Source: a virus
Lineage: Duplodnaviria; Caudoviricetes
IMG/VR virus record: IMGVR_UViG_3300048598_000163
Coordinates: 14,512 to 78,511 of that record
Length of the DNA: 64,000 bases
Reading direction: 5' to 3' (one strand)
Shown here piece after piece: positions 1 to 64,000 of the stretch. The stretch's first letter is position 1, and each line of letters starts with the position of its first letter. The position numbers and the translations under genes were made by a program. The notes below the pieces were generated by a model. That model made no database searches and was not told the DNA's origin. It saw only the letters and a program-made list of their open reading frames with translations.

Positions 1-1
1 T

Positions 2-109
2 TACAAAATCAGGGAATCCGGCAATGAACCGTTTATTCTCGACACCTACGATGCCGGCGAGCAACGGGCAATTCTAAACTTCCAGAAAAAGTACCGGGCC
101 ACTAAATAG
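2..109 (+). CDS. 3' end of a possible plus-strand gene (partial), convergent with the lipase gene
   Basis: Frame open from base 2 (YKIRESGNEPFILDTYDAGEQRAILNFQKKYRATK) to TAG at 107-109, overlapping the lipase stop at 102-104. No homology recognised. Confidence 0.3.
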   Translation, partial: YKIRESGNEPFILDTYDAGEQRAILNFQKKYRATK

Positions 110-794
110 GGTCGTCTCTCTCGTCGTCCCACTTTCCAGCAAATTCCTCGAGTTCAGTCTCGTTGTAGCATCCGCGCTTATGGTCCATGATCGAAAAGAG
201 CTTGGTTCTCTCACCAATCTGGATCATGTCGCCCGGCGTCTTGAAGAACGGCGGAAGCATCGTAACAAGATCACTTCCGTAGCGAACCCAATACAGATGA
301 TTCTTGGGTATGTATCTCTCAACGGATTCCTTATAGGCCTTGTTGCCTACCTTTGGCGCCTCAAGCATACCAACGAACACGTTTTTGGGAGGCACGGAGA
401 AATTCCGAACAATGTCCAGGGCGATTATGCTTGCTTCTCCGCCGCCCTTTGAGCGGCCCGCTACAACCAAACCAATCGAGAGAGCCCTGGCAAGAACTTC
501 ATTGCCCTTTATTATCGCGAAAAACTCTTCCCGGTAACGCTCCCACTCGGTTATATAACCCTTGTGGATCCGAACCATTGAATCGATTTTCGCATAGGAA
601 GGCTTTGCTCGAATTTGGAAGAAATCAAGGTTTATGGGCCAGTCAGGGCCGTTGAGACCGCCGCTCGGAGCAAGGTTTACCGAAAGCATCCCGAGATAGG
701 TACCAAACCGAGCGTCAATAGTTTTTTCAAACGAATGAGCCTCGATCACGGTAACATGCCGATCGAAGGCAACGTCGTACACGTATTCAAGCAT
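102..794 (-). CDS. Class-3 lipase-like alpha/beta hydrolase
   Basis: VRIHKGY, nucleophile elbow AGRSKGG (GxSxG), APKVGN, DLVTMLP, terminal DH; AGGAG RBS upstream of ATG 794. Confidence 0.8.
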   Translation of the reverse strand: MLEYVYDVAFDRHVTVIEAHSFEKTIDARFGTYLGMLSVNLAPSGGLNGPDWPINLDFFQIRAKPSYAKIDSMVRIHKGYITEWERYREEFFAIIKGNEVLARALSIGLVVAGRSKGGGEASIIALDIVRNFSVPPKNVFVGMLEAPKVGNKAYKESVERYIPKNHLYWVRYGSDLVTMLPPFFKTPGDMIQIGERTKLFSIMDHKRGCYNETELEEFAGKWDDERDDPI

Positions 795-803
795 AAAGAC
801 TCC

Positions 804-1289
804 TTACGGCAATATTTTCCTGAAAACGTACGTCAGGAACAGCAGGACCAATAGAGCCGCAATGACAATCAAGCAGATTATTATCTTGATAAGCCTGCTG
901 GCTGATTCGTCACGGAACTTGTCCCGATCCGCTGTCATGTCCTTGAGCAGCGTCAAGGTATCGTTGTAATTCGTCCTGGCTTTCTCGTATGAGGACTTCG
1001 CACTGTCCAATGAGGTCTTGGATAGTTGTAAATCCTTCTCCGAGCTTGCCAACTTCGACTGCCAGCTCTGCCGTTCGGTCTTTCTCTCGCTCTCCTGCTG
1101 CGTCAATTTCTCCTGCAAGCTCTTTTCCCGTTCCGCTTGCTGAATCGATATATCCTTCGCCTGTCCCAAGAGAACTATCACCCGCGTCAAATTGCCCTGA
1201 ACCGTCGACAAGGACGGTTGGGGCTGTTCGGCATGAAGTGACAAGGATAAGAGCAAGAAGAGCGAAAACAAGGCCTGTTTTGCGCGCAT
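804..1289 (-). CDS. Signal peptide + coiled coil + C-terminal TM protein (i-spanin-like)
   Basis: Hydrophobic N-terminus ending SLHA, long Q/E/K/S coiled coil, C-terminal IIICLIVIAALLVLLFLTYVF; lies in the lysis cassette. Confidence 0.6.
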   Translation of the reverse strand: MRAKQALFSLFLLLSLSLHAEQPQPSLSTVQGNLTRVIVLLGQAKDISIQQAEREKSLQEKLTQQESERKTERQSWQSKLASSEKDLQLSKTSLDSAKSSYEKARTNYNDTLTLLKDMTADRDKFRDESASRLIKIIICLIVIAALLVLLFLTYVFRKILP

Positions 1290-1299
1290 ACGGCATCAT
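910..1299 (-). CDS. Lipoprotein (o-spanin-like), overlapping the 804-1289 gene in another frame
   Basis: Basic N-terminus, hydrophobic core and lipobox LVTS-C23; ATGA overlap with the upstream holin stop; 380-nt overlap with 804-1289. Confidence 0.6.
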   Translation of the reverse strand: MMPYARKTGLVFALLALILVTSCRTAPTVLVDGSGQFDAGDSSLGTGEGYIDSASGTGKELAGEIDAAGEREKDRTAELAVEVGKLGEGFTTIQDLIGQCEVLIRESQDELQRYLDAAQGHDSGSGQVP

Positions 1300-1748
1300 T
1301 TTACGCCGGACCCATCCGGCGCCTCCGAGGGATCGGTGTTGGCATCAGAAATACTGCCGGCGGGTACCTCGATCGGCTCTGCCAGGCGTGCGAGAATGCT
1401 CGTGTCAACTTCTCCCGACCCTACAGCCTTGTCGACCAGGTGAAATACGAGCCGGACGATGACGTTGTACCCGAAGATCTCGATAAAGGGCAAAATCGAT
1501 GCGAACGTGAACAGTATGGCGTTGAGGGTGCTACCAAAAATCTCGCTGTTCGGCGACATTCCCAGGCAGACGGCGATTCCCAAAGAAAACACGAGCGAAA
1601 GGAAGGGCCAAGCTACAGTCGATTTTTTTCCGGTTCCGGCCCGCGCGCTCGCGATAGCGTCCCTTACCGACTTAACCCACTCAATCCAGCCAATTACGTC
1701 AAACGACGCAATAACCAAAAGAGCCACCCACAGAAGCAATGAAATCAT
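1296..1748 (-). CDS. Holin-like membrane protein
   Basis: 150 aa, three hydrophobic segments, acidic C-tail, between peptidase and spanin-like genes. Confidence 0.55.
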   Translation of the reverse strand: MISLLLWVALLVIASFDVIGWIEWVKSVRDAIASARAGTGKKSTVAWPFLSLVFSLGIAVCLGMSPNSEIFGSTLNAILFTFASILPFIEIFGYNVIVRLVFHLVDKAVGSGEVDTSILARLAEPIEVPAGSISDANTDPSEAPDGSGVK

Positions 1749-1758
1749 ATTTGTCCTC

Positions 1759-2418
1759 CTAGACTATGAAATGAACCCATTTTCTATTCTGTCCGGGTTC
1801 CTTGACGATCTTGAGAAAGTCGTTATACGGCACGATTACATCGTTTCCACGGGTATCGATATACCCGGTACGATAATCCCCATAGGGATCATTAACGATG
1901 AGCGAGATTATCCGGGATGAATCCACTTGCGATGAGTCTTTTATGTTTTGGATATCATCTTGAGCGGTTTGAAATCCGCACACGCAGACGATATGGCCGA
2001 TTGTTTTTTCAACGCCGCCGGCGCGATACGGCCACTGCCCGGATACAACACACGCCTTCTTCTCTTTGATAGAAAAAACGATTTCCTGAATCCTTGCCGT
2101 CCAGGTGAAGCGATTCACCTCTTTTTTCATCCAGCGATTGGTGCCAAACGCTCTGACGGGGGCAAGCTCGTTCGCCGGAATGTTTTTCCCGAATTCCGTC
2201 GGGTACATTTTCTTGTAATATTCCATGACTTCGGGATTTGTTCTAATGAATTCCGTGAGCACGTCTTCCGGCTGTCGGCCGCCGCAATCAGGCAATTCAT
2301 ACCCTGAATAAAGCAACGCCATTACCATCGATGTGGGACCGCAGGTTCCGTTTGGATCGATTCGGTTGTTCCTCTGGGTGAAATAATCCTTTCCTTGAGA
2401 CAAATTAACCGTAACCAT
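1759..2418 (-). CDS. Peptidase C39-like (papain-fold) protein, candidate endolysin
   Basis: YFTQ..NGTCGPTSMVMAL (catalytic Cys), GHIVCVCG (His), IVNDPYG (Asp). Confidence 0.75.
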   Translation of the reverse strand: MVTVNLSQGKDYFTQRNNRIDPNGTCGPTSMVMALLYSGYELPDCGGRQPEDVLTEFIRTNPEVMEYYKKMYPTEFGKNIPANELAPVRAFGTNRWMKKEVNRFTWTARIQEIVFSIKEKKACVVSGQWPYRAGGVEKTIGHIVCVCGFQTAQDDIQNIKDSSQVDSSRIISLIVNDPYGDYRTGYIDTRGNDVIVPYNDFLKIVKEPGQNRKWVHFIV

Positions 2419-2431
2419 ATGAATCCTCCCT

Positions 2432-3184
2432 CTAAATAGCTTCTTTCATCAGTTTGTCAAAGTTATCTCGGAGGGCTTTGACTTGGATCGCCGTCGCTAC
2501 TGATATCTCCCTGGCATTCCAGAACATTTTCGATACCGATGTTTTAAACTCATCCATGATCCGCTGATTCTCGTCGTAAATCATTTCACGACAGACCACA
2601 TGGCCGCGGTATCCATCGTTGAGAAAGTTGGTAATCGTCTGGATTATTTCAATGGTTTTCGTCTGTTCATACTGCTGGAAGTCTTTTTCTGTTCTTGTGG
2701 CATAATGATTGTCCTCGAATGAGGCCTCAATAAGTTCTTTGCAATTATCTATCGCATCCTTCAAGGCTCGTACATATTCGCAATAGTCAGGATGATCTAC
2801 CAGGCCGTTCTTTTCGCCGGAATCTAGCTTATCGCGAAGTACTCGAAGAAAAACGCTCTGTGCTCGTCCGCGAAGTCGTAAAGCCTCGGACTTCACAAAA
2901 ATCATCTGGTCTTTAAGCACGCGCTTCTCGAGCGTGTGCACCTGATCGAGCATTTCAGCTTGTTTCGTAAGTAGTATCACGATGTCCTTCCCATCAAGCG
3001 GCAATTTTTCTGATTTCTTCTTCCGTGAACCCTTAAAGGAAAAACCGTTTCGCGAGAGTTCTGCAACACCGAACTTCCGCAGCAGCCACAGGGTTCCGGC
3101 AATAAGACCAAGAAGTCCAACAATACACGCGAAAAACAGCGCGATTATCTCCGGAACGGATAATGTTTTAAGCCACTCTGTCAT
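2432..3184 (-). CDS. Membrane-anchored hypothetical protein of the lysis region
   Basis: One N-terminal TM (IIALFFACIVGLLGLIAGTLWLL) followed by a helical domain; AAGGAG RBS. Confidence 0.6.
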   Translation of the reverse strand: MTEWLKTLSVPEIIALFFACIVGLLGLIAGTLWLLRKFGVAELSRNGFSFKGSRKKKSEKLPLDGKDIVILLTKQAEMLDQVHTLEKRVLKDQMIFVKSEALRLRGRAQSVFLRVLRDKLDSGEKNGLVDHPDYCEYVRALKDAIDNCKELIEASFEDNHYATRTEKDFQQYEQTKTIEIIQTITNFLNDGYRGHVVCREMIYDENQRIMDEFKTSVSKMFWNAREISVATAIQVKALRDNFDKLMKEAI

Positions 3185-3242
3185 TCATCAACTCCTTAAA
3201 ACGTCATTATTCTTATTGCTGTTTTTTTCTAATTCAGAAAAT

Positions 3243-3283
3243 AAAAAAGGGCCGACACAGCGTCATTCGACGTGCATCGGCCC
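3243..3283 (-). terminator. Rho-independent terminator downstream of the DGR RT
   Basis: Minus strand GGGCCGA...TCGGCCC inverted repeat (3249-3255 / 3277-3283) followed by T6. Confidence 0.7.
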
Positions 3284-3336
3284 GACTCTTCAACTCGGCA
3301 CCAATAGGTATATCAATTATTTCATACAGTTTATTA

Positions 3337-4356
3337 TCAATGCTGTGTTTTCGTCAACTCATTCCGCTTCTTCACGCTTACCTGAAGGCTATTAAGAAGA
3401 ACTTTTTCGACAAGTTCGTGGCAGGCCGTTCCTTTGGCATGTCCAACCCATGATCCAATAGACCGAAGATACCGCTCGTCGGGGATCTTCCCCCTTTTCC
3501 ATGCCCTGTATTTATTATTCATGCGGCCGATACTCTGCTTCTTTATCAACCTGTTATGCAGGAAAATACGAAATCCAACGAATTCGATCCCATCAGAAGT
3601 TTTTCCTATTCTGGTTTTATCGTTCAGACGAAGAGCGAGCTTTTTCTCAAGAAACTCCTCAATTACTGATTGAGTTACCCGTAGCTTTTCTTTTGAAGTA
3701 TCGAGAATGATTACGTCGTCCATATACCGAATGTAATATTTTGTGCGTAGCTTAACCTTCATATAAAAATCGAGCTCGTTCAGGTACACATTGGCAAAAA
3801 GCTGCGAAAGCAAGTTTCCTATAGGCACCCCGGAACCTACAGCACTGTCAAGAACCATATCGAGTATCCATAACACGTCCGGATCATCAATATAGGTTCG
3901 TACAATTTCCTTTAAGGTGGGAATATTAATCGACTGAAAGTATTTTTTAACGTCGCACTTTAGATATCTTTGCGTGCCAGCTTTACCCATAAAGAATGAA
4001 AGGCGATTCGCTGCTTTTAAACTACCTTGCCCTGTTCGGCAGGCAAATGAATCATAAAGCATTTTCTTCTCGGATACGGGCTCAATCACACGGCAAATTG
4101 CGTGTTGCACTACCCTGTCACGAAACGGAAGAGCCGAGATAAGCCTCTCTTTAGGCTCGTAGACTTTAAACTGTCTGTATGGGCTCACTTTGTATGTTTT
4201 CCACACAAGCTCGTTTTGCAGCTGTATCAGATTATCTTCCAGGTTGTATGTAAAGTTCAGCACCTGTCCGCGGTAACGCTTTTGTCTCCTGGCAAGTAAA
4301 TAAGCCTGATACAGGTTCTCGTAATCATAAATGCGCTCAAACAAGTTGACTGACAT
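3337..4356 (-). CDS. DGR reverse transcriptase (Brt-like)
   Basis: ALPFRDRVVQHA, LKCDVKKYFQSI, GVPIGNLLSQLFANVYL, YIRYMDD, FVGF; adjacent to TR and avd. Confidence 0.97.
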   Translation of the reverse strand: MSVNLFERIYDYENLYQAYLLARRQKRYRGQVLNFTYNLEDNLIQLQNELVWKTYKVSPYRQFKVYEPKERLISALPFRDRVVQHAICRVIEPVSEKKMLYDSFACRTGQGSLKAANRLSFFMGKAGTQRYLKCDVKKYFQSINIPTLKEIVRTYIDDPDVLWILDMVLDSAVGSGVPIGNLLSQLFANVYLNELDFYMKVKLRTKYYIRYMDDVIILDTSKEKLRVTQSVIEEFLEKKLALRLNDKTRIGKTSDGIEFVGFRIFLHNRLIKKQSIGRMNNKYRAWKRGKIPDERYLRSIGSWVGHAKGTACHELVEKVLLNSLQVSVKKRNELTKTQH

Positions 4357-4402
4357 AGGTAAAACCTTTAAAGATGCAGCTAAAGATGAAGAAACAAGGT
4401 TG

Positions 4403-4432
4403 AAAAAAGCGGAGACCCCGTAGGGACTCCGC
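4403..4432 (-). terminator. Intrinsic terminator between the TR spacer and the RT start
   Basis: Minus strand GCGGAG-T-CCC-TACG-GGG-T-CTCCGC-TTTTTT (C-UACG-G tetraloop), 46 nt upstream of the RT ATG. Confidence 0.7.
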
Positions 4433-4592
4433 CAGCATAGTTCCCCCGGCTTTACGGGGTTGGGGCCTAATCTGACGTATCAATGTGCGTTTCCGCATAT
4501 CACCCCGTTTCCGGGTTGCCCGCGAAGCCGAAGCCCCTCGGGCCGTCACTGCGTACCGGACCGTAATCCTGCACGACTTACTTTTCCATCAT

Positions 4593-4703
4593 CGTCACAG
4601 GCCAGGCGGCACCCGATGTTCGTGTTCACGTTCCAGGGATAGTTGTTCAAGTTAACAGTACGGGCACCATAGTGCGCGCCCTCGTTCCAGTTGCCGCCCG
4701 CAA
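4593..4703 (-). repeat. DGR template repeat (TR)
   Basis: 111-nt copy of 5163-5273 (offset 570); reads AGGNWNEGAHYGARTVNLNNYPWNVNTNIGCRLACD with 8 AAC codons. Confidence 0.97.
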
Positions 4704-4706
4704 ACA

Positions 4707-5102
4707 TTAGGCTCCCTTTATTAAGCCGCCTATAAGGCGACCGATCTCGGCCACGCTCCTCGCAGCTGTCTCATAGCTCCGTGGCGCGAGATATTTACGC
4801 GTTCGTGCGTGTCGCAAGAAGAATCGCATCATCTCGAGCTGCACGTCAACCTCATACCACCCAGTTTTTTTGGCGTAAGACTTCTGGGTCTTAATTATCG
4901 TTTTCAGCATCTCGTAACAAAGATTCTTCATTTGCGACACAAGAGAAAGCCGTTCGGTTTTCGGGAACCTGTCGAGTATCGGTAAAAGCCAATTTGCAAA
5001 GTCTTCCACCTTCTGAAAAAGTTTCAGCGACTCCACCCCATATCTAGCAGTTCCAGTTGTATTTTTAGGCGCAGACTCAATGTTTCCCTCGACAGATTCC
5101 AC
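4707..5102 (-). CDS. avd: DGR accessory variability determinant (four-helix bundle)
   Basis: 131 aa, basic; ILDRFPKTERLSLVSQMKN and EIGRLIGGLIK are Avd-type motifs; lies between VR and TR. Confidence 0.93.
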   Translation of the reverse strand: MESVEGNIESAPKNTTGTARYGVESLKLFQKVEDFANWLLPILDRFPKTERLSLVSQMKNLCYEMLKTIIKTQKSYAKKTGWYEVDVQLEMMRFFLRHARTRKYLAPRSYETAARSVAEIGRLIGGLIKGA

Positions 5103-5154
5103 AGATCACCTCTTCGTAAAAACAGTTATTCAGTTTCCAGTCGCACAGGCGCGC

Positions 5155-6339
5155 TTACAGCGCGTCACAGGCCAGGCGGCACCCGACGCTCGTGCTCACG
5201 ACCCAGGGAAAGTGGGTCAAGTAAACAGTACGGGCACCATAGTGCGCGCCCTCGTTCCAGTTGCCGCCCGCAATGAACGCAGTAAGTCCGACATTATTCG
5301 GAGCATAGATATCGCCCATTCCTGCTCCGGGAACATCCTGCCATGCCCACGAGGTACTATCCTGTCTGATGCAGTAATCCGCCTGCCACTCGTACACGTT
5401 ACCAACGGCGTCGCAGATGTTTTTCGCCGAAACCGCATACGGTTTAACCGAACCACCTTCGACGTATACGCCAGAGGCATTGAGCGAGCAACCGGTCGGG
5501 TATCGGCCCGTGTTCGTGGTCTTGGTCCATCCATAATTGTCAGCGGCGTCCTCACCTTCAGGGTTACCGTAGGCGGCCTGAAGCCATTCGGCGAATCGCG
5601 GCAAACGCTTTCCAGAACGCATCGCAAGCTCATTGAAGTTGTACTGATTGCAGCCTTCCGTTCCCGTTACCGGAGTTCCGCCGAATTTGCTTTGGAGCTT
5701 GCCACCGGCTACATGTAGACCGCTCGTAGCCGACTGGAATGAAATAGCCTCGGCAGCACTCGAGAGGTAAATATCGATCCAGAAATTGGTATCGATTTTA
5801 ACCATTCCTTCCGGTGAGCATATTGGGCGATTCTTGAGATCCCATACGCTGTTTTGAAGGATACCAATGGCGGTATACGTCTTCCAGGCGGTCCCGAAGA
5901 GAGTGCCGTTGTTGTCTACCGGGACGTAGTTGGAATTAACGCGCCGGATCATTCCATAGTGGAATCCACCCACCTTCCTGGAATTATCGGCGGTATATCC
6001 TGCGGGATAGGTCGAATTGAGCGAAATCTTGAAAACTCCATCCGCTCCATCGTCGCACAGGTAGACGTAATAATCGCTTCCGAACACAAACGCAGTGCCC
6101 GTATCAAGAGAGGATACGGACAGAACGATGTCGGCGTCCTTCACCTGATAAGGCTTGTACGTCCCTCCGGAATTGAGGAGGAACATAGAATCCTTCTTCA
6201 CCTTAACCGTGTTCGTCGTGAAAAGAAACGGGTCAACCTTCTCCATGATCGAGGCATCAGGAGCCTTGAAATCTGCCATCCTGAATACGCTGGCCGCGCT
6301 ATTGTCGTCAACGTCATTCTTGATTCTGTATAGTGCCAT
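5155..6339 (-). CDS. Mtd-like receptor-binding protein with C-terminal CLec/FGE-type domain (DGR target)
   Basis: NSRKVGGFHYG, FWIDIYLSS, GKRLPRFAEW, DAVGNVYEW, AGGNW...VGCRLAC; VR at the 3' end. Confidence 0.92.
   Translation of the reverse strand: MALYRIKNDVDDNSAASVFRMADFKAPDASIMEKVDPFLFTTNTVKVKKDSMFLLNSGGTYKPYQVKDADIVLSVSSLDTGTAFVFGSDYYVYLCDDGADGVFKISLNSTYPAGYTADNSRKVGGFHYGMIRRVNSNYVPVDNNGTLFGTAWKTYTAIGILQNSVWDLKNRPICSPEGMVKIDTNFWIDIYLSSAAEAISFQSATSGLHVAGGKLQSKFGGTPVTGTEGCNQYNFNELAMRSGKRLPRFAEWLQAAYGNPEGEDAADNYGWTKTTNTGRYPTGCSLNASGVYVEGGSVKPYAVSAKNICDAVGNVYEWQADYCIRQDSTSWAWQDVPGAGMGDIYAPNNVGLTAFIAGGNWNEGAHYGARTVYLTHFPWVVSTSVGCRLACDAL
5163..5273 (-). repeat. DGR variable repeat (VR)
   Basis: 9 mismatches to TR (VR 5187, 5189, 5195, 5201, 5202, 5210, 5214, 5216, 5223), all at TR adenines on the coding strand. 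Confidence 0.97.
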
Positions 6340-6342
6340 CTG

Positions 6343-6624
6343 TCATACCCCCAATTTCGTAAGCATGGTTTCGACATCCGCATCAGACAGGCCGGAAAGA
6401 GCGAACGCGGACGACGGATCCTCTTCAGATTCAAAGTCATCCGTAGTCTGCTCTTCCGCTTTCTTTTTCTTTGCGGAACCTTTTAGCACGAGACGAGTTT
6501 TCGTCCCCTGCAAAGCACGAAGACGCTCGGCGAATTCAACCTTCCCGTCCCCAGTGTCCCGGACATAGGCAAAGGCATGAAGCCAGTCGTCGCGGGTCTG
6601 AAGGTTCTGCGGAATTCCTTTCAT
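6343..6624 (-). CDS. Hypothetical protein (fibre-associated)
   Basis: 93 aa, GGAGG RBS, tightly packed between fibre and Mtd-like genes. Confidence 0.65.
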   Translation of the reverse strand: MKGIPQNLQTRDDWLHAFAYVRDTGDGKVEFAERLRALQGTKTRLVLKGSAKKKKAEEQTTDDFESEEDPSSAFALSGLSDADVETMLTKLGV

Positions 6625-6638
6625 TGTATTACTTCCTC

Positions 6639-8126
6639 CTAGTTGGTGAAATACGCTTTTATCGCAATGCTTTCATTCGCACCCAACAGGGACGAACCAA
6701 GCAATCCAGAACCTAATTTTTGAGCCGGTACACCTTCTTTAATGGTGCCGTTTTTGAATATGTACGTGTGTACGATTATCGAGTCAGACAGTACTTCAAC
6801 CGAAGTGTTGGCAATTTCCGCGTGAGTTCCATAAAGCTGAAGGAGGAGCGCGTAGTAGACGCCTTCTGCAAGCTCGCTAATCCCAAGGTCTGAAAAGTAG
6901 AATCTTTTTGGTGACGCCGAAACGGTGAGGCTTTTTACAATCATTGAGAATTGGGTAATAATACCAAGCTGCTCCTTTGTTACCTCGTGCGGATTTTCTT
7001 TATCAGCGACATGGGCGGCGAGCGCGGTTGCTACTGACTGAACCATCGCTTTCGTAGCAATAGACGCGTCGGAATCAGCCGCAAAGTTACTCGGAACTGT
7101 AATATGAATCTCATTTTCCGCGTACTCTATGTTAAATACGGTTTTTCCGCAAATCTTGATGTACCCGGTACCGTCAGCATTAGCACCAATGCAAATCGGA
7201 TTTACCAGGACACCTTCAGCAAAAGACGCCGATGACTCTACATCTCCAACAAAACCGACTTTGTTGGTTCCTGTTTTGAAAAAGGCAGCGAGAGTGTTTA
7301 TTGCGGCCGCGATCTTCGCTACGGATGAAAAAACCGTTGTACTTCCGGGTACGTTTTCCGACCCGAGGGTAAAATCTGAACCAACAGGTACAACACGACC
7401 GGAAAGCTGCGCGTCCCCTGTTCCTATATCGATATTTGCCGCCTTGATGACCTTTTCCTTGTGCGATCCATCGGTATTGTGCTGCGCACGAACAAGCGCA
7501 CGATTATCCGATAACAGACCGACGCTAAATGTCCTTGCCTTTTCGTTGGTCCATTCGGCGTTCTCGGCGCCGGGAAGGTCCGCTGTAACCGGACGTATGT
7601 TCGATTGCTGAACATAGGTTGATTCAGCCGGAATAAGCACTTCTGCCAGCTTTATATACCCGGCGTCGGTTGTCGGAGCTTGCGATGATCCTGCCACGCC
7701 CTGCTTAACCGAATACGAAACAATGAGCCGTTTTTTTGTTTTAACGTTCACGTATGTCTTAACGTCTGTGCTCGGATCATTAAACGCTCTCTGCTGCTCG
7801 TCGTATTCTTCGTACATGCCTTTTATTTGCAGCAGATCAATGCGATCCTGCGCGCCGGCAGCGACAAATGGTATCGGTCCGATTTTTTCCGTGTCAGCGA
7901 CGCATAATTCGGCATCGCTCGAATATCCGGTAATTGGTCCGATATAAACATTCATCGACTCAACAGGGTCGGCAGTAACCGCACCCCCTATTATGAAGTC
8001 GGTATTACGCTCGACTATCAAATTCAAAAGAAGCGAAACGTTGTCAACAAGGCTATCGAACCCGTGCGTTACATCGGTTGCCTTTACAATTTCGTTTTCC
8101 TGGACAACTGCAGTTTCAATTTTCAT
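6639..8126 (-). CDS. Tail fibre / baseplate-attached fibre protein
   Basis: Position after the baseplate genes; AHVADKENPHEVTKEQLG trimer-type motif. Confidence 0.7.
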   Translation of the reverse strand: MKIETAVVQENEIVKATDVTHGFDSLVDNVSLLLNLIVERNTDFIIGGAVTADPVESMNVYIGPITGYSSDAELCVADTEKIGPIPFVAAGAQDRIDLLQIKGMYEEYDEQQRAFNDPSTDVKTYVNVKTKKRLIVSYSVKQGVAGSSQAPTTDAGYIKLAEVLIPAESTYVQQSNIRPVTADLPGAENAEWTNEKARTFSVGLLSDNRALVRAQHNTDGSHKEKVIKAANIDIGTGDAQLSGRVVPVGSDFTLGSENVPGSTTVFSSVAKIAAAINTLAAFFKTGTNKVGFVGDVESSASFAEGVLVNPICIGANADGTGYIKICGKTVFNIEYAENEIHITVPSNFAADSDASIATKAMVQSVATALAAHVADKENPHEVTKEQLGIITQFSMIVKSLTVSASPKRFYFSDLGISELAEGVYYALLLQLYGTHAEIANTSVEVLSDSIIVHTYIFKNGTIKEGVPAQKLGSGLLGSSLLGANESIAIKAYFTN

Positions 8127-8135
8127 ATCCGCTCC

Positions 8136-9182
8136 TTATTCTCCATAATCCCGCTCGGCGAATTCAAGGTACGCCTTAATCCCGAATGGCTTTATCAAAT
8201 CCAATATGTCCTGATAAATATCTCTTGCGAATCCTGCGGAAACGCCAGTAAAGAAAACCTGATCGAAATAACCTGCCTTGCTATAGTCAGGAACTTTAAT
8301 CGGATCTGGGTCCGTTGTTCCGCCTGCAAGATGCATCACATCTCCAACAACCTCGCCTGAAAAGTTCACTACCACGGTGAATGTTCCATAGGCGAATTTC
8401 TCTACAAAACTCGCGTGATCAACATACCCCGATGATCCGGAAACACCGCAGAATTTCACATTAAGGCTCGATGCTGTCTTTTTGATAATAAACAACTGCT
8501 GGTCTGCCCAATCAGTGGTGCTAAACACATTTACGAATTCAGCGAGTTGCCATTCCATGGTAGAAGCATTCCAATACATACCGGCGTCGTCTGTTATTCT
8601 TAAACTACATGCGCCCTTCAGAAAGAAATGAAGAGAAAACGTGCCTGCTGCCACGGCTATGTTCTGCTGACACGTTCCGGCGCCCGCGAGATAAAGACCT
8701 TTCGCCTTTGAAAATCGCGCTACCGGAGCAAGGGTACATCCGTCGAGCGTCCAGCCTGTTTCGCCTTCAAAGTCAGAATCAAGCATCATATTCGCCGCGG
8801 TCGCCCCGGTGTTTTCTATCACGTAAATCGCAGCAGTTGGAAAATACTTCTCGAAAACATGCTTGATGTTCCATGGTGTACCGAACACCAGATCGCCGGC
8901 GCGTGCGGTAATCGCCTTGAACCGATTAACAAGAGCGGTATCGGTTTCCTCAAAATAACGCTCCATCCCGATAAAGAAATCTACCGTCTTATCAAGCATC
9001 TCGCCGGTATGATTATTTACGTTGTCATTTTGCGTATACGAATCGACATATTCTATAAGATCGTCGAATTCATTCGCGAGCGCGCCATCGCCTTCGTCAT
9101 CGGAGACGATTGCCGCTACTGTTGGATCCGTAAGATTCAGACCGCCGGGAAGGTTTTTCAGAAGTTCAGAGCCCTGACCCAT
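8136..9182 (-). CDS. Baseplate wedge-like protein
   Basis: Directly follows baseplate J; C-terminal LDLIKPFGI is a gpI-like motif. Confidence 0.6.
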   Translation of the reverse strand: MGQGSELLKNLPGGLNLTDPTVAAIVSDDEGDGALANEFDDLIEYVDSYTQNDNVNNHTGEMLDKTVDFFIGMERYFEETDTALVNRFKAITARAGDLVFGTPWNIKHVFEKYFPTAAIYVIENTGATAANMMLDSDFEGETGWTLDGCTLAPVARFSKAKGLYLAGAGTCQQNIAVAAGTFSLHFFLKGACSLRITDDAGMYWNASTMEWQLAEFVNVFSTTDWADQQLFIIKKTASSLNVKFCGVSGSSGYVDHASFVEKFAYGTFTVVVNFSGEVVGDVMHLAGGTTDPDPIKVPDYSKAGYFDQVFFTGVSAGFARDIYQDILDLIKPFGIKAYLEFAERDYGE

Positions 9183-10258
9183 TAAATTGCCTCCACGATG
9201 ATCATTGCGCTGCCGAAGCGAGCGATTTGATTATCACCGATGGCGATATTGTCGGACGGACTGGTTATTTTCACATCCTTTATATATGAGATTCTTCTTA
9301 ACGCCAGTATGATCGTCGTGAGAACTACATCGTCCCCGATTAGAAGCCCATTTATATAGGTTTTGATCGCGTCCTCCGCGTCATATTTTGCGACTGATTC
9401 ATCCGTTCTGTAGGTGCTAATCGTAACGGCGATATTTACAGGTACTATCGTCGGGGCAAGAACACGGATGTTCACCCCTGGAGCTCGCCGTCCCGTACTG
9501 GCCGCGGTCCCGAGGCCGTTAATCAGCGTCTTTACTTCTGCAATTACGACATCTGTTGCATTTCCAGTGCCATCGTCTACATACAGCGTTCCGCTGTAAA
9601 TATTATCGATAGGCGGAAAATGTTCGACCGGCGAGCAGGACCGTACTGATTCAAGACCAAGTACGGCAGATTTCAGGCCGTAAAGGTTGGTCCCCTGAAG
9701 GCCCTTGATATATTCCTGGAATCGTTCAAGACGATCAGATTCCTTTTCTTCGTTGGCGCCACCCGTTGTTTTTGCAGCATTCGTTACCGAGACTACATCG
9801 CTGGTGAGTACGGAATCGATAGTGCTTATTGCTCCAATGGAGACGTTATAGTCGGTTCCTACGAGAGCAGCAACGACCGAAACAGAATCGGAGCTAAGTT
9901 CCCCTGCCGCTATCGTTCCGACAGAGGTTGTTATGAATTTCAGCTCCCCCGCCAGAATAATCGTACCGACAGGGATTTTCGTTGCATACGAATACGTCTT
10001 CGTTCGAGAGAAAACAACGGTTCCGGTAGCTTTAACCCCGTTTTTTTTCACAAAATCAAATACCGAGTACGGCAAGCCTTTAAGATAAGAATCATACCCG
10101 ACGCGACATCGTATGTAGGTTAGCGCGAGTTGCCGCGCGACGGCCTCGGTAAACGATGCTACGACTGATCCATCATTGAAGTCTGTGAGCCGGTTCTGCT
10201 TTGCAATGATTGTGTTCTTCATCGAATTGTATAGTTCGTCGAAAGTCTTCGTTTCCAT
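9182..10258 (-). CDS. Baseplate J-like protein
   Basis: KATGTVVF, IPVGT, VAALVGTDYNV, TGGANEEKESDRLER motifs. Confidence 0.9.
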   Translation of the reverse strand: METKTFDELYNSMKNTIIAKQNRLTDFNDGSVVASFTEAVARQLALTYIRCRVGYDSYLKGLPYSVFDFVKKNGVKATGTVVFSRTKTYSYATKIPVGTIILAGELKFITTSVGTIAAGELSSDSVSVVAALVGTDYNVSIGAISTIDSVLTSDVVSVTNAAKTTGGANEEKESDRLERFQEYIKGLQGTNLYGLKSAVLGLESVRSCSPVEHFPPIDNIYSGTLYVDDGTGNATDVVIAEVKTLINGLGTAASTGRRAPGVNIRVLAPTIVPVNIAVTISTYRTDESVAKYDAEDAIKTYINGLLIGDDVVLTTIILALRRISYIKDVKITSPSDNIAIGDNQIARFGSAMIIVEAI

Positions 10259-10259
10259 T

Positions 10260-11996
10260 TCACACTCTCCCTTTCGCGGTGTTCACGTTCCCGTTAATGT
10301 CCGTATAATCGATTTCCACATAAAGGTTATCTCCGGAACCAGAGAACCTGATATCTTCTACACCAGACACGCGCGGATCTGCCGATACAGTCATTTCTAT
10401 CGACGAGATAAGGTACGAAACGCCAGCAACCGGATCTGCTACGGTATTCTTTATACCGTATGTGCTCAATCTTATCCTGGCGTCAACGCTTTCACGCAAC
10501 CTCATAAGAATTGCCTGCGAAAGATTATCAGCTCCGTCAACAAGAAGGAAGTCTCCCGTTTGTGAGATTTCAATATTTCCATCTTGGTCTAGTGCTACGT
10601 CTTTTCCGTAATTATCTGCATCCTCTTTAAGCGCATAGATAAGGTTGTTCTGCACGGCTTCTGTTTGATCAAATACAGGCACAAAAATCGTTTCGCCTGG
10701 CTCAAGATCGTCAATCGATGCCACCCCGTTATACGTGGCAATATCTGCAGCCTTGTCGGCCGATCCAAGATATTTTGCCGCCACTGATTCAAACGTTGTT
10801 TCGCTCGTCACCGTAACGGGTGTATCTCCATAAACGGTCGAAACGCGACTGCACAAGAATCTGCCATTTGCATTGACAACGGGGTCGCTGTCCTTATCGG
10901 AGTCGCCGCTTCCGATCGTTATATCGGGCACACCGGACTTCCCTCCCGCGGCCACTGTTCCTGCGTCATCTTCAGCTTGACCGGCTATGCTGTTTATAGT
11001 GTCCTGGAACTCTTGAGCATTGCAATCATACTGTTCAAGAATATCTTCAGGTATTTCGTAGTTCTCTTCCGAACCTATTCGGCGACATTGAGTTGAGACA
11101 TTCTCGACCGATTTGAATAGCGCCAGGGTCGAATTCTGAAAATCTAGTCCCGTCTCGAGCCCGTAAGTAACGAACCCCATCGTCACGTCGTCGTAAAGGC
11201 CAAAAGCCTCCGCAGTTATGTTGTTCATCGACTCCGCGGCATTGTTCACAAATCCATTTATTCCGTCAGTGAATGCGGACAGCGTGTCCTTGGCGCCCTG
11301 TACAAAAGAACGGGCGTCAGCGATCGCGTTTGAAACATCCTCCATCCACGACAGCGCATTGTTGAGTTTCTCCATGGCGCTATCGATCTTGTTTATCAGC
11401 TCCTCGAAATCAATGTTGAACCATTTCGGGTATTTACCTTTCTTTGGATCCTTTGGATCGACTCCCGTAAATTCAATAGTATACCGGAAAGTAAATGGCC
11501 TATCGCTCGCCCTCCGTATCTTGAAATCTCCGAGGAAAACCTGCCAGTAATTTCTAGTCGCCCGTTTCGTGGCTGTGGTACCACCAACACGTTCGATTTT
11601 CGAAAGATCGTAAAGCATCACCTTTTTTTGAAGATTATCGACTCCTGTTTTATACTTCAGAAGGAGATCACGCAGGTAGAATATCTCATCCTCTCCCGAC
11701 ATCCATTTATCGCTCTTCCCGGGACGGTATATTTTTTTCAGTGAGTTATTCACCGTTGATCCAGATAAGCTTATTCTTACGGCGTCGGCTCCATAATCAT
11801 CGACATGAAGACCACCGAACGTCTTTGTTTCGCTTTTTCTTTGTGAGTAAGTAAAGTCTTCTGATTCAGGCGGAAGAGAAAAGGTGAATGCCTCTTCGAC
11901 GCTTACCCCGTCCTTGCCGAGAAATTCGAGGAGGTAGGCTTTTTTCCAGAGATTCGTTTTCAGGTACGTTTTATTGGTAGCCACAGACGTTCTCAT
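10260..11996 (-). CDS. Tail-initiator-like + LysM-like + gp25-like baseplate fusion protein
   Basis: N-terminal FSLPPES..KTFGGLHVDDYG; TFESVAAKYLGS..IATYNG..LEPGETIFVP; C-terminal YGKDVALD..GDFLLVDGADNLSQAI..DPRVSGV. Start moved to ATG 11996. Confidence 0.65.
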   Translation of the reverse strand: MRTSVATNKTYLKTNLWKKAYLLEFLGKDGVSVEEAFTFSLPPESEDFTYSQRKSETKTFGGLHVDDYGADAVRISLSGSTVNNSLKKIYRPGKSDKWMSGEDEIFYLRDLLLKYKTGVDNLQKKVMLYDLSKIERVGGTTATKRATRNYWQVFLGDFKIRRASDRPFTFRYTIEFTGVDPKDPKKGKYPKWFNIDFEELINKIDSAMEKLNNALSWMEDVSNAIADARSFVQGAKDTLSAFTDGINGFVNNAAESMNNITAEAFGLYDDVTMGFVTYGLETGLDFQNSTLALFKSVENVSTQCRRIGSEENYEIPEDILEQYDCNAQEFQDTINSIAGQAEDDAGTVAAGGKSGVPDITIGSGDSDKDSDPVVNANGRFLCSRVSTVYGDTPVTVTSETTFESVAAKYLGSADKAADIATYNGVASIDDLEPGETIFVPVFDQTEAVQNNLIYALKEDADNYGKDVALDQDGNIEISQTGDFLLVDGADNLSQAILMRLRESVDARIRLSTYGIKNTVADPVAGVSYLISSIEMTVSADPRVSGVEDIRFSGSGDNLYVEIDYTDINGNVNTAKGRV

Positions 11997-12004
11997 TTTC
12001 ACCC

Positions 12005-12235
12005 CTATCCTGTAATTGTCACTGTTCCTGTCTCCGATGTAGCTCCGGGACCGGCGGGTGTAGAGCATTTTATCCCAGCAGCCACCAGGCCATCGGCCTG
12101 CTTTACTTCATCTATAAAATCCTGGGCGATCCCTTCCCAGAGCTCTTTTACCGCCGCTTTCGCCTCATCAGAAGCGTTGCTTGCCGTCAGCCTTGCGGCT
12201 ATCTTGTCACCCAGTCTTGTGTTTGACATTGCCAT
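12005..12235 (-). CDS. Small baseplate / spike-tip-like protein
   Basis: 76 aa from MAMSN, ends TPAGPGATSETGTVTITG; follows the spike gene. Confidence 0.5.
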   Translation of the reverse strand: MAMSNTRLGDKIAARLTASNASDEAKAAVKELWEGIAQDFIDEVKQADGLVAAGIKCSTPAGPGATSETGTVTITG

Positions 12236-12239
12236 AGCG

Positions 12240-13106
12240 TTACGTTCCTTTTGCCTGCGGTCCACTATGCGGCGCGCCCGTAAACGGGCAGACTACAATC
12301 GCGCATAGTGGTCCGGATCCAGTCGGCGGTACATTTCCCTTCATGGAAAAGTCACCGCCATTGATTTCAACATTTCCTGTCACGGTAGTTTTCGTTGCCT
12401 TCACGTTTGCATTTCCAGATACCTCAATCGAGGCGTCACCGGAAACTTTCACGTCAGACTTCGGTACGTTTATTGATATTTCACCGTCCTTAATCGTAAT
12501 TACAGTGTCGAAACAGGTGATTTTCATGTCCTTGCCAGAAACCGCATCTATTTTCGTTTCATCGAACAGAGATAAGTGCAGTTCAGGATCGGAAGGCTCA
12601 TAATCAAGAAGAAAGCTTGTTTTTTCATCCGGTGAAACCACCTTGGCTGTACCGTTATCATGATTATACTCGGTTTTCCAATTACCTGGAAGAACGCGCT
12701 GCCTGACCGGATCTTTCTTTTCTTTCTCGGAATCATCCTTTGCCATGAAAGCGTCTACGTGCGGTGTTTCGTAAATAGAAAAACCAGAGCATAAAACGAA
12801 TGCACTATCGATTGTACCTGACGGCATCATTATGAAAACTCGAGAATCTTCAGGGGGTAGATTGCGCTCGCCAGAAACATATTTTTGTCCTTCAGTGTTA
12901 ACTTTCACCCATTCTTTGCTTGATACCGGTACCGATCCGACGAAGATGCCGGTGTCGAGGTATACATCAACTGAATTTGATGTTGAGTTAACGGCCTGAA
13001 CAACACCCCAACATCCATACCTATTGGTCATCGGGCTGCTGGAGCAAGCATTACGTCCAGTAGGTAATCGCTTTCCGACGGGCTTTACGTTTATTGTCAC
13101 ATTCAT
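12240..13106 (-). CDS. Baseplate central spike (gpV/gp45-like)
   Basis: N-terminal OB-like region, beta-rich V/I-x-V repeats, C-terminal LCAIVVCPFTGAPH. Confidence 0.75.
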   Translation of the reverse strand: MNVTINVKPVGKRLPTGRNACSSSPMTNRYGCWGVVQAVNSTSNSVDVYLDTGIFVGSVPVSSKEWVKVNTEGQKYVSGERNLPPEDSRVFIMMPSGTIDSAFVLCSGFSIYETPHVDAFMAKDDSEKEKKDPVRQRVLPGNWKTEYNHDNGTAKVVSPDEKTSFLLDYEPSDPELHLSLFDETKIDAVSGKDMKITCFDTVITIKDGEISINVPKSDVKVSGDASIEVSGNANVKATKTTVTGNVEINGGDFSMKGNVPPTGSGPLCAIVVCPFTGAPHSGPQAKGT

Positions 13107-14536
13107 ACGCTCTTCACCCCTTCAAGCTCGATAAGCGTTTTTCCAGCATTATCAATTTCCCCAATAAACACACCACTTTTTGAGTATTTCGCCCCACGAT
13201 TAACAGTACAGACGATAGTCGGTGTTCCTCCGTATGCCCAGCTGTGATCCGTGGACTTGATATAAAACTGCCCCCCGATAAAACCAAGCCGCTCGCCCGC
13301 TCGAGGATTTTTTTCCGGCTTCATAAAATCGGTGGTTAATGTAATTGAGCCGGCGTGCATCTTGTCGATATTCCCATACCATTCTTTCATTCGAAGGTTT
13401 AATGCTGAAAATGCTTTAAGGATATCGTTATTACGTGTTGAATCGGTTCCAACACGTGCATAACCACGGAAGTTAACCTCGAGCGGCCTATACCCGTAAA
13501 CGGCAAGTTTTTCCGAATCAATACAGACGGTTTGGTCTCCTGATTTACTTAACTGCGAAAGCGTGACATAGGCTTCCTGTGAAAGCACCGATCCCTCAAG
13601 GTACGAATAATATGCGGTATAAACCTCTTCGTCGCTTAACTCGAGATCAAAAGAGGTGAGTTTAACCGGATCGACTTCTGTAATATGCAGTCCGGTCCAT
13701 TTCGCTGAAAAACTTATATCATTCAACGTAAGGTCGTCACTATCGAAAGGCGACTCACGGGCAACAATTCTACAATTTCCCGCCTTATCAACCCTTGAGA
13801 ATAGTTCATATACGGGCGGAGGAAGAAGCGATTGCCAGATTCCTGTTATGATGTTTACTCCCTGTTGGTAGAATGCACTCGCGATCGGATAAGCGAAGTC
13901 AGCATCACCATCGGAGGTCTCAAGGAAATCTTCTCCTATAAAGTTTTTAACGATTTCTACAACCTTAGTGTTCCCAAGTGCAACCTCGCCATTAAGACCG
14001 CTTATTGTCATTGCTACATAATCTTCCCAAGTTTTCTGAATAAAGCTTTTCGGGTTTAAGGTCATGCCGGATAATTTCTGCGTAAGGTTTGTATTCGCGG
14101 CGTCAGCATCTTTGACGCTCATTATTCGTATGTTCATGGCAATCTGAAACCTGGTAAAAAGTCCTGCTATGGATTCACCAGAAAAGGAAGTCGTGTTCCG
14201 GACCCCCTTATCAGTTAGATTCTTCCCGACACGTTTTTTGTGTATAACTCCTACGAATGAGGGAGTTCTGTCTGAACCTTCATAAATTTTCACAACAAAC
14301 ATATTTCGAATTCTATCGTAGGCGGTATAGCCAGAACCGTCAGGATCTTCTTGTATTGTAAAATTAAAACTGCCTTCGATTGAGGATGTTGCTTCACTGA
14401 ATGAATAAGAAATCAGACCGTTACAGATTCCCGGAGAGACATTTTCCTTTGGTGCCAAAACGACTACCGGAGATTCTGGTTTTTTATAGCTGAAAATCTC
14501 AATTTTTGGATTCGGGGCTTGCCATTCATATTCCAT
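13103..14536 (-). CDS. Baseplate hub (gpD/gp27-like)
   Basis: Position after tape measure; IEGSFNFTI, SITLTTDFMKPEKNPRAGERL, FYIKSTDHSW. Confidence 0.7.
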   Translation of the reverse strand: MEYEWQAPNPKIEIFSYKKPESPVVVLAPKENVSPGICNGLISYSFSEATSSIEGSFNFTIQEDPDGSGYTAYDRIRNMFVVKIYEGSDRTPSFVGVIHKKRVGKNLTDKGVRNTTSFSGESIAGLFTRFQIAMNIRIMSVKDADAANTNLTQKLSGMTLNPKSFIQKTWEDYVAMTISGLNGEVALGNTKVVEIVKNFIGEDFLETSDGDADFAYPIASAFYQQGVNIITGIWQSLLPPPVYELFSRVDKAGNCRIVARESPFDSDDLTLNDISFSAKWTGLHITEVDPVKLTSFDLELSDEEVYTAYYSYLEGSVLSQEAYVTLSQLSKSGDQTVCIDSEKLAVYGYRPLEVNFRGYARVGTDSTRNNDILKAFSALNLRMKEWYGNIDKMHAGSITLTTDFMKPEKNPRAGERLGFIGGQFYIKSTDHSWAYGGTPTIVCTVNRGAKYSKSGVFIGEIDNAGKTLIELEGVKSV

Positions 14537-16986
14537 TATGCGCTCCCGTAAGCATCGACTACCAAGCCTCTATCGAATCTGGCCGCAAGGCCGTCCATTG
14601 ACGCTACAAGCCGCCTGATTAAATCGGGAGTTAGCCCGTCGTCGTCCCCAGACGATGCTGCCCTTGATGACTCGGAATTCTGCGATGCCTTAGCGAATGT
14701 AGAGTTCTGCGCTGTATTCCAATCACTGGTAAAACTCGAATCGGCCGTATTTGCGCCAAGCTGAAAGGCTTTAGGATCGGATATCTGGAACGAAACCTTA
14801 TTGTATGCCTTCATCGCCTTGTCGAGTGCATCTAGGATATATTTATCCGCTTCGGAATCTCCTGGTTTTCTATTGTTATAGGCATTAGATATAGCACTAA
14901 ATCCATCACTATTGATGAATGATTTGAGACCTTCCTCGGTTGAAAATCTGTCATGGAGGCTTTTAACCATTTTTGATTCAATAGAATCGTCTCCAAGCGA
15001 CGAGGGATTGTCGATTTTCTTATTCATATCTTCGAGAAGTTTTTTTGTTTGCCAATTTGTTTTATCGCTGCCAATAAGACTATCGACAGTATTGTTTATG
15101 GACGAAAGCGGCATTCCTCCCACCTTTGGAATACCGTTTGTGATAAGATTGTTCATAGCTTTTACAAATTCTTCATACGTGGATACATTGAGTGCATTGC
15201 TATTGTTTAACTGATCGCGCTCTGCAGGCGTACGTTCAGAAAGCCATTTGGCTAATGGCTCCATGGTTTTATATTCCTTGGTGTTCTTTTCTGAATCCAA
15301 TCCCTTATCAATGAATCCAGCTACCTTTTTCCCCAGAGGATTCCATTCTGCGCCGGTATACATTCCATTAACAATATCAATACCCTTTCCGTACTGGCCG
15401 CCGATAAGGAAGTTCCGAATATCCTGTACAGATTTATCAATACCGCTAAACACCTCAAGTTTCATGTCCATGAATTTACTTCCAATTCGCGCCATGTTTG
15501 TTGAGATATTTTCCGTAGCAACCATAAGTCGGCTCTCATTTGAGACATACTTGGGATTTTCTTTAAGTTCGGCTATTTTTTTCGTGTATTTATCGCTCTT
15601 AAAGTCTTCGTCTGTTGCAGTCCCTAGCATGTCGTAAACCTGGGCAGCTCCGGTATAATTCAGTCCGAACATTTGTCTATACCGCTCTATTTGACCGGTG
15701 CGATTATCCCTGCCCTCGATGCCTTGTACTAAGTTTCTTTGCTCTTTCAATAGTTCAGGGCTTAATCCGGATTCCATCAGCATCATCGTATCGACGTAAT
15801 CATTACCACGGGAAGAGCCGTATTTCTGGCGCCAGTCATCAACTTCGTTTTTGTCGCTATCTCCGCGGAGTGTGGTTCCCGATATTTTTGATGCAGCGCG
15901 AAATGTAAGAATGTCTGTTACAGAGGCGAGGCTTGTTGCGTTCGCTATGGAGTTTGACATCTGGCTATATCGCTGCGCGCCCTGTTCGCCCTTCCAGAGC
16001 TCATTGCCACCTGATAATTTCGATAAAAAAGAGAGATCGGAAGCTATTTCGTTGGCACCCTTAACGAACCCCTTACTGATTCCTTCCTGGAATATTCTTT
16101 CTACCGAAGTAAGAAATTCCTCAAACTGGCCCTTCTGAAGACCAGAAGCGAATGTTCCTCCGTACGCGGTTTCCAAGGAATCTTTCCCGCCGCCGTAACG
16201 CTGCATTGTTCCTTCGAACCTGGTTAGGTTTCCGCTACTGGCATTCGTAGCGCGCTGAAATCCGAGTATCTTTGCTTCTGATTCATAAACCCCGTTTTCT
16301 TTTGTCCCGCCGTATCTGGTGAGATCCATAACGGTTTGCATACCCTCTTCGGCAGAATATCCAAACTTATTGGCGCCTTCTGCTGCTCTATCGAAAGCCG
16401 CCCTTAGATTTTTAGTGTTTTCTTCTACGCTTCCGGAGGTTTTCCCCAGCATTGCGTTCATCTGCATGGCCGGTTGCATTACCTTTTCCCACTGCTGGGA
16501 AAGGGCATTCGCTCCAGCGGCAAGCCCGCCAACGACAAGTCCGCCAATTCCTACGGCTCCGAGCGCGCCTGCCATTTTATCAAGACCAGATCCTTCTTCA
16601 GCTTTCTCGCCAAAGAATCTTCCTGCATTCCTTGAAAGATTACCGGCTCCCTGTAAACCACCAATGGCGGTGCCGGCAAAATCCCCTCGGCCCATTGTAT
16701 TTATGATGCCCGGGGCCTGATTTACTGTTGATACGAGCCCATTTGCAAGGGCGGCGTTTTGCCGCCCTTGCTGGGCCTGTTGAGCATGATCGGAATTTGC
16801 AATTCCTCCGGAAGCCGAGCGCAGGTCTTTCAGACCGCCGGCAAGAGAGGAAACAGTCCCCCAATCACCGGCTTCTTCGGCCTTTTTCATGGCGTCGGCC
16901 ATTCCGAGGAAAGCGTCTTTCGTGGTGTTTGCTACAGATGCAACTTGACTTGCGTCAAGGGTCATCTTTATGCCGACATTCGTCAT
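14536..16986 (-). CDS. Tape measure protein
   Basis: 816 aa, A/G/Q-rich and helical with a glycine-rich hydrophobic stretch; follows the chaperone genes. Confidence 0.85.
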   Translation of the reverse strand: MTNVGIKMTLDASQVASVANTTKDAFLGMADAMKKAEEAGDWGTVSSLAGGLKDLRSASGGIANSDHAQQAQQGRQNAALANGLVSTVNQAPGIINTMGRGDFAGTAIGGLQGAGNLSRNAGRFFGEKAEEGSGLDKMAGALGAVGIGGLVVGGLAAGANALSQQWEKVMQPAMQMNAMLGKTSGSVEENTKNLRAAFDRAAEGANKFGYSAEEGMQTVMDLTRYGGTKENGVYESEAKILGFQRATNASSGNLTRFEGTMQRYGGGKDSLETAYGGTFASGLQKGQFEEFLTSVERIFQEGISKGFVKGANEIASDLSFLSKLSGGNELWKGEQGAQRYSQMSNSIANATSLASVTDILTFRAASKISGTTLRGDSDKNEVDDWRQKYGSSRGNDYVDTMMLMESGLSPELLKEQRNLVQGIEGRDNRTGQIERYRQMFGLNYTGAAQVYDMLGTATDEDFKSDKYTKKIAELKENPKYVSNESRLMVATENISTNMARIGSKFMDMKLEVFSGIDKSVQDIRNFLIGGQYGKGIDIVNGMYTGAEWNPLGKKVAGFIDKGLDSEKNTKEYKTMEPLAKWLSERTPAERDQLNNSNALNVSTYEEFVKAMNNLITNGIPKVGGMPLSSINNTVDSLIGSDKTNWQTKKLLEDMNKKIDNPSSLGDDSIESKMVKSLHDRFSTEEGLKSFINSDGFSAISNAYNNRKPGDSEADKYILDALDKAMKAYNKVSFQISDPKAFQLGANTADSSFTSDWNTAQNSTFAKASQNSESSRAASSGDDDGLTPDLIRRLVASMDGLAARFDRGLVVDAYGSA

Positions 16987-17195
16987 CTGCTCAACATCCT
17001 CTGTATTTCATCTTCTTTATAGCCGAGATCACGTAACTCTTCTTCGTCTACGTCGACCGACTGTTTCGACTGCCTGAAGGCATCTCTCAATTCCTCGTTT
17101 GTATAGGTCATTGCATACTCGTACAGAACATCAAGCTGCCAATCAGTCAGATCAATGTTCTTCCATTCCCTCGGTGATACCGTCAAATAATCCAT
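16983..17195 (-). CDS. Tail assembly chaperone, distal (T-like) part
   Basis: LLWAMDYLTVSPREWKNIDLTDWQLDVL; frame open upstream to 17414 and overlapping the end of 17152-17682; ATGA-coupled to tape measure. Confidence 0.6.
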   Translation of the reverse strand: MDYLTVSPREWKNIDLTDWQLDVLYEYAMTYTNEELRDAFRQSKQSVDVDEEELRDLGYKEDEIQRMLSR

Positions 17196-17682
17196 TGCCC
17201 ACAGCAGCTTTATCGTTTTCGCCGGTAGGTACTGGTGCAGTTTTTGGTTTCGAGGCCTTTCCAATGATTTTCTGCATTTCAGTGCGAAAAGCCGATGCCT
17301 TCTGATAGAGTTCATCATTAAACTCTTCGTCCGGCACCTCCTGGAATGAGAAATTCGGGTTTGCTTTCTTGGCCGCTTCGAACCAAGCCGGCCCGGAAAC
17401 AACAATAACATCAAGGGTAGAGCAAACCATGTTCACTCTGTCAGGAAAAGCATCGAAGGCAACAGCGGAGAGGCCGTTACGATGGTATGCCATGAGCTTC
17501 CCAATCGTGATGACATCCCGCTGCTTCGGATACTTGATGACGAATTCGCCCCGGCTTGTGGCCACCTTGGTGGTGACATCTTTTCCCATTACGAGCCGAC
17601 TGAAAACGTCCTCGCGTTCTCCTTCGGTAAGCTGCTCTACTTCATTCGCGCGGTCTACCTTGTCTACGATGCTGTATTCCAT
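17152..17682 (-). CDS. Tail assembly chaperone (G-like)
   Basis: Between tube and tape measure; acidic, 176 aa. Confidence 0.75.
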   Translation of the reverse strand: MEYSIVDKVDRANEVEQLTEGEREDVFSRLVMGKDVTTKVATSRGEFVIKYPKQRDVITIGKLMAYHRNGLSAVAFDAFPDRVNMVCSTLDVIVVSGPAWFEAAKKANPNFSFQEVPDEEFNDELYQKASAFRTEMQKIIGKASKPKTAPVPTGENDKAAVGNGLFDGITEGMEEH

Positions 17683-17694
17683 ACTTTACCCCTC

Positions 17695-18180
17695 TTAGTT
17701 TTTGGAAAGTGCCCTGAACTGAACGTTTCCGCGGACATAGGTGTTTCCGTCTACCTGCTTGCCGTCGGAAGTTACGATTGCGCCGCTGAACGAATCAAGT
17801 ATAACCCCGTCCTTCTTGTTGTAGAAGTCCATGTACTCGATTTTCTGGACCGCACCGGCATCCATAATCTTGGCTCTGGTGGGAAGAATATCCATGAGGC
17901 ATATTTTTCCGCCGTCGCCGTACTGCTGTTCGCCGTCAAGCAGCTTTTTTGCAGGAATGAACTGTCCGATGTTTATCGTGCAGTTGTACCCCTGCGGATC
18001 GATTGAAATAGGCCCGAGGTTTCCAAGGCACACAGCATCCTGTACCTGAAAGTCCTCGTTTGCCTGATAGCTCGTCACGAACGCGACGACTTCAGCGTCT
18101 GATGCAGAGGTTCCAACGCGCACATGGCAATTGAAACCCGTTGCAATGACGCTTCCGGAAATGTTAGGTAAACCAGCCAT
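17695..18180 (-). CDS. Tail tube protein
   Basis: 161 aa beta-rich protein immediately after the sheath gene. Confidence 0.8.
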   Translation of the reverse strand: MAGLPNISGSVIATGFNCHVRVGTSASDAEVVAFVTSYQANEDFQVQDAVCLGNLGPISIDPQGYNCTINIGQFIPAKKLLDGEQQYGDGGKICLMDILPTRAKIMDAGAVQKIEYMDFYNKKDGVILDSFSGAIVTSDGKQVDGNTYVRGNVQFRALSKN

Positions 18181-18194
18181 CTACTGTTCCTCCC

Positions 18195-19913
18195 TTATAC
18201 CGACACCGTGGTGGATTCGCCGTAAACATAGTTGTTCGCGGTGATGAAGAAGAAGTTCTGCGGAGCCGTAAGGTAACGCGAGAACGTGATGTACTTTTTA
18301 TCACCTTTTACGGTGATCTTGAGCCCCCAATAGAACTCGCCGGAGTCGTTCGACTGGACGAGGCCCATTCCGGCCCATTCTGCGACGGCCTGCTTGAAGG
18401 TTTCTTCCTCTTCGCCGCCCTTGGAAATCGAAGGCTTTCCGACTCCCTGGCTGTAACGCTGGCGAAGGTCGCGGTTCATGTACAGGTCTTCGCGAACCAT
18501 CGACCGCTCTACATCCTGCAGGGTTGACCCCTGGTAGGTGGTCATCGCACGAATGACCGCAAGGCGGTTGTCGTCCGTGGTTCCACCGCACAGAACGCCG
18601 GCCTTTATGAGCTTCTCTTTCTCGCTGGTACGAAGATTCTTGTAGAACGAAAGAACCTTGACGGTTTTCCAGGTAAGAGGCTCGTTGACCGATACGCATG
18701 ATTCCAGGCCGAGAAGCTTGCAAGCGAAATAGCTCGCCGCGAGTGTTTCGGTATCGCCAGTAATCGGGTTGCTGGCAATGATTGCCGGATAGCAGTACGA
18801 GATGTACTTTGACCCGAACGTCTTCGCTTTCGTAATCGCCTCGTCAACGCTTTCTCCGATCGGTCCACCGAGTAACGCGGTGCGCTCCTTGCGGTTCGTA
18901 ACATTGCTCATGGAAATGCAGTGATTTCCAATAAGTGCAGTAACGGCAACGTCGGTGGAAGGGGTCGAAACGATCTGGACATCCTCGGTTTCGAGTGCCT
19001 GGAGCGCGTCGTTCCATTCAGAGACGGTATAAGCACCAACCGTTCCGCCTTCGAAATACACATACCCGGTGTCGTTGTCAGGAATCAGTCGTTCCGCTCC
19101 GTTCACAAGGGCGACAGACCCTACGTAGGGGTTGTTCTCGAGAGCCTGGATGAGAGCGTACAGATTGCTTCTGAACGTGGCGGCGGCCGACAGGCTGATA
19201 CCGGACGCGGCGTCAAGATCAGCCGTAAGCGCATTCGGCGTATTGTCCTGAAGAATTGCGACATAGGACGGATTGTCGTTGAACCGTGCAACGAGCTCCT
19301 CGACCGTCTCCACGTCTGCGAAATTTACGGTTATGCCGTCATCAGCCCCGGTTACCGCGACGGTAATTCCGGTAGCGGTAATGGCAGCCGTAGCGGCAGA
19401 CCCGGCGCCGGTATACTGCAGAGTGAACGAATCGAGACCGATATTATCGGTTACGGTTTCGTCTCCCTTGTAGTTGGCGATCACCTTTTTCGTGTAGGTG
19501 TTCGTTCCGCTCAAGATTTTCACTTTGAGCTGGTTCGTGTGCACCCCGTAATCCCACGCCTTGATTGCGAGAATTCCGGCCGTTCCGTTCTTGAGCGTGC
19601 GCCCCGCTTGAGTGCCGGGATTTACACGCATGGCAAGAATCTTCTGCGGGGTATAATCGCCACCGGGCGTGAACGCATGAGATACAGCCTCAAGCAATTC
19701 GCCGCTCACGAGCGCATCTTTGGCCTCGGCTATCGTCGCAAACTCAAGAAGCGTCTGCGGCTTTCCTCCGGTCGATTTCCCGAGGATCACGCCGTTTCCG
19801 GCGGAAACACCGCCTGACCCTCCTCCAACGGAATTACTCCTGGAATACGAACCAGGAATATAATGTTCCGATCTCTGCCCGGCAGATTCAAATATCGCAG
19901 GACCAACACCCAT
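18195..19913 (-). CDS. Contractile tail sheath protein
   Basis: 572 aa; YIPGSYS, GKSTGGKP, AYFACKLLG..NEPLT, EKEKLIKAGV, C-terminal sheath domain. Confidence 0.93.
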   Translation of the reverse strand: MGVGPAIFESAGQRSEHYIPGSYSRSNSVGGGSGGVSAGNGVILGKSTGGKPQTLLEFATIAEAKDALVSGELLEAVSHAFTPGGDYTPQKILAMRVNPGTQAGRTLKNGTAGILAIKAWDYGVHTNQLKVKILSGTNTYTKKVIANYKGDETVTDNIGLDSFTLQYTGAGSAATAAITATGITVAVTGADDGITVNFADVETVEELVARFNDNPSYVAILQDNTPNALTADLDAASGISLSAAATFRSNLYALIQALENNPYVGSVALVNGAERLIPDNDTGYVYFEGGTVGAYTVSEWNDALQALETEDVQIVSTPSTDVAVTALIGNHCISMSNVTNRKERTALLGGPIGESVDEAITKAKTFGSKYISYCYPAIIASNPITGDTETLAASYFACKLLGLESCVSVNEPLTWKTVKVLSFYKNLRTSEKEKLIKAGVLCGGTTDDNRLAVIRAMTTYQGSTLQDVERSMVREDLYMNRDLRQRYSQGVGKPSISKGGEEEETFKQAVAEWAGMGLVQSNDSGEFYWGLKITVKGDKKYITFSRYLTAPQNFFFITANNYVYGESTTVSV

Positions 19914-19923
19914 AGGAACCTCC

Positions 19924-20112
19924 TTATTTCACCTTGCGCTCAAGAAGAGTTTTGACTGTTAAAAGCCACTCCTCTTCCGTCATCGTTTTCTTTGCATAGA
20001 GCGTCCGTACAAGATCGCCTATACCCTCTTTCTGCGGATGGATTTCGAGGAACTGATTAACCCCCATCACCCGCGCTGCCGTTGTTTCGGTTTCAGTCGA
20101 TGCCTTTGACAT
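19924..20112 (-). CDS. Small hypothetical neck-region protein
   Basis: 62 aa, AGGAGG RBS region, coupled to neighbours. Confidence 0.6.
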   Translation of the reverse strand: MSKASTETETTAARVMGVNQFLEIHPQKEGIGDLVRTLYAKKTMTEEEWLLTVKTLLERKVK

Positions 20113-20818
20113 GATTGGTTACCTCCGTAATGATGTCGTTAGATATCTCAACTATCTCGGTATCGATGATTGACTGTTCGATGAAATAATCTCCATCGAA
20201 AGAAATCTGCGCGCCGGACAGCTTTACCCCAAAATCAAGATTGTAATTATTACTTCTCTGACCCTTAATGGATTCATCGAACACGGTTAATCCATTGGCC
20301 TGATAAAGATCGTCCATTGCCGCTCGCATACCGGTTGCAACAAAGAGCCGAGTCATCTCATAGAGCTCGTTTTTTAACTGAATATTGTCTGCCCATATTT
20401 CGATTGAAATACGATCGGACCTGCGGACAGTATTGCATATTCCATATAGAAAATCACGGCCGGATATAGCTTTTTTGAGGTTTTCAACGACCTGGGCACT
20501 GACCATGTATCCAGCGCCTATCAGTAAATCGAAATCGGAAACATCAAGAGAAATAGATTGGCACTCGGTCAGCTCGATGAGTTTACTCGGTTTTGTGTCA
20601 ACCTCTGTCGTTACAATAATCGCAGGAAACAACCCTTCGGTATTCAGTGCCGATCCGGATGCTTGCTGAAGTAAAAGCCGTGCAAAAGGATGCTCGTTCG
20701 TAATATTTACGCTGTAATTCTTATACAGGTCAGCAATACCCATTGAGTCGTAATACTTTTTCAGGGCTTTAACGAATTTCTGTTCAAGTATGAGCCCCCG
20801 GTTTAAGTAAAAAATCAT
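20093..20818 (-). CDS. Tail completion / terminator-like protein
   Basis: Position before the sheath; FPAIIVTT, ISIEIWADNIQLKNELY. Confidence 0.6.
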   Translation of the reverse strand: MIFYLNRGLILEQKFVKALKKYYDSMGIADLYKNYSVNITNEHPFARLLLQQASGSALNTEGLFPAIIVTTEVDTKPSKLIELTECQSISLDVSDFDLLIGAGYMVSAQVVENLKKAISGRDFLYGICNTVRRSDRISIEIWADNIQLKNELYEMTRLFVATGMRAAMDDLYQANGLTVFDESIKGQRSNNYNLDFGVKLSGAQISFDGDYFIEQSIIDTEIVEISNDIITEVTNHVKGID

Positions 20819-21615
20819 ATTCCGAAATCCTCCCGGGTGCCGCGTTCAAGCATCGCGGCTACCGCTTCATTCGTTTGAGATACGACTCCGGCGGTAACAT
20901 GGCGAGCCGGTGTTGCGGGTTTAATCCAGCTGTCCGCGGGAGAATCAGCAGAGATCACTCGAAAGGTAAAGTATCCTCCCTTGTTTGACATTTTTACCAT
21001 TCCCTCGGCGTCGCCAAATTCATTTCCCGTAACGCTATCTAGCCTGTCTCCCCACTTGTATTCACGCCTTTGTATGCCATCTCCCCAAAAGTTATCTTCA
21101 AGATGAGTCTCTTTCTTAACAACAGAAGCGGAAAAATCCTTATTCTTGACGATCTGAAAAACAGACTCCGGCATTATATTTCTGAATGACCCTGAATTTG
21201 GGGTCCCCCATCGGAATGGAATTATCAAATACGGGACATACTTATATCCACCGCCCTTCAGCTTCTTTTTTGCTACCCTTCCTTTTTCCCCGTATGGATG
21301 CGTTAGCTTCATGTCGACCTGCGGTGTTCCATTTTCCATCCAATCAGCTATCTCGGAATCACTTGCGATCTCATAATCAAAAGGTCCTATTTTCTTTATC
21401 TTGATGCTGCTGGCATATTTTCCTGACGGAGACTTCATTGGTGTTACACCTGGAAGAGATCCTCCCATTGCGTATCCCTGCCAAGTTTTCTTCACCAATC
21501 CGGCTGCTCTTTCCATCTCTGCAGCCGTCGACGGCATCCCGTCGGCCATTTCTGATAAAGTTCCAACCAGGCGCTGCAGGACATCATTATCGAGGGTTAT
21601 CTGCATCTTAGTCAT
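20815..21615 (-). CDS. Neck / tail completion protein
   Basis: YASSIK, MENGTPQVDMK, YLIIPFRWG, FRVISADSPADSWIKP; start moved to ATG 21615. Confidence 0.6.
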   Translation of the reverse strand: MTKMQITLDNDVLQRLVGTLSEMADGMPSTAAEMERAAGLVKKTWQGYAMGGSLPGVTPMKSPSGKYASSIKIKKIGPFDYEIASDSEIADWMENGTPQVDMKLTHPYGEKGRVAKKKLKGGGYKYVPYLIIPFRWGTPNSGSFRNIMPESVFQIVKNKDFSASVVKKETHLEDNFWGDGIQRREYKWGDRLDSVTGNEFGDAEGMVKMSNKGGYFTFRVISADSPADSWIKPATPARHVTAGVVSQTNEAVAAMLERGTREDFGI

Positions 21616-22756
21616 TCTGATTGATCCTCCTACCTTCCTTGAAAGCAGCAAAGAGTTTCAGAACAGCACGCCTTGGCATCCGCTGATCCTCGCTGGTTCG
21701 AAGGCTCGGCAGATTTTTTATTATCGTGTATGTAGGCAATGCCTTGTAGAGAATCGAATAGGCTGTTTCAGCCGCCGGCGGATTCGTGATCCATACAACC
21801 TTATTTGTCCCGGCAAGAATAAAATCGATTTCGGGATAATACTCCTTTACCGTAGTAAATATGCGCTCTATCGATTCGACGAAAAAGGCACTGATGGTAT
21901 CTTCCGCCCCTTCTTTTCTGATCAGAACCTCTTTTGCAAGAGTGCTTCCTGACAGGACGGTAATTACGTCTCCCTCTCCTATGTCGCAGCAGTAAGGAGC
22001 CGTTAAGACAGCATCGCCACCCGCCGTTTCGATCATCTTTGATTCAACGTCGTTAAAGCCCTGGGAAAGAATTACAAATTTATTCGGCTCTAACCATTTC
22101 ACGTCGGTTGCCTTCAGGGATCCTTTTTGAACAATTTCAGCACCGGTTAACGAATCTGTCAGCCTAAGCCGAACCATATCCATTCGATATTCAAGAACCT
22201 CGAATTCCTTTTCGTCGTCCTTCACCGTGCATGACAGAATATCGCCCGGAGCAGTATATACGACGGATTGGATCGTAGAGGATTCAGAACGGCACCCTGG
22301 TACCCGAAAGAAACCGCCTCCCAAGGAAACGAGCGCAACGGAATCGATCTTATTTTCCCTGGAATACGATGTTTCGACGGCAACATAATCGTCCGCCCCG
22401 GTCGCCTTTTCTCCGAATTTGAGATACCTCCCGTATTTCGTGAAAGGTATTGAAACCCCGTTGTAATAAACAGCTTTAACGTCTCCATCCGAGCGCTCGG
22501 ATAGAACAACTGCACCGTCTTTGTCCACGGGTAGCGTGTTTATTCTTCGTTCTTCCTTTTGGTGGCTGTAAATAATCCCAGTTCCGCCACAAAGAGGGCA
22601 TCGAATATCAGGTTGATTCCCGTCGCCGGTTACACACGAGCATTTCATTGACGTTCTCCATCGGACATATTGCCCATGGCGTTCAATCAGCGCTTCATAG
22701 TTTTCCTTTCCGAGCTTGAGTTTTACGGGTGAATCAAAACCGAGGCCGTATGTCAT
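21608..22756 (-). CDS. Head-closure / neck protein with Cys motif
   Basis: LIERHGQYVRW, CSC..RCPLCGGTG. Confidence 0.65.
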   Translation of the reverse strand: MTYGLGFDSPVKLKLGKENYEALIERHGQYVRWRTSMKCSCVTGDGNQPDIRCPLCGGTGIIYSHQKEERRINTLPVDKDGAVVLSERSDGDVKAVYYNGVSIPFTKYGRYLKFGEKATGADDYVAVETSYSRENKIDSVALVSLGGGFFRVPGCRSESSTIQSVVYTAPGDILSCTVKDDEKEFEVLEYRMDMVRLRLTDSLTGAEIVQKGSLKATDVKWLEPNKFVILSQGFNDVESKMIETAGGDAVLTAPYCCDIGEGDVITVLSGSTLAKEVLIRKEGAEDTISAFFVESIERIFTTVKEYYPEIDFILAGTNKVVWITNPPAAETAYSILYKALPTYTIIKNLPSLRTSEDQRMPRRAVLKLFAAFKEGRRINQND

Positions 22757-23364
22757 ACCGCGATCTCCTCGTGCAGGAAAGGTCTTGCTTCGTTCCCGAT
22801 TCTTACAACCGGGAAGCCCCTCTTTGAAAAACCTTCAACGACTCCGATCTTTTTTCCGACGCTCACCGAAACTCCTTTCTTGAGCTTGAGCATGGCGTTT
22901 TTCCGGGTGCTGATAGATGAAACAAGGCGATCTGTTTTCTCGTTGTACTCTTTCTGCAAATCGCTTGCCTGTTCTGGCTTATCGGCCATAAGTTTGAGGT
23001 ACCATGCTGTTTGAAAATCAGCTTCGATGTCCTTGTCCCGCGTGTCACGGTCGAATTTATAGTTCTGGTATTTCGTTTCAATGCGCTGCGCAAGCGCCGG
23101 ATCATACATCGCGAATTTGGATACCAGCGGCTTGATCTGATAATCTACCGAACCCCGGTCAAGGTGATCGAAATACCCACGGTTATCACTCCGCTGTTTC
23201 ATATCGTCGTTGGAAAATAAATCAACCTGCCCTTTGTTTTTGCCACTGTTTCGATCTTCCGGGGATACCCAATAAGTCATCTCGCGCCCATCGGCGCGAA
23301 CCTTTTTTTCAGGTATGAGTTTCCCATAGTCTTTCGCTTTCAGAAGAAGTACTGGCGCGTTCAT
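22753..23364 (-). CDS. Hypothetical protein carrying a short variant of the head-cargo tag
   Basis: LLLKA..GKLIPEKKVRADGREMTYWVSP, GQVDLF, C-terminal SH3/KOW-like beta region. Confidence 0.7.
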   Translation of the reverse strand: MNAPVLLLKAKDYGKLIPEKKVRADGREMTYWVSPEDRNSGKNKGQVDLFSNDDMKQRSDNRGYFDHLDRGSVDYQIKPLVSKFAMYDPALAQRIETKYQNYKFDRDTRDKDIEADFQTAWYLKLMADKPEQASDLQKEYNEKTDRLVSSISTRKNAMLKLKKGVSVSVGKKIGVVEGFSKRGFPVVRIGNEARPFLHEEIAV

Positions 23365-24266
23365 GAGGCACGCTCCATGAACTCTTTATCCGTCATGGTA
23401 CCTTTATGGAGGTTGCACGACGGGCAGCTTATCGCGAGGTTATTCTTTTCGTTTTTCCCGCCACGGATAAGAGGAATCTTGTGCTCAAGGTGGTATTTTT
23501 CTTGAATTGGGTCTTTGCAGTAAACGCATGTGAGGGCGCCGTACAGCACAATATTCTCGCTCTCGACTTCCTGTACTACTTTTGAAGAGAGTCTACCGGC
23601 GTTTCGTTCGAGAACACGCCTGTTGGCACTTTTCTGTTTGGTGTGACGCCTACCCTTTTCGGTTTTATACCAGTTTTTTACGAGCTGGGAGTGATGCTCC
23701 TTATGCCTCTCAACCCAGTCTTTTTGTCCGGCTTTTACTTTTTCCGGATTCTGTATAGCCCAACCAGAACGATATCCGTCATATCGTTTTTTGGTTTCGG
23801 GGTCACTCATATATTTCGCCCATCTTTTTTTATAGATATCAGGATCTGCGGTGTATTCTCTCTTACGTTTTTCGTTTCTACATTTAACGCAATTTTCAGT
23901 ATATCCATCGAGTGTTTGTTTACTTTTATAGAAATTGCAAATTGGTAAAACCTGTTTGCAGGAACAGCACCTTTTCTCCGTTATTTCAGGCTTTTCCATT
24001 TGCTTTACAGTATGAATATACTCTTTGTGCCTAATACTCGCGCAAGAACGGCAGACGGTGTTTCTTCCATCTTTATTGGCAATATTCTTGGTGAATTCCT
24101 CGATAGGCTTTTCAACACCACATTTCCCGCAAACCTTACTCGCGGGAACGTCTTTCTTTATCTTGAGACAGTCCTTGCACGGCTGACGTATTCCGCATCT
24201 GTTGCGCGAGTCAGAGAAAAATGCAAACTTTTCTTTTTCAGCTCCACAGCACGTACACACTGCCAT
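23361..24266 (-). CDS. HNH homing endonuclease with three Cys4 repeats
   Basis: Three CxxC-x~22-CxxC repeats; C-terminal CVYC..HLEHKIPLIRGG.N..NLAISCPSCNLHK. Confidence 0.9.
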   Translation of the reverse strand: MAVCTCCGAEKEKFAFFSDSRNRCGIRQPCKDCLKIKKDVPASKVCGKCGVEKPIEEFTKNIANKDGRNTVCRSCASIRHKEYIHTVKQMEKPEITEKRCCSCKQVLPICNFYKSKQTLDGYTENCVKCRNEKRKREYTADPDIYKKRWAKYMSDPETKKRYDGYRSGWAIQNPEKVKAGQKDWVERHKEHHSQLVKNWYKTEKGRRHTKQKSANRRVLERNAGRLSSKVVQEVESENIVLYGALTCVYCKDPIQEKYHLEHKIPLIRGGKNEKNNLAISCPSCNLHKGTMTDKEFMERAS

Positions 24267-25387
24267 CAGATACTTCCTATGGTTATGTTTCCGAACTTAC
24301 TTCTATTCTCTTTGAGATAGGTCTGTATATCTTCCAGATATACTTTAATTCTTGCACCATACATTGCCGACGTCGCGCTTTGTGTGGAGCTAAATGATTC
24401 CGATACCCCGTCCAACGACAACGAACTTGAAGAGAATCCCGAAAGCAGTCCGTCGCCGATTATGTTCAGGAGCTTGCAGGCGGCCGCCTTCCCGATAATA
24501 TCCCGGAGGTCCGCGGGAACCATTCCGGAATTCTCGTATCCAGCTGTATAGTCAATTTTGTACCCATGAGGATAGTCGCCATTGCGGTAGCTCACGCCAA
24601 CCGCCATCGCGGCCGGAATGATGCGGATTTCTCCCGTGGCTCCGGCCCTCGGGAAAAAGCTGATAACGCCCTTTCGATGGTCGATTCTTGCCCACGATTC
24701 AAGGTCGATAATTTTCTGATCTGCCATTCCGTACAGTATGAAACTTTCGATCGATAAAATCGGCCGCTTCCGGAGCACAATACGCCCGGCGCGCTGCCAT
24801 TTGTCATGGCGATACGTGTACGGGTCTTCTGCTTCGTCGTAATCGACCCCTATCTTCCCTTCTTTCGGCTGGCACTTTATTACGGTTTTTGTGATCGTTA
24901 TTTTCAGAGCCCGGGCGATCTCGCTGACCGCGGACTGTATTTTCGCTTTTATTTGAGCATCGGAGAAGGTGTCTCCATTCGATGCTTTGAAATCGATACC
25001 CCAAAGATAGGTATACCGAAGATCGTCGGGGGTAAGGATATCTCCGAACCCGCCATCGGGGGCAGCATAATTGCCAAAAGTCCACCCGGTTTTCTCGGTG
25101 CCAATTCTTGACCAGTCGGAATAGGCATAATCAGAAAGAATGGTCGTCATTATTGCGTAGCGGTACTGGTAAATTCCTGCTTCAAGATCATAGTCCGTAA
25201 ACCTCACCGAAGGGACCAGCATTGCCGTTCCGCCATCGGTAAAAGACGTGCCGTCCCAGATCAGCCAATTTCCGCTCTCGCGCTTGCGTTCTATGCGGAA
25301 TCCGACAAAGCCGGTAGTCCCGGCGGCGGATTCGATAGTGAGAAGAATATCAGTATTGATTGAGACGGCACTTATTTTCATGGTCAA
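24266..25387 (-). CDS. Head-tail adaptor (neck) protein with N-terminal Fn3-like domain
   Basis: LTPDDLRYTYLWGID, YTAGY..VPADL..IGKAAA, SLSLDGVSESFSSTQSA..YGARI. Confidence 0.75.
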   Translation of the reverse strand: MTMKISAVSINTDILLTIESAAGTTGFVGFRIERKRESGNWLIWDGTSFTDGGTAMLVPSVRFTDYDLEAGIYQYRYAIMTTILSDYAYSDWSRIGTEKTGWTFGNYAAPDGGFGDILTPDDLRYTYLWGIDFKASNGDTFSDAQIKAKIQSAVSEIARALKITITKTVIKCQPKEGKIGVDYDEAEDPYTYRHDKWQRAGRIVLRKRPILSIESFILYGMADQKIIDLESWARIDHRKGVISFFPRAGATGEIRIIPAAMAVGVSYRNGDYPHGYKIDYTAGYENSGMVPADLRDIIGKAAACKLLNIIGDGLLSGFSSSSLSLDGVSESFSSTQSATSAMYGARIKVYLEDIQTYLKENRSKFGNITIGSI

Positions 25388-25785
25388 ACCTTCTCGTATC
25401 CGGGCACTTTCAGGAGCTGCTCGAGATCATCGGAGTCGGGTGTTGCAAGGCCGTCCGCGTCGAATTCAACGGGCTTCCCTGTGACAGCATAGACCGATTT
25501 CCCAGCCATTGCCACGTTGCGCACCTGTCCTGTTTTCTCGGATCCTTCGCCCTTGTTCTGAACAGTAGTGTCAGAAGATGCCTTCTGGGCATTGGCGGTT
25601 TCGACAGGTTCCGTCGTAGGGATATCGCCGACAGAGACCTTCTCGGCGGATTCACTGGCCGGCGGATTCTCATCAAGCTCGGAGGTATCCTCGGTAGATT
25701 CACTGGCCGCCGGCTGACTCTCGTCAGGTCTTGCGGTATCGACGGGTTCGGTTGTTTCAGCGTCAGTTTTTTTTGCTTTTGCCAT
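25384..25785 (-). CDS. Acidic low-complexity hypothetical protein
   Basis: E/S/T/P-rich N-terminus, C-terminal VEFDADGLAT. Confidence 0.65.
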   Translation of the reverse strand: MAKAKKTDAETTEPVDTARPDESQPAASESTEDTSELDENPPASESAEKVSVGDIPTTEPVETANAQKASSDTTVQNKGEGSEKTGQVRNVAMAGKSVYAVTGKPVEFDADGLATPDSDDLEQLLKVPGYEKV

Positions 25786-25800
25786 TTACGTGCTCCTTGA

Positions 25801-25986
25801 TCAGAGGGGGTCGACGTTGGCCGAAGTGACTACGTTTGTAGTATCGGCCACCGTATGAGTTCCAGCACAATGAGCATTGTGATCTGCCTTCAATTCATTA
25901 ATCAGCGTAAATGCTGCCGCAAGCTGATCTGCAAGTTTCTTAAGCGCCGGGCAGGCGCCTTTCAAATCGTCTTTCTTCATGGGCAT
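25801..25986 (-). CDS. Small protein after the capsid gene (possible decoration protein)
   Basis: 61 aa, GAAGAGG RBS. Confidence 0.55.
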   Translation of the reverse strand: MPMKKDDLKGACPALKKLADQLAAAFTLINELKADHNAHCAGTHTVADTTNVVTSANVDPL

Positions 25987-26010
25987 ACAACCTCTTCCAT
26001 AAAAGGAATA

Positions 26011-26032
26011 CCCCCGGCCTTTCGGCCAGGGG
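26011..26032 (-). terminator. GC-rich hairpin downstream of the major capsid gene
   Basis: Minus strand CCCCTGGCC-GAAA-GGCCGGGGG; U-tract interrupted (TATTCCTTTT). Confidence 0.5.
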
Positions 26033-26040
26033 CAAGCGGA

Positions 26041-27456
26041 TTAGTTCAAGAACCCGTCGTTGGTGTATCCGATGTTCTTGACAACACCGTGATACCACGG
26101 GACCTTGACGTCCGGAGTACCGAAGAGAACGATCAGGAACGGGGTTACCGCGGCCCTGGTCGGGTACAGATCGAACTTCATCAGAGGAAGGAACTGGTCG
26201 AACTGCGCACTCGGCTCGATTGCATCGTGCGAGAGGTACAGAATCGAACCGGTACCAGGAAGATCGTCCTGCTGATCAAGGTGAGTCTTGGTTGCGGCAG
26301 ATCCGATACCAATACGAACCATCTCGCGCATATCGGTTCCGGATCCATCCTTCTTCGATCGGGTGATGATGTATCCGGACCCCTTTATTGTGCCGGGAGT
26401 GATCACGATCTTCACTTCCTGTCCGGCCGCTACGGCAACGGATGCGGCAGCAGCTCCCTCGGAAATACCGTATGCGTTTATCGCGTGGACGGCGTAAAAG
26501 TACGTTCCGGCTTCTGCGGTAACGAATCCAGGGCCACCGCCGGCAGTAAGGGTCTGTGCGGTAAGAGCAAAGGTAGGCGCAGAGGGGCGTTTATTCGCAT
26601 CACCGCTCGCGGAAATCTTTCCTTTGACGTGGAACATCTTGTCGGGTCCGGCTTCTTTACCAGCAATCTTGATGTCGCCGGAGAAGGTAGTCGGGTACTC
26701 GAGAACCACGCGGCCGCCCTTGGTGTCATTTTCTCCAAATCGAAGGCGATCCCTGGCGAGTTTCTGGAAGTCGGACGCGATAACGGACGGCATAAACGCA
26801 TGAGAGAGGCTTCCGCCGTTGTCAAACACCATCTGCGCGATGTTGTTGATGGATTCCTCGCCAGCCGCGTCGCTCATCTTCGCGCCACGAAGGTCTACGA
26901 GGTTGCGACGCGATGCGTTTGACACAACCTGCTTGAGCACGCTGTCAAACTGCTGCGGTACGACCTCGCTGTCGGCCTGGAACATACCGAACTCAAGTCC
27001 TTTGAGAACGGTGAGGGTTCCTGCCAGCTTTTCAGACGCCATCGCGTCTTCGAGGGTTTTTGCCACCTGCATCTGCAGCGTTACCTCGCGGTAGGTCTGC
27101 ATGAACTTCATGGGCTTGGTTACGCGCTCGATCGCCTGATCGGTGTCCCCGGCCTCACCGCCCTCGTCGGCGAAGATATTCATGTGCTCGCCGGCGTCGT
27201 TACGACGGGTGTACTCATGAACGGTCGAGCCGACTTTCTGGGTTTTGAGGAGATTGGTCAGCTTGAAGTCTTCCTGCTTCGCGGCCATAGCATTGACCAT
27301 GCTCATCTCGATATCCTCGGGCATGAGCGCACGGCCACCGGTAAACTGCGAGGAATCGGTTCCGGATCCAGCGGAGAGGGCTTTCTGGAGCTCTCCTTCG
27401 CTTACGGTTCCGAATACCGTGTCGCCAGCCCTTGTCGGGTTAAGGAAATCACTCAT
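26041..27456 (-). CDS. Major capsid protein
   Basis: 471 aa after the protease gene; N-terminal ELQKALSAG..TGGRAL..EDIE resembles processed Twort/A511-type capsids; GGAGGGAG RBS. Confidence 0.92.
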   Translation of the reverse strand: MSDFLNPTRAGDTVFGTVSEGELQKALSAGSGTDSSQFTGGRALMPEDIEMSMVNAMAAKQEDFKLTNLLKTQKVGSTVHEYTRRNDAGEHMNIFADEGGEAGDTDQAIERVTKPMKFMQTYREVTLQMQVAKTLEDAMASEKLAGTLTVLKGLEFGMFQADSEVVPQQFDSVLKQVVSNASRRNLVDLRGAKMSDAAGEESINNIAQMVFDNGGSLSHAFMPSVIASDFQKLARDRLRFGENDTKGGRVVLEYPTTFSGDIKIAGKEAGPDKMFHVKGKISASGDANKRPSAPTFALTAQTLTAGGGPGFVTAEAGTYFYAVHAINAYGISEGAAAASVAVAAGQEVKIVITPGTIKGSGYIITRSKKDGSGTDMREMVRIGIGSAATKTHLDQQDDLPGTGSILYLSHDAIEPSAQFDQFLPLMKFDLYPTRAAVTPFLIVLFGTPDVKVPWYHGVVKNIGYTNDGFLN

Positions 27457-27474
27457 TGGTGTCTCCCTCCTTTT

Positions 27475-28911
27475 TTATTTGAGCAGCTGAATCTGTTCAG
27501 CTGACAGCGGGAGCGACTTGTTGAGGCGTTCTTCGATAGCGCCCGCCTGCACAAGGTCCATTTTTCCGGATGCGATAAGCTCCTGGGATTTCTTCAGGAC
27601 TTCGGAACGGGTCATAACGACATCCTTGTCCTTGTCCTTGAAGCGAATCTGGGAATTCACGATGGCCTGACGCGGAGCGGGGGTGTCACCGATGGACTTC
27701 ACCATCTGGGCGGTCGCCAAGATTGCACCGCCCATGCTTTTCTGCAGAGAAACCATGCCGTTGACCTGCCGCTCGATCGCGGCCATTCTGTTGGAAATGC
27801 TCTTGGTGAGAGTGTCGAGGAACGGGGCGACATCGAGGAAATCCCCGGCGTTTTCGCGTACATCGTCATAAAGGGACTTTTCGAGGGTTTTATCCTTCGA
27901 TTTGTCTTTCTTTCCGGCGGGCTCACCCTCGCCGTTTTCGTCTTCCACGCCTTCGCCTTCGTCATTTTCGCCGGCACCGGTTTCGGGGTCTGCGGAAAGA
28001 CTCTGTTCGGGCGGGAAGTCGTTCATTCCTTCGCGGGCGGCTTCTTTGGGTTTCGCCTTAAGTGACTTTTCGAGAGACGCGGTCGTCTCGTCAAAAGCCT
28101 TCAACAGATTTGCGTCCATTGATACTTCCTCCTTCATCTTGTCTTTGTTTGCTATGATATTCCGCAGAATGTTGTCCGCCTCTTCAGGCGAACACCCGCG
28201 GTTTTTCAAGAATTGTTTTATGTCGTCCTCGTCCTTGAAGTCTTTATAGGCCATACCCATCACGACGGCGTATTGATCGGGCTTTCGGTCATGTTCGACA
28301 TCCTGCAGAATCATGGCACGGCCGCCGGTCATAGCCGACGAATCGGTACCAAGGCCGGCCTGCAACGACTTCACGAAGGCGGCACCGGACAGCGCAACCG
28401 GGTCAAGGGTTTGGTTTACCGGCTTGAAGGTAATAGCGATCTCGTCCCAGAGAACGGCCACGACGGCTTCGATCATCTTTCCGAGCTTCTGGCTGTAGGT
28501 TTTTTCCACTTGCGGCATTTTACCGCCAACGGATATATGAAGCGTTTTTGCGCCGGCTTTCAGTTTCTTGATGATTTCCTGGGCTGACTCAACGGTTGAA
28601 TAAAGCTTTCCTTTGACGAAAGTTCGATTTCCTTTGGTTCGCACTTCGAGCGGTTCCCCGATGATGTATTTCTCGGGATTCCAGTGCGGGTCAAGCGGAT
28701 CAGGCTTGAGGTGCTTGTGGTCGTATGACACAACCCCGTTCGCGAGGAAGTAGTCTTTCGATGCAATGAGCGCTTCCTGCAGAACTACCTGGCCATCAAA
28801 GTCAAGATTCTCATTGGACGCTTCTGCCTCGAAGATGACATTCCCGCTTTCATCGGTTTCGATCGATTTTGACAATCGGAGTTCAAGGTATATACGATCC
28901 TGATTTACCAT
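27475..28911 (-). CDS. Prohead protease fused to scaffold
   Basis: FEAEASNENLDFDGQVV, SYDH, FVKGKLY, LHISVGG (Ser), EIAITFKPVN, followed by an acidic/coiled scaffold region. Confidence 0.9.
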   Translation of the reverse strand: MVNQDRIYLELRLSKSIETDESGNVIFEAEASNENLDFDGQVVLQEALIASKDYFLANGVVSYDHKHLKPDPLDPHWNPEKYIIGEPLEVRTKGNRTFVKGKLYSTVESAQEIIKKLKAGAKTLHISVGGKMPQVEKTYSQKLGKMIEAVVAVLWDEIAITFKPVNQTLDPVALSGAAFVKSLQAGLGTDSSAMTGGRAMILQDVEHDRKPDQYAVVMGMAYKDFKDEDDIKQFLKNRGCSPEEADNILRNIIANKDKMKEEVSMDANLLKAFDETTASLEKSLKAKPKEAAREGMNDFPPEQSLSADPETGAGENDEGEGVEDENGEGEPAGKKDKSKDKTLEKSLYDDVRENAGDFLDVAPFLDTLTKSISNRMAAIERQVNGMVSLQKSMGGAILATAQMVKSIGDTPAPRQAIVNSQIRFKDKDKDVVMTRSEVLKKSQELIASGKMDLVQAGAIEERLNKSLPLSAEQIQLLK

Positions 28912-28933
28912 TTCGCCCTCATTCGCGGAAAAT

Positions 28934-28970
28934 AAAAAAAGGCCGCACGCCCCGAAGGGAATGCGGCCTT
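28934..28970 (-). terminator. Intrinsic terminator in the leader of the protease-capsid operon
   Basis: Minus strand GGCCGCA-T-TCCC-TTCG-GGG-CG-TGCGGCC-T7. Confidence 0.75.
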
Positions 28971-29017
28971 ATTCTTCAATAAGCACCACTTAAATGGTTT
29001 GGTATGAATGTTACAGT

Positions 29018-29047
29018 ATTCTACATACGGATTTGGATTCCTGTCAA
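29018..29047 (-). promoter_or_regulatory. Sigma70-like promoter upstream of the protease gene
   Basis: TTGACA (29042-29047) - 18 nt - TAGAAT (29018-29023) on the minus strand. Confidence 0.65.
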
Positions 29048-29268
29048 CCGCCCGCGGCCTTTTTACCGCGTTGCAAGGCCATATACGCGGCTCTCGCGGC
29101 TTCATCGCCGCCCGCGGCCCGCCGCCGAAGGATTTCGATACGCGCTTGCGTACCCGTGAACGCGTGGCGCTTTCCGAAGGCTATTTCCTGATTCTTCTTT
29201 TGCGCTTCGTTCCGGCGAAGATTCACTCGGGCCATAAGGCTATATATTTCATCACGCTTGTCGTTCAT
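29044..29268 (-). CDS. Small basic hypothetical protein
   Basis: 74 aa, R/K/A-rich, AAGGAG RBS, ATGA overlap with the 1661-aa gene. Confidence 0.6.
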   Translation of the reverse strand: MNDKRDEIYSLMARVNLRRNEAQKKNQEIAFGKRHAFTGTQARIEILRRRAAGGDEAARAAYMALQRGKKAAGG

Positions 29269-32200
29269 GCTGCGCTCCTTGCCGGTTCGTTTTCATTTCC
29301 ATTGTTATACCTTTCTTGGCGCGCATTCGCAATATGCGACGCAAGGCCGGTATCGTCAAGAACTCCCGGATCTTCTTCGAAAATGCTGCCAAGGGCTTTC
29401 TTCCGTTGAATACGATCCCATTTCGTTGCCTCGTGCTCTGTATCAGAAACAATGTCGTGATAATCGATTTCCGAATGAGCCTGACCCATACGGTCTATTC
29501 TTCCCTCGCGCTGGGTCTTCACCCATGCTGTTTGCGGAAGATCGAAATTCATGAGGTACCCGGCGTTCTGCAGATTAAGGCCTGTCGCGCCGGCATCCGA
29601 GCACAGAATAACGTCGTATATTCGTTCTGCCGGATTCGGTGGATTGAATCCCACCTTCACTTTTTCTTTGTCCTGCCCGGTCATGGCTCCTTGGATTATT
29701 CCTACGCGCATACCCTTCGCCTCCATGGCCGCTCGAAGATTATCGACGGTCTGGATATTATGCGCAAAGATAACACCGGGCTTCAGGTCACCAACCTTGC
29801 TTGCTGTCTTCTCGTTCGGCGATTCATATCTCTTTGTGTCAATGATATCCATAGTCCGCTTTATTTTCGCGTTGTCGTGCCAATCGAACTGATTTACCAC
29901 TCGATTCAGGGCTTCTTCTTTGATGGTACCAACAGACTCTTGCAGGTTTTTTGCTATTCCTTCGTATTCGTCCTCGGATTTTCCCTTGAATGAATTCGGT
30001 GAAAGATACTGCATTGCTTCGATATCAACCGACCCGGCCCGGGACGCTTTACTGGCACGCCGAAACATTTCCCCTACCTTGTCGTAGGCTTCCTTCTGCC
30101 GCCCTTCAAGTGAAATCATCTCTTTGTGAAAGTTTTTCTTCACGCCGGTAACCGTAGGGCTCGCGTAATTATACCGATTAATGAGCCTCTGAAGAGACCG
30201 ACGGTTGAATTGGGTATCAACGCCGTAACGCTTCATGAACTCATTACGATCCGTGAAGCGATCAGGTGCTACCTTGTGCAGCATATCGAACGCCTCCGAT
30301 GCGTCATTTTTCACCGGGGTTGCCGTCTGGGCCATGTAATATTCGCAATTCTGGTTAAGGGCATCCATGACGTTCGATAGCGTGGTATCAGGCTTGCCTT
30401 CCCGATTTGTTATGTAATGGGCCTCGTCCGTTGTCATCATGTCGAATTTAACGCCTTCTTTGGCAAGCGTGTCTCCAAGCATCTTCTTTCGTTCCGGCTC
30501 CGTAAGGCCGTTGAAATGTTCTTTCATGGCTTCAGCGTCCATACTGTTGTTTTTAGCCATAAGGTAAATCATATCGTCTCGAAGGGACTGATGCGTGAAT
30601 ATACACATATCGTTATTCCCGTCTTTCATTGCCTGGATACGATGATCGCGGTCCAGGGTGGGATCTGACTTGATCTGGTATTTTCCGGGAACGCAGAAAG
30701 TGTTTACTTCATTGCCGAACTGCGAAAGAACTACCGACGGTACCGCGAACACCGCACGTTTTGCCTTCCCTTGCGCCTTGAGGTCCGTGAAGGCCCCAAT
30801 CGATATGATCGTCTTGCCTTTCCCGGTTCCAAAGGTGAGGTTCATGCGCTTTGATGCTTCGAGCATTTTGATAGATCGCTCACGAGTTCCGGCCGCGGTC
30901 ATGGTGTTGACCTTGAATTTCTGCCCACGAAGCTGGTTTCTTGAAAGTTGCGGTATCATACTCGCGAGCTGCCCTTGGGCACGCTTTCCCAAGGAAACTA
31001 TTTCAGTACCGTCATTCTGTTTGAGATCAGCAGGGTCGGAAAACATATCGACCTGTTTTGCCTCCTCGGCCTTTTTCTGCGATTCATATTCCTTAAATTT
31101 GTCTTTCCACGATCCCGAGGAGAATCGTCCATTATTGCGATTTGCCAGGGAGCCGCCGGCCTCCCCCATCTCGCGCTTAAACCGGTCAGTATACGAATCA
31201 CGAACATCCTTATGGAGCATCCCGAGTACATGATCGTCTGCGTTCCTGATTTTTTCGGTTCGTGTTTGCGGCTTCTTTCCGGTAAGTTTCGTGTAGTGCT
31301 TTAGGAATCGCTCGGTATAGTCTCCCTTTATCCGGTCGATTACCGCCTCTTGTGCGTGAGAAACGTCACCGTGCATCCGCACGTACTCGCCCCACGGGCT
31401 TTTTTCTTGTCGAGTCTCGCCGGCTGCATACTGATCAGCTGTATACCCGGCCATGTTCTTCAGGAAATGATCCCGCATTTGCGACTTAAACATCTCGTCA
31501 AGCTTTCCGGGCAATGCCGCTTCGAGCTTTGCAACCTCTTTTTCGGCGTCTTTCGCATCGGTCACGAGCGAAGGGTCTCGGAGGCTGTCGATCTCGTCAA
31601 ACAGTTCCGCCGCACCGTCTACGTTCGCCCTGTATGTTGAATAATCGCCGGGCACAACGCGCGCGAGCTTCGGAATGTCCTTTTCTCCAAACATATCCTC
31701 TGTCGAGTAGTTCTGAATCAGATCAGCTTTGATATTTTCGTACGCGGCGTCCTCTGACCCTCCGTTTTGGCCCTTGACGTATTTCTGCCATGCCGCGGCG
31801 CGAGATATCCCTTTTTCACCAGTTGAGAGTCCCTGGCTGGCCGTGTCTGCCGCCATGCTTCCTGCGTATATGTTCTTTTCCCAATATCGCCGTAGGTCTG
31901 TCTGTTCAGCGGGCGAGAGGTCTCCGATGTCCTTGAATGCGAAGCAACCTTCCGGAAGCTCTCCGAGCGCGCGGTGAGCCGCCTCCTCGGTGCGCTTGAT
32001 CGACAGGGCGTCATCGCCAAGCGATTGGTTATCAATGCCGCCCTCGGGCATTGACGTATCCGGACCCGGATCCTGATAGTCGGGAGCATTCCGGTCAACG
32101 AGCCCGGCCGGCATCCACCCGGGCTCGTCGCGGAGGCCCGCCTTGATCGCGTCGATCTCATTTTCGAGACGGATTTCCTCGGCGTCGACCGGGTGGATCA

Positions 32201-34250
32201 TCTTGTCCATGCCGGTAATCGTGGCAACCTTCTGCCCGTTCCCGAGCACCTGAATATCATAATCGCCCTTGTCCAGCCCGAGCGCGCGCATACGGATTAT
32301 CGCTTCCTCGTTCGATATGTCGCCCATGCTCACCTCGAGGCTTTCCGGGTCTTTCGTCCCTTTCAGCTCGAGCACCATGGCGGCGGAAGATTCAAGGCTT
32401 CCGAGAGTCTGTCCGAGAATCCTATTCGCTTCATCAAGATACCCCAGGCGATCGCTGTTGAGCTCTGCCAGCACGGCAATATCATCAGGTTTAGCCTCAA
32501 TTTCTGCCTTCAGCCCCTCGGCTTTCGCTATCAGGTCCTTTGCGCTATTGATCGCGTCGGAGGCCAAGGTTTCATTCATAGCTTCGTGATATTTCTCCAT
32601 CCCCGCGGCAAAATCGGCATAATCCTCCGGGGATAGGCTCCGTCGGGCGGTCATGGCAAGCAGTTTCGCACTGGCGCCGACGCCCAGGATATCAACCGTA
32701 TCGCGGTCAAGACCCTCATTTTTGAGAGCGGACAGCGCTATCGAGTTGAATCCGGCGTAGTTTCCGTTCGCGATCCACTTCTCTACTCCGCCGGGATTCT
32801 TGTCGATCGCGTCGAGAAGCGAAGAATGGATCGCCGCCTGCCGTTCGGTTTTTACCCGTTCGCCCTCGTCGGCAAGATCCTTGTCGAGCAATTCAGTATA
32901 GTCGAGCTTCACCCCGTTGCCGTAGGTAAGGTCCTCAACCGACGCCTCGGCTTCGTCCGCCGTCCCGTCAAGGTTGATTTGCTTTTCCTTTCCAGAATCA
33001 TCCCCATCAAGCTCGTTCAGTTTCGCCTTGAGTTCGAGATACTTCTTGAGGATTTCAGCCTGCTCGTCTATCTCAGTTATCGGCCTTGTAGGGAGGTCTT
33101 CTTTGGTATAGTTGTCGTTCTTGATCTGGTTTATGAACTTGTTCGACTCAATCCCGCCCTTTATCATGTTCGCAAGCCCGGGGTTGTCCTGGGAGATTTC
33201 CTTTATCCTTTTATCGAAAAGCTCTGCCTTTTCGTTCGCAAGCGTCTCGGGGTCAAGGCTTCCTTTTTTCTCGGCGCTTTCCCTATACCCGGTCACGAAT
33301 CCTTTTCCTTTCGATCCGTTCTCTGTACGGATAAGACCGTCGGCCTGGACCTTTTCGCCTATGGCCGCCTCTACCTGCTCGCGCACATCCCTGTCGGCTA
33401 TCAATCCACGCTGGATTTGCTTGACGGTCTCTTTTGCGGCCGTCAGGACATTTCCGCGCTGACTCTTCAAGGCTCGGTCTCGTGCCTTGATGGTTGCATC
33501 GAGCTCACGCTCAATTATTTTGGTCTCGGCGCCGTCGTCTGTATCTTCAAGCTTCGCGCGTAATTTCTGTATTTCGTCGTCAAAGTCCTCGCCGATGTTC
33601 GCCGGCTCCCAGTGGAATTTGGACGCCATGAAGTCGTTGAATTCGTCGATCGCCTGCGCGCGCTGCGCTTTCTTTTCACTTTCAGCGGCCACGGCCGCTT
33701 GCTTCTGTGCCTTTTGGTCTGCTTTCACCTGGGTGCGCTGCTCTTTCGTCATGGCGGCCATTTCCTGCTGCTTGCGGAGTTTTTCTTCAGCCTGCTTGAC
33801 CTTTTTCTCCTCCCGACGCTGGTCCTGAACCTTCTGGTATTCGTCTTTGCTTTTGATCTTGTTGAGTTTTAGCCCGTTCAGCTTACCTCCCGCGCCGGCG
33901 ATGACGTGTGCCGTTCCTTTATCCCCTCCCTCCTGGATGAGAAGGGGGGTTCCTTCTGCGCTAGGACCATTCGGGTGAACGGTTATCCAACGAGAGCCAG
34001 ACGGCAGCGCTGCGGCCTTCTTTGCCTTCGGCGTGGCGGGCATGTTCGGAGATTCCGATTTCTGCAAGCGAATATACTCGTTCGCCAGGCGCAACGACTT
34101 TTGCATTGCAAGCGTTTCACGGATCGAAAGCTCGGTATACTCTCCCGGCTCGACGTTCAGCACGCCGGTGCTCTTGAGCAATTCCAGGTCTCTGTCGGTG
34201 TAAATATAGCCTTCGATTCTTGAAAACATGGCAAAGCCTCCTTGCGGCAT
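29265..34250 (-). CDS. Large polyvalent protein with C-terminal SNF2-family helicase/ATPase
   Basis: 1661 aa; TFGTGKGKT, TTDEAH, TATP, SDAGATGLNLQ, QREGRIDR; N-terminal RWITVHPNG motif and coiled coil. Confidence 0.88.
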   Translation of the reverse strand: MPQGGFAMFSRIEGYIYTDRDLELLKSTGVLNVEPGEYTELSIRETLAMQKSLRLANEYIRLQKSESPNMPATPKAKKAAALPSGSRWITVHPNGPSAEGTPLLIQEGGDKGTAHVIAGAGGKLNGLKLNKIKSKDEYQKVQDQRREEKKVKQAEEKLRKQQEMAAMTKEQRTQVKADQKAQKQAAVAAESEKKAQRAQAIDEFNDFMASKFHWEPANIGEDFDDEIQKLRAKLEDTDDGAETKIIERELDATIKARDRALKSQRGNVLTAAKETVKQIQRGLIADRDVREQVEAAIGEKVQADGLIRTENGSKGKGFVTGYRESAEKKGSLDPETLANEKAELFDKRIKEISQDNPGLANMIKGGIESNKFINQIKNDNYTKEDLPTRPITEIDEQAEILKKYLELKAKLNELDGDDSGKEKQINLDGTADEAEASVEDLTYGNGVKLDYTELLDKDLADEGERVKTERQAAIHSSLLDAIDKNPGGVEKWIANGNYAGFNSIALSALKNEGLDRDTVDILGVGASAKLLAMTARRSLSPEDYADFAAGMEKYHEAMNETLASDAINSAKDLIAKAEGLKAEIEAKPDDIAVLAELNSDRLGYLDEANRILGQTLGSLESSAAMVLELKGTKDPESLEVSMGDISNEEAIIRMRALGLDKGDYDIQVLGNGQKVATITGMDKMIHPVDAEEIRLENEIDAIKAGLRDEPGWMPAGLVDRNAPDYQDPGPDTSMPEGGIDNQSLGDDALSIKRTEEAAHRALGELPEGCFAFKDIGDLSPAEQTDLRRYWEKNIYAGSMAADTASQGLSTGEKGISRAAAWQKYVKGQNGGSEDAAYENIKADLIQNYSTEDMFGEKDIPKLARVVPGDYSTYRANVDGAAELFDEIDSLRDPSLVTDAKDAEKEVAKLEAALPGKLDEMFKSQMRDHFLKNMAGYTADQYAAGETRQEKSPWGEYVRMHGDVSHAQEAVIDRIKGDYTERFLKHYTKLTGKKPQTRTEKIRNADDHVLGMLHKDVRDSYTDRFKREMGEAGGSLANRNNGRFSSGSWKDKFKEYESQKKAEEAKQVDMFSDPADLKQNDGTEIVSLGKRAQGQLASMIPQLSRNQLRGQKFKVNTMTAAGTRERSIKMLEASKRMNLTFGTGKGKTIISIGAFTDLKAQGKAKRAVFAVPSVVLSQFGNEVNTFCVPGKYQIKSDPTLDRDHRIQAMKDGNNDMCIFTHQSLRDDMIYLMAKNNSMDAEAMKEHFNGLTEPERKKMLGDTLAKEGVKFDMMTTDEAHYITNREGKPDTTLSNVMDALNQNCEYYMAQTATPVKNDASEAFDMLHKVAPDRFTDRNEFMKRYGVDTQFNRRSLQRLINRYNYASPTVTGVKKNFHKEMISLEGRQKEAYDKVGEMFRRASKASRAGSVDIEAMQYLSPNSFKGKSEDEYEGIAKNLQESVGTIKEEALNRVVNQFDWHDNAKIKRTMDIIDTKRYESPNEKTASKVGDLKPGVIFAHNIQTVDNLRAAMEAKGMRVGIIQGAMTGQDKEKVKVGFNPPNPAERIYDVILCSDAGATGLNLQNAGYLMNFDLPQTAWVKTQREGRIDRMGQAHSEIDYHDIVSDTEHEATKWDRIQRKKALGSIFEEDPGVLDDTGLASHIANARQERYNNGNENEPARSAA

Positions 34251-34273
34251 TATTTATTGACTATTATTTGACG

Positions 34274-34825
34274 ATGAGTTATTTTTGGGTTATGGGAAGA
34301 AAAAGCACAGGCGGACACGTAAGATTTCTTGGTGGAAAAACTCAATATCGAATTATCCGTGTTAATGGCAAACAATGTCTTGAGCATCGTGTAGTTATGG
34401 AAGGAATTCTGGGTAGAAAACTTGCTCCTTCTGAAATCGTACATCATAAGGATGGAAACGGGCTTAACAACAGTCCGGATAACCTTGAGCTTTTTGCTTC
34501 GCAGGGAATACACCGAATAGAACATTCTGGTCCGTTTCACTGGAATCTTGACGAGGCTATAAAAATGCGCGGAGAAGGCGCAACGATCAGGGCTGTTGCC
34601 AAACATTTTTGCGTTACCGAATCGGCTATAAACAAGGCGCTGAAACGACGCGGTTATTCTACCAATACTCCCCGAAAACTTAGATTTGATAGAGCCTTTG
34701 CGATAAACGCTTTTCACCAAGATTTGCCGGTATCCCATATAGCGAAGCTTCTTGGCGTAGCAGCACCAAGTATTAAAAAAGCTCTGGAAAAAACGGGAGA
34801 CATTACTCCTAAACATTCGTCTTGA
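34274..34825 (+). CDS. HNH endonuclease with two C-terminal HTH domains (start uncertain: 34274 or 34292)
   Basis: LEHRVVME..EIVHHKDGNGLNNSPDNL; TIRAVAKHFCVTESAINKALK and VSHIAKLLGVAAPSIKKAL. Confidence 0.88.
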   Translation: MSYFWVMGRKSTGGHVRFLGGKTQYRIIRVNGKQCLEHRVVMEGILGRKLAPSEIVHHKDGNGLNNSPDNLELFASQGIHRIEHSGPFHWNLDEAIKMRGEGATIRAVAKHFCVTESAINKALKRRGYSTNTPRKLRFDRAFAINAFHQDLPVSHIAKLLGVAAPSIKKALEKTGDITPKHSS

Positions 34826-35993
34826 TCCCCACAACAAGCCTTTTCCCGTAATTTTTCTTCTGGAAGGCGGTCTGTTTGAACTTGTCTATATCCGTTTCGT
34901 TCATTGACCCGAAGAATCCTTTCTTATCGTACTGTTTCAAATAAAGCTCCTTTGCCTCTTCGGGTGAGTTAAATCCTAACATTACCTTCTGTTCATCGAA
35001 TGTCCCCGTGGCAGGGTCATTTTGATTGATGATAAACACCCGTGTTGAGCTCTTGTCCGGTCCAATATACACATCAACATGATCACCATCTACGCCGACA
35101 GAGTTTCTAACATACCCATAATCGGCGTGCATATTGGTCGCCCATTTATGGCCGTCCTTGTCGACTCCCCGCCTGGTGCTGCCCTTCTTGTTTTCTATCG
35201 AGACTTGCATACCCTGGAATTTCATCCGCCCCTGCAGCTTCCAGCCGGAAAAAGTAAGCGACTTCGATATAACCGGAGTTTTCGGGTCGAACGCCCCGTT
35301 GTTTCCTGTTGCCGATTTGATCTGCTGTGGTTCAAAAGCGATGTATTCTTTTATATTTGTGCCTTCATAGCTTACTAATCCATCAAATCCTTGATCTTTA
35401 TTCATTATCATTTTTGTTTCTGATAAGAAAAATGAATCTTCTATCGTTACCTTCTTGGGTTTTCTGATATTTATGAATACGCTAACCACATGAGGTGTCC
35501 CTGTTCGACCATAAGCTACATGTTTCGGAGCTTTTGCATATTTCAGTGCTTCTTTTCTATTTGTTGTAAAGTAAAAACCAGAATATCCATTCTTTCCCTG
35601 ATTACTGAACTTGTCAAATTCTACCGGCGTCCCGTGAAACACCATCATAGGTTCCCCGTTTTCATCGACTACTTTTGATGCGTTTTCCGGATCGTTTTCC
35701 CAGTCGCCAAACCACTCCTTAAATGCCCGGGTGCGGCATTGATGCCATTGAGCCGGGGAAAGATTCGACGGCTTGCCATTGGGCGCAAGGAGGACCCCCT
35801 GGGGCAGCGCTATGCCGAGTTTTCCTTGTCGGCTGTCGTCGCCGGCCGGCCCCGCCGCTTGCGCGCGGTTCGCCCCGGGCCGTACCCATACCGCCATATT
35901 GAACGATTGGCCGTTGCGGGTTACATGACGCGTTTCCCGGACGAGTCCGGCCGACCGCTGCGCCTTTTCGAGCTGGATTATCATGTTCACCAT
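34809..35993 (-). CDS. Tagged protein: ADP-ribosyltransferase-like (ART-PolyVal type) + inorganic pyrophosphatase-like domain
   Basis: VVDENGEPMMVFHGT, GFYFT, EYIAFEPQQIKSATGNNG; SIENKKGS.R.G, DYGY..SVGVDGDHVDVY, FDEQKVMLGF. Confidence 0.85.
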   Translation of the reverse strand: MVNMIIQLEKAQRSAGLVRETRHVTRNGQSFNMAVWVRPGANRAQAAGPAGDDSRQGKLGIALPQGVLLAPNGKPSNLSPAQWHQCRTRAFKEWFGDWENDPENASKVVDENGEPMMVFHGTPVEFDKFSNQGKNGYSGFYFTTNRKEALKYAKAPKHVAYGRTGTPHVVSVFINIRKPKKVTIEDSFFLSETKMIMNKDQGFDGLVSYEGTNIKEYIAFEPQQIKSATGNNGAFDPKTPVISKSLTFSGWKLQGRMKFQGMQVSIENKKGSTRRGVDKDGHKWATNMHADYGYVRNSVGVDGDHVDVYIGPDKSSTRVFIINQNDPATGTFDEQKVMLGFNSPEEAKELYLKQYDKKGFFGSMNETDIDKFKQTAFQKKNYGKRLVVGIKTNV

Positions 35994-37651
35994 TGCACCG
36001 CCTTCAGCATTTCGTCGTTTTCCTGGAAAAATCGGTCAATGAGCGGCTGAACCTTTTCGGCAAACACTGCTTGACGAGGATGATTGCCGGCGCTGTTCCA
36101 TTCCTTCTGGTACTCTTCTACCGTATCGGTCTTCGTCGCGAAATACTGCTCAAGAGCCCGCGCAAAGCACTCGCACGTCCTGTTCTGGTAGTCGCTCTTC
36201 TGTGGCCGATCCATGTTTTCACGGAATGACCGGGCAATGCTTCCAGGCAAGGACGCCCAATCATCGGAGGCATAGGTATGCCGATCGCCGATCGAGCCGA
36301 GGTAGTTATCCATGAAATGAGCCCATTCATGGGCAAGCGTGAAGCCAAAACCCTTGTCGCCGTATTTCGCCGTAACGCCTATCGCGTGATAGTACGGAAA
36401 ATAAATACCGCTTGCGTTCCGCGCGTGCTGCAGGACCTTCCCGGAATGGCTTATTTTCAGGCCGAATTTCCGGGCCATGCTCGACCGGTTCCCATAAATA
36501 TCATAGAGCGTGTCGAGCGCTTCCTTGATCTGGTTCACTTCCGGTACAGATATTGGATCGCCATTCTGCCGTTTAACCAACACGCCGTATTCATCGAATA
36601 GGTCTTTTCGGGTTCCCTTGTCGCCGTAGGCGGTAGACCGGCCCTTCCCATGCGTTGATATATCCTCTTCCATCTGGATGTTCAGGTCTGCCAGCTTTTG
36701 TTTCATATCAGCAATCGCATCCCTTACAGGGATCCAGCTCGCCCCTTTCGAAAATCGCTCACTTGAGGCGTTCAGGACGGCGTGCGTGGCTTTATTTTCC
36801 GACAACATGCGGATTGACGGCTTCCGGACGCGGCGCCCGGGGTTTCTTTCAACCAGATCGTCATAGGCTTTCTGTGCTCTCGCCTTCGCACGCTTCATAT
36901 AATAATCCTGCATGACTGCAAGCAAGTCGGCATTTACCCGATACGAATCACCGACTCTGGCAAGCACGATGTAGTCGTTCTCTTTTACCTTCAGAGCCTC
37001 TATCCGGTTTCCCGCGGAGGAGAACGATTCGTCTGACAGGCGCGGCATCCATTCAGGCCTTTCTCTCTCCATTATTCCTTTTGCGGGAATGAGTCCGATC
37101 TTCAGCGGAACAACGTCGCGATAGTCCATGTAGGCATGGCCGCTCTCTTTGAGATAGGCGGGTTTGAATTCGTATTTCTCCGGTGGCGCCTCGACCATAT
37201 CAGCGCCGAAAATAGCCGCCTGTGCCGCCGGTCTGGTTTCTGCGGTAACTCCGTTTATTATGTCGGCTATTTTTTCGGGCTTGGTCTCCGGAAGAATCAT
37301 GGTGATCTGTTCGGGTGCCACGGTATTCATCATCTGCCCGGAAAGAATCTTGTATTCCCCGCGCATGAAGTATCTCACCTCGCCCGATAGCTCGACGCCG
37401 TGCTTGTCCTTGTATTGAACACGCGTCCCGTTCCCTACGTTCTCGAGAACCTTCTCGCGCCAATCGTGTTCCGCCTCGGCGAAAAGATCGAATTGGACAT
37501 CGCTGACCGGATCTTCGGTTTTAGCCTGTACGGGAAGTACCCATACAGTGGTCTGATATGCCTTTCCGTCTCGCGTTACTGTAATGAGTTTTGGCACAAG
37601 CCGTGGGTTTTTTCGCTGTGCTTTCTCAAGCACCGGCAGGATAAAGTACAT
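35987..37651 (-). CDS. Tagged protein with LPD1-like zincin domain
   Basis: TLAHEWAHFMDNYL (HExxH) and ECFARALEQY; N-terminal tag. Confidence 0.75.
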   Translation of the reverse strand: MYFILPVLEKAQRKNPRLVPKLITVTRDGKAYQTTVWVLPVQAKTEDPVSDVQFDLFAEAEHDWREKVLENVGNGTRVQYKDKHGVELSGEVRYFMRGEYKILSGQMMNTVAPEQITMILPETKPEKIADIINGVTAETRPAAQAAIFGADMVEAPPEKYEFKPAYLKESGHAYMDYRDVVPLKIGLIPAKGIMERERPEWMPRLSDESFSSAGNRIEALKVKENDYIVLARVGDSYRVNADLLAVMQDYYMKRAKARAQKAYDDLVERNPGRRVRKPSIRMLSENKATHAVLNASSERFSKGASWIPVRDAIADMKQKLADLNIQMEEDISTHGKGRSTAYGDKGTRKDLFDEYGVLVKRQNGDPISVPEVNQIKEALDTLYDIYGNRSSMARKFGLKISHSGKVLQHARNASGIYFPYYHAIGVTAKYGDKGFGFTLAHEWAHFMDNYLGSIGDRHTYASDDWASLPGSIARSFRENMDRPQKSDYQNRTCECFARALEQYFATKTDTVEEYQKEWNSAGNHPRQAVFAEKVQPLIDRFFQENDEMLKAVQW

Positions 37652-37694
37652 GGCACCGCCTTTATCTGATTGGATTTTTGGCTTTTGAATTGTT

Positions 37695-37704
37695 GGTATT
37701 ATAC
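37695..37704 (-). promoter_or_regulatory. Possible -10 element upstream of the 554-aa gene
   Basis: GTATAATACC, identical to the 10-mer in the late promoter at 53660-53669; -35 poor. Confidence 0.4.
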
Positions 37705-37735
37705 ACCTCGGCGCGCTGATGCGCTACCGGGCAAT

Positions 37736-37759
37736 AAAAAAGGGCCCCGACGGGCCCTT
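37736..37759 (-). terminator. Intrinsic terminator after the Zeta-like gene and its small partner
   Basis: Minus strand AAGGGCCC-GTCG-GGGCCC-T6. Confidence 0.75.
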
Positions 37760-37763
37760 GTGG

Positions 37764-37940
37764 TTACTTGGTTTCTTCCTGCTGATCAGGTTTCTTGGTC
37801 TTTGATCCTTCAGAGGTCTTTTTCTCCTGCGCCTTATCGTACAGATCATTAAAAAAGGCCTGTTCATCTTTAGGAAGATTCTCAAACCGGTTGTCGGTAT
37901 CAGCGCAGTCATAATCGGGGTCTACCTTCAGAATATCCAT
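37764..37940 (-). CDS. 58-aa acidic protein missing from the ORF track (candidate antitoxin)
   Basis: MDILKVDPDYDCADTDNRFENLPKDEQAFFNDLYDKAQEKK..EETK; TAGGAG RBS; directly downstream of the Zeta-like gene and followed by a terminator. Confidence 0.65.
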   Translation of the reverse strand: MDILKVDPDYDCADTDNRFENLPKDEQAFFNDLYDKAQEKKTSEGSKTKKPDQQEETK

Positions 37941-37981
37941 ATCACGCTCCTATTAGAATATATATCCATACGTTCGCTTTA

Positions 37982-39880
37982 TCAAGTGTTGTATTCGGAA
38001 ATAAGTTTCGGCTCTTCACCTTTGGCAACATTATTATCCCTGAAACTCCATGCGTCCGCGTGCTTTTTTACAGCCTCGAACGTCGCCTCGTTTCCAATAT
38101 TTTCCAGAACGACCTTTACCGGAACGTACCGCTTCGTTTTTCCCATGAAACGAGATATTGCGCGCTTCGCCGCTTCCTGGCGCGGTAGGTGCATATAGTG
38201 GGCTTCGATCCTATACCCTGACTTTTTGAACCGTTCCACTTTCTTCAACGCAGACGCTTCAGTCTTCATGGTTGCATCCAGAACAACATTAAGCCCCTTG
38301 TTGAGCGCAAATGAAAGGATTTTCTCCAGGATGTCGCTCGACTCCTCGTGCACCTGGGAAGCATTGAATCCCTCATATTCTGGAAGCATTGCCTTTATCT
38401 CATCAGCATCGAGTACGATCGCTTTCTCTGGATCGTATACCTTTCCCTTGAACCATGATTTTCCAGACCCGCCGCGACCGCCAAGCATGGTGAAGGTTGG
38501 GCGTTTACCCTCTTCCGGTTTAGCGGAAGCGATACGCTCTGGGGAAAGTATTTCGCTGAATATTTTCTGATGGATTTTCTTTCTTTCGTCGTCGTATATA
38601 GCGTCTGACCCCTCCCCTGTAATGCGGTGCGTGGCAATGGTTTGCTCGAGTCGTTTCAATCGTACCTGCGTTACTTCAATCGCCTTCTTTATCTCGCCAG
38701 CATCGTCACCGAAACTACCGATAATACTTTCCGGCGTGGCATCCGGTTCGTCCCACTCCTTTTTCCATTCGTCCGCGTTGAACTTCTCGGGTTCGATAAA
38801 GTCTTTCCCGTCTCCCTGCTGCTCGTCGGTATCGGCACCGCCCGGGCGCTTTCCGCCGCCGGACGCCCCCGCTTCAAGCCGTTTCGCGCCGTCGGCGCCC
38901 CTGAATCCGGTAATATCCTTCCAAGGGACCGGGAATTTATCGCCGGCGGCGTCCTTTACGACTACCCCGTCGTCACATCCGTCGTCAATGACAGTTCCCA
39001 TCATCGATTTGCCTCGGAAGGAGAAGGCTACCTGGTCGCCGTTCTGTATATTGTGCATACCGTAACCGGCCGCCGCGCCCCGCGTGTCTTCCGGGTCTTT
39101 TGTGCCTGCTCCCGGCATTGATCCGCCGGCCTCGTCTGGCCGAACCCATTTATTCTGCTTGAAAGTGCGCCCGCCGCGGTTAACATCTACCTGTTTACGG
39201 ACAAGACGGCCGGTGTTGAGAGACTTTTGCATGGAATCCGTAATCCCAATACCGAGTGCTTTCCCCTGGACCGATTTCGATATCCCGAGGGCAAGCTTAA
39301 CCTGTTTCATGTCGGTTTTTTTCTGAAGGTCTACGTTCTCGAATACAGACACAATGCGCAGCTTACCGTCACGCATACCCACTCCGACATTGAGCGACTG
39401 TTGCCAGTCGCCTCCTACCGCGAAATAAACTACGTCCTTTCCGAGCCTGATGATATCGCAATTCTCAAGATCGACCCCTTTCGGGAATCCATCAAGGGCC
39501 TTCAGCTTATAGCCGTTTCTTCCGGAGTACAGCCGGCCTTCATTGTCGCCAAATACTTTTTTGAACGCATCGTAGAATTTCTGGTCGATGTCGGCCGGGA
39601 CCGATTTACGCAGGCCGAGCTTTTTCACCTCGGCGCGCGCGGCCGGTTCATCAATAAGCCCGGCGTGATTCAGTTTTTCGTAGTATTTTGGGTCTTCCTG
39701 AAGGTGGTCTCGGGCGATATGCGCCGCAACGTCCACGTCTTTGGTATGCTCCATTTCCACCTTGATCCCGACGGAAAGCTCTTCCGGATATCGCCGCTCA
39801 ATGAGCTTGTCCAACCGGGTTTTTCCGCGTTTCAATCCGTTATCATCGGAATCGACGCTCTTCCACATTCGTAATTCCAT
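37982..39880 (-). CDS. Multidomain protein: DUF5661-like + internal tag + SH3-like + Zeta-toxin-family P-loop kinase
   Basis: VGIKVEMEHT..IARDHLQEDPKYY; LGGRGGSGKS, LDADEIK, HEESS, NVVLDAT. Confidence 0.85.
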   Translation of the reverse strand: MELRMWKSVDSDDNGLKRGKTRLDKLIERRYPEELSVGIKVEMEHTKDVDVAAHIARDHLQEDPKYYEKLNHAGLIDEPAARAEVKKLGLRKSVPADIDQKFYDAFKKVFGDNEGRLYSGRNGYKLKALDGFPKGVDLENCDIIRLGKDVVYFAVGGDWQQSLNVGVGMRDGKLRIVSVFENVDLQKKTDMKQVKLALGISKSVQGKALGIGITDSMQKSLNTGRLVRKQVDVNRGGRTFKQNKWVRPDEAGGSMPGAGTKDPEDTRGAAAGYGMHNIQNGDQVAFSFRGKSMMGTVIDDGCDDGVVVKDAAGDKFPVPWKDITGFRGADGAKRLEAGASGGGKRPGGADTDEQQGDGKDFIEPEKFNADEWKKEWDEPDATPESIIGSFGDDAGEIKKAIEVTQVRLKRLEQTIATHRITGEGSDAIYDDERKKIHQKIFSEILSPERIASAKPEEGKRPTFTMLGGRGGSGKSWFKGKVYDPEKAIVLDADEIKAMLPEYEGFNASQVHEESSDILEKILSFALNKGLNVVLDATMKTEASALKKVERFKKSGYRIEAHYMHLPRQEAAKRAISRFMGKTKRYVPVKVVLENIGNEATFEAVKKHADAWSFRDNNVAKGEEPKLISEYNT

Positions 39881-39894
39881 ACGCCCTCCCTTTT

Positions 39895-40281
39895 TTACAT
39901 ACCCGCGTTCTCGTCGAACAGGGTGTAGTCGTGATCAACTCCATCGTTATCGGTCCATTCGTGGTCGCTCGTGTGCGTCATCTGCCCCGAATGGTAATAC
40001 GCCCCGGCAAGAACGGAGCGGAAAAGATCACCATGCCAGGCATTTTCCCTCATCCACTCGTCGAAGTATGAACCCGCGAACCAGTCGCCGGGCTTTGCCG
40101 CGTATTTCTGAAGGGCTTCTTTCACAGCCCACCAGTAAACACCGAAGGTTTTATACAGGATAGGGTTGTCGCGGAGCAGCGGAGCGACAGCTTCGGCGTA
40201 TTTACTCAAATAGGCCTCGCCGCCTTCGGTTTCGAGATTTTCCACAAGGCCGTCGACAAATTCGTTATCGTAGTATCCCAT
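39895..40281 (-). CDS. Acidic/aromatic 128-aa protein (candidate immunity protein)
   Basis: YKTFGVYWWAVKEAL; TAGGAG RBS; between the DarB-like and Zeta-like genes. Confidence 0.65.
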   Translation of the reverse strand: MGYYDNEFVDGLVENLETEGGEAYLSKYAEAVAPLLRDNPILYKTFGVYWWAVKEALQKYAAKPGDWFAGSYFDEWMRENAWHGDLFRSVLAGAYYHSGQMTHTSDHEWTDNDGVDHDYTLFDENAGM

Positions 40282-43200
40282 ATTTCACGCTCCTATTGAC
40301 CATTATACCTATCTTCGGCACGCGGAAGCCATCGTATATGGATTTTTCCATCTTTTTCTTGCGATAAACCAACTCGTGGCTTCCGTGGGGGCCTACAGGT
40401 TCATGTTCAACCTCATAATCTGGATTATCCTCGATCTTGTGTTTCAGATCATATTCAGATAGCGATTCTCCCGTAGCCTTGTTTACTTCCCCAAGGATGG
40501 TCGATATCACCTTCCAGCTATTCGAGGCGTGAGCATCAACAACGCCAGACCCCTTCCAGGCACGGTATTCCTTCCGGCTGAAGTCCTGTATATGCCGAGT
40601 GGCGCCAGAATCGATATTCACGGGATCCTCGTCCTTGTGCCCGTACAGGTACGGCATCTTGTCCTTTTTCGCCATGGCCTCGTCGATTTCCTTGCGCTGC
40701 GCGGGATCGTATGGATTCAGGACCACCGTCTCCTTGGATATTCCGTTACCGTATGAGTTCTTTGCCTCGATCTTTACCGATCCATCAGGTTCCTTTACGA
40801 AATACGTTCCGGTGGCGGCCGCCTCGATGTACTTGCGATAATTATCCCGCTTAAAGTCACCGTCTTGCGCGACGAAGGAATCGGGCTTGTAGATCGCTGC
40901 CTGCTTCTCGATATCTGATGCAGTGGGCTTCTTCAGGTACGTCATGCCCTGCGTTCCGGTAGGAAAGTCTTTCCCTACGGTCCACTCGAGCATCTTCTCC
41001 TTGTGTGAATAATGATTCTCGAAGGAGTGGATAATCTCGAACGCGATTTCATTATTCTTGTGGTTTATCGCCCTGATCTTATACACGCCAAACCGATTAC
41101 AGAACACGTCGCCGGGCTGGTATACCTTCCGGTTCACCTTATCGTATATGAAGTCGGGATTTTTCGCGGAGATAATGTCGAGGTTCTTGAATTCCGGATT
41201 CGCCCGAAGGGATTCTTCGATGTTCTGGATCTTCCGGACACGATTCTGGTACTGGATCGTACCCTTGTCACCAGAATAACTCTTCACGGCACCGCGCATC
41301 ATGCTCAACGAAGCAAGAAGGTCGTGGACCTTGTTCTGATTCGTCTCCTTGATTGCCCCTTCCTTCTTCCGGTTCATCTCCGCGCGACGCTCGTTTGCCT
41401 TATCCTTGTCGCCCCATTCCTCGGTAAGCGCGAGCATGAGCTCGTCCGGATCGACATAGGAATCATCGTTCGGGTTTACGAACACGTTCGACTTGGTTTT
41501 CAGCAGCTGGTCGATCCAATTTGCCTTGCCCTGGACAAGCCCGACGCTGTAATTGTCGATCGTCCCGGCCGACATATACGTGTGCAAGGCTACCTGTCCC
41601 TGGGCATTTCCTTGTCGGTCGATACGGCCGTTTCTCTGGATGAAGTCCGACGGCCGGTAGGGGATGTCGAAATGGTGCAGCGCGGCGCTGTTCTTCTGCA
41701 GGTTGACGCCTTCGCCCATGGTCTGCGTCGTTCCGACAATAACCTTGTATTTCCCCTTGTTGTAGCCATCTATGGCCGCGGAGACCTCCCGGCCAACCGC
41801 CTCGTCCGACTTCTTTCCGCCGGCCTTGGTGACACCGTTCACCACGATAATGTCGGATTCCTTGAAGCCTTGGGCAATCAGCGACTTCTTGATCTTGTCG
41901 TGGAGATTGAAGGTCCCGTCGCCGGATACAACGCGATCGCAGAAAATCACCTGTCCGCCGCCGGTGGCGTTGTAGCTGTCGGCCGCGTTCCTGACGAGGG
42001 TTTCCAGCTTTTCGTTACGCCAGCCTTTGAACCGGACGGGATCGTACAGTTCGAGATCAAGGGAGGCCGTTCGCATCCGGGAATAGAAGGTCAGGTAGTT
42101 TTGGTGACTTTCCGCCCTGTCTTCCTTGCTCATGTTCTTGAACTTTTCCAGTTCCTCGGACAGGCTCTTCAGCTCGGCCGTCTGATCCGCCTGCATGGGT
42201 ATCACGTTCGGGTGATTGTCGGCTTTCGGTTTCTTCAGGCCGATCTTTGTCGGGTCGTTCTGAAGGTCGGTATACTTAAAAAACATATCCTGAAGGGTTC
42301 GGAGGTTCTTGAAGCCCTTGAGGACGTTACCTTCCTTTACCGATCCCGTAGACCAGTCGCACTTCTGCTCAACGCGTATATCCGCGAAGTTCTTGATAAA
42401 CCCGTCGATATTCTTGATGCCCAGCTTCGTGAGCTCCTCGGGGGCTACGTGCATGAGCATATTGTAATATTCAAGCGGCGAATTCGTGAGCGGCGTCGCC
42501 GTAAGGAAAAACACGTTCTTCCCGTCGTGGTTCCGCCTGATATACTCGTTTTTCTTGAACAGCGACATTGCGCGCTCTGACCGGCGCCCGTCGTTCAGGC
42601 CGGTTTCCCGGGAGAGTGACGAGGTGAACAGGTTCTTGTTCCGGTGTGCCTCATCCACGAAAATCGCGTCGACGCCCAGATCCTCGAAGTTGATGGTCTG
42701 GTTCGTCTTCCCGTTCTCGAGTTTCTTTTTCGCGCTTTCCTTTGCCGTTTCGTTCTTGCGCGCGGACTTCCCGGCGGTCTTTTCCATGGTCTGTTCCGCG
42801 ACGATCGAGCTGGTTATCGCCTCATCGTTCTCGGGGCGCAGCTGGATTTCCGATGCCGATGTTTCAGGTAGAATGATAACGTCATAGTCGCCATTGGCTA
42901 GATCCTGGTACATTTTGTACCGCTTCACCTGATTGCCGTATCCTTCGGTTTCCGGGTCCATGGCGCCGACTTTCAGCCCGGGCATGGCCTTCCCGATGTA
43001 CTTTACCCAATCCTTGACCTTATTGTTCGGCACTTGTAGCATCGGCCGCTTGATAAGCCCTTCCTGTCGAAGGAGGGCCATGAGCGCGATACCGGCATAC
43101 GTCTTTCCGAATCCGGTACCAAGGGCAGAGATACCCTTTCCGTTACGATAAAGGTGATGAATCGTCTGCCATTGCCACGGCTGAATGACAATATCCGGGT

Positions 43201-46200
43201 TCCATCCGTCTATCTTGATGGAATAGGTTTTCGTCGGCGCGCCGATCTCGCCGTTGAACATTTTGTTGTACAGGGTTTCAAGCTGCGCGCGAACGTCCGG
43301 CGTGGTCGCCACCCAATTTTTGAAGCTGTCATCGGCGCGCTGGTTGTACGCTGCGGTATCAATGCGCTGCGAGCGCTGTTTCTGCGAATTCAGGTAGTAG
43401 ACGGTCTCGTCGGCCTCTTCGTGCCAGTCCCCGTTCTCTCCGTCCCGGATGCCCCATTTCCCTTCTTCATTGCGACAGAAGAACTTTTCCGGGGTCTTAT
43501 AACGATAGAATCCGTTCCCACCAGTTCCCGGCCCGAATACATACCCGCGGCCGAGCCCATCATCGTCCTTTACCCACTTATCGATGATTTCTTCGGGAAT
43601 CCATGAGGATTGTGGCATATAATCGGCATCCTCAATCGGCACCCAGCCGGCGGCTTTTTCAAGCTCCGCGATACCGTGCTTCCATTTCGCGACCTCATCG
43701 TCCCATTGATGCCCACTCCGGGCACTAATCGCCTCCTGGAGCGCGTCGATTTTCTCCCATGCGTTGCCCGCTATAAAGTCCTCTCGAAGCTGGTAAACTC
43801 CTTCCGTGGTAAGGAATACGTCCAGGTTCGCTTTCATCTCCGCGAGGAGATCATCGATCCCGTTTGGAAAATACTGCGTTAATGATTCAGGCGTCGCGTC
43901 GATATGGTTGCGGCCGAGGGTCATCAGGGCGGTTATCGCCGGGTTGTGACCGTCCACAATGTCGATTTCCTTGTGGTAGATGTTCTGCATGGTGAGAACG
44001 TTATCGTCGATCTTCACGAGGCCTTCATAGACGCCCGCCAACGAGCGATTGGCGTTCAGGACGCGCTTTATATCCTTGTCGTCGTCAGGCGCGCTTCCGT
44101 AGGATTCCGTATAGAGCTGGATGAGCTCGCGGGTATTCGCCTGCAGATCGTCAACCGGTTCACCGTTTTGCATGGCGTCGCGTATCTGCTTCACCTTTGC
44201 GGCTATCGCTTTTACCTTCTCAACCTTTTCGGCGGCCTCTTCGTTCGACCCTATGACGCGCTCCCATCGATGGTTCGTGTTGAGCCGATACAGTTTCCCG
44301 TAGATGCTCTTGGTCATTCCGGGCGTCAGAGACTTTGCGGCAACCGCCTCAGCCTCTTCAGGGGTAAGAAGCGCGGTATCCTTCGATTCCTTCTTCGGCG
44401 CGGCGTCGGTCGTCATCGATCGCAACGTCTCGAGCTGCTGGATGCCGGCATCGGGTTCCGGGGTGAAGGTCGAAACCGCGTCGTCCATTCCCGAAAGGGT
44501 AAGATCCCCTGAAATAACGTCGCGGCCCCAGTTGCCGGCCCCTTCCTGCTTCTCGCCGAGGATATGCGCGGGCTTCGCGTCGTAATAGGATCCTTCGACC
44601 CAGCCTTCATTCCAGAATCCCGCTGCCTTCAGCCCGTCTTCATCGAGCTGTGCAAGCCTGTTCGCCACTTCGTCGGGGTATTTCCGGAAGAATAGAATAT
44701 CAGGCTGCACCTGTGTCTGGGTATGCTTGAACGATTTGTCCGGCAGGCGGACGGCGCCCATGAACTGCCCTTTCTTGAGCATATCGGCGCGCCAGTCGCG
44801 GTTTCCCTTCGCGTCCATGACCCCAGGATGCACGATCATGCCCATGGTTCCGCCCGCATTGAGCTTGTCCATGGACCGTGAGAGGAAATACCGGTCAAGG
44901 CTCTTTTCCTCGGGCATATCCATGAACGACGTGGCTATGGTGCGATCGCCAAACGGGGCGTTTCCGACTACATGATCGAATTTGCGGTCGTTCGTAAGAT
45001 TGAATTGCTCGAAGCTTCCGGTGGCGATGTCCGCCTCTCCCTGGAGAATAGAAGCGGCGGCGGCCGTGCGCGTATCGAGTTCAACGCCCTGCAACGACAT
45101 ATCGGAAGGCGCAACGTCAAAGAATACGCCGGTACCGCACGACGGCTCAAGGGCAGCCCCTCCGAGCTTGATAGGGGCAACCTTGGCGAGCATCTGCCAG
45201 GTCATCTTTGCTACAGGCGGAGAGGTATAGAAGTCATAGAGCACGCCGCGTTCATCGTCGGCCTGAATACCGCCGAATCCCGAGTATTTCCGGATTTTCT
45301 CCCGGTCTTCATCGGTCAGCTCATTGCGCGGCTTCAGGAGTAGGCCGGCAACTTCCTTGTTGAGCTCCGCGCGGGCCTTTGGATTAAGTCCTTTCCCGCT
45401 CGCCGCCCATGACCCGTAATCACGGAAAGGCGTATCGACAATCGACCGGCCGAGATCATGAATACCATCGACCGATTCGATAGAGCTCGATACCTCTTCC
45501 TTCCCGTTCCAGGTGAGCCCGGTCTCGAAAACCAATTCATCCTTGAGCTTGAAATGCCAGGCATTCGCCATATCAGGAACACCGTCGGTTATCGGGACGG
45601 CCTCAATAACGCCGTCCTGGCTGTTCAATTCCATCCAGTGGTCGCCGTTCGCATCGGCTACGATTGTTCTCGGGTGCCGATTTTCGCCATCAGTGTCGTA
45701 TATCCGGTCCTGTTTCTTCGGCGTGTTGTATGCGGCCGGTTGCAGCTCTTTTGCCACCTCGCGGTCGATCGGGTCAGGCTTTCGGTCTTCCCCGAGTCGT
45801 TCATGGATGAGCTTCTCCATCATCGACTCTGTTCCGGCCTTTCCGTTTTCATGCGCCTCGTCCCGGGCGTCCATGATTTCGGTCATGGTGCTGTTTGCGT
45901 TTATCATGGCGGCCTTGGGCGGCTTGTACCCGGCTTTCCTTCCAGCGAATTCGATCGTGTCTGGCATGGTCGGCTTGAAGAGGTCTCCAACATTGTATGG
46001 CGTCGCCTCGGTCACTTTCGTGAGCTCAAACACTCCCTTTCCCGCGTAGATTCCGCGCCACGGCCCCGCGATACCCTCGTCGCCCGCGTATATCCCGCCT
46101 ACCACGTATTCGGTCAGATTCTGCTTTTTGCCTGTATTGGGCACAGAAACTATCCCGAGTTTTGGTGCAGACACTTGCCCTGTATGGGCGTTGACGGGCA

Positions 46201-46492
46201 CCTGCCCGGGTGTTTCATTAACTTGGTTTACGTTATTGGTTTTCAGGCCCATTTTCGGGGCCTTTTTGACCGGTTCAGCGGCCACGGCCGGCGCGGAATC
46301 GTCCCCGAAAAGATCGAATTGAGCCGATGTTACCGCCCCTGCTTTCGCCTCATTGGGAAGAACCCACGCCTTTTTCTGAAAGGTAGTCCCGTCCTTGTTC
46401 GTAACGGTAATCATTTTCATGACAAGCTTCGGGCTGCGGGACTTCTCAAGGACCTGCCGTACAGGAAGAAAGAATCTGGTAAACGCGTTCAT
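40265..46492 (-). CDS. DarB-like tagged protein: N6-adenine methyltransferase + SNF2 helicase
   Basis: 2075 aa; LEPSCGTGVF, FDHVVGNAPF, ALGTGFGKT, FVDEAH, LTATP, QRNGRIDRQGN. Confidence 0.9.
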   Translation of the reverse strand: MNAFTRFFLPVRQVLEKSRSPKLVMKMITVTNKDGTTFQKKAWVLPNEAKAGAVTSAQFDLFGDDSAPAVAAEPVKKAPKMGLKTNNVNQVNETPGQVPVNAHTGQVSAPKLGIVSVPNTGKKQNLTEYVVGGIYAGDEGIAGPWRGIYAGKGVFELTKVTEATPYNVGDLFKPTMPDTIEFAGRKAGYKPPKAAMINANSTMTEIMDARDEAHENGKAGTESMMEKLIHERLGEDRKPDPIDREVAKELQPAAYNTPKKQDRIYDTDGENRHPRTIVADANGDHWMELNSQDGVIEAVPITDGVPDMANAWHFKLKDELVFETGLTWNGKEEVSSSIESVDGIHDLGRSIVDTPFRDYGSWAASGKGLNPKARAELNKEVAGLLLKPRNELTDEDREKIRKYSGFGGIQADDERGVLYDFYTSPPVAKMTWQMLAKVAPIKLGGAALEPSCGTGVFFDVAPSDMSLQGVELDTRTAAAASILQGEADIATGSFEQFNLTNDRKFDHVVGNAPFGDRTIATSFMDMPEEKSLDRYFLSRSMDKLNAGGTMGMIVHPGVMDAKGNRDWRADMLKKGQFMGAVRLPDKSFKHTQTQVQPDILFFRKYPDEVANRLAQLDEDGLKAAGFWNEGWVEGSYYDAKPAHILGEKQEGAGNWGRDVISGDLTLSGMDDAVSTFTPEPDAGIQQLETLRSMTTDAAPKKESKDTALLTPEEAEAVAAKSLTPGMTKSIYGKLYRLNTNHRWERVIGSNEEAAEKVEKVKAIAAKVKQIRDAMQNGEPVDDLQANTRELIQLYTESYGSAPDDDKDIKRVLNANRSLAGVYEGLVKIDDNVLTMQNIYHKEIDIVDGHNPAITALMTLGRNHIDATPESLTQYFPNGIDDLLAEMKANLDVFLTTEGVYQLREDFIAGNAWEKIDALQEAISARSGHQWDDEVAKWKHGIAELEKAAGWVPIEDADYMPQSSWIPEEIIDKWVKDDDGLGRGYVFGPGTGGNGFYRYKTPEKFFCRNEEGKWGIRDGENGDWHEEADETVYYLNSQKQRSQRIDTAAYNQRADDSFKNWVATTPDVRAQLETLYNKMFNGEIGAPTKTYSIKIDGWNPDIVIQPWQWQTIHHLYRNGKGISALGTGFGKTYAGIALMALLRQEGLIKRPMLQVPNNKVKDWVKYIGKAMPGLKVGAMDPETEGYGNQVKRYKMYQDLANGDYDVIILPETSASEIQLRPENDEAITSSIVAEQTMEKTAGKSARKNETAKESAKKKLENGKTNQTINFEDLGVDAIFVDEAHRNKNLFTSSLSRETGLNDGRRSERAMSLFKKNEYIRRNHDGKNVFFLTATPLTNSPLEYYNMLMHVAPEELTKLGIKNIDGFIKNFADIRVEQKCDWSTGSVKEGNVLKGFKNLRTLQDMFFKYTDLQNDPTKIGLKKPKADNHPNVIPMQADQTAELKSLSEELEKFKNMSKEDRAESHQNYLTFYSRMRTASLDLELYDPVRFKGWRNEKLETLVRNAADSYNATGGGQVIFCDRVVSGDGTFNLHDKIKKSLIAQGFKESDIIVVNGVTKAGGKKSDEAVGREVSAAIDGYNKGKYKVIVGTTQTMGEGVNLQKNSAALHHFDIPYRPSDFIQRNGRIDRQGNAQGQVALHTYMSAGTIDNYSVGLVQGKANWIDQLLKTKSNVFVNPNDDSYVDPDELMLALTEEWGDKDKANERRAEMNRKKEGAIKETNQNKVHDLLASLSMMRGAVKSYSGDKGTIQYQNRVRKIQNIEESLRANPEFKNLDIISAKNPDFIYDKVNRKVYQPGDVFCNRFGVYKIRAINHKNNEIAFEIIHSFENHYSHKEKMLEWTVGKDFPTGTQGMTYLKKPTASDIEKQAAIYKPDSFVAQDGDFKRDNYRKYIEAAATGTYFVKEPDGSVKIEAKNSYGNGISKETVVLNPYDPAQRKEIDEAMAKKDKMPYLYGHKDEDPVNIDSGATRHIQDFSRKEYRAWKGSGVVDAHASNSWKVISTILGEVNKATGESLSEYDLKHKIEDNPDYEVEHEPVGPHGSHELVYRKKKMEKSIYDGFRVPKIGIMVNRSVKYGILR

Positions 46493-47778
46493 TTAGATAC
46501 CTCCACGTTGTAAATCTCATTGATGCGGTCAAGATAGCCGGGCGTTGAGTCGTTCAACTTGCGCGTGCCCTTGGACCGGAATTCCGCTTCCGCCTGCTTG
46601 CAGGCCTTCGCCCACGCTTCCTCGCGATCCTTCATCTTGGCAAGCGCGGCGTTCACGGCGTCGTCTTTTTTCCCGGGCGGCAGCCATTTCGTCCATATAC
46701 CGCGGCAATACGGGTGCTGGCTTCCCGCCGCTACCCATTCCTCTGACGCTTTCATGCCTACGCGGCTCTTTCCTTCCCATATCGCTATTTTCGCGTAAGG
46801 GTCGTCTATCTTCTCGTCGTCGAGCGGCACGTCAGACCAGCGAGCCACAAGCCCGTTGATCTTTTTGCAGTGCGCGCAGGTCACGCCGTCGATTATTTCC
46901 ATTCTCTGAAAGTAAAGCGGGGCCCCGTCCGGGGTGATCGAGCGCTCCGACACCATCATGGCGTTATTCATTGCGTCATTGGTCTCGGTTTCTACTATCC
47001 GCTTCCAGTCACGATTCAGGTCACCGAATTTGTCGAACAGATCCTGCGCTATCTCGCCTTTCGTTTTCCGTTCTTTGATTCCGTTCAGGAAAACCTTCTT
47101 GATGGCCCCCCTGGTTTCATCGGTCACCTTCGTGATGTGTTCCGCGCACAATTCCTGGGCTACGGCCATTCGGTCCATTTCTTCGTCGGCAACCTTGAAG
47201 AGCTTCCGGTAGTTTTCCTCGCCCGAGAACTCGCCGGCCTTCCATTTCTGGTATTCAAGCTCTTCGTACCGGGCCTGCCGGACGGCATCCCATGTGTTGT
47301 ACTTGAGCATCCGGTCGAGAACCTTTCCGAGAGCCGAAGAATCGAGAACGATCCGGTCACTGGCATTGGCGACCTTCCGGTTCAAGAAATCCTCAACGGC
47401 CTTTATGAAGTCCTTCCACTGTTTCCGCGTGATTGGCTTACCGGTTTCAGGCGCATAGAGAATTTTCCCTTTATAGATGAGCGGATCGGAGCCGCGCGCC
47501 TTGCTGAATGTCGTCACCCTTGGGAGGTCGAACGTATTGCAGCACGTATTGTAGATGAGGTCGAGCAGCCCCGCATAGAAATAGATCCACTGATTCACGA
47601 GGTCTTCGTATGCCTGGAAAGGAAACTTCTCGCCGTTCTCCTTGTCGGGGTCTTTGCGGCGCAGGGTAACAGGCAGATCGAGCGCTTTCGCGAGTGCATC
47701 GGAAGCAGCAAGAAACTTCTCTTTCCTGTTCGCTTCCGTGATTGCTGTCACCGTTATCTTTATATCCTTCATTACCAC
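46489..47778 (-). CDS. MuF / SPP1 gp7-like head morphogenesis protein
   Basis: WKRIVETE, VTCAHC, QHPYCRG; next to the portal. Confidence 0.85.
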   Translation of the reverse strand: MVMKDIKITVTAITEANRKEKFLAASDALAKALDLPVTLRRKDPDKENGEKFPFQAYEDLVNQWIYFYAGLLDLIYNTCCNTFDLPRVTTFSKARGSDPLIYKGKILYAPETGKPITRKQWKDFIKAVEDFLNRKVANASDRIVLDSSALGKVLDRMLKYNTWDAVRQARYEELEYQKWKAGEFSGEENYRKLFKVADEEMDRMAVAQELCAEHITKVTDETRGAIKKVFLNGIKERKTKGEIAQDLFDKFGDLNRDWKRIVETETNDAMNNAMMVSERSITPDGAPLYFQRMEIIDGVTCAHCKKINGLVARWSDVPLDDEKIDDPYAKIAIWEGKSRVGMKASEEWVAAGSQHPYCRGIWTKWLPPGKKDDAVNAALAKMKDREEAWAKACKQAEAEFRSKGTRKLNDSTPGYLDRINEIYNVEVSK

Positions 47779-47779
47779 G

Positions 47780-48736
47780 TTACCGCCCCAGCTTCAGATT
47801 CCGAATAAAAAGGCCGATTGATTTTTTCAGCGGCTTTTTGTCTGAAAATGCCTCCATCTTTGCAACGAGGGCTTTGGTCTTTTCAGGATCGTCGGTATTG
47901 ACCATGAACTCCCACTTATCGCATCCCGGCTTCTTCACTTCGAGCGAAACGCCATTCGCGCGCCAAAGGGGCTCATGCCCTCCGTTTAACGCGTGCTCAT
48001 CGCGTGAGCCACGCGTGCCCTTCGCGTGAAATACTTCATCTATCGCATTGGCAACGGCGTACGTGTCAGGGTACTTACCGCCGTGCAGCTTGTGGTTTTT
48101 CATCATGGAGAACGCTTCACGTACTTCATACAAGGCGCTCGTGGTGTCTATTGCTCTTTTCTCAATCGCGCTTGCCAGGTCGTATGTCGTTTTGAACAGG
48201 TCCCCGTGATAGGTGAAGTTCCGGACTTCGTTCAGGGCTGAATATGCGTCCTTGAGGATTTCCGGCCCTTTGATACGACCGCGCGGGTCTCCGGGTGATT
48301 TACCGTCGCCGCCCGTGCTGGCCGCCGGTTCATCACTATTCTCGAAAATGTTCTTGTCCCGACCGCCCTGAACGCTCGCCGCTATCTGCGCGGCCGTGGG
48401 CAATTCCTTTCCCGCCTGCGTCCCCCATTCAACCGTACCGTTTTCATCCTCGAGATATACAAAACCGTCACGCAGCTTGACCGAGAGGTCTTTGCCGTCG
48501 AGCGTTATCTTGTCGCCGTTCTTTACCGGCCGAGAGGCGACTTGTTTTGCTCCAACCTCTTCCATATCGAAAAGAGACCCTTGCGGAGTCCCTTCAGTCT
48601 TTTTCTCTTCAGGATCGACCCAGAAGGTCATCTGGAACGCCTTTCCGCCACGGGTAACGGTTCTCTTTACCGGAACCAATCGGCCGCCCTTTTGAGACTT
48701 TTCCAACACGTCGCTCTTGATCTGAACTACCAGCAT
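47780..48736 (-). CDS. Tagged hypothetical protein
   Basis: VLEKS..GRLVPVKRTVTRGGKAFQMTFWVDP, QGSLF, C-terminal LKKS; start moved to ATG 48736 (GGGAGG RBS). Confidence 0.75.
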   Translation of the reverse strand: MLVVQIKSDVLEKSQKGGRLVPVKRTVTRGGKAFQMTFWVDPEEKKTEGTPQGSLFDMEEVGAKQVASRPVKNGDKITLDGKDLSVKLRDGFVYLEDENGTVEWGTQAGKELPTAAQIAASVQGGRDKNIFENSDEPAASTGGDGKSPGDPRGRIKGPEILKDAYSALNEVRNFTYHGDLFKTTYDLASAIEKRAIDTTSALYEVREAFSMMKNHKLHGGKYPDTYAVANAIDEVFHAKGTRGSRDEHALNGGHEPLWRANGVSLEVKKPGCDKWEFMVNTDDPEKTKALVAKMEAFSDKKPLKKSIGLFIRNLKLGR

Positions 48737-48755
48737 ATTCCCTCCCGTGACACTT

Positions 48756-50546
48756 TTAGACGATGATTTCGATCGTTTCATTAACCGATCCCGGCGTTAT
48801 GGACTTGTGCATCCCGTCTTTGATGCCTCGCCCTGCTTTCTTGTTGTCGCTAGAATCGCCGTCGTTATTGGCCTCTCCGTCGTTTTCGCTTCCAAAGGCG
48901 TCGAATATCGAGCGCCCGGATTTCTGCCCAGTTCCGGCATTGGGCTCTTTTTCGCCCGCGCCGCCCCCGTTGTCATCCCCTCCGGTAATCATGCTCCGGT
49001 ACCGTGAGAACGGATCCTTTCCGGCCGCTGCACCGTCGCCGGTATCACCACCCTGGTCATCGCCTGCCGCCCCGGGCGCCGCCGGAGCTCCCCCAGCTTG
49101 CCCACCAGCGGCAGCATCACCACCGCCCTGCTGCGAGCTCTGGAAGAGCTGAACCGCATAGGGGTTGAGCGGGATCATGGACCACGGCTGCTTGAACGGC
49201 TTCAATCCGGATTCTACGCGAATCTCGTCGATGGTCTTGAATGTGCGGAGTTCCGCCTCGCGGGTGTTATTCTTTACGCCCGGATCATCGCGCTCATATC
49301 CCATGAATTCGAAGTCGAAGCGAGGATCGAGCTTATCAAGAATCTTCTGGTAGTGGCTTTCGAGGAACGAAAGGGAGGTAGCGAGTCCGCGCGCCTTCGA
49401 AGCGTCGATCTTCGGTCCTACGTTGTCACCGAGAACTGAACCGCTCTTGCTCGTCTTTATTCCCAGCTCTTCAAGGTCAACGCCAAAGAGGGCCGACACG
49501 CTCGACCAGATGGTTTCCGTCCACTGGCTAAACTCCATATCCTTGTTCGAGCCCTGAAGGGAAACCCATTCGACCTTTCGTCCGGCATCGCCGGTACCGC
49601 TTGCGCCAGCCGGGAGTATCGGGACGCGCCATTTCGAGCCCGGGCCGCCGGACATGATGTTGATGAGGTAATCCTCCATCATTTCGACTTCTTCCGTGTC
49701 GGCGTCTCCCTGAAGGAGGAGCATACCGCGCGGGAGGCGATCCTCTGTGAAGAATCCCGAGTTGTAGACGAAGCTGTTTATCATCGCAAGGATGAGCTCT
49801 ATGGCCTGCTCGACGTAGGAATAACCATATCCGGAATGGTCAACGTCAGTACGCGGGTTCATGTAGTCGAATATGAGATCGTCGCGGGTGAACATGGCAG
49901 TGGTCTGTAACTGGACTTGCTGGATGTACTTGATACGGTCGTTGCCATCATAGCCCTCTTCAGAGCATTTCAGGATCGTGGCAGGGTCAATAGCCCAAAA
50001 TGCGTACACCTTGCGTGTCATCGTGTGCTGAAGCTCGCTTGTTACCTGGTCGAGGGTATACACGTCGCGAATGGCCTTTGTTGCGTGCTGGACAAGCTTG
50101 TCCTCGCGGTCCGGGTCATCTCCGAATCCGGTATTCACGAAGAACGCCGTGTACCTCTTGATGAGATCCTTGTCCTCGGCGCTCGGCGTCGCTTCCTTGT
50201 CCTTGAGGCGTATCTGGAATCCCCGGATGTTGTTATCCGTGGACGGCTTCAAAAAGGGCTGTACCTGCCTTGAGAGGTGCCCGATTATCGCGTTTATGAG
50301 CCACGCCTTCTCTGATATACGGCGAAGCACGCTGTAGTCGATGGATCGGTTCGGCTCGATGATGTTCCGGCTTCCGCGATACATTAACCGATTCATTGGA
50401 TTGACGGTCATGGCCCTTGTGGGCAGTACCGCGCGCGGCGAATTAGTGCCCGCTGCCGGCATTGATTTCTCTTCAGGTTTTACTACGTGAGCCTTTTGTA
50501 AATGCGCCAAAAGCTGACTTGGCGATATATTGATCTGGTTCTTCAT
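48756..50546 (-). CDS. Portal protein
   Basis: 596 aa after TerL; FWAIDPATI, YGYSYVEQA, PRGMLLL, FGVDLEELG, KTIDEIR; low-complexity C-tail. Confidence 0.92.
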   Translation of the reverse strand: MKNQINISPSQLLAHLQKAHVVKPEEKSMPAAGTNSPRAVLPTRAMTVNPMNRLMYRGSRNIIEPNRSIDYSVLRRISEKAWLINAIIGHLSRQVQPFLKPSTDNNIRGFQIRLKDKEATPSAEDKDLIKRYTAFFVNTGFGDDPDREDKLVQHATKAIRDVYTLDQVTSELQHTMTRKVYAFWAIDPATILKCSEEGYDGNDRIKYIQQVQLQTTAMFTRDDLIFDYMNPRTDVDHSGYGYSYVEQAIELILAMINSFVYNSGFFTEDRLPRGMLLLQGDADTEEVEMMEDYLINIMSGGPGSKWRVPILPAGASGTGDAGRKVEWVSLQGSNKDMEFSQWTETIWSSVSALFGVDLEELGIKTSKSGSVLGDNVGPKIDASKARGLATSLSFLESHYQKILDKLDPRFDFEFMGYERDDPGVKNNTREAELRTFKTIDEIRVESGLKPFKQPWSMIPLNPYAVQLFQSSQQGGGDAAAGGQAGGAPAAPGAAGDDQGGDTGDGAAAGKDPFSRYRSMITGGDDNGGGAGEKEPNAGTGQKSGRSIFDAFGSENDGEANNDGDSSDNKKAGRGIKDGMHKSITPGSVNETIEIIV

Positions 50547-52147
50547 TTCCGCGTCCTCCCCATCCTTGCCAATACCGCAGCGGCCGACCGGGGCCGCGAT
50601 ACCTTTTTCTCTTGTTGCGTCGTTACCTGGATAGCCTCGCCGCGCTTCTTGGCCGCATATTGCTTGTAGAAGTCCGGCTTATTATGCGCCTCTGCGATAA
50701 CGGATACCGCGTGATAAGCCAAGGCCCATGCCCAGAAGCTATCAGCGTGCCCGGAATCGTCTCGTTGAGCGTCATATCGGAACCGCCCGGCGAGCGTCGC
50801 TATCCTCTTGATTGAATGAATCTGCTTGTGGAATTTCGAGTCATTTTGTAGCAGGAACTCGCCCTTTTCGAGGCCAGCGCGAACGCCTATTGCCAAAACT
50901 TCCTTTGATTCCGGTGTGAAAAGAATGCCTTCAATTTTTGAACTACCAAACTCGTCCTGAAGCTTCTCACAAAGCGGCTCGCCCTGTCCAGTCTGATCCA
51001 TACAGACGCGCACGACAGGGAGATTCTTCAGGATCTTTCGGAGGCAATCCATTTGCACCTCGAATTTGGTATTGGTCATCTCAATTTCGGCCACTGACCG
51101 GCACTTCCCGTCATTCGTGATACCGATAACAAAGACCACGGCGGCGTCCCGGCGGCGCGCTACGTCGTATCCCGCATATATGCGCCCATGGATCGCGGGG
51201 TCATACCCCAGAATCAGGTCATCGGCGGAGCGAAAGGCGTGAATCTCGATGTCCGGCTCTTCGGAGTCATCCGGGAGCTCTGCAGAACGATCGCCCTCGC
51301 GCATTCCCGGCGTGTTCGCGTGAATGAGGTCAAGGGTTATGTACGAACTCGCGGAGTCCACGAACGTGCATTCGAATTCCTGCTGGAAGTCCTCAAGAAA
51401 CATGGAATAGTAGATGGCCTTGAGCGCCGGAAGTCCGAACAGCTCCACCCGATCCTCTGTTTCCATGTGCGCGGCAAGCTTTACCGCCTCTTCTACGTTG
51501 CTGCACAATGCTGAAGAAACCCACCACGGCACGTTAAGCCGGGCGTATTCCCCGTATTTCTGCCTATCCACGCAGATGTCATAGAAGGTCCCGATCTTCC
51601 CGAGAGGCGTGCTCCCGGCTTCCAGGCAGCCACCGCGCGCGATTACCGGGAGTCCGGCCGTATAGATGATTCTCGCCTTGTTTGACGGGTAAATGCCCAT
51701 TTCGTCGAAGCAGATGTCACCGCCCTTACCACGCGGCGGACGGCACGCAATGGAAATGAGGCGGCTTGTGGTTTTCTTGTTCTTGTCCAGGAATTCGAGC
51801 TGTGTTTTCGTGTCTGATACGATCGGCTTGCGCCACTTCTTTGGTATGGAGTAATAGAACTCGCGCGCGTAGTTGATCTTCTCTTTGGCGTCGTCCTCAT
51901 TGTAGGAAATATACTGCTTGGTGTACTTAATCCTTGCCGGGTCCTGTGCTTTGGCAGTCCCCTTGAGCGCGGCCGCGAATGAAAAACCGGTGCGTCGGCT
52001 CTTGAGCACCAGAACGAACCGGTTGTTGAGCTTTATGTAGGATTCCTGCCAGAAGTCGAGGGCGAGATCACGCTCATCGACCTTCACCATGGCGTCGAGA
52101 TAGTTGAGTCTTTCGGTGGGAGTCCAGACTTTTCCTACTGTAGCCAC
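50543..52147 (-). CDS. terL: Terminase large subunit
   Basis: LKSRRTGFS (Walker A-like), ICFDEMG (Walker B), AGYDVARRRD and HADSFWAWALA nuclease motifs. Confidence 0.95.
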   Translation of the reverse strand: MATVGKVWTPTERLNYLDAMVKVDERDLALDFWQESYIKLNNRFVLVLKSRRTGFSFAAALKGTAKAQDPARIKYTKQYISYNEDDAKEKINYAREFYYSIPKKWRKPIVSDTKTQLEFLDKNKKTTSRLISIACRPPRGKGGDICFDEMGIYPSNKARIIYTAGLPVIARGGCLEAGSTPLGKIGTFYDICVDRQKYGEYARLNVPWWVSSALCSNVEEAVKLAAHMETEDRVELFGLPALKAIYYSMFLEDFQQEFECTFVDSASSYITLDLIHANTPGMREGDRSAELPDDSEEPDIEIHAFRSADDLILGYDPAIHGRIYAGYDVARRRDAAVVFVIGITNDGKCRSVAEIEMTNTKFEVQMDCLRKILKNLPVVRVCMDQTGQGEPLCEKLQDEFGSSKIEGILFTPESKEVLAIGVRAGLEKGEFLLQNDSKFHKQIHSIKRIATLAGRFRYDAQRDDSGHADSFWAWALAYHAVSVIAEAHNKPDFYKQYAAKKRGEAIQVTTQQEKKVSRPRSAAAVLARMGRTRK

Positions 52148-52177
52148 AAAATACCCCTATTTTTGACTATCATTGAT

Positions 52178-53026
52178 TTACTCCTCTTCCGGTAATCCGG
52201 CCGGAGCGTCCAAAATACCAGCCTGCGCGGCCAATTCGTCATTTTTCCGACGTACTGTCATCTTCAGGGATAAACGGTCTTTTACGATGTCGGCCACCGC
52301 TTCAACGTCGTATTCATCCGTGTCAGTCTTTCCGATTGATTCACGATAGAGGCGAATGATGTCGTCCATGGATTTGTCCCGGTTAGGGAGGTTGTAGACC
52401 CTGATTCCCCGTTGAGACTTATAGTCCACGCCGTCAATAAGCTCTTGCAGTTCCGGAGCGAGTTCGTCAATATCCTTGAGAACTTCCACCTCATAGGACT
52501 TCTTGGTGTCCGGATCTATCCTTGTCGCCTTCTTGTAGAAGTCCTTTATGTTGAAATTGGCCCGGCTGATCTTCCGGTCGATGATCTTGTCGTATTCGTC
52601 GGCGAGTTTGGTCTCCCGGAGCGTCTTGAGTATCCGGTTAACCTCTTTCTGGATTTCTGGCCTCGCCTTGTGGCGGCTCCCTATGCACGAGGCCGCGGTC
52701 TTTGCGTACCCGGCGAGTAGCGCAGCGTTATGGCCGTTCTTGTAGCCCTCATCCCCCGGAAAGGTGTACCAGAACACCCAGCGCTTTTCCTTATCCGAGA
52801 GTTTGCACCCTTCCGTCCAGTCTATCGTGTCGATATCTACGGCGGCGCCCGAGGCGAGCTGATTCTTGAGCCCTGCAGGGCGTTCCTTGCGCTTCGGCGC
52901 GTCTTTCTTCGCCTTCCCAGTGCCTGCGGCTGTTTTACCCTTTGCCGGGGCCTTGGCGGCCTTCCCGGCCTTCCCGGCGGGTTTGGCTCCCTTTGCGGGA
53001 CCCTTAGTCGATTTCGATTCCGGCAT
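52178..53026 (-). CDS. Terminase small subunit-like protein with K/A-rich N-tail
   Basis: Directly upstream of TerL; LSDKEKRWVFWY..NGHNAALLAGYA..GSRHKARPEIQKEV HTH-type motif. Confidence 0.75.
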   Translation of the reverse strand: MPESKSTKGPAKGAKPAGKAGKAAKAPAKGKTAAGTGKAKKDAPKRKERPAGLKNQLASGAAVDIDTIDWTEGCKLSDKEKRWVFWYTFPGDEGYKNGHNAALLAGYAKTAASCIGSRHKARPEIQKEVNRILKTLRETKLADEYDKIIDRKISRANFNIKDFYKKATRIDPDTKKSYEVEVLKDIDELAPELQELIDGVDYKSQRGIRVYNLPNRDKSMDDIIRLYRESIGKTDTDEYDVEAVADIVKDRLSLKMTVRRKNDELAAQAGILDAPAGLPEEE

Positions 53027-53183
53027 CGGCCCCTTCCTCTCTGCATACGTGCAGCGGATACCCCTCTACCGGGCGGCCAGTCTCATTCACAATGACAATA
53101 GGATCAACATCGCAGATAAAGAGGTTCATCCCGTCATGGGAGGTGATGTATTTGACTGGTTGTTCGCATCGCTTGCAGTTCAT
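53004..53183 (-). CDS. 59-aa Zn-finger protein B (missing from the ORF track)
   Basis: MNCKRCEQPVKYITSHDGMNLFICDVDPIVIVNETGRPVEGYPLHVCREEGADAGIEID; ATGA-coupled to 53180-53437. Confidence 0.65.
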   Translation of the reverse strand: MNCKRCEQPVKYITSHDGMNLFICDVDPIVIVNETGRPVEGYPLHVCREEGADAGIEID

Positions 53184-53437
53184 CGTATTGCCATAACCTC
53201 ACCGGGTAGCCCGGGATGCGGATCAGGCTTCGGTCCCTTACGCACAACAAGGACCCGGCGTACATGTTCCGGCGCATCGCCGTAGCAGTCCTTCATGTCT
53301 TGCGGCCGCCATTCCAGCGCGTCAGAGACGGCAGTGATGACGCCTTTCTGGAAGCGGATCGTAATCGAGCCGAAAACTTCCTGCTGGCATAGATCATCGA
53401 GATATGCGTGATATTCCTTATCTGCCGGTTGTCCCAC
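53180..53437 (-). CDS. Small DUF2292-like protein
   Basis: VFGSITIRFQKGVI resembles the DUF2292 core; GTG start. Confidence 0.55.
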   Translation of the reverse strand: MGQPADKEYHAYLDDLCQQEVFGSITIRFQKGVITAVSDALEWRPQDMKDCYGDAPEHVRRVLVVRKGPKPDPHPGLPGEVMAIR

Positions 53438-53594
53438 TATCCCCGCCTTCTTTACATAAATGCGGAAGAGCGCCTTTTACGCGCCGGCCGCTTGCCGTTA
53501 TTACTTCTGTGTATTCTCTCTCGACCATGATCGGCCGCCCATTCTGTTGTGTCCATCTGATCAGTTTTCCGCAATGAGGGCATTTCGCAAGCAT
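53418..53594 (-). CDS. 58-aa Zn-finger protein A (missing from the ORF track)
   Basis: MLAKCPHCGKLIRWTQQNGRPIMVEREYTEVITASGRRVKGALPHLCKEGGDSGTTGR; GAGGA RBS. Confidence 0.65.
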   Translation of the reverse strand: MLAKCPHCGKLIRWTQQNGRPIMVEREYTEVITASGRRVKGALPHLCKEGGDSGTTGR

Positions 53595-53662
53595 CTTTCC
53601 TCATCCGAGCGCTCGGATAGAATCCCATTTCAACGGTCGCGCTCTCTTCTTATTTGTACGGT

Positions 53663-53691
53663 ATTATACCATGCAAAGCGTTATTCCTCAA
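53663..53691 (-). promoter_or_regulatory. Sigma70-like late promoter with extended -10
   Basis: TTGAGG (53686-53691) - 17 nt - TATAAT (53663-53668), with TG at the extended position (TGGTATAAT). Confidence 0.7.
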
Positions 53692-54032
53692 GGCTTCAGA
53701 AGCCCGGGAGTTATTGGTATCAACGGCTCTTGGTATTCGTATCGCTCTATATGTCCAACTTTTTCGGATATGATATTCAAGAACTGCTGCTTCAAGATAG
53801 CATAAAAATATTCTGGGTCATTGACAGCCCAAAGAGGAATTTCGGGTCTTACCATGGTTTCATTGACGTTCATCAGAATGTAATGGTGTACCGGGAAAAG
53901 ACCCGGAGAGTCAGCCGCTTCAACAAGAAACTTTATTTCAACCTTGACCGGACACCGTTTTATAAAGATCTCGCGCATTTTTTCAAGCTCATAGCAGGGC
54001 TTCACAATCTCATACAATGCCATTTGAACCAC
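53688..54032 (-). CDS. Hypothetical protein
   Basis: 114 aa, in operon context. Confidence 0.55.
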   Translation of the reverse strand: MVQMALYEIVKPCYELEKMREIFIKRCPVKVEIKFLVEAADSPGLFPVHHYILMNVNETMVRPEIPLWAVNDPEYFYAILKQQFLNIISEKVGHIERYEYQEPLIPITPGLLKP

Positions 54033-54405
54033 CTTTCCTGTTTATGATGTAATAAAACCGTTCTTCCGTCAGGAATTCGTCACTAGGGTGCGGATCGAAG
54101 AATCTTTCCCCGTCCTTGTAGATCACCGCGTGAAGAACGCCGCGCGAGGCCATCCCGCACACTATCACATATCCCTTCGAGCTCTTCAACTCTTCCAGGT
54201 TCCCTTGCCCGTCGTATTCGTATCCTTGATGATCGAGAAACTTCAGGAAGGCGTCACACCATTCCTCACCCATCGTGTTCAGCGCGGGCACGGCGTCTAT
54301 GGGCAGGTCAAAGAGCGACGCCAAGCACGCCGCGAGGCAATTCCCATGGATTCCGGCATCCTTGTCGTAAAATACAGTTTGTCGTGCAGGTTTCATGCAG
54401 GGCAC
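54010..54405 (-). CDS. Hypothetical protein with papain-like Cys/His motif
   Basis: HGNCLAACLASL ... VLHAVIY. Confidence 0.55.
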   Translation of the reverse strand: MPCMKPARQTVFYDKDAGIHGNCLAACLASLFDLPIDAVPALNTMGEEWCDAFLKFLDHQGYEYDGQGNLEELKSSKGYVIVCGMASRGVLHAVIYKDGERFFDPHPSDEFLTEERFYYIINRKGGSNGIV

Positions 54406-54411
54406 CTCGCT

Positions 54412-54678
54412 TTAATAGGCGTTTTCATAGGCAGCCTCTTCCATCACTTCGGAATCGGGCTCGTAGTCAGAAAGCTCGCGGCCCTCTGAATCAACCACGC
54501 TCACCTCGGCAAATTCCACTTCACCGCCTTCGGCCGGGCTTCCTGGATCCCCATGGCTGTCATACATGGTTGCCGCGGCGAAAGCGGAGATAGTCCCCGA
54601 GGCCGCGATTTCCAATGTGCCGAGCTCGTCGTCTTCAACGCTTTTTGTAAAGCTGAAGCTCCTCTCCCGGCGATTCAT
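54412..54678 (-). CDS. Acidic hypothetical protein
   Basis: 88 aa, ATGA-coupled. Confidence 0.6.
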   Translation of the reverse strand: MNRRERSFSFTKSVEDDELGTLEIAASGTISAFAAATMYDSHGDPGSPAEGGEVEFAEVSVVDSEGRELSDYEPDSEVMEEAAYENAY

Positions 54679-54941
54679 CGGATTTTCTCCTGCTCGATAA
54701 AGAATACGGCGTTGTCGGGGCGTATTTCGACCTTCACCCCGTGAACCTGCAGAAGATCACCTTCCACGATATTGTGCCCCTCTGCCTGGAGTTCTTCCCG
54801 AAGCAGGTCATGCGCGGACCGGGATAAAACCAGTTTTCCCGGGCGGGTAAGATTGCTGAAAATGCAGACGGTAACATCCTGAATCATACTCATTTTCGGA
54901 ATCCCTCCCTTATGGCTTCCTTTGCTTCGTGCAGTCCGCAC
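54675..54941 (-). CDS. Hypothetical protein (true start probably ~54893)
   Basis: MSMIQDVTVCIF.. follows GGAGGG RBS. Confidence 0.5.
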   Translation of the reverse strand: MRTARSKGSHKGGIPKMSMIQDVTVCIFSNLTRPGKLVLSRSAHDLLREELQAEGHNIVEGDLLQVHGVKVEIRPDNAVFFIEQEKIR

Positions 54942-55102
54942 TCGCGGCCGAGCTTATAGGATTGATCCATGGCCTTGAAAGCAATATGAATCTGATCATC
55001 TGTCCAGCTTGCTGGGAACGTTCCTACCCAGAGTTCATGCCAGAATAGCTTCACGCTGCCATCATTGCCGGATCTGTCGATCGTGCATTTATTCCAGTCC
55101 AC
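54890..55102 (-). CDS. Hypothetical protein
   Basis: 70 aa, GTG start, coupled to the next gene. Confidence 0.5.
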   Translation of the reverse strand: MDWNKCTIDRSGNDGSVKLFWHELWVGTFPASWTDDQIHIAFKAMDQSYKLGRECGLHEAKEAIREGFRK

Positions 55103-55635
55103 CTTATTACCCCCCCCGCCGGTTTCAGCTTCACCAGCTTCCCTTTTATGCCTGATTCTTCAAGCGCTTTGACATTATCAGCTCCATAAGCAATCAAACA
55201 CGAAGGAGCGCCGCTATTCGCCTCGGCCTTACGCCCGTCGACATAGTGAAAGAAAAGCCTTCCTTGAATGAAAAGCACGGCGTGTGCCTTGTTCCATACT
55301 TGACTGAAGAACATTTCGGTCTCGGTTCGCGCAAATATCAACGCTATACCGTTTCCATGTCCCGCGAGGCGGGCAAGCCATTCCTCGGCTTCTCGACCGT
55401 AAGGCGGATTACACCATACACGACCTTCCCAGGGGAGCATGAGGCCGTTGTCCAGAACGGTATAATGCTCACGGGCCATTGGCCACGGCCGGTTAACCGG
55501 AGCACAAGGGTCAAGATCAAACTCCCCGAGCGCACGTATTATCTCCGGTGGAGTAAGCCATTCATCGTTCTTCATGTTAGCAGACTGATGACTTCCCATT
55601 CCTTTTAATGCAATTTTTTCCATTTTCTGCCTCAT
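55051..55635 (-). CDS. Phage Dam-like N6-adenine methyltransferase
   Basis: DEWLTPPEII, FDLDPCA, VWCNPPYG, IFARTET. Confidence 0.9.
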   Translation of the reverse strand: MRQKMEKIALKGMGSHQSANMKNDEWLTPPEIIRALGEFDLDPCAPVNRPWPMAREHYTVLDNGLMLPWEGRVWCNPPYGREAEEWLARLAGHGNGIALIFARTETEMFFSQVWNKAHAVLFIQGRLFFHYVDGRKAEANSGAPSCLIAYGADNVKALEESGIKGKLVKLKPAGGVIRWTGINARSTDPAMMAA

Positions 55636-55993
55636 TCACAAGCTGTTCTTTCATTTGATTTACTTCGTCCGGATTTTTTTGGCGCCATTTCTCCCAACTT
55701 TCATCGGTGAGCTTGAATCTGACCCATTCCAGGGAATCGGGCTTCGGTTTATAAGGAGCCCGGCTTCTTGCACATCGAGGGCATAGCTGAACGTGAAGCC
55801 GTACATGATAATCGCGATGCTTTTCACAGAAATAAAGGCCGCACCCGCGATCGCCGCCGTAAGGTTCGCTACCGCAGACATAGGCAAGCCCACGGTCAAT
55901 CTCTTCATTGCACCCTGGAAAGTCACAGACTGCCGGAACGCCATACCCTATGTCTCTTTTCCAGCGACCATCGTATCCTAAACTCCAACCCAT
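55577..55993 (-). CDS. Cys-rich phage hypothetical protein
   Basis: RDIGYGVPAVCDFPGC..IDRGLAYVCG..CGLYFC. Confidence 0.7.
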   Translation of the reverse strand: MGWSLGYDGRWKRDIGYGVPAVCDFPGCNEEIDRGLAYVCGSEPYGGDRGCGLYFCEKHRDYHVRLHVQLCPRCARSRAPYKPKPDSLEWVRFKLTDESWEKWRQKNPDEVNQMKEQLVNEAENGKNCIKRNGKSSVC

Positions 55994-56037
55994 AGCGTTT
56001 CTCCTTGTGGCGTCTCGCGCCTGCCTATCGATTCTTG

Positions 56038-56223
56038 TTATTTTTTATACTCGGAATCGGCGGCAACTTGCGAAAGGTGCAGATCGCATACGTCTGTCAC
56101 TCCAGTCGCCACGAGCATGTACTCGATAGTGTCTTTGCTACTGAAAATGAATGTTTTCGAGTGCATTTCGTAATCTTCCGGGCCAATTTGTACAGCCGTG
56201 CGTATTGTTGCCGCTATCTGCAT
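56038..56223 (-). CDS. Hypothetical protein
   Basis: 61 aa, GAGGG RBS. Confidence 0.5.
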   Translation of the reverse strand: MQIAATIRTAVQIGPEDYEMHSKTFIFSSKDTIEYMLVATGVTDVCDLHLSQVAADSEYKK

Positions 56224-56236
56224 TTAGTTATCCCTC

Positions 56237-56830
56237 TCAACTTTCTTCTACACGGTTCAGCTTAATATACGGCGCAAGCCTTGCTGCGTCCCGATTCATA
56301 TCACCATCTTTATGCTTCACCATGACCCCGCAATCGAGCAGCGGCCGCCCGGCGGGCTTGAATGTCCACCGGGGGAGAAAATAGTATTTCTGGTACGAAA
56401 GGAGTTCGGCGCGATCGGACCCCTGGTAACAGAATACGTTATTGATGATGAAGAACAGCACGCCGTCCTTCGTAAGAAGATTCTCGAGATGATGATAAAT
56501 CGGTAAAGCCTGATCGAGCGACCACGGAGGATTGCATACGATGACATCGAATTTCTCCCCGGCCGGAATATCAAGGACATCAGAGCCGATCTTCTTCTCG
56601 GCTTCGAACAGCACCGGTTTGTACCCGAGGTTTTTGAGCTCCTGGGTAAAGGCCAGCCCGAGCACTCCATTGCCGCTGCACGCGTCAAGAATTGCCGGCC
56701 AGGCGTCCTTCTGTCTGCTGTAATGGGGTAAGAGATACTGCGCAAGCTCTCGGGCGTTATCCGGATGAAACGCGACATCCTGCGCACCGTCTCTTCCGGG
56801 ATTTGTTTTTCCGCCAGTTCTACCGTTCAT
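56237..56830 (-). CDS. Adenine/N4-type DNA methyltransferase
   Basis: ILDACSGNGVLG (motif I) and FDVIVCNPPW (motif IV). Confidence 0.85.
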   Translation of the reverse strand: MNGRTGGKTNPGRDGAQDVAFHPDNARELAQYLLPHYSRQKDAWPAILDACSGNGVLGLAFTQELKNLGYKPVLFEAEKKIGSDVLDIPAGEKFDVIVCNPPWSLDQALPIYHHLENLLTKDGVLFFIINNVFCYQGSDRAELLSYQKYYFLPRWTFKPAGRPLLDCGVMVKHKDGDMNRDAARLAPYIKLNRVEES

Positions 56831-57336
56831 ACCAGTTTACCTACGACCGATTCCATGATCGCCTGAAACTCGTCTATCGGCATTACCACTACGGGCCCGC
56901 CTTCAACCACAGGAGACTTGACGAAAAGCAACCATTTCCCGTCAATGGCGTTCTCGCGTGCCTGGCGGATCCACTCGGGAAGGCAGACGGTGTTCGCGTT
57001 CTTGCACTCGACCCCGTACCCAAACTTCTCCCTAGCCGCCCCGCGAAGCACAACGTCGGAGCCCGACAGGCCCATTTCCCGGGAATGAACTTCACAGGCA
57101 TCGTCGGTATTGTCGAATTTAACCCCTACGATACCAGTGATGAGTTCGCATATTTCTTTCTGGAATCCAGCACCTTTGTTTTTCGCCGATCGCGGCTTAA
57201 TTCGGTTAAGGGACCGCTCAAGTTTTTTAACCAGGGCGACCCGCTCCTTTTTTTCAACAAAGGTCTCGTCTCCGAGGACAAGCAGTTGCTTCAGGATTAT
57301 TTTTTTCTCTTTACTGTTTAGATTTAGAACCGGCAT
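56827..57336 (-). CDS. PD-(D/E)xK nuclease, Holliday-junction-resolvase-like
   Basis: SAKNKGAGFQKE, GSDVVL, VECKN. Confidence 0.75.
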   Translation of the reverse strand: MPVLNLNSKEKKIILKQLLVLGDETFVEKKERVALVKKLERSLNRIKPRSAKNKGAGFQKEICELITGIVGVKFDNTDDACEVHSREMGLSGSDVVLRGAAREKFGYGVECKNANTVCLPEWIRQARENAIDGKWLLFVKSPVVEGGPVVVMPIDEFQAIMESVVGKLV

Positions 57337-57589
57337 TGAATTCGACCTCCATGAAATACGCTAACGTCTTGACCATGTTATTGAGCAGTAAAATAGCGCC
57401 CTTTTCGGCCACATCTTTCGCTCCCTGACGGGTTTTCATTGCCCTTGGCATCAACATTTTGTTGAATACGACTTTCCATTCGTCGGCGCCCACGCAGAAC
57501 ACATAAGCGACCGGGCAATGAACATCATCGCGCAGGAATGATATGGCATTCTTATCATCCCACTTGAAGGAATACAGACCATTCTTCAT
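57311..57589 (-). CDS. Hypothetical protein
   Basis: MKNGLYSFKW..; ATGA overlap with 57586-57792 (the track ORF is over-extended). Confidence 0.5.
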   Translation of the reverse strand: MKNGLYSFKWDDKNAISFLRDDVHCPVAYVFCVGADEWKVVFNKMLMPRAMKTRQGAKDVAEKGAILLLNNMVKTLAYFMEVEFNAGSKSKQ

Positions 57590-57792
57590 TTTCGCTTGGA
57601 CCCGCGAAGGAGCGTCCATGCGAGCGGCACCCGCTTGAGAAACGGCATTTTCTTCATAATGGTCATGCAGGCGGTCATGATCTTCGCCTGGTTCGCCTCG
57701 ACATACCCGTCGATGATCTCGTCGCGCTTTTCCATGGTTTCTTTCCGCGCTACGCGCCGTGCCGTCTTGTCGTTCTTGCTGCTCATGGTCAT
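57586..57792 (-). CDS. Small basic hypothetical protein
   Basis: MTMSSKNDK.., ATGA-coupled to the MazG-like gene. Confidence 0.55.
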   Translation of the reverse strand: MTMSSKNDKTARRVARKETMEKRDEIIDGYVEANQAKIMTACMTIMKKMPFLKRVPLAWTLLRGSKRK

Positions 57793-58250
57793 TCCCCCCA
57801 ATCTTCACGAGTTTTGTTGTAGTCTATTTTGTCGCGCATGGCCGTAATGAGGTCATACCCTTCTTTTTCTGCTATCTCGAATGCGCGGTAGATCACCGCT
57901 TCGGTGCCGCCTGCGGCGACGTGTGCAATCCAGTCCATCGGAGACACGCCACACCGGACGGTATTCGGATCTTTGGTTACAGAGGTTCTTCCGCGAATAA
58001 CAAGAAGCGTGCAGCTCGCAAGGACGACATCGGCAAGCTCGAATTTGACTGATTCGAGCACAGCGATCTTCTTCCAATCGGAACCGGACATTCCTTCGTA
58101 CCGTCGCTTTTCCTGATAAAACTCGACGATTTCCTCGATCACTTTGACCTTCTGGTCCCGCTTTGTCCAACCGGACGGAAGGCGCAGTTTCATAGTATTC
58201 CAGTTTTCCGGAATAATCTCGCTATTCAGAACTTCAACAAACGACATCAT
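57789..58250 (-). CDS. MazG-like NTP pyrophosphohydrolase
   Basis: VIEEIVEF, FELADVV, AMRDKIDYNKTR. Confidence 0.7.
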   Translation of the reverse strand: MMSFVEVLNSEIIPENWNTMKLRLPSGWTKRDQKVKVIEEIVEFYQEKRRYEGMSGSDWKKIAVLESVKFELADVVLASCTLLVIRGRTSVTKDPNTVRCGVSPMDWIAHVAAGGTEAVIYRAFEIAEKEGYDLITAMRDKIDYNKTREDWGE

Positions 58251-58698
58251 TTAACGGCTCCGTGTATTTATCCGTTCTTATTACTCGATTTCCTATGAGC
58301 CGGAAAAGTTTTACTCCGTGCTCGTAAGCAATCCCAACTTCATCATTAACGCCTCGACTGGTTTTCGTATAGGGATTCACGATAACGACTATGTGCGTTG
58401 CCCAACCGCCAAGCACAGCCCGGCAGATTTCCATGTAGCTTTCCCATCCGTCGAGCTTCGGTAAGTGCGTTGGGTTGAATACCTGGCACCCAGGGAAAAC
58501 CTTCCGGACGGCTTCTTCGGCTGCGGCAAAGTATTCCTGCGCCTCGGCTTCGTGCCCGGTTATCGCGCCGGACAGATAAACGCAGGGTATCTTTTCAACA
58601 TGCTTCGGCTGGTCTAAGTACCAAATTAGCAGGGCGCCGAAGGCCCCAGCAAGTACACCGCTGAAAAATATCCAGAAAGCAACGTCTACAGTCATCAT
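58234..58698 (-). CDS. Membrane-anchored DUF4406 / nucleoside deoxyribosyltransferase-like protein
   Basis: N-terminal TM, then VYLSGAITG, VFNP, WESYMEIC, SRGVNDE. Confidence 0.75.
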   Translation of the reverse strand: MMTVDVAFWIFFSGVLAGAFGALLIWYLDQPKHVEKIPCVYLSGAITGHEAEAQEYFAAAEEAVRKVFPGCQVFNPTHLPKLDGWESYMEICRAVLGGWATHIVVIVNPYTKTSRGVNDEVGIAYEHGVKLFRLIGNRVIRTDKYTEPLNDVVC

Positions 58699-58704
58699 CC
58701 CCTC

Positions 58705-58842
58705 CTACGTTTTACTTACCCTGGTTGTTACATACCCGTATCCCAACAAAGGCGGCCGTTTCGGTGGCTTTACCTCTTGTTCCGTTTCAGCTTCCTCTTC
58801 CTGCTGCTGCTTTCCCGTTTCGCTGTCTGACTGCTGATCCAT
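58705..58842 (-). CDS. 45-aa acidic peptide
   Basis: MDQQSDSETG..; AAGGAG upstream. Confidence 0.4.
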   Translation of the reverse strand: MDQQSDSETGKQQQEEEAETEQEVKPPKRPPLLGYGYVTTRVSKT

Positions 58843-58862
58843 TCTTGCTGATTCTCCTTTTC

Positions 58863-59423
58863 TCACTTTATATAGAGTATTTCGTCCTCGCCGCGGCGAT
58901 TGAAGTAAGCGAGGCAGTCTTTCGTATTCACAACGCGCTGAATTACCGACCGACCATCTTCCTCCGCAATCTTTTCGCAAACGTCGCGATCCAGTGACCA
59001 TGAAATTCCGCTATCGCTTCCGGTTTTTATTGCCCGAAACACCGTTATTTCACCCGGTAGGGCATGAAGGAAGGCTTCTTCCTCCGGGGACATAAGAAAC
59101 TGTCTGAACGGCCTCTTCGATTCAAACAGTTGCCGAAAAATGGGATATGTTCTTACGGAACCGCATCCGATCCAGACCGCCTTGAGCAGCTCCCAGTACC
59201 GCTGGTCGGAAAGACGGTAACGATTGCGAAGGAACGCCTGCACTTCCTTATTGGGATCCTTCAGGACATCGGCGCAATAGATGATTTCTTTTGCTATCTC
59301 GGAGTCCTTCCAGAGTTGTTTTCGCGAAAGGCCTATCGGCTTTCTTCTTGTCATGGGAATTCCAGTATTGATTCCGCCGCCATTCACCATATTTGACAAT
59401 TCCAGCAATTTCTCCGATTCCAT
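58863..59423 (-). CDS. Hypothetical protein with ART-like R-S-E motif spacing
   Basis: TVFRA .. GISWSLD .. RGEDEIL; AAGGAG RBS. Confidence 0.5.
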   Translation of the reverse strand: MESEKLLELSNMVNGGGINTGIPMTRRKPIGLSRKQLWKDSEIAKEIIYCADVLKDPNKEVQAFLRNRYRLSDQRYWELLKAVWIGCGSVRTYPIFRQLFESKRPFRQFLMSPEEEAFLHALPGEITVFRAIKTGSDSGISWSLDRDVCEKIAEEDGRSVIQRVVNTKDCLAYFNRRGEDEILYIK

Positions 59424-59435
59424 AAAAGCTCCTTC

Positions 59436-59756
59436 TTAATTTCCTGAAGTTAAAGGGTACGAATAGCAAGGCTTGTCTAGGGCTTCGCTTATATCGTTTT
59501 CGTCAAGGATCACCCGCGTGCCGTCTTTTGCCCACGGGTGGCCCCACACCATGACCATTTCAATCACCCCGATCCATTTACCATCAGGGCGCTTCTCGAT
59601 GAGCCTGCAACGTTCATCATAGGCATACATCCCGCCGCCCGCCTCAAGATCGATGAAGATGCTGCCGGTGAAATCGCAGTAATCACCGGGTTTCCAGATA
59701 GGGTTAGGTTCAGCCGCGACGGCCGGTTCGCTGAATAGATCAAGCTGGTCTATCAT
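59436..59756 (-). CDS. Hypothetical protein beginning with a QLDLF motif
   Basis: MIDQLDLFSEP; ATGA overlap with 59753-60457. Confidence 0.55.
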   Translation of the reverse strand: MIDQLDLFSEPAVAAEPNPIWKPGDYCDFTGSIFIDLEAGGGMYAYDERCRLIEKRPDGKWIGVIEMVMVWGHPWAKDGTRVILDENDISEALDKPCYSYPLTSGN

Positions 59757-60457
59757 GGATAGATCCTCTTGAATTCGACGACCCATACCCAGGGATTCGC
59801 GTCCCATGATCCGGAACCATTTAGAGATTCCCAAAGAATACGAAACCGCTTCTTTTGAGTGTCACAGTAAGTGCAATCGACTTCGGTCATTCCAAGATTC
59901 GCACCAAGCGCTGGATGCACCCCGTATCCCTGGCATTCAGGACACGCAAAGAGATTTTCTTCACCCGCTCGGTCAGCATATTCATCGTTAGAGATTACTC
60001 CTTCTGCATAAGCATTTCCTTCGGTGATGTCATTCAGGTGTTCGACGCGGATATTCGTGATTTCAAGGTCAATTCTTGAAAGACCTCGCGGGCAGTGGAT
60101 CGAAGGTAATGTATTGTGCTTCCAAAACCATGTGTCTCCGGGAGTTTGTTCATTATCTGCACCATATGCGCTAAAAGGGGTCGGTCCTATTCGGTAGATA
60201 TTCTCCCGAACATAGAGCCGATCACCTATCTCTCCGTAAGGACATCGGACTTTTACCCCATTCGACGTATCGTATTTGAAGTTTGTTTTCGGAGACCAGA
60301 CGGCCTTTCCGGCGTAACCTTTCGGTCCCTCCGTGATATATCCATCGAAGCGGAATTCAGGCAGAACACCCTTAACAACCCGCCGGGTCATGGTTTTTTG
60401 TCCGCTCAACAGGGCCAGCACCATCGGTGCAGAAAACAGGATCCCTCTTTCTTTCAT
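59753..60457 (-). CDS. ASCH/PUA-like phage protein with Zn-ribbon insert
   Basis: ILFSAPMVLALLSGQKTMTRRVVK, GDRLYVRE, WDANPWVWVVEF; CPEC..CTYC insert. Confidence 0.8.
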   Translation of the reverse strand: MKERGILFSAPMVLALLSGQKTMTRRVVKGVLPEFRFDGYITEGPKGYAGKAVWSPKTNFKYDTSNGVKVRCPYGEIGDRLYVRENIYRIGPTPFSAYGADNEQTPGDTWFWKHNTLPSIHCPRGLSRIDLEITNIRVEHLNDITEGNAYAEGVISNDEYADRAGEENLFACPECQGYGVHPALGANLGMTEVDCTYCDTQKKRFRILWESLNGSGSWDANPWVWVVEFKRIYP

Positions 60458-61011
60458 TTCGTAGCCTCGGTTTCAGTTTTCAGAAATGTTTTACTGTCTG
60501 GATCTGCCCCAATAAACCGGCACTGTACCGCTGATGAAGTCGATCCCATTTTTCGGGTATTACAATTTATGAAAGTCTGGACCTTGTGCCAGTTGACAGT
60601 ATGTTTCCACCAATAAGCAAGGCTGGACCTTGGATGCATTGTCATAATCTCGCGCTCGATATTACGCATGATGTTTAGCTGCAGTTCTGCTCGACTCATT
60701 TCATGAAGCGGCTCTTCTTTTTCATCCTCAATCGCCATTTGTTTTAATGCGATAAATGCAGTATTCATTTTTAGAAATCCTGCTTCACATTCATAGTTAC
60801 ACCATTCAAGCTGATCTACGATTTGCTGAAGTGTTTCGTATTTCGGTATATACGGTTTTTCATTCTTGCTTTTCATTGATTCTTTGATTGCATTCATAAG
60901 CGCCGGTTTTCTTTCAGCTTCTATGATGGAATCGGAAAGTGTTTTTCTTGCCATGTGCGTAGCAATTATCTGCTTAATATATTTCTTTGCATTTTCAATT
61001 ACATTTTTCAT
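60454..61011 (-). CDS. Hypothetical protein
   Basis: 185 aa, coupled to neighbours. Confidence 0.55.
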   Translation of the reverse strand: MKNVIENAKKYIKQIIATHMARKTLSDSIIEAERKPALMNAIKESMKSKNEKPYIPKYETLQQIVDQLEWCNYECEAGFLKMNTAFIALKQMAIEDEKEEPLHEMSRAELQLNIMRNIEREIMTMHPRSSLAYWWKHTVNWHKVQTFINCNTRKMGSTSSAVQCRFIGADPDSKTFLKTETEATK

Positions 61012-61793
61012 TTGTCTTCTCCCGCTGATTTTGACAGCATGTGCGTGATGTAGTACCGCTTTTCGTCGAGTACAAGCTCGTGATAATACAGACTTATTTC
61101 TGAAACGAGAACGGATTCAGTTTCATTGCTCTTGATGTTGAAAACGTCAACTGTTTCACTCCAAAGGAAGTGCCGGTACATACAATGATCGCCGTCTGAA
61201 AGCGTCATTTCTGCAATCATCGGGTATTTGTCCTCGAGAATCTTTTCAAAACGACCGACGGCCGAATCATGCACCTGCTTTCTTGACATAAGCCGATCGA
61301 GTTTTTCTTTAAGTTCCTCGATGGTTTCGCTTATGTTTTTACTTCCAATTTGCGCGTCTTTAAGCTCACGCTGTATAGCAACAACCCGTGAAGCGAAATG
61401 CGTATTGTCGTACATCAGCTTTCCGTCGTGTGTTGTATTTGGCCATCCCAACTTGTCCGTGTAGGCTTCGATTATTTCGTGGTCATGATTCCCATAGAAA
61501 ACCGGTATCGGGTTTTCGATTTCATCGTTCCCGTTAATAATTTCTTGAATTTCGCCAGAATCAACGAGCTCCTGAAGCTTGTCCCATATAAAAAGCAGAT
61601 GCCCGTCGTCCCTTCCCATCAAACATTTCCGTCCATCACGGAAAGTATCCAATGCGTAGGAAATAGCCATGGTTCCTTTGTTCAATTTAATCAGGTCATG
61701 GCACAAAGAGCTTCCGACACCGATGCAGTCATCAAAGTCCGCAACGGTGTATTTCGTATCATTAAGCAGGTGTTTTAATAATCGTGCTTTCAT
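61008..61793 (-). CDS. Hypothetical protein
   Basis: 261 aa with a coiled-coil segment, ATGA-coupled. Confidence 0.65.
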   Translation of the reverse strand: MKARLLKHLLNDTKYTVADFDDCIGVGSSLCHDLIKLNKGTMAISYALDTFRDGRKCLMGRDDGHLLFIWDKLQELVDSGEIQEIINGNDEIENPIPVFYGNHDHEIIEAYTDKLGWPNTTHDGKLMYDNTHFASRVVAIQRELKDAQIGSKNISETIEELKEKLDRLMSRKQVHDSAVGRFEKILEDKYPMIAEMTLSDGDHCMYRHFLWSETVDVFNIKSNETESVLVSEISLYYHELVLDEKRYYITHMLSKSAGEDK

Positions 61794-62107
61794 TTTATTG
61801 TTACTTCTTTTTTTGTCACAACGGTGACGTTTCCATCAGCGCTCTTGAAAATTGTTCCTTTAGGTATAACGGCTCCTTTTTCGCCGGTCACCCGAAGCTC
61901 TATATAGTTATGGGGCCAGAACACTGCCATGTTGAGCAGGCACATTATAACAATGAGCAACATTGACACAAAATCCCGTACACTTCCCAGAGACAACCAT
62001 GCCAGGGAATAGTACAGAGCTACAAGGGCTAATATTATATAAGTGATAGTAGTTACCCATTTCTTAATCCCTCGCATTTTCATTCCTCCTCGTATTCGAT
62101 ATCGCAT
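61790..62107 (-). CDS. Two-TM membrane protein
   Basis: Two hydrophobic segments, then VTGEKGAVIPKGTIF. Confidence 0.55.
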   Translation of the reverse strand: MRYRIRGGMKMRGIKKWVTTITYIILALVALYYSLAWLSLGSVRDFVSMLLIVIMCLLNMAVFWPHNYIELRVTGEKGAVIPKGTIFKSADGNVTVVTKKEVTIK

Positions 62108-62277
62108 GGTACGTCATGTATTCGACGAACTACTTTTTCTCCCTTGAAAAAGGCAATGTCCGTTTCTGAATGATCCGGGTATTCCTGGGATTGATCTACA
62201 ACCTTGTCGTAGGGCTTCAGATCGATGAAACACGGATTCAGCCCAGCGTGAAGGTACTTGATACGGCGCTCTTTCAT
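62080..62277 (-). CDS. Hypothetical protein
   Basis: 65 aa, AAGGA RBS. Confidence 0.5.
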   Translation of the reverse strand: MKERRIKYLHAGLNPCFIDLKPYDKVVDQSQEYPDHSETDIAFFKGEKVVRRIHDVPCDIEYEEE

Positions 62278-62281
62278 TGTG

Positions 62282-62554
62282 TTATTCCTTTCCCCAGACC
62301 CGAATGTTCATCCGAGGACGAAAGAAGCACAAGGGTCCCTTGTCAGAAACCGCACCACGAATACGCTCACCGTTGGGCGACGTGGCGACAAACCCTGTTG
62401 TAGTCCAGTCATCCTTACCGTCGGCCCAGAGATCGTAACCGGTTGTTTCAATTTCCGTGTAACCTTGTTCCTGAAGGAAGACCTTTGTTCCATCGGCGTC
62501 GCTGCAAGACGACAGAACAATAATCACCGCGATTAGTACAATTACTCTTTTCAT
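62282..62554 (-). CDS. Small lipoprotein
   Basis: MKRVIVLIAVIIVLSS-C lipobox; start moved to ATG 62554 (AAGGA RBS). Confidence 0.7.
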   Translation of the reverse strand: MKRVIVLIAVIIVLSSCSDADGTKVFLQEQGYTEIETTGYDLWADGKDDWTTTGFVATSPNGERIRGAVSDKGPLCFFRPRMNIRVWGKE

Positions 62555-62564
62555 AGCATCATCC

Positions 62565-63041
62565 TTAAAATGGAATATCGTCCGGAAAATCCGGAGGTAC
62601 TGAATCATCCGTGTCTGCTTGTCCAGCGGGAGGCGCCGCAGGTCGCTTCTGGTAAGGTGCCGATGATCCTGTTGAGGAAGAACCATCCGAATGCCCGGCA
62701 GAGCCCTGCCCGCCCGCGTTACCGCCCAAGAGCTGCACGTTGTTTGCGTTAATCTCGATCTTGCTGCGTGCCTGGCCATCCTGTTCCCAACGGTTCTGGT
62801 GTAGCTCGCCTTCTACGGCAACTTGCTTTCCCTTAACCAGATATTGGTTGAGAGATTCCCCCGAACGTCCCCATAAGACGATATCGAAGAAATTTGCTTC
62901 CTCGACCCACTGCTCGCCCTGTTTGCGGCGCTTATTTACCGCGATTGCGAACTTACAGACAGCCATGCCTCCGGAAGTGTATTTGAGCTCCGCGTCGCGG
63001 GTAAGACGACCAATAAGTATTACGTGATTTACGTCAGCCAT
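62565..63041 (-). CDS. ssb: Single-stranded DNA-binding protein
   Basis: MADVNHVILIGRLTRDAELKYT..VAVEGEL..DDIPF. Confidence 0.97.
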   Translation of the reverse strand: MADVNHVILIGRLTRDAELKYTSGGMAVCKFAIAVNKRRKQGEQWVEEANFFDIVLWGRSGESLNQYLVKGKQVAVEGELHQNRWEQDGQARSKIEINANNVQLLGGNAGGQGSAGHSDGSSSTGSSAPYQKRPAAPPAGQADTDDSVPPDFPDDIPF

Positions 63042-63042
63042 T

Positions 63043-63999
63043 TTATATAAACTCCTTTTCAAAACGCTCTATTCGTTTCCCGATCCAACGCATTACCGGT
63101 ACCGCCATACTATTTCCAATCGCTTTGTATCGCGGACCGTCCGGACAATTTTCAGTTTCAGCTCCTCTCCATGGAACACGCGTCCAATCGTCCGGAAACC
63201 CCTGGAGCCGTTCGCATTCGCGCGGGGTGAGTCGGCGGACGGTTGACGCAAACTGAACACCGTGCTGATCTGTTTTCGTTAGACAAGGGGCGATATCGTG
63301 CATTGGTTCGACCGCATTACCGCCGTTTTTCGGCTCGCGTCCGATCCAGTTCCCCGGTATCCCGTATGATATAATCGGCGCTTCATGGTTACAGTTCAGC
63401 GTTGGCGCGTGACCTTCCGTGATCTCAGCATTGCCTTGACCGGTTGCCATGATTACCGGACAATAATCGCTCGGCCTACTCGGGTGATCGGTGCATAATG
63501 TCGGCACAGTAAAACCATCGCCCCGACCGCGCATATCGTAGCAGACGGCCTGAACTTCGGCGCGCGCTTCAATCGTATATGCGATATGCTCCTGAACACC
63601 TACACCGTCTGGACCTGATTCCGGGTTTTCTCGCATTGCGCCGGCCTGTATTGCGACTGGAATTATCGGCATCGCTACTTGTAAGTTTCCTGGACATCCT
63701 GACCCACACTCGCCGCTGATACCAGAGCGCGTGCTAATTGTTCCGGAAGCTCCTTTCCCCGCTTCTCTGCTCGGCGCAGAATACCCGCACATGCTTTCTG
63801 ACTCAAAAAGTACCGCTGCGGCAGGTCGCCAGTCTCCAAGATATCCGACAACGAAGATACGGCGGCGTCGCTGGGCCACTCCGAAGTATTGAGCGTCAAG
63901 CACCCTGTAGGCAAACCCATACCCGAGTTCTCCCAACATATCGAGGAAGGTTTTGAAGTCTGCCCCCCCCCCGCTGGATAGAACGCCGGGCACGTTTTC
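63043..63999 (-). CDS. C5-cytosine DNA methyltransferase (5' end outside the window)
   Basis: ENVPGVL (motif VI), LDAQYFGVAQRRRRIF (VIII), RRLTPRECERLQGFP (IX), YKAIGNSMAVPV (X). Confidence 0.93.
   Translation of the reverse strand, partial: ENVPGVLSSGGGADFKTFLDMLGELGYGFAYRVLDAQYFGVAQRRRRIFVVGYLGDWRPAAAVLFESESMCGYSAPSREAGKGASGTISTRSGISGECGSGCPGNLQVAMPIIPVAIQAGAMRENPESGPDGVGVQEHIAYTIEARAEVQAVCYDMRGRGDGFTVPTLCTDHPSRPSDYCPVIMATGQGNAEITEGHAPTLNCNHEAPIISYGIPGNWIGREPKNGGNAVEPMHDIAPCLTKTDQHGVQFASTVRRLTPRECERLQGFPDDWTRVPWRGAETENCPDGPRYKAIGNSMAVPVMRWIGKRIERFEKEFI
63675..63998 (-). CDS. Nested +1-frame polypeptide inside the C5 methyltransferase (beta-subunit-like)
   Basis: Frame open to the window edge: KTCPAFYP..SSICWENSGM..SSLSDILETG..YFLSQKACAGILRRAEKRGKELP. 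Confidence 0.6.
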   Translation of the reverse strand, partial: KTCPAFYPAGGGQTSKPSSICWENSGMGLPTGCLTLNTSEWPSDAAVSSLSDILETGDLPQRYFLSQKACAGILRRAEKRGKELPEQLARALVSAASVGQDVQETYK

Positions 64000-64000
64000 C

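Follow-up and report, generated by a model that had tools for sequence, protein, structure and literature searches.

A composite peptide cassette on six head-region proteins

The window (the whole stretch of viral DNA that was analysed, 64,000 nucleotides of a 78.5-kb genome) was found by inspection of its open reading frames to encode six unrelated proteins that share a composite cassette of about 45-60 aa. The initial annotation had claimed six reading frames with such a module, and all six were present where it had placed them. The copies are given below, with the predicted cut marked by an arrow.

35877..35993, minus strand: Cassette 1, aa 1-39 of the ART-PolyVal and InPase protein (34809-35993); leader, L-E-K↓A at aa 8-11, hairpin ending in W-V-R-P at aa 36-39
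37481..37651, minus strand: Cassette 2, in the 554-aa HExxH/LPD1-like protein (35987-37651) at aa 1-57; leader, L-E-K↓A, hairpin, Q-F-D-L-F at aa 53-57
39137..39268, minus strand: Cassette 3, inside the DUF5661...Zeta-toxin protein (37982-39880) at aa 205-248; M-Q-K↓S (aa 217-220) and a hairpin ending at aa 248
46307..46492, minus strand: Cassette 4, in the DarB-like methylase-helicase (40265-46492) at aa 1-62; leader, L-E-K↓S (aa 15-18), a hairpin spanning aa 23-46 that has one inserted residue, and Q-F-D-L-F (aa 58-62)
48569..48736, minus strand: Cassette 5, aa 16-71 of a 333-aa ORF (47780-48781); L-E-K↓S, hairpin, Q-G-S-L-F
23215..23364, minus strand: Cassette 6, short variant, aa 1-50 of a 203-aa protein (22753-23364); L-L-K↓A at aa 7-10, shortened hairpin ending in W-V-S-P, Q-V-D-L-F at aa 46-50

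The internal copy reported for the Zeta-like protein corresponds to aa 217-248 (39137-39232), and the gene span of 47780-48736 proposed for the Cassette 5 protein was upheld, with 48736 (M16 of the 333-aa ORF) the likelier start. This protein matches the PHROG family phrog_1917, 'virion structural protein', a label for which no experimental source was traced. The name 'LPD1-like' for the 554-aa protein stood only indirectly: Pfam detected nothing in it, yet its full length shows homology to the end of P0001, a related protein, that carries LPD1. No RNA genes were found in the window.

Four parts were distinguished in the cassette: (i) a leader that is short and largely hydrophobic (median length 13 aa, with a mode of 10); (ii) a predicted cut-site motif, [L/M/I/F]-x-K↓[S/A], hereafter Phi-x-K↓[S/A]; (iii) a basic two-stranded beta-hairpin that starts 5-7 aa past this motif, with the consensus [KR]-L-V-x-K-x3-V-x-R-x-G-K-x-F-x4-W-V-x-P; and (iv) in about one third of copies, Q-x-D-L-F positioned 7-12 aa beyond the hairpin. 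The hairpin is the best conserved part and the leader is poorly conserved. When the DarB-like protein was modeled by AF2, the hairpin strands were placed at aa 24-31 and 37-44 (pLDDT 86-91) between disordered flanks; such an autonomous hairpin, as predicted, is typical of a docking element. The Phi-x-K↓[S/A] motif was found no more than 14 aa upstream of the hairpin in 147 of 173 tags, compared with a background of 8%, at a spacing that peaked at 6 residues, these spacing and motif counts leaning on a profile that includes the L-E-K-A columns. The DarB protein of a Lalka phage has its hairpin 75 aa away from the nearest good cut site. Downstream of the hairpin, Q-x-x-[LMIF]-F followed 38 of 169 tags at an offset of 7-12 aa, and a hexapeptide form followed 15 more (background 1-2%). 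This stretch was disordered in the AF2 model, and its pattern is one that we take to be the beta sliding clamp-binding consensus (Q-L-[SD]-L-F type).

The six tags were next considered for their significance. A profile built from them was searched against the six-frame translation of the window and gave six matches of 60-77 bits, with the next best at 4.8 bits; a seventh copy was absent from the whole 78.5-kb genome, in agreement with the claim that tail, lysis and early genes of this genome do not carry the tag. Leave-one-out profiles recovered five copies (E 3e-17 to 6e-8) and the short variant only at E 0.12. A profile of 133 tags from other genomes, with close relatives of the window excluded, found all six (E 2.5e-22 to 4.3e-8; next best 0.32), and the short variant, which is also kept in the orthologues of two relatives (L018 and L023), is therefore a true but divergent member. 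The DNA of the six copies is 44-63% identical, and third positions under identical residues agree at only about 40%. The tag copies reflect old divergence under selection on the peptide, as had been proposed; recent duplication and a DNA-level joint were ruled out by this synonymous divergence.

The statement that the tag is not a named domain was borne out, as no model covers it in Pfam, NCBIfam or PDB sequences. Nothing relevant was detected in Pfam at E ≤ 10 with the tags or with five tagged homologues, and no Pfam LPD model matched the tags at this threshold, Pfam holding only part of the 40 LPD domains. Searches of NCBIfam and PDB sequences likewise returned nothing relevant, the ESM Atlas gave only meaningless hairpin overlaps, and the only PHROG families to match were those that contain tagged proteins.

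Head-module setting and the putative cut-site motif

The tagged genes lie among the following head-module and cargo genes.

48756..50546, minus strand: portal protein, at the upstream edge of the cargo block
46489..47778, minus strand: MuF-like minor head protein; L-A-K↓A is conserved at aa 29-32
39895..40281, minus strand: Ulx-like protein, untagged, just downstream of the DarB-like gene (phrog_1629, E 1e-13)
29265..34250, minus strand: SNF2-type helicase, untagged, 1661 aa, a homologue of Lvh; three Phi-x-K-[SA] sites are conserved within the N-terminal 65 aa
27475..28911, minus strand: prohead protease-scaffold fusion, 478 aa, with a gp21 fold in the modeled protease half and eight [LMI]-x-K-[SA] sites in the scaffold half (aa 269-463)
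26041..27456, minus strand: SU10/SPO1-type major capsid protein; its L-Q-K↓A lies at aa 23-26 (27379-27390)

Polyvalent chains beside the portal and MuF genes of the window include ART with InPase, DUF5661 with Zeta, and the DarB dyad, the latter with the Pfam domains N6_Mtase, SNF2 and Helicase_C. In every informative contig, the tagged genes belonged to the head module, where they adjoined portal/MuF and preceded the protease and capsid genes, and all tags of nine related loci fell within the head-module cargo block. With regard to the suggestion that tagged proteins enter virions, one tag-bearing homologue, Gp2 of Lalka27a, is a published virion protein. Lvh of the same Thermus phage is virion-associated, and because this packaged protein is a homologue of the untagged 1661-aa helicase, the tag is not the sole route into the head.

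The cut-site motif was further examined for its relationship to capsid maturation. The protease sequence had no match in PDB; a fold search with its AF2 model (aa 1-230, pLDDT 78.6) gave T4 gp21 as the best match (5jbl, E 3e-6, probability 1.0). T4 gp21 cuts at I/L-x-E and processes the T4 targeting leaders. The N-terminal site of the capsid protein was found at the same position in five relatives (L012, L014, L016, L019 and Touem01), and the scaffolds of relatives carry 7-16 Phi-x-K-[SA] sites each. Across 90 protease-scaffold homologues, 8.3 sites were counted versus 1.0 expected (eightfold), with M/L/F enriched at P3 and S/A at P1'. In the window, the motif occurs in the first 65 aa of 11 of 14 head-module genes compared with 4 of 53 other genes (Fisher p 3e-7). 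Based on its presence at the capsid N-terminus and in the scaffolds, together with the gp21-fold protease, Phi-x-K↓[S/A] is therefore read as the maturation cleavage site and the probable cutting rule of this protease. Literature on Felix O1 and phiAGATE provided no usable processing or virion data for this site, and no paper on capsid processing was found for A511.

The L-x-K-[SA] beside the tag matches the capsid N-terminus and the scaffold motif, and maturation cleavage at this point is thus well supported, in keeping with the earlier proposal that such cleavage would expose the tag. The analogy drawn at the same time to a T4-like targeting sequence that is removed more likely applies to the leader, which ends at the cut site, than to the conserved hairpin, which starts 5-7 aa downstream and would be left on the mature protein.

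Spread of the tag and exchange of payloads

The six-tag profile identified 289 protein clusters at E ≤ 1e-3 among 1.84 billion representatives, and these carry about 30 unrelated payload families, including InPase, ART, Zeta toxin, DarB-type methylase-helicase, RelA/SpoT and NUDIX as well as RadC, ParB, SAM lyase, HipA and peptidases. A single tag used as the query found no relative among viral contigs, and a search for related loci with query A6 gave matches in viral contigs and none in genome contigs. The tag is kept in Bacillus and Thermus phages as well as in prophages from spirochaete assemblies. Touem01, which has the same capsid type and protease motif, is without the tag, and Bacillus phage Goe3 (on gp045) and the Lalka phages have one each. 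Of the portable loading address that had been suggested, the portability was supported by this spread; the loading role of the hairpin is putative.

The top 150 proteins contain 173 hairpins, of which 100 begin no further than 35 aa from the N-terminus; the rest are positioned at junctions, with up to three per protein. A second cut site was found 10-32 aa upstream in 28 of 69 internal cassette copies. Polyvalent relatives, which include 1500-aa chains with three tags, have one hairpin per predicted released unit, an arrangement suggestive of a function in the cleavage step or subsequent to it. In close relatives, the same payloads were found to be fused, split or swapped exactly at the tags: the 554-aa protein of the window corresponds to aa 935-1495 of P0001, the Zeta protein of relative L021 begins at the internal tag of the window (Cassette 3), and the same upstream module and tag are followed by different payloads across relatives.

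Proposed role and comparison with known systems

With somewhat better than even confidence, we suggest that the recurrent peptide acts as a portable cassette on cargo proteins carried within the phage head; most likely, the cassette marks phage effectors as cargo for capsid loading, trimming and injection, with loading the inferred step. During procapsid assembly, the leader and hairpin may dock the cargo on the protease-scaffold core by strand addition, which would constitute the loading step. The near-fixed spacing would then set the scissile bond in the active site for the protease to remove the leader, and the 1500-aa polyvalent chains of relatives would be cut at each internal cassette into separate enzymes, two steps that the sequences strongly support. 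The hairpin, kept at the new N-terminus, probably keeps each enzyme attached to DNA or to the inner wall of the capsid up to ejection, although this last step is speculative. A two-job extension, in which the peptide loads any protein into an HK97-fold capsid via the protease-scaffold core and, once the leader is clipped, remains as an N-terminal handle whose hairpin and clamp-binding-like Q-x-D-L-F couple the injected enzyme to the entering DNA or host clamp, is considered improbable.

Several observations run counter to the cargo cassette as described. The capsid and scaffold sites are presumably cut without a hairpin, which would not be required for cleavage as such, and one hairpin per released unit is easier to reconcile with a post-cleavage role than with a pure address. 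Another route into the head is shown by the untagged helicase, whose Lalka27a homologue is packaged, and the lack of the tag in Touem01, the single tags of Goe3 and the Lalka phages, and the 75-aa distance in the Lalka DarB likewise weigh against it. A role of the hairpin as the loading address itself is no more than inferred. The leader upstream of the cut (7-16 aa) is the likelier analogue of the T4 targeting sequence, and it can be argued that the leader and cut site alone load the protein, with the retained hairpin (plus Q-x-D-L-F) tethering the effector after injection to DNA or a host factor such as the beta clamp. The very basic nature of the hairpin and its position downstream of the cut agree with this reading, as do the single hairpin per released unit in polyvalent proteins, the clamp-type motif at a fixed offset after 38 of 169 tags (1-2% in background) and the leader mode of 10 aa, as in the T4 targeting sequence. 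However, the leader is poorly conserved and the hairpin best conserved, the site-to-hairpin spacing is tight, which suggests recognition of both by a single partner, and two thirds of the tags are without Q-x-D-L-F; we regard this explanation as rather unlikely.

The cassette could instead be a processing joint only, with the hairpin acting as a protease-recruiting exosite and loading achieved via MuF, portal or bulk co-assembly. Cassettes at internal junctions, the second upstream site in 28 of 69 internal copies, the fixed site-to-hairpin spacing and the MuF and portal genes that always adjoin are consistent with this; however, most copies are N-terminal on single-payload proteins, where cutting off a leader of 7-16 aa separates nothing, and the capsid and scaffold sites need no exosite. 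This possibility is thought to be unlikely, and it shades into the cargo cassette: with the protease either fused to the scaffold core or assembled alongside it, binding would in effect also load the cargo. That payloads are shuffled at tags might also suggest that the peptide is a recombination by-product or a conserved DNA joint at which modules are exchanged, or that the resemblance is due to chance and without function. Against this, the peptide is kept though the DNA is 44-63% identical with synonymous positions near saturation, profile E-values reach 1e-22, the tag is maintained from Bacillus and Thermus phages to prophages in spirochaete assemblies, and the hairpin is confidently predicted by AF2. 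Such an origin is highly improbable, being in effect refuted by the synonymous divergence and breadth of conservation.

Phage proteins that ride in the capsid and enter the cell are known for only a few model phages. A sequence-defined cassette, which here occurs in hundreds of protein clusters and is linked to anti-restriction enzymes, toxins, alarmone enzymes and ADP-ribosyltransferases, would allow injected effectors to be predicted straight from metagenomes. It would also provide a testable account of polyvalent-protein processing (cleavage at marked joints by the prohead protease, instead of or besides the proteins' own metallopeptidase domain), would make the reshuffling of effector sets an exchange at a common joint, and suggests a compact tag to load foreign proteins into SPO1-type heads. 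If the two-job code were true, the injected arsenal of uncultured phages would be predictable from sequence alone and the tag reusable for protein delivery.

When compared with known systems, the cassette would be a variant of the capsid-targeting principle of T4 and P1. In T4, the capsid targeting sequence on IPI-III and Alt is removed by the prohead protease gp21 (Mullaney and Black 1996; in PMC12991175 and PMC9024508). Common to both are an N-terminal leader of about 10 aa that ends at the consensus site recognised by the prohead protease of the same phage, P3 being hydrophobic, a gp21-fold protease, a scaffold with many sites of the same kind, and a cargo of unrelated injected proteins including an ADP-ribosyltransferase. 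Unlike T4, the residue before the cut is Lys rather than Glu; the conserved determinant is a 24-aa hairpin downstream of the cut that would be retained, whereas the T4 sequence is removed; the cassette recurs within polyvalent proteins; and the tag spans distant phage groups rather than one genus.

In the P1 Dar system (PMC9024508; PMC12810830), which also includes Ulx, DarB has an N-terminal 30-aa capsid targeting sequence, and experiments showed that its N-terminus suffices for the loading of a reporter; the P1 capsid protein is cut by the P1 protease at E120↓S121, and the authors found no common consensus among the Dar proteins. The window similarly has a DarB-like methylase-helicase of about 2000 aa followed by a Ulx-like gene, and the Lalka27a homologue is a virion protein. 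In contrast to the Dar proteins, the six window proteins share one peptide. Homology of the tag to the P1 DarB targeting sequence was rejected, as the P1 N-terminus has neither the hairpin nor Phi-x-K-[SA].

Polyvalent proteins of phages and conjugative elements were described by Iyer, Burroughs, Anand, de Souza and Aravind (2017, PMC5512222). Their payload repertoire (ART-PolyVal, InPase, LPD1, Zeta, DarB dyad, RelA/SpoT and ParB) and their position beside portal/MuF are those of the tagged proteins, and injection with the DNA is predicted in both. Embedded metallopeptidase domains are proposed there to cut the chains, with no junction tag or prohead-protease rule in the main text as far as searched; the joints described here instead carry the prohead protease motif and a conserved hairpin.

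Encapsulin cargo-loading peptides provide a further analogy, as short conserved peptides that direct unrelated cargo to an HK97-fold shell. These are usually C-terminal and uncoupled from a protease site, and with no sequence relation to the tag the likeness is one of analogy only. We know of no shared, retained, sequence-defined hairpin module in SPN3US or phiKZ. Ejection-protein propeptides of these two giant phages are removed by a gp21-like protease (PMC7411985, PMC10052503), and, as predicted for the present phage, their prohead protease acts at a simple consensus site to trim many proteins of the head interior.

Tag copies and gene order of the head region

The initial annotation had described a tag of about 25 aa on six head-region proteins, conserved as a peptide over diverged DNA, and had read it as a capsid-loading address exposed by maturation cleavage. 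Exactly six copies were found in the window by both regular expression and profile, and no seventh copy was detected in the whole 78.5-kb genome. As the window profile was trained on its own six targets and is thus circular, two non-circular tests were added: (i) leave-one-out profiles, which recovered five copies (E-values 3e-17 to 6e-8) and reached only E 0.12 for the short variant of the 203-aa protein; and (ii) a profile derived from 133 tags that belong to other genomes, which recovered all six (E 2.5e-22 to 4.3e-8; next best match, E 0.32). Two relatives were also found to retain the short variant in their orthologous proteins. The DNA of the six copies was 44-63% identical, with third codon positions near random; therefore, the peptide is the conserved entity. 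Thus, the observation of six diverged copies was confirmed, while its interpretation was supported only in part by the results that follow.

The source virus record (78.5 kb, rated about 90% complete, with bases 14512-78511 forming the window) carries nearly all genes of the phage on the minus strand.

Genes of the head region in 15 rows, listed 5′ to 3′ along the minus strand
50543-52147, minus, large terminase
48756-50546, minus, portal
47780-48781, minus, tagged protein of 318/333 aa
46489-47778, minus, MuF-like protein
40265-46492, minus, tagged DarB-like methylase-helicase
39895-40281, minus, Ulx-like protein
37982-39880, minus, DUF5661...Zeta-toxin protein with an internal tag
35987-37651, minus, tagged 554-aa protein
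34809-35993, minus, tagged ART-PolyVal + InPase protein
29265-34250, minus, untagged 1661-aa SNF2 helicase
27475-28911, minus, protease-scaffold fusion
26041-27456, minus, major capsid protein of SU10/SPO1 type
24266-25387, minus, adaptor-like protein
23361-24266, minus, HNH endonuclease
22753-23364, minus, tagged 203-aa protein

The closest cultured capsid proteins, those of Bacillus and Listeria Herelleviridae, Thermus Lalka phages and Pseudomonas Touem01, were at most 30% identical. The HNH endonuclease gene (23361-24266) separates the adaptor-like gene from that of the tagged 203-aa protein, and looks like a mobile insertion because these flanking genes adjoin directly in the related loci L018 and L023. 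A spacer of about 560 bp (34251-34808) between the ART/InPase and helicase genes held only odd-looking ORFs, which had no family match, and neither an Rfam match nor a tRNA was found in it; unlike in the window, the genes around this position abut in the related loci L012, L022, and L024. For the 333-aa ORF, M16 (48736) is the probable start, which would leave 48737-48781 outside the gene; its database homologues and an ESM Atlas record begin at this residue, and the start gives a 10-aa leader ahead of L-E-K-S.

Tag anatomy and the candidate prohead protease site

In an alignment of 173 tag copies taken from the top 150 database proteins, the best conserved columns were the lysine at cleavage position P1, the L-V opening the hairpin, V-x-R-x-G, and W-V-x-P. 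The leader is rich in hydrophobic residues, with a length to the P1 lysine of median 13 and mode 10. By AF2 modeling (73-row alignment), the N-terminus of the DarB-like protein was predicted to form a confident two-stranded hairpin (aa 24-31 and 37-44, pLDDT 86-91), with the leader and the stretch after the hairpin disordered (pLDDT 54-63). The pattern Φ-x-K-[SAG] was located no more than 14 aa upstream of the hairpin in 147 of 173 tags compared with 8% of random windows, with the caveat that the search profile included the L-E-K-A columns and is thus biased toward hits of this kind. The spacing between P1′ and the hairpin peaked sharply at six residues (80 of the 147 tags), and was 5-7 residues in the six window copies. 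At the level of sequence, the predicted cut site and the hairpin are coupled. Past W-V-x-P by 7-12 residues, Q-x-x-[LMIF]-F was detected in 38 of 169 tag instances and its hexapeptide form in 15 more, against a background of 1-2%. Four of the six window tags have Q-x-[DS]-L-F 7-12 aa past the hairpin (23215-23229, 37481-37495, 46307-46321, and 48569-48583, minus strand), a pattern identical to the consensus for binding the bacterial β-clamp; these pentapeptides are candidate clamp-binding motifs.

The motif L-x-K-[SA] most likely represents the site recognized by the prohead protease. It was found at aa 23-26 of the capsid protein, at eight places within the scaffold half of the protease-scaffold fusion, and near the N-termini of the MuF and portal proteins; within the first 65 aa, it was present in 11 of 14 head-module genes versus 4 of the 53 remaining genes (Fisher p 3e-7). 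The same position is occupied in the capsid proteins of Touem01 and the related loci L012, L014, L016, and L019, where the motif directly precedes the conserved start of the mature protein, and the scaffolds of these relatives have 7-16 copies each. When 90 homologous protease-scaffold proteins were examined, the scaffold half averaged 8.3 sites versus the 1.0 expected from shuffling, and the residues around all lysines were enriched for M/L/F at P3 and for S and A at P1′. The protease half had no sequence match in the PDB, and its AF2 model was closest to T4 gp21 (5jbl, E 3e-6, probability 1.0), an enzyme that cleaves after I/L-x-E, degrades the T4 scaffold, and strips the targeting leaders of internal proteins (PMC12991175; PMC9024508). 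The two systems are closely parallel, sharing the fold and the hydrophobic P3, whereas the predicted P1 residue is lysine here and P1 is glutamate in T4.

The linker of the protease-scaffold protein (aa 181-205; 28297-28371) was observed to repeat aa 25-50 of the capsid protein (27307-27384; BLASTP E 1e-6), with K-[SA]-L-x-A-G-x-G-T-D ... T-G-G-R-A in both. This stretch after the protease domain is retained in a consensus sequence built from 50 protease homologues, and the repeat may represent a capsid-arm mimic or a common processing context.

Payload exchange, distribution, and virion association

All but the first three residues of the 554-aa protein were found to align with aa 935-1495 of P0001, a polyvalent database protein of 1502 aa (E 1e-108); therefore, the N-terminus of the 554-aa protein corresponds to the third internal tag of P0001. 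Similarly, the N-terminal module and internal tag of the window Zeta protein match aa 761-974 of P0001, with a different payload after the tag. Among related loci, L021 encodes a Zeta protein that begins at the tag; fusion of the 554-aa module to InPase was seen there as well as in L022 and L024, and a chain with three tags is encoded in L023. Thus, as judged from these comparisons, the cassette is the place at which payloads undergo fusion, fission, and exchange. The 554-aa protein (35987-37651), for which no Pfam family was found, has a metallopeptidase-like H-E-W-A-H (HExxH) motif, located in its region of homology with the P0001 end that bears LPD1.

A search with a profile of the six segments against 1.84 billion cluster representatives identified 289 proteins at E ≤ 1e-3 (38 at E ≤ 1e-10). 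The tag was mostly N-terminal, with two or three copies in large proteins of 1000-2200 aa, and its payloads were found to include InPase, DUF5661, LPD1, LPD3, MuF_C, ART-PolyVal, PARP-like ART, Zeta toxin, the DarB dyad, RelA/SpoT, NUDIX, RadC, ParB, HipA, SAM lyase, 2H phosphoesterase, DNA ligase, and metallopeptidases. Each examined Bastille-group Bacillus phage has one tag, in a protein with the annotation 'virion structural protein' that adjoins the terminase. Lalka27a and Lalka8, the two Lalka phages searched, each have one tag, in the DarB-like protein; Lalka27b is also tagged (tblastn match), and no tag was found in Touem01. Close homologues of the protease-scaffold protein (P0157, P0158, P0159, P0234, and P0244, together with locus L018) were from Rectinema, Rectinemataceae, Treponema, and Spirochaetales assemblies, one being on a 3.0-Mb contig; therefore, this phage clade probably infects spirochaetes.

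In the spirochaete-type loci L012, L016, and L021-L024, all tags lie in the block bounded by the portal/MuF/Ulx genes on one side and by the genes for helicase, protease, and capsid on the other, and L018, a prophage on a 3-Mb contig, has one tag between helicase and protease. The second L018 tag is on the orthologue of the 203-aa protein, which as in the window lies downstream of the capsid gene among head-completion genes. In L014 and L019, which are of a different lineage in which protease and scaffold are encoded separately, one and four tagged genes, respectively, are directly upstream of the portal.

Lalka27a Gp2 and the 1715-aa helicase Lvh were both reported to be minor virion proteins, on the basis of SDS-PAGE and peptide mass fingerprinting (2026 preprint, 10.64898/2026.04.20.719267). 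Gp2 is a DarB homologue bearing the tag, and the untagged 1661-aa helicase of the window (29265-34250) is homologous to Lvh (E ~1e-94); thus, one tagged protein is packaged, and so is one untagged neighbor. Within its first 65 aa, the untagged helicase has three Φ-x-K-[SA] sites that are also conserved in L012 and L016, and it probably enters the head via its own propeptide.

Role of the cassette and relation to known systems

We favor a model in which the cassette would dock cargo onto the protease-scaffold core, after which the protease would remove the leader and cut polyvalent chains at every cassette, such that a hairpin would remain on each released unit. Docking to the protease or scaffold is favored by the modeled structure, an isolated hairpin with disordered flanks, and by the near-constant distance between hairpin and predicted scissile bond; as the core includes the protease, binding to this enzyme would amount to loading. 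Alternatively, the hairpin may act later, after cleavage, a role suggested by its retention beyond the predicted cut, its strongly basic character, its presence once per released unit, and the clamp-binding-like motif often found downstream of it.

The model of docking followed by leader removal was compared with known systems. The N-terminus of phage P1 DarB is an experimentally proven targeting signal, and no consensus among the Dar proteins was found by the authors of that study (PMC9024508); the signal is unrelated in sequence to the tag. For polyvalent proteins, processing through embedded metallopeptidases has been proposed (PMC5512222), and the searched text of that paper describes neither the tag joint nor a prohead-protease rule. 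The tag shares with T4 the principle of a targeting leader joined to a prohead protease site, of which it is a new, sequence-defined form that offers good prospects for direct tests.
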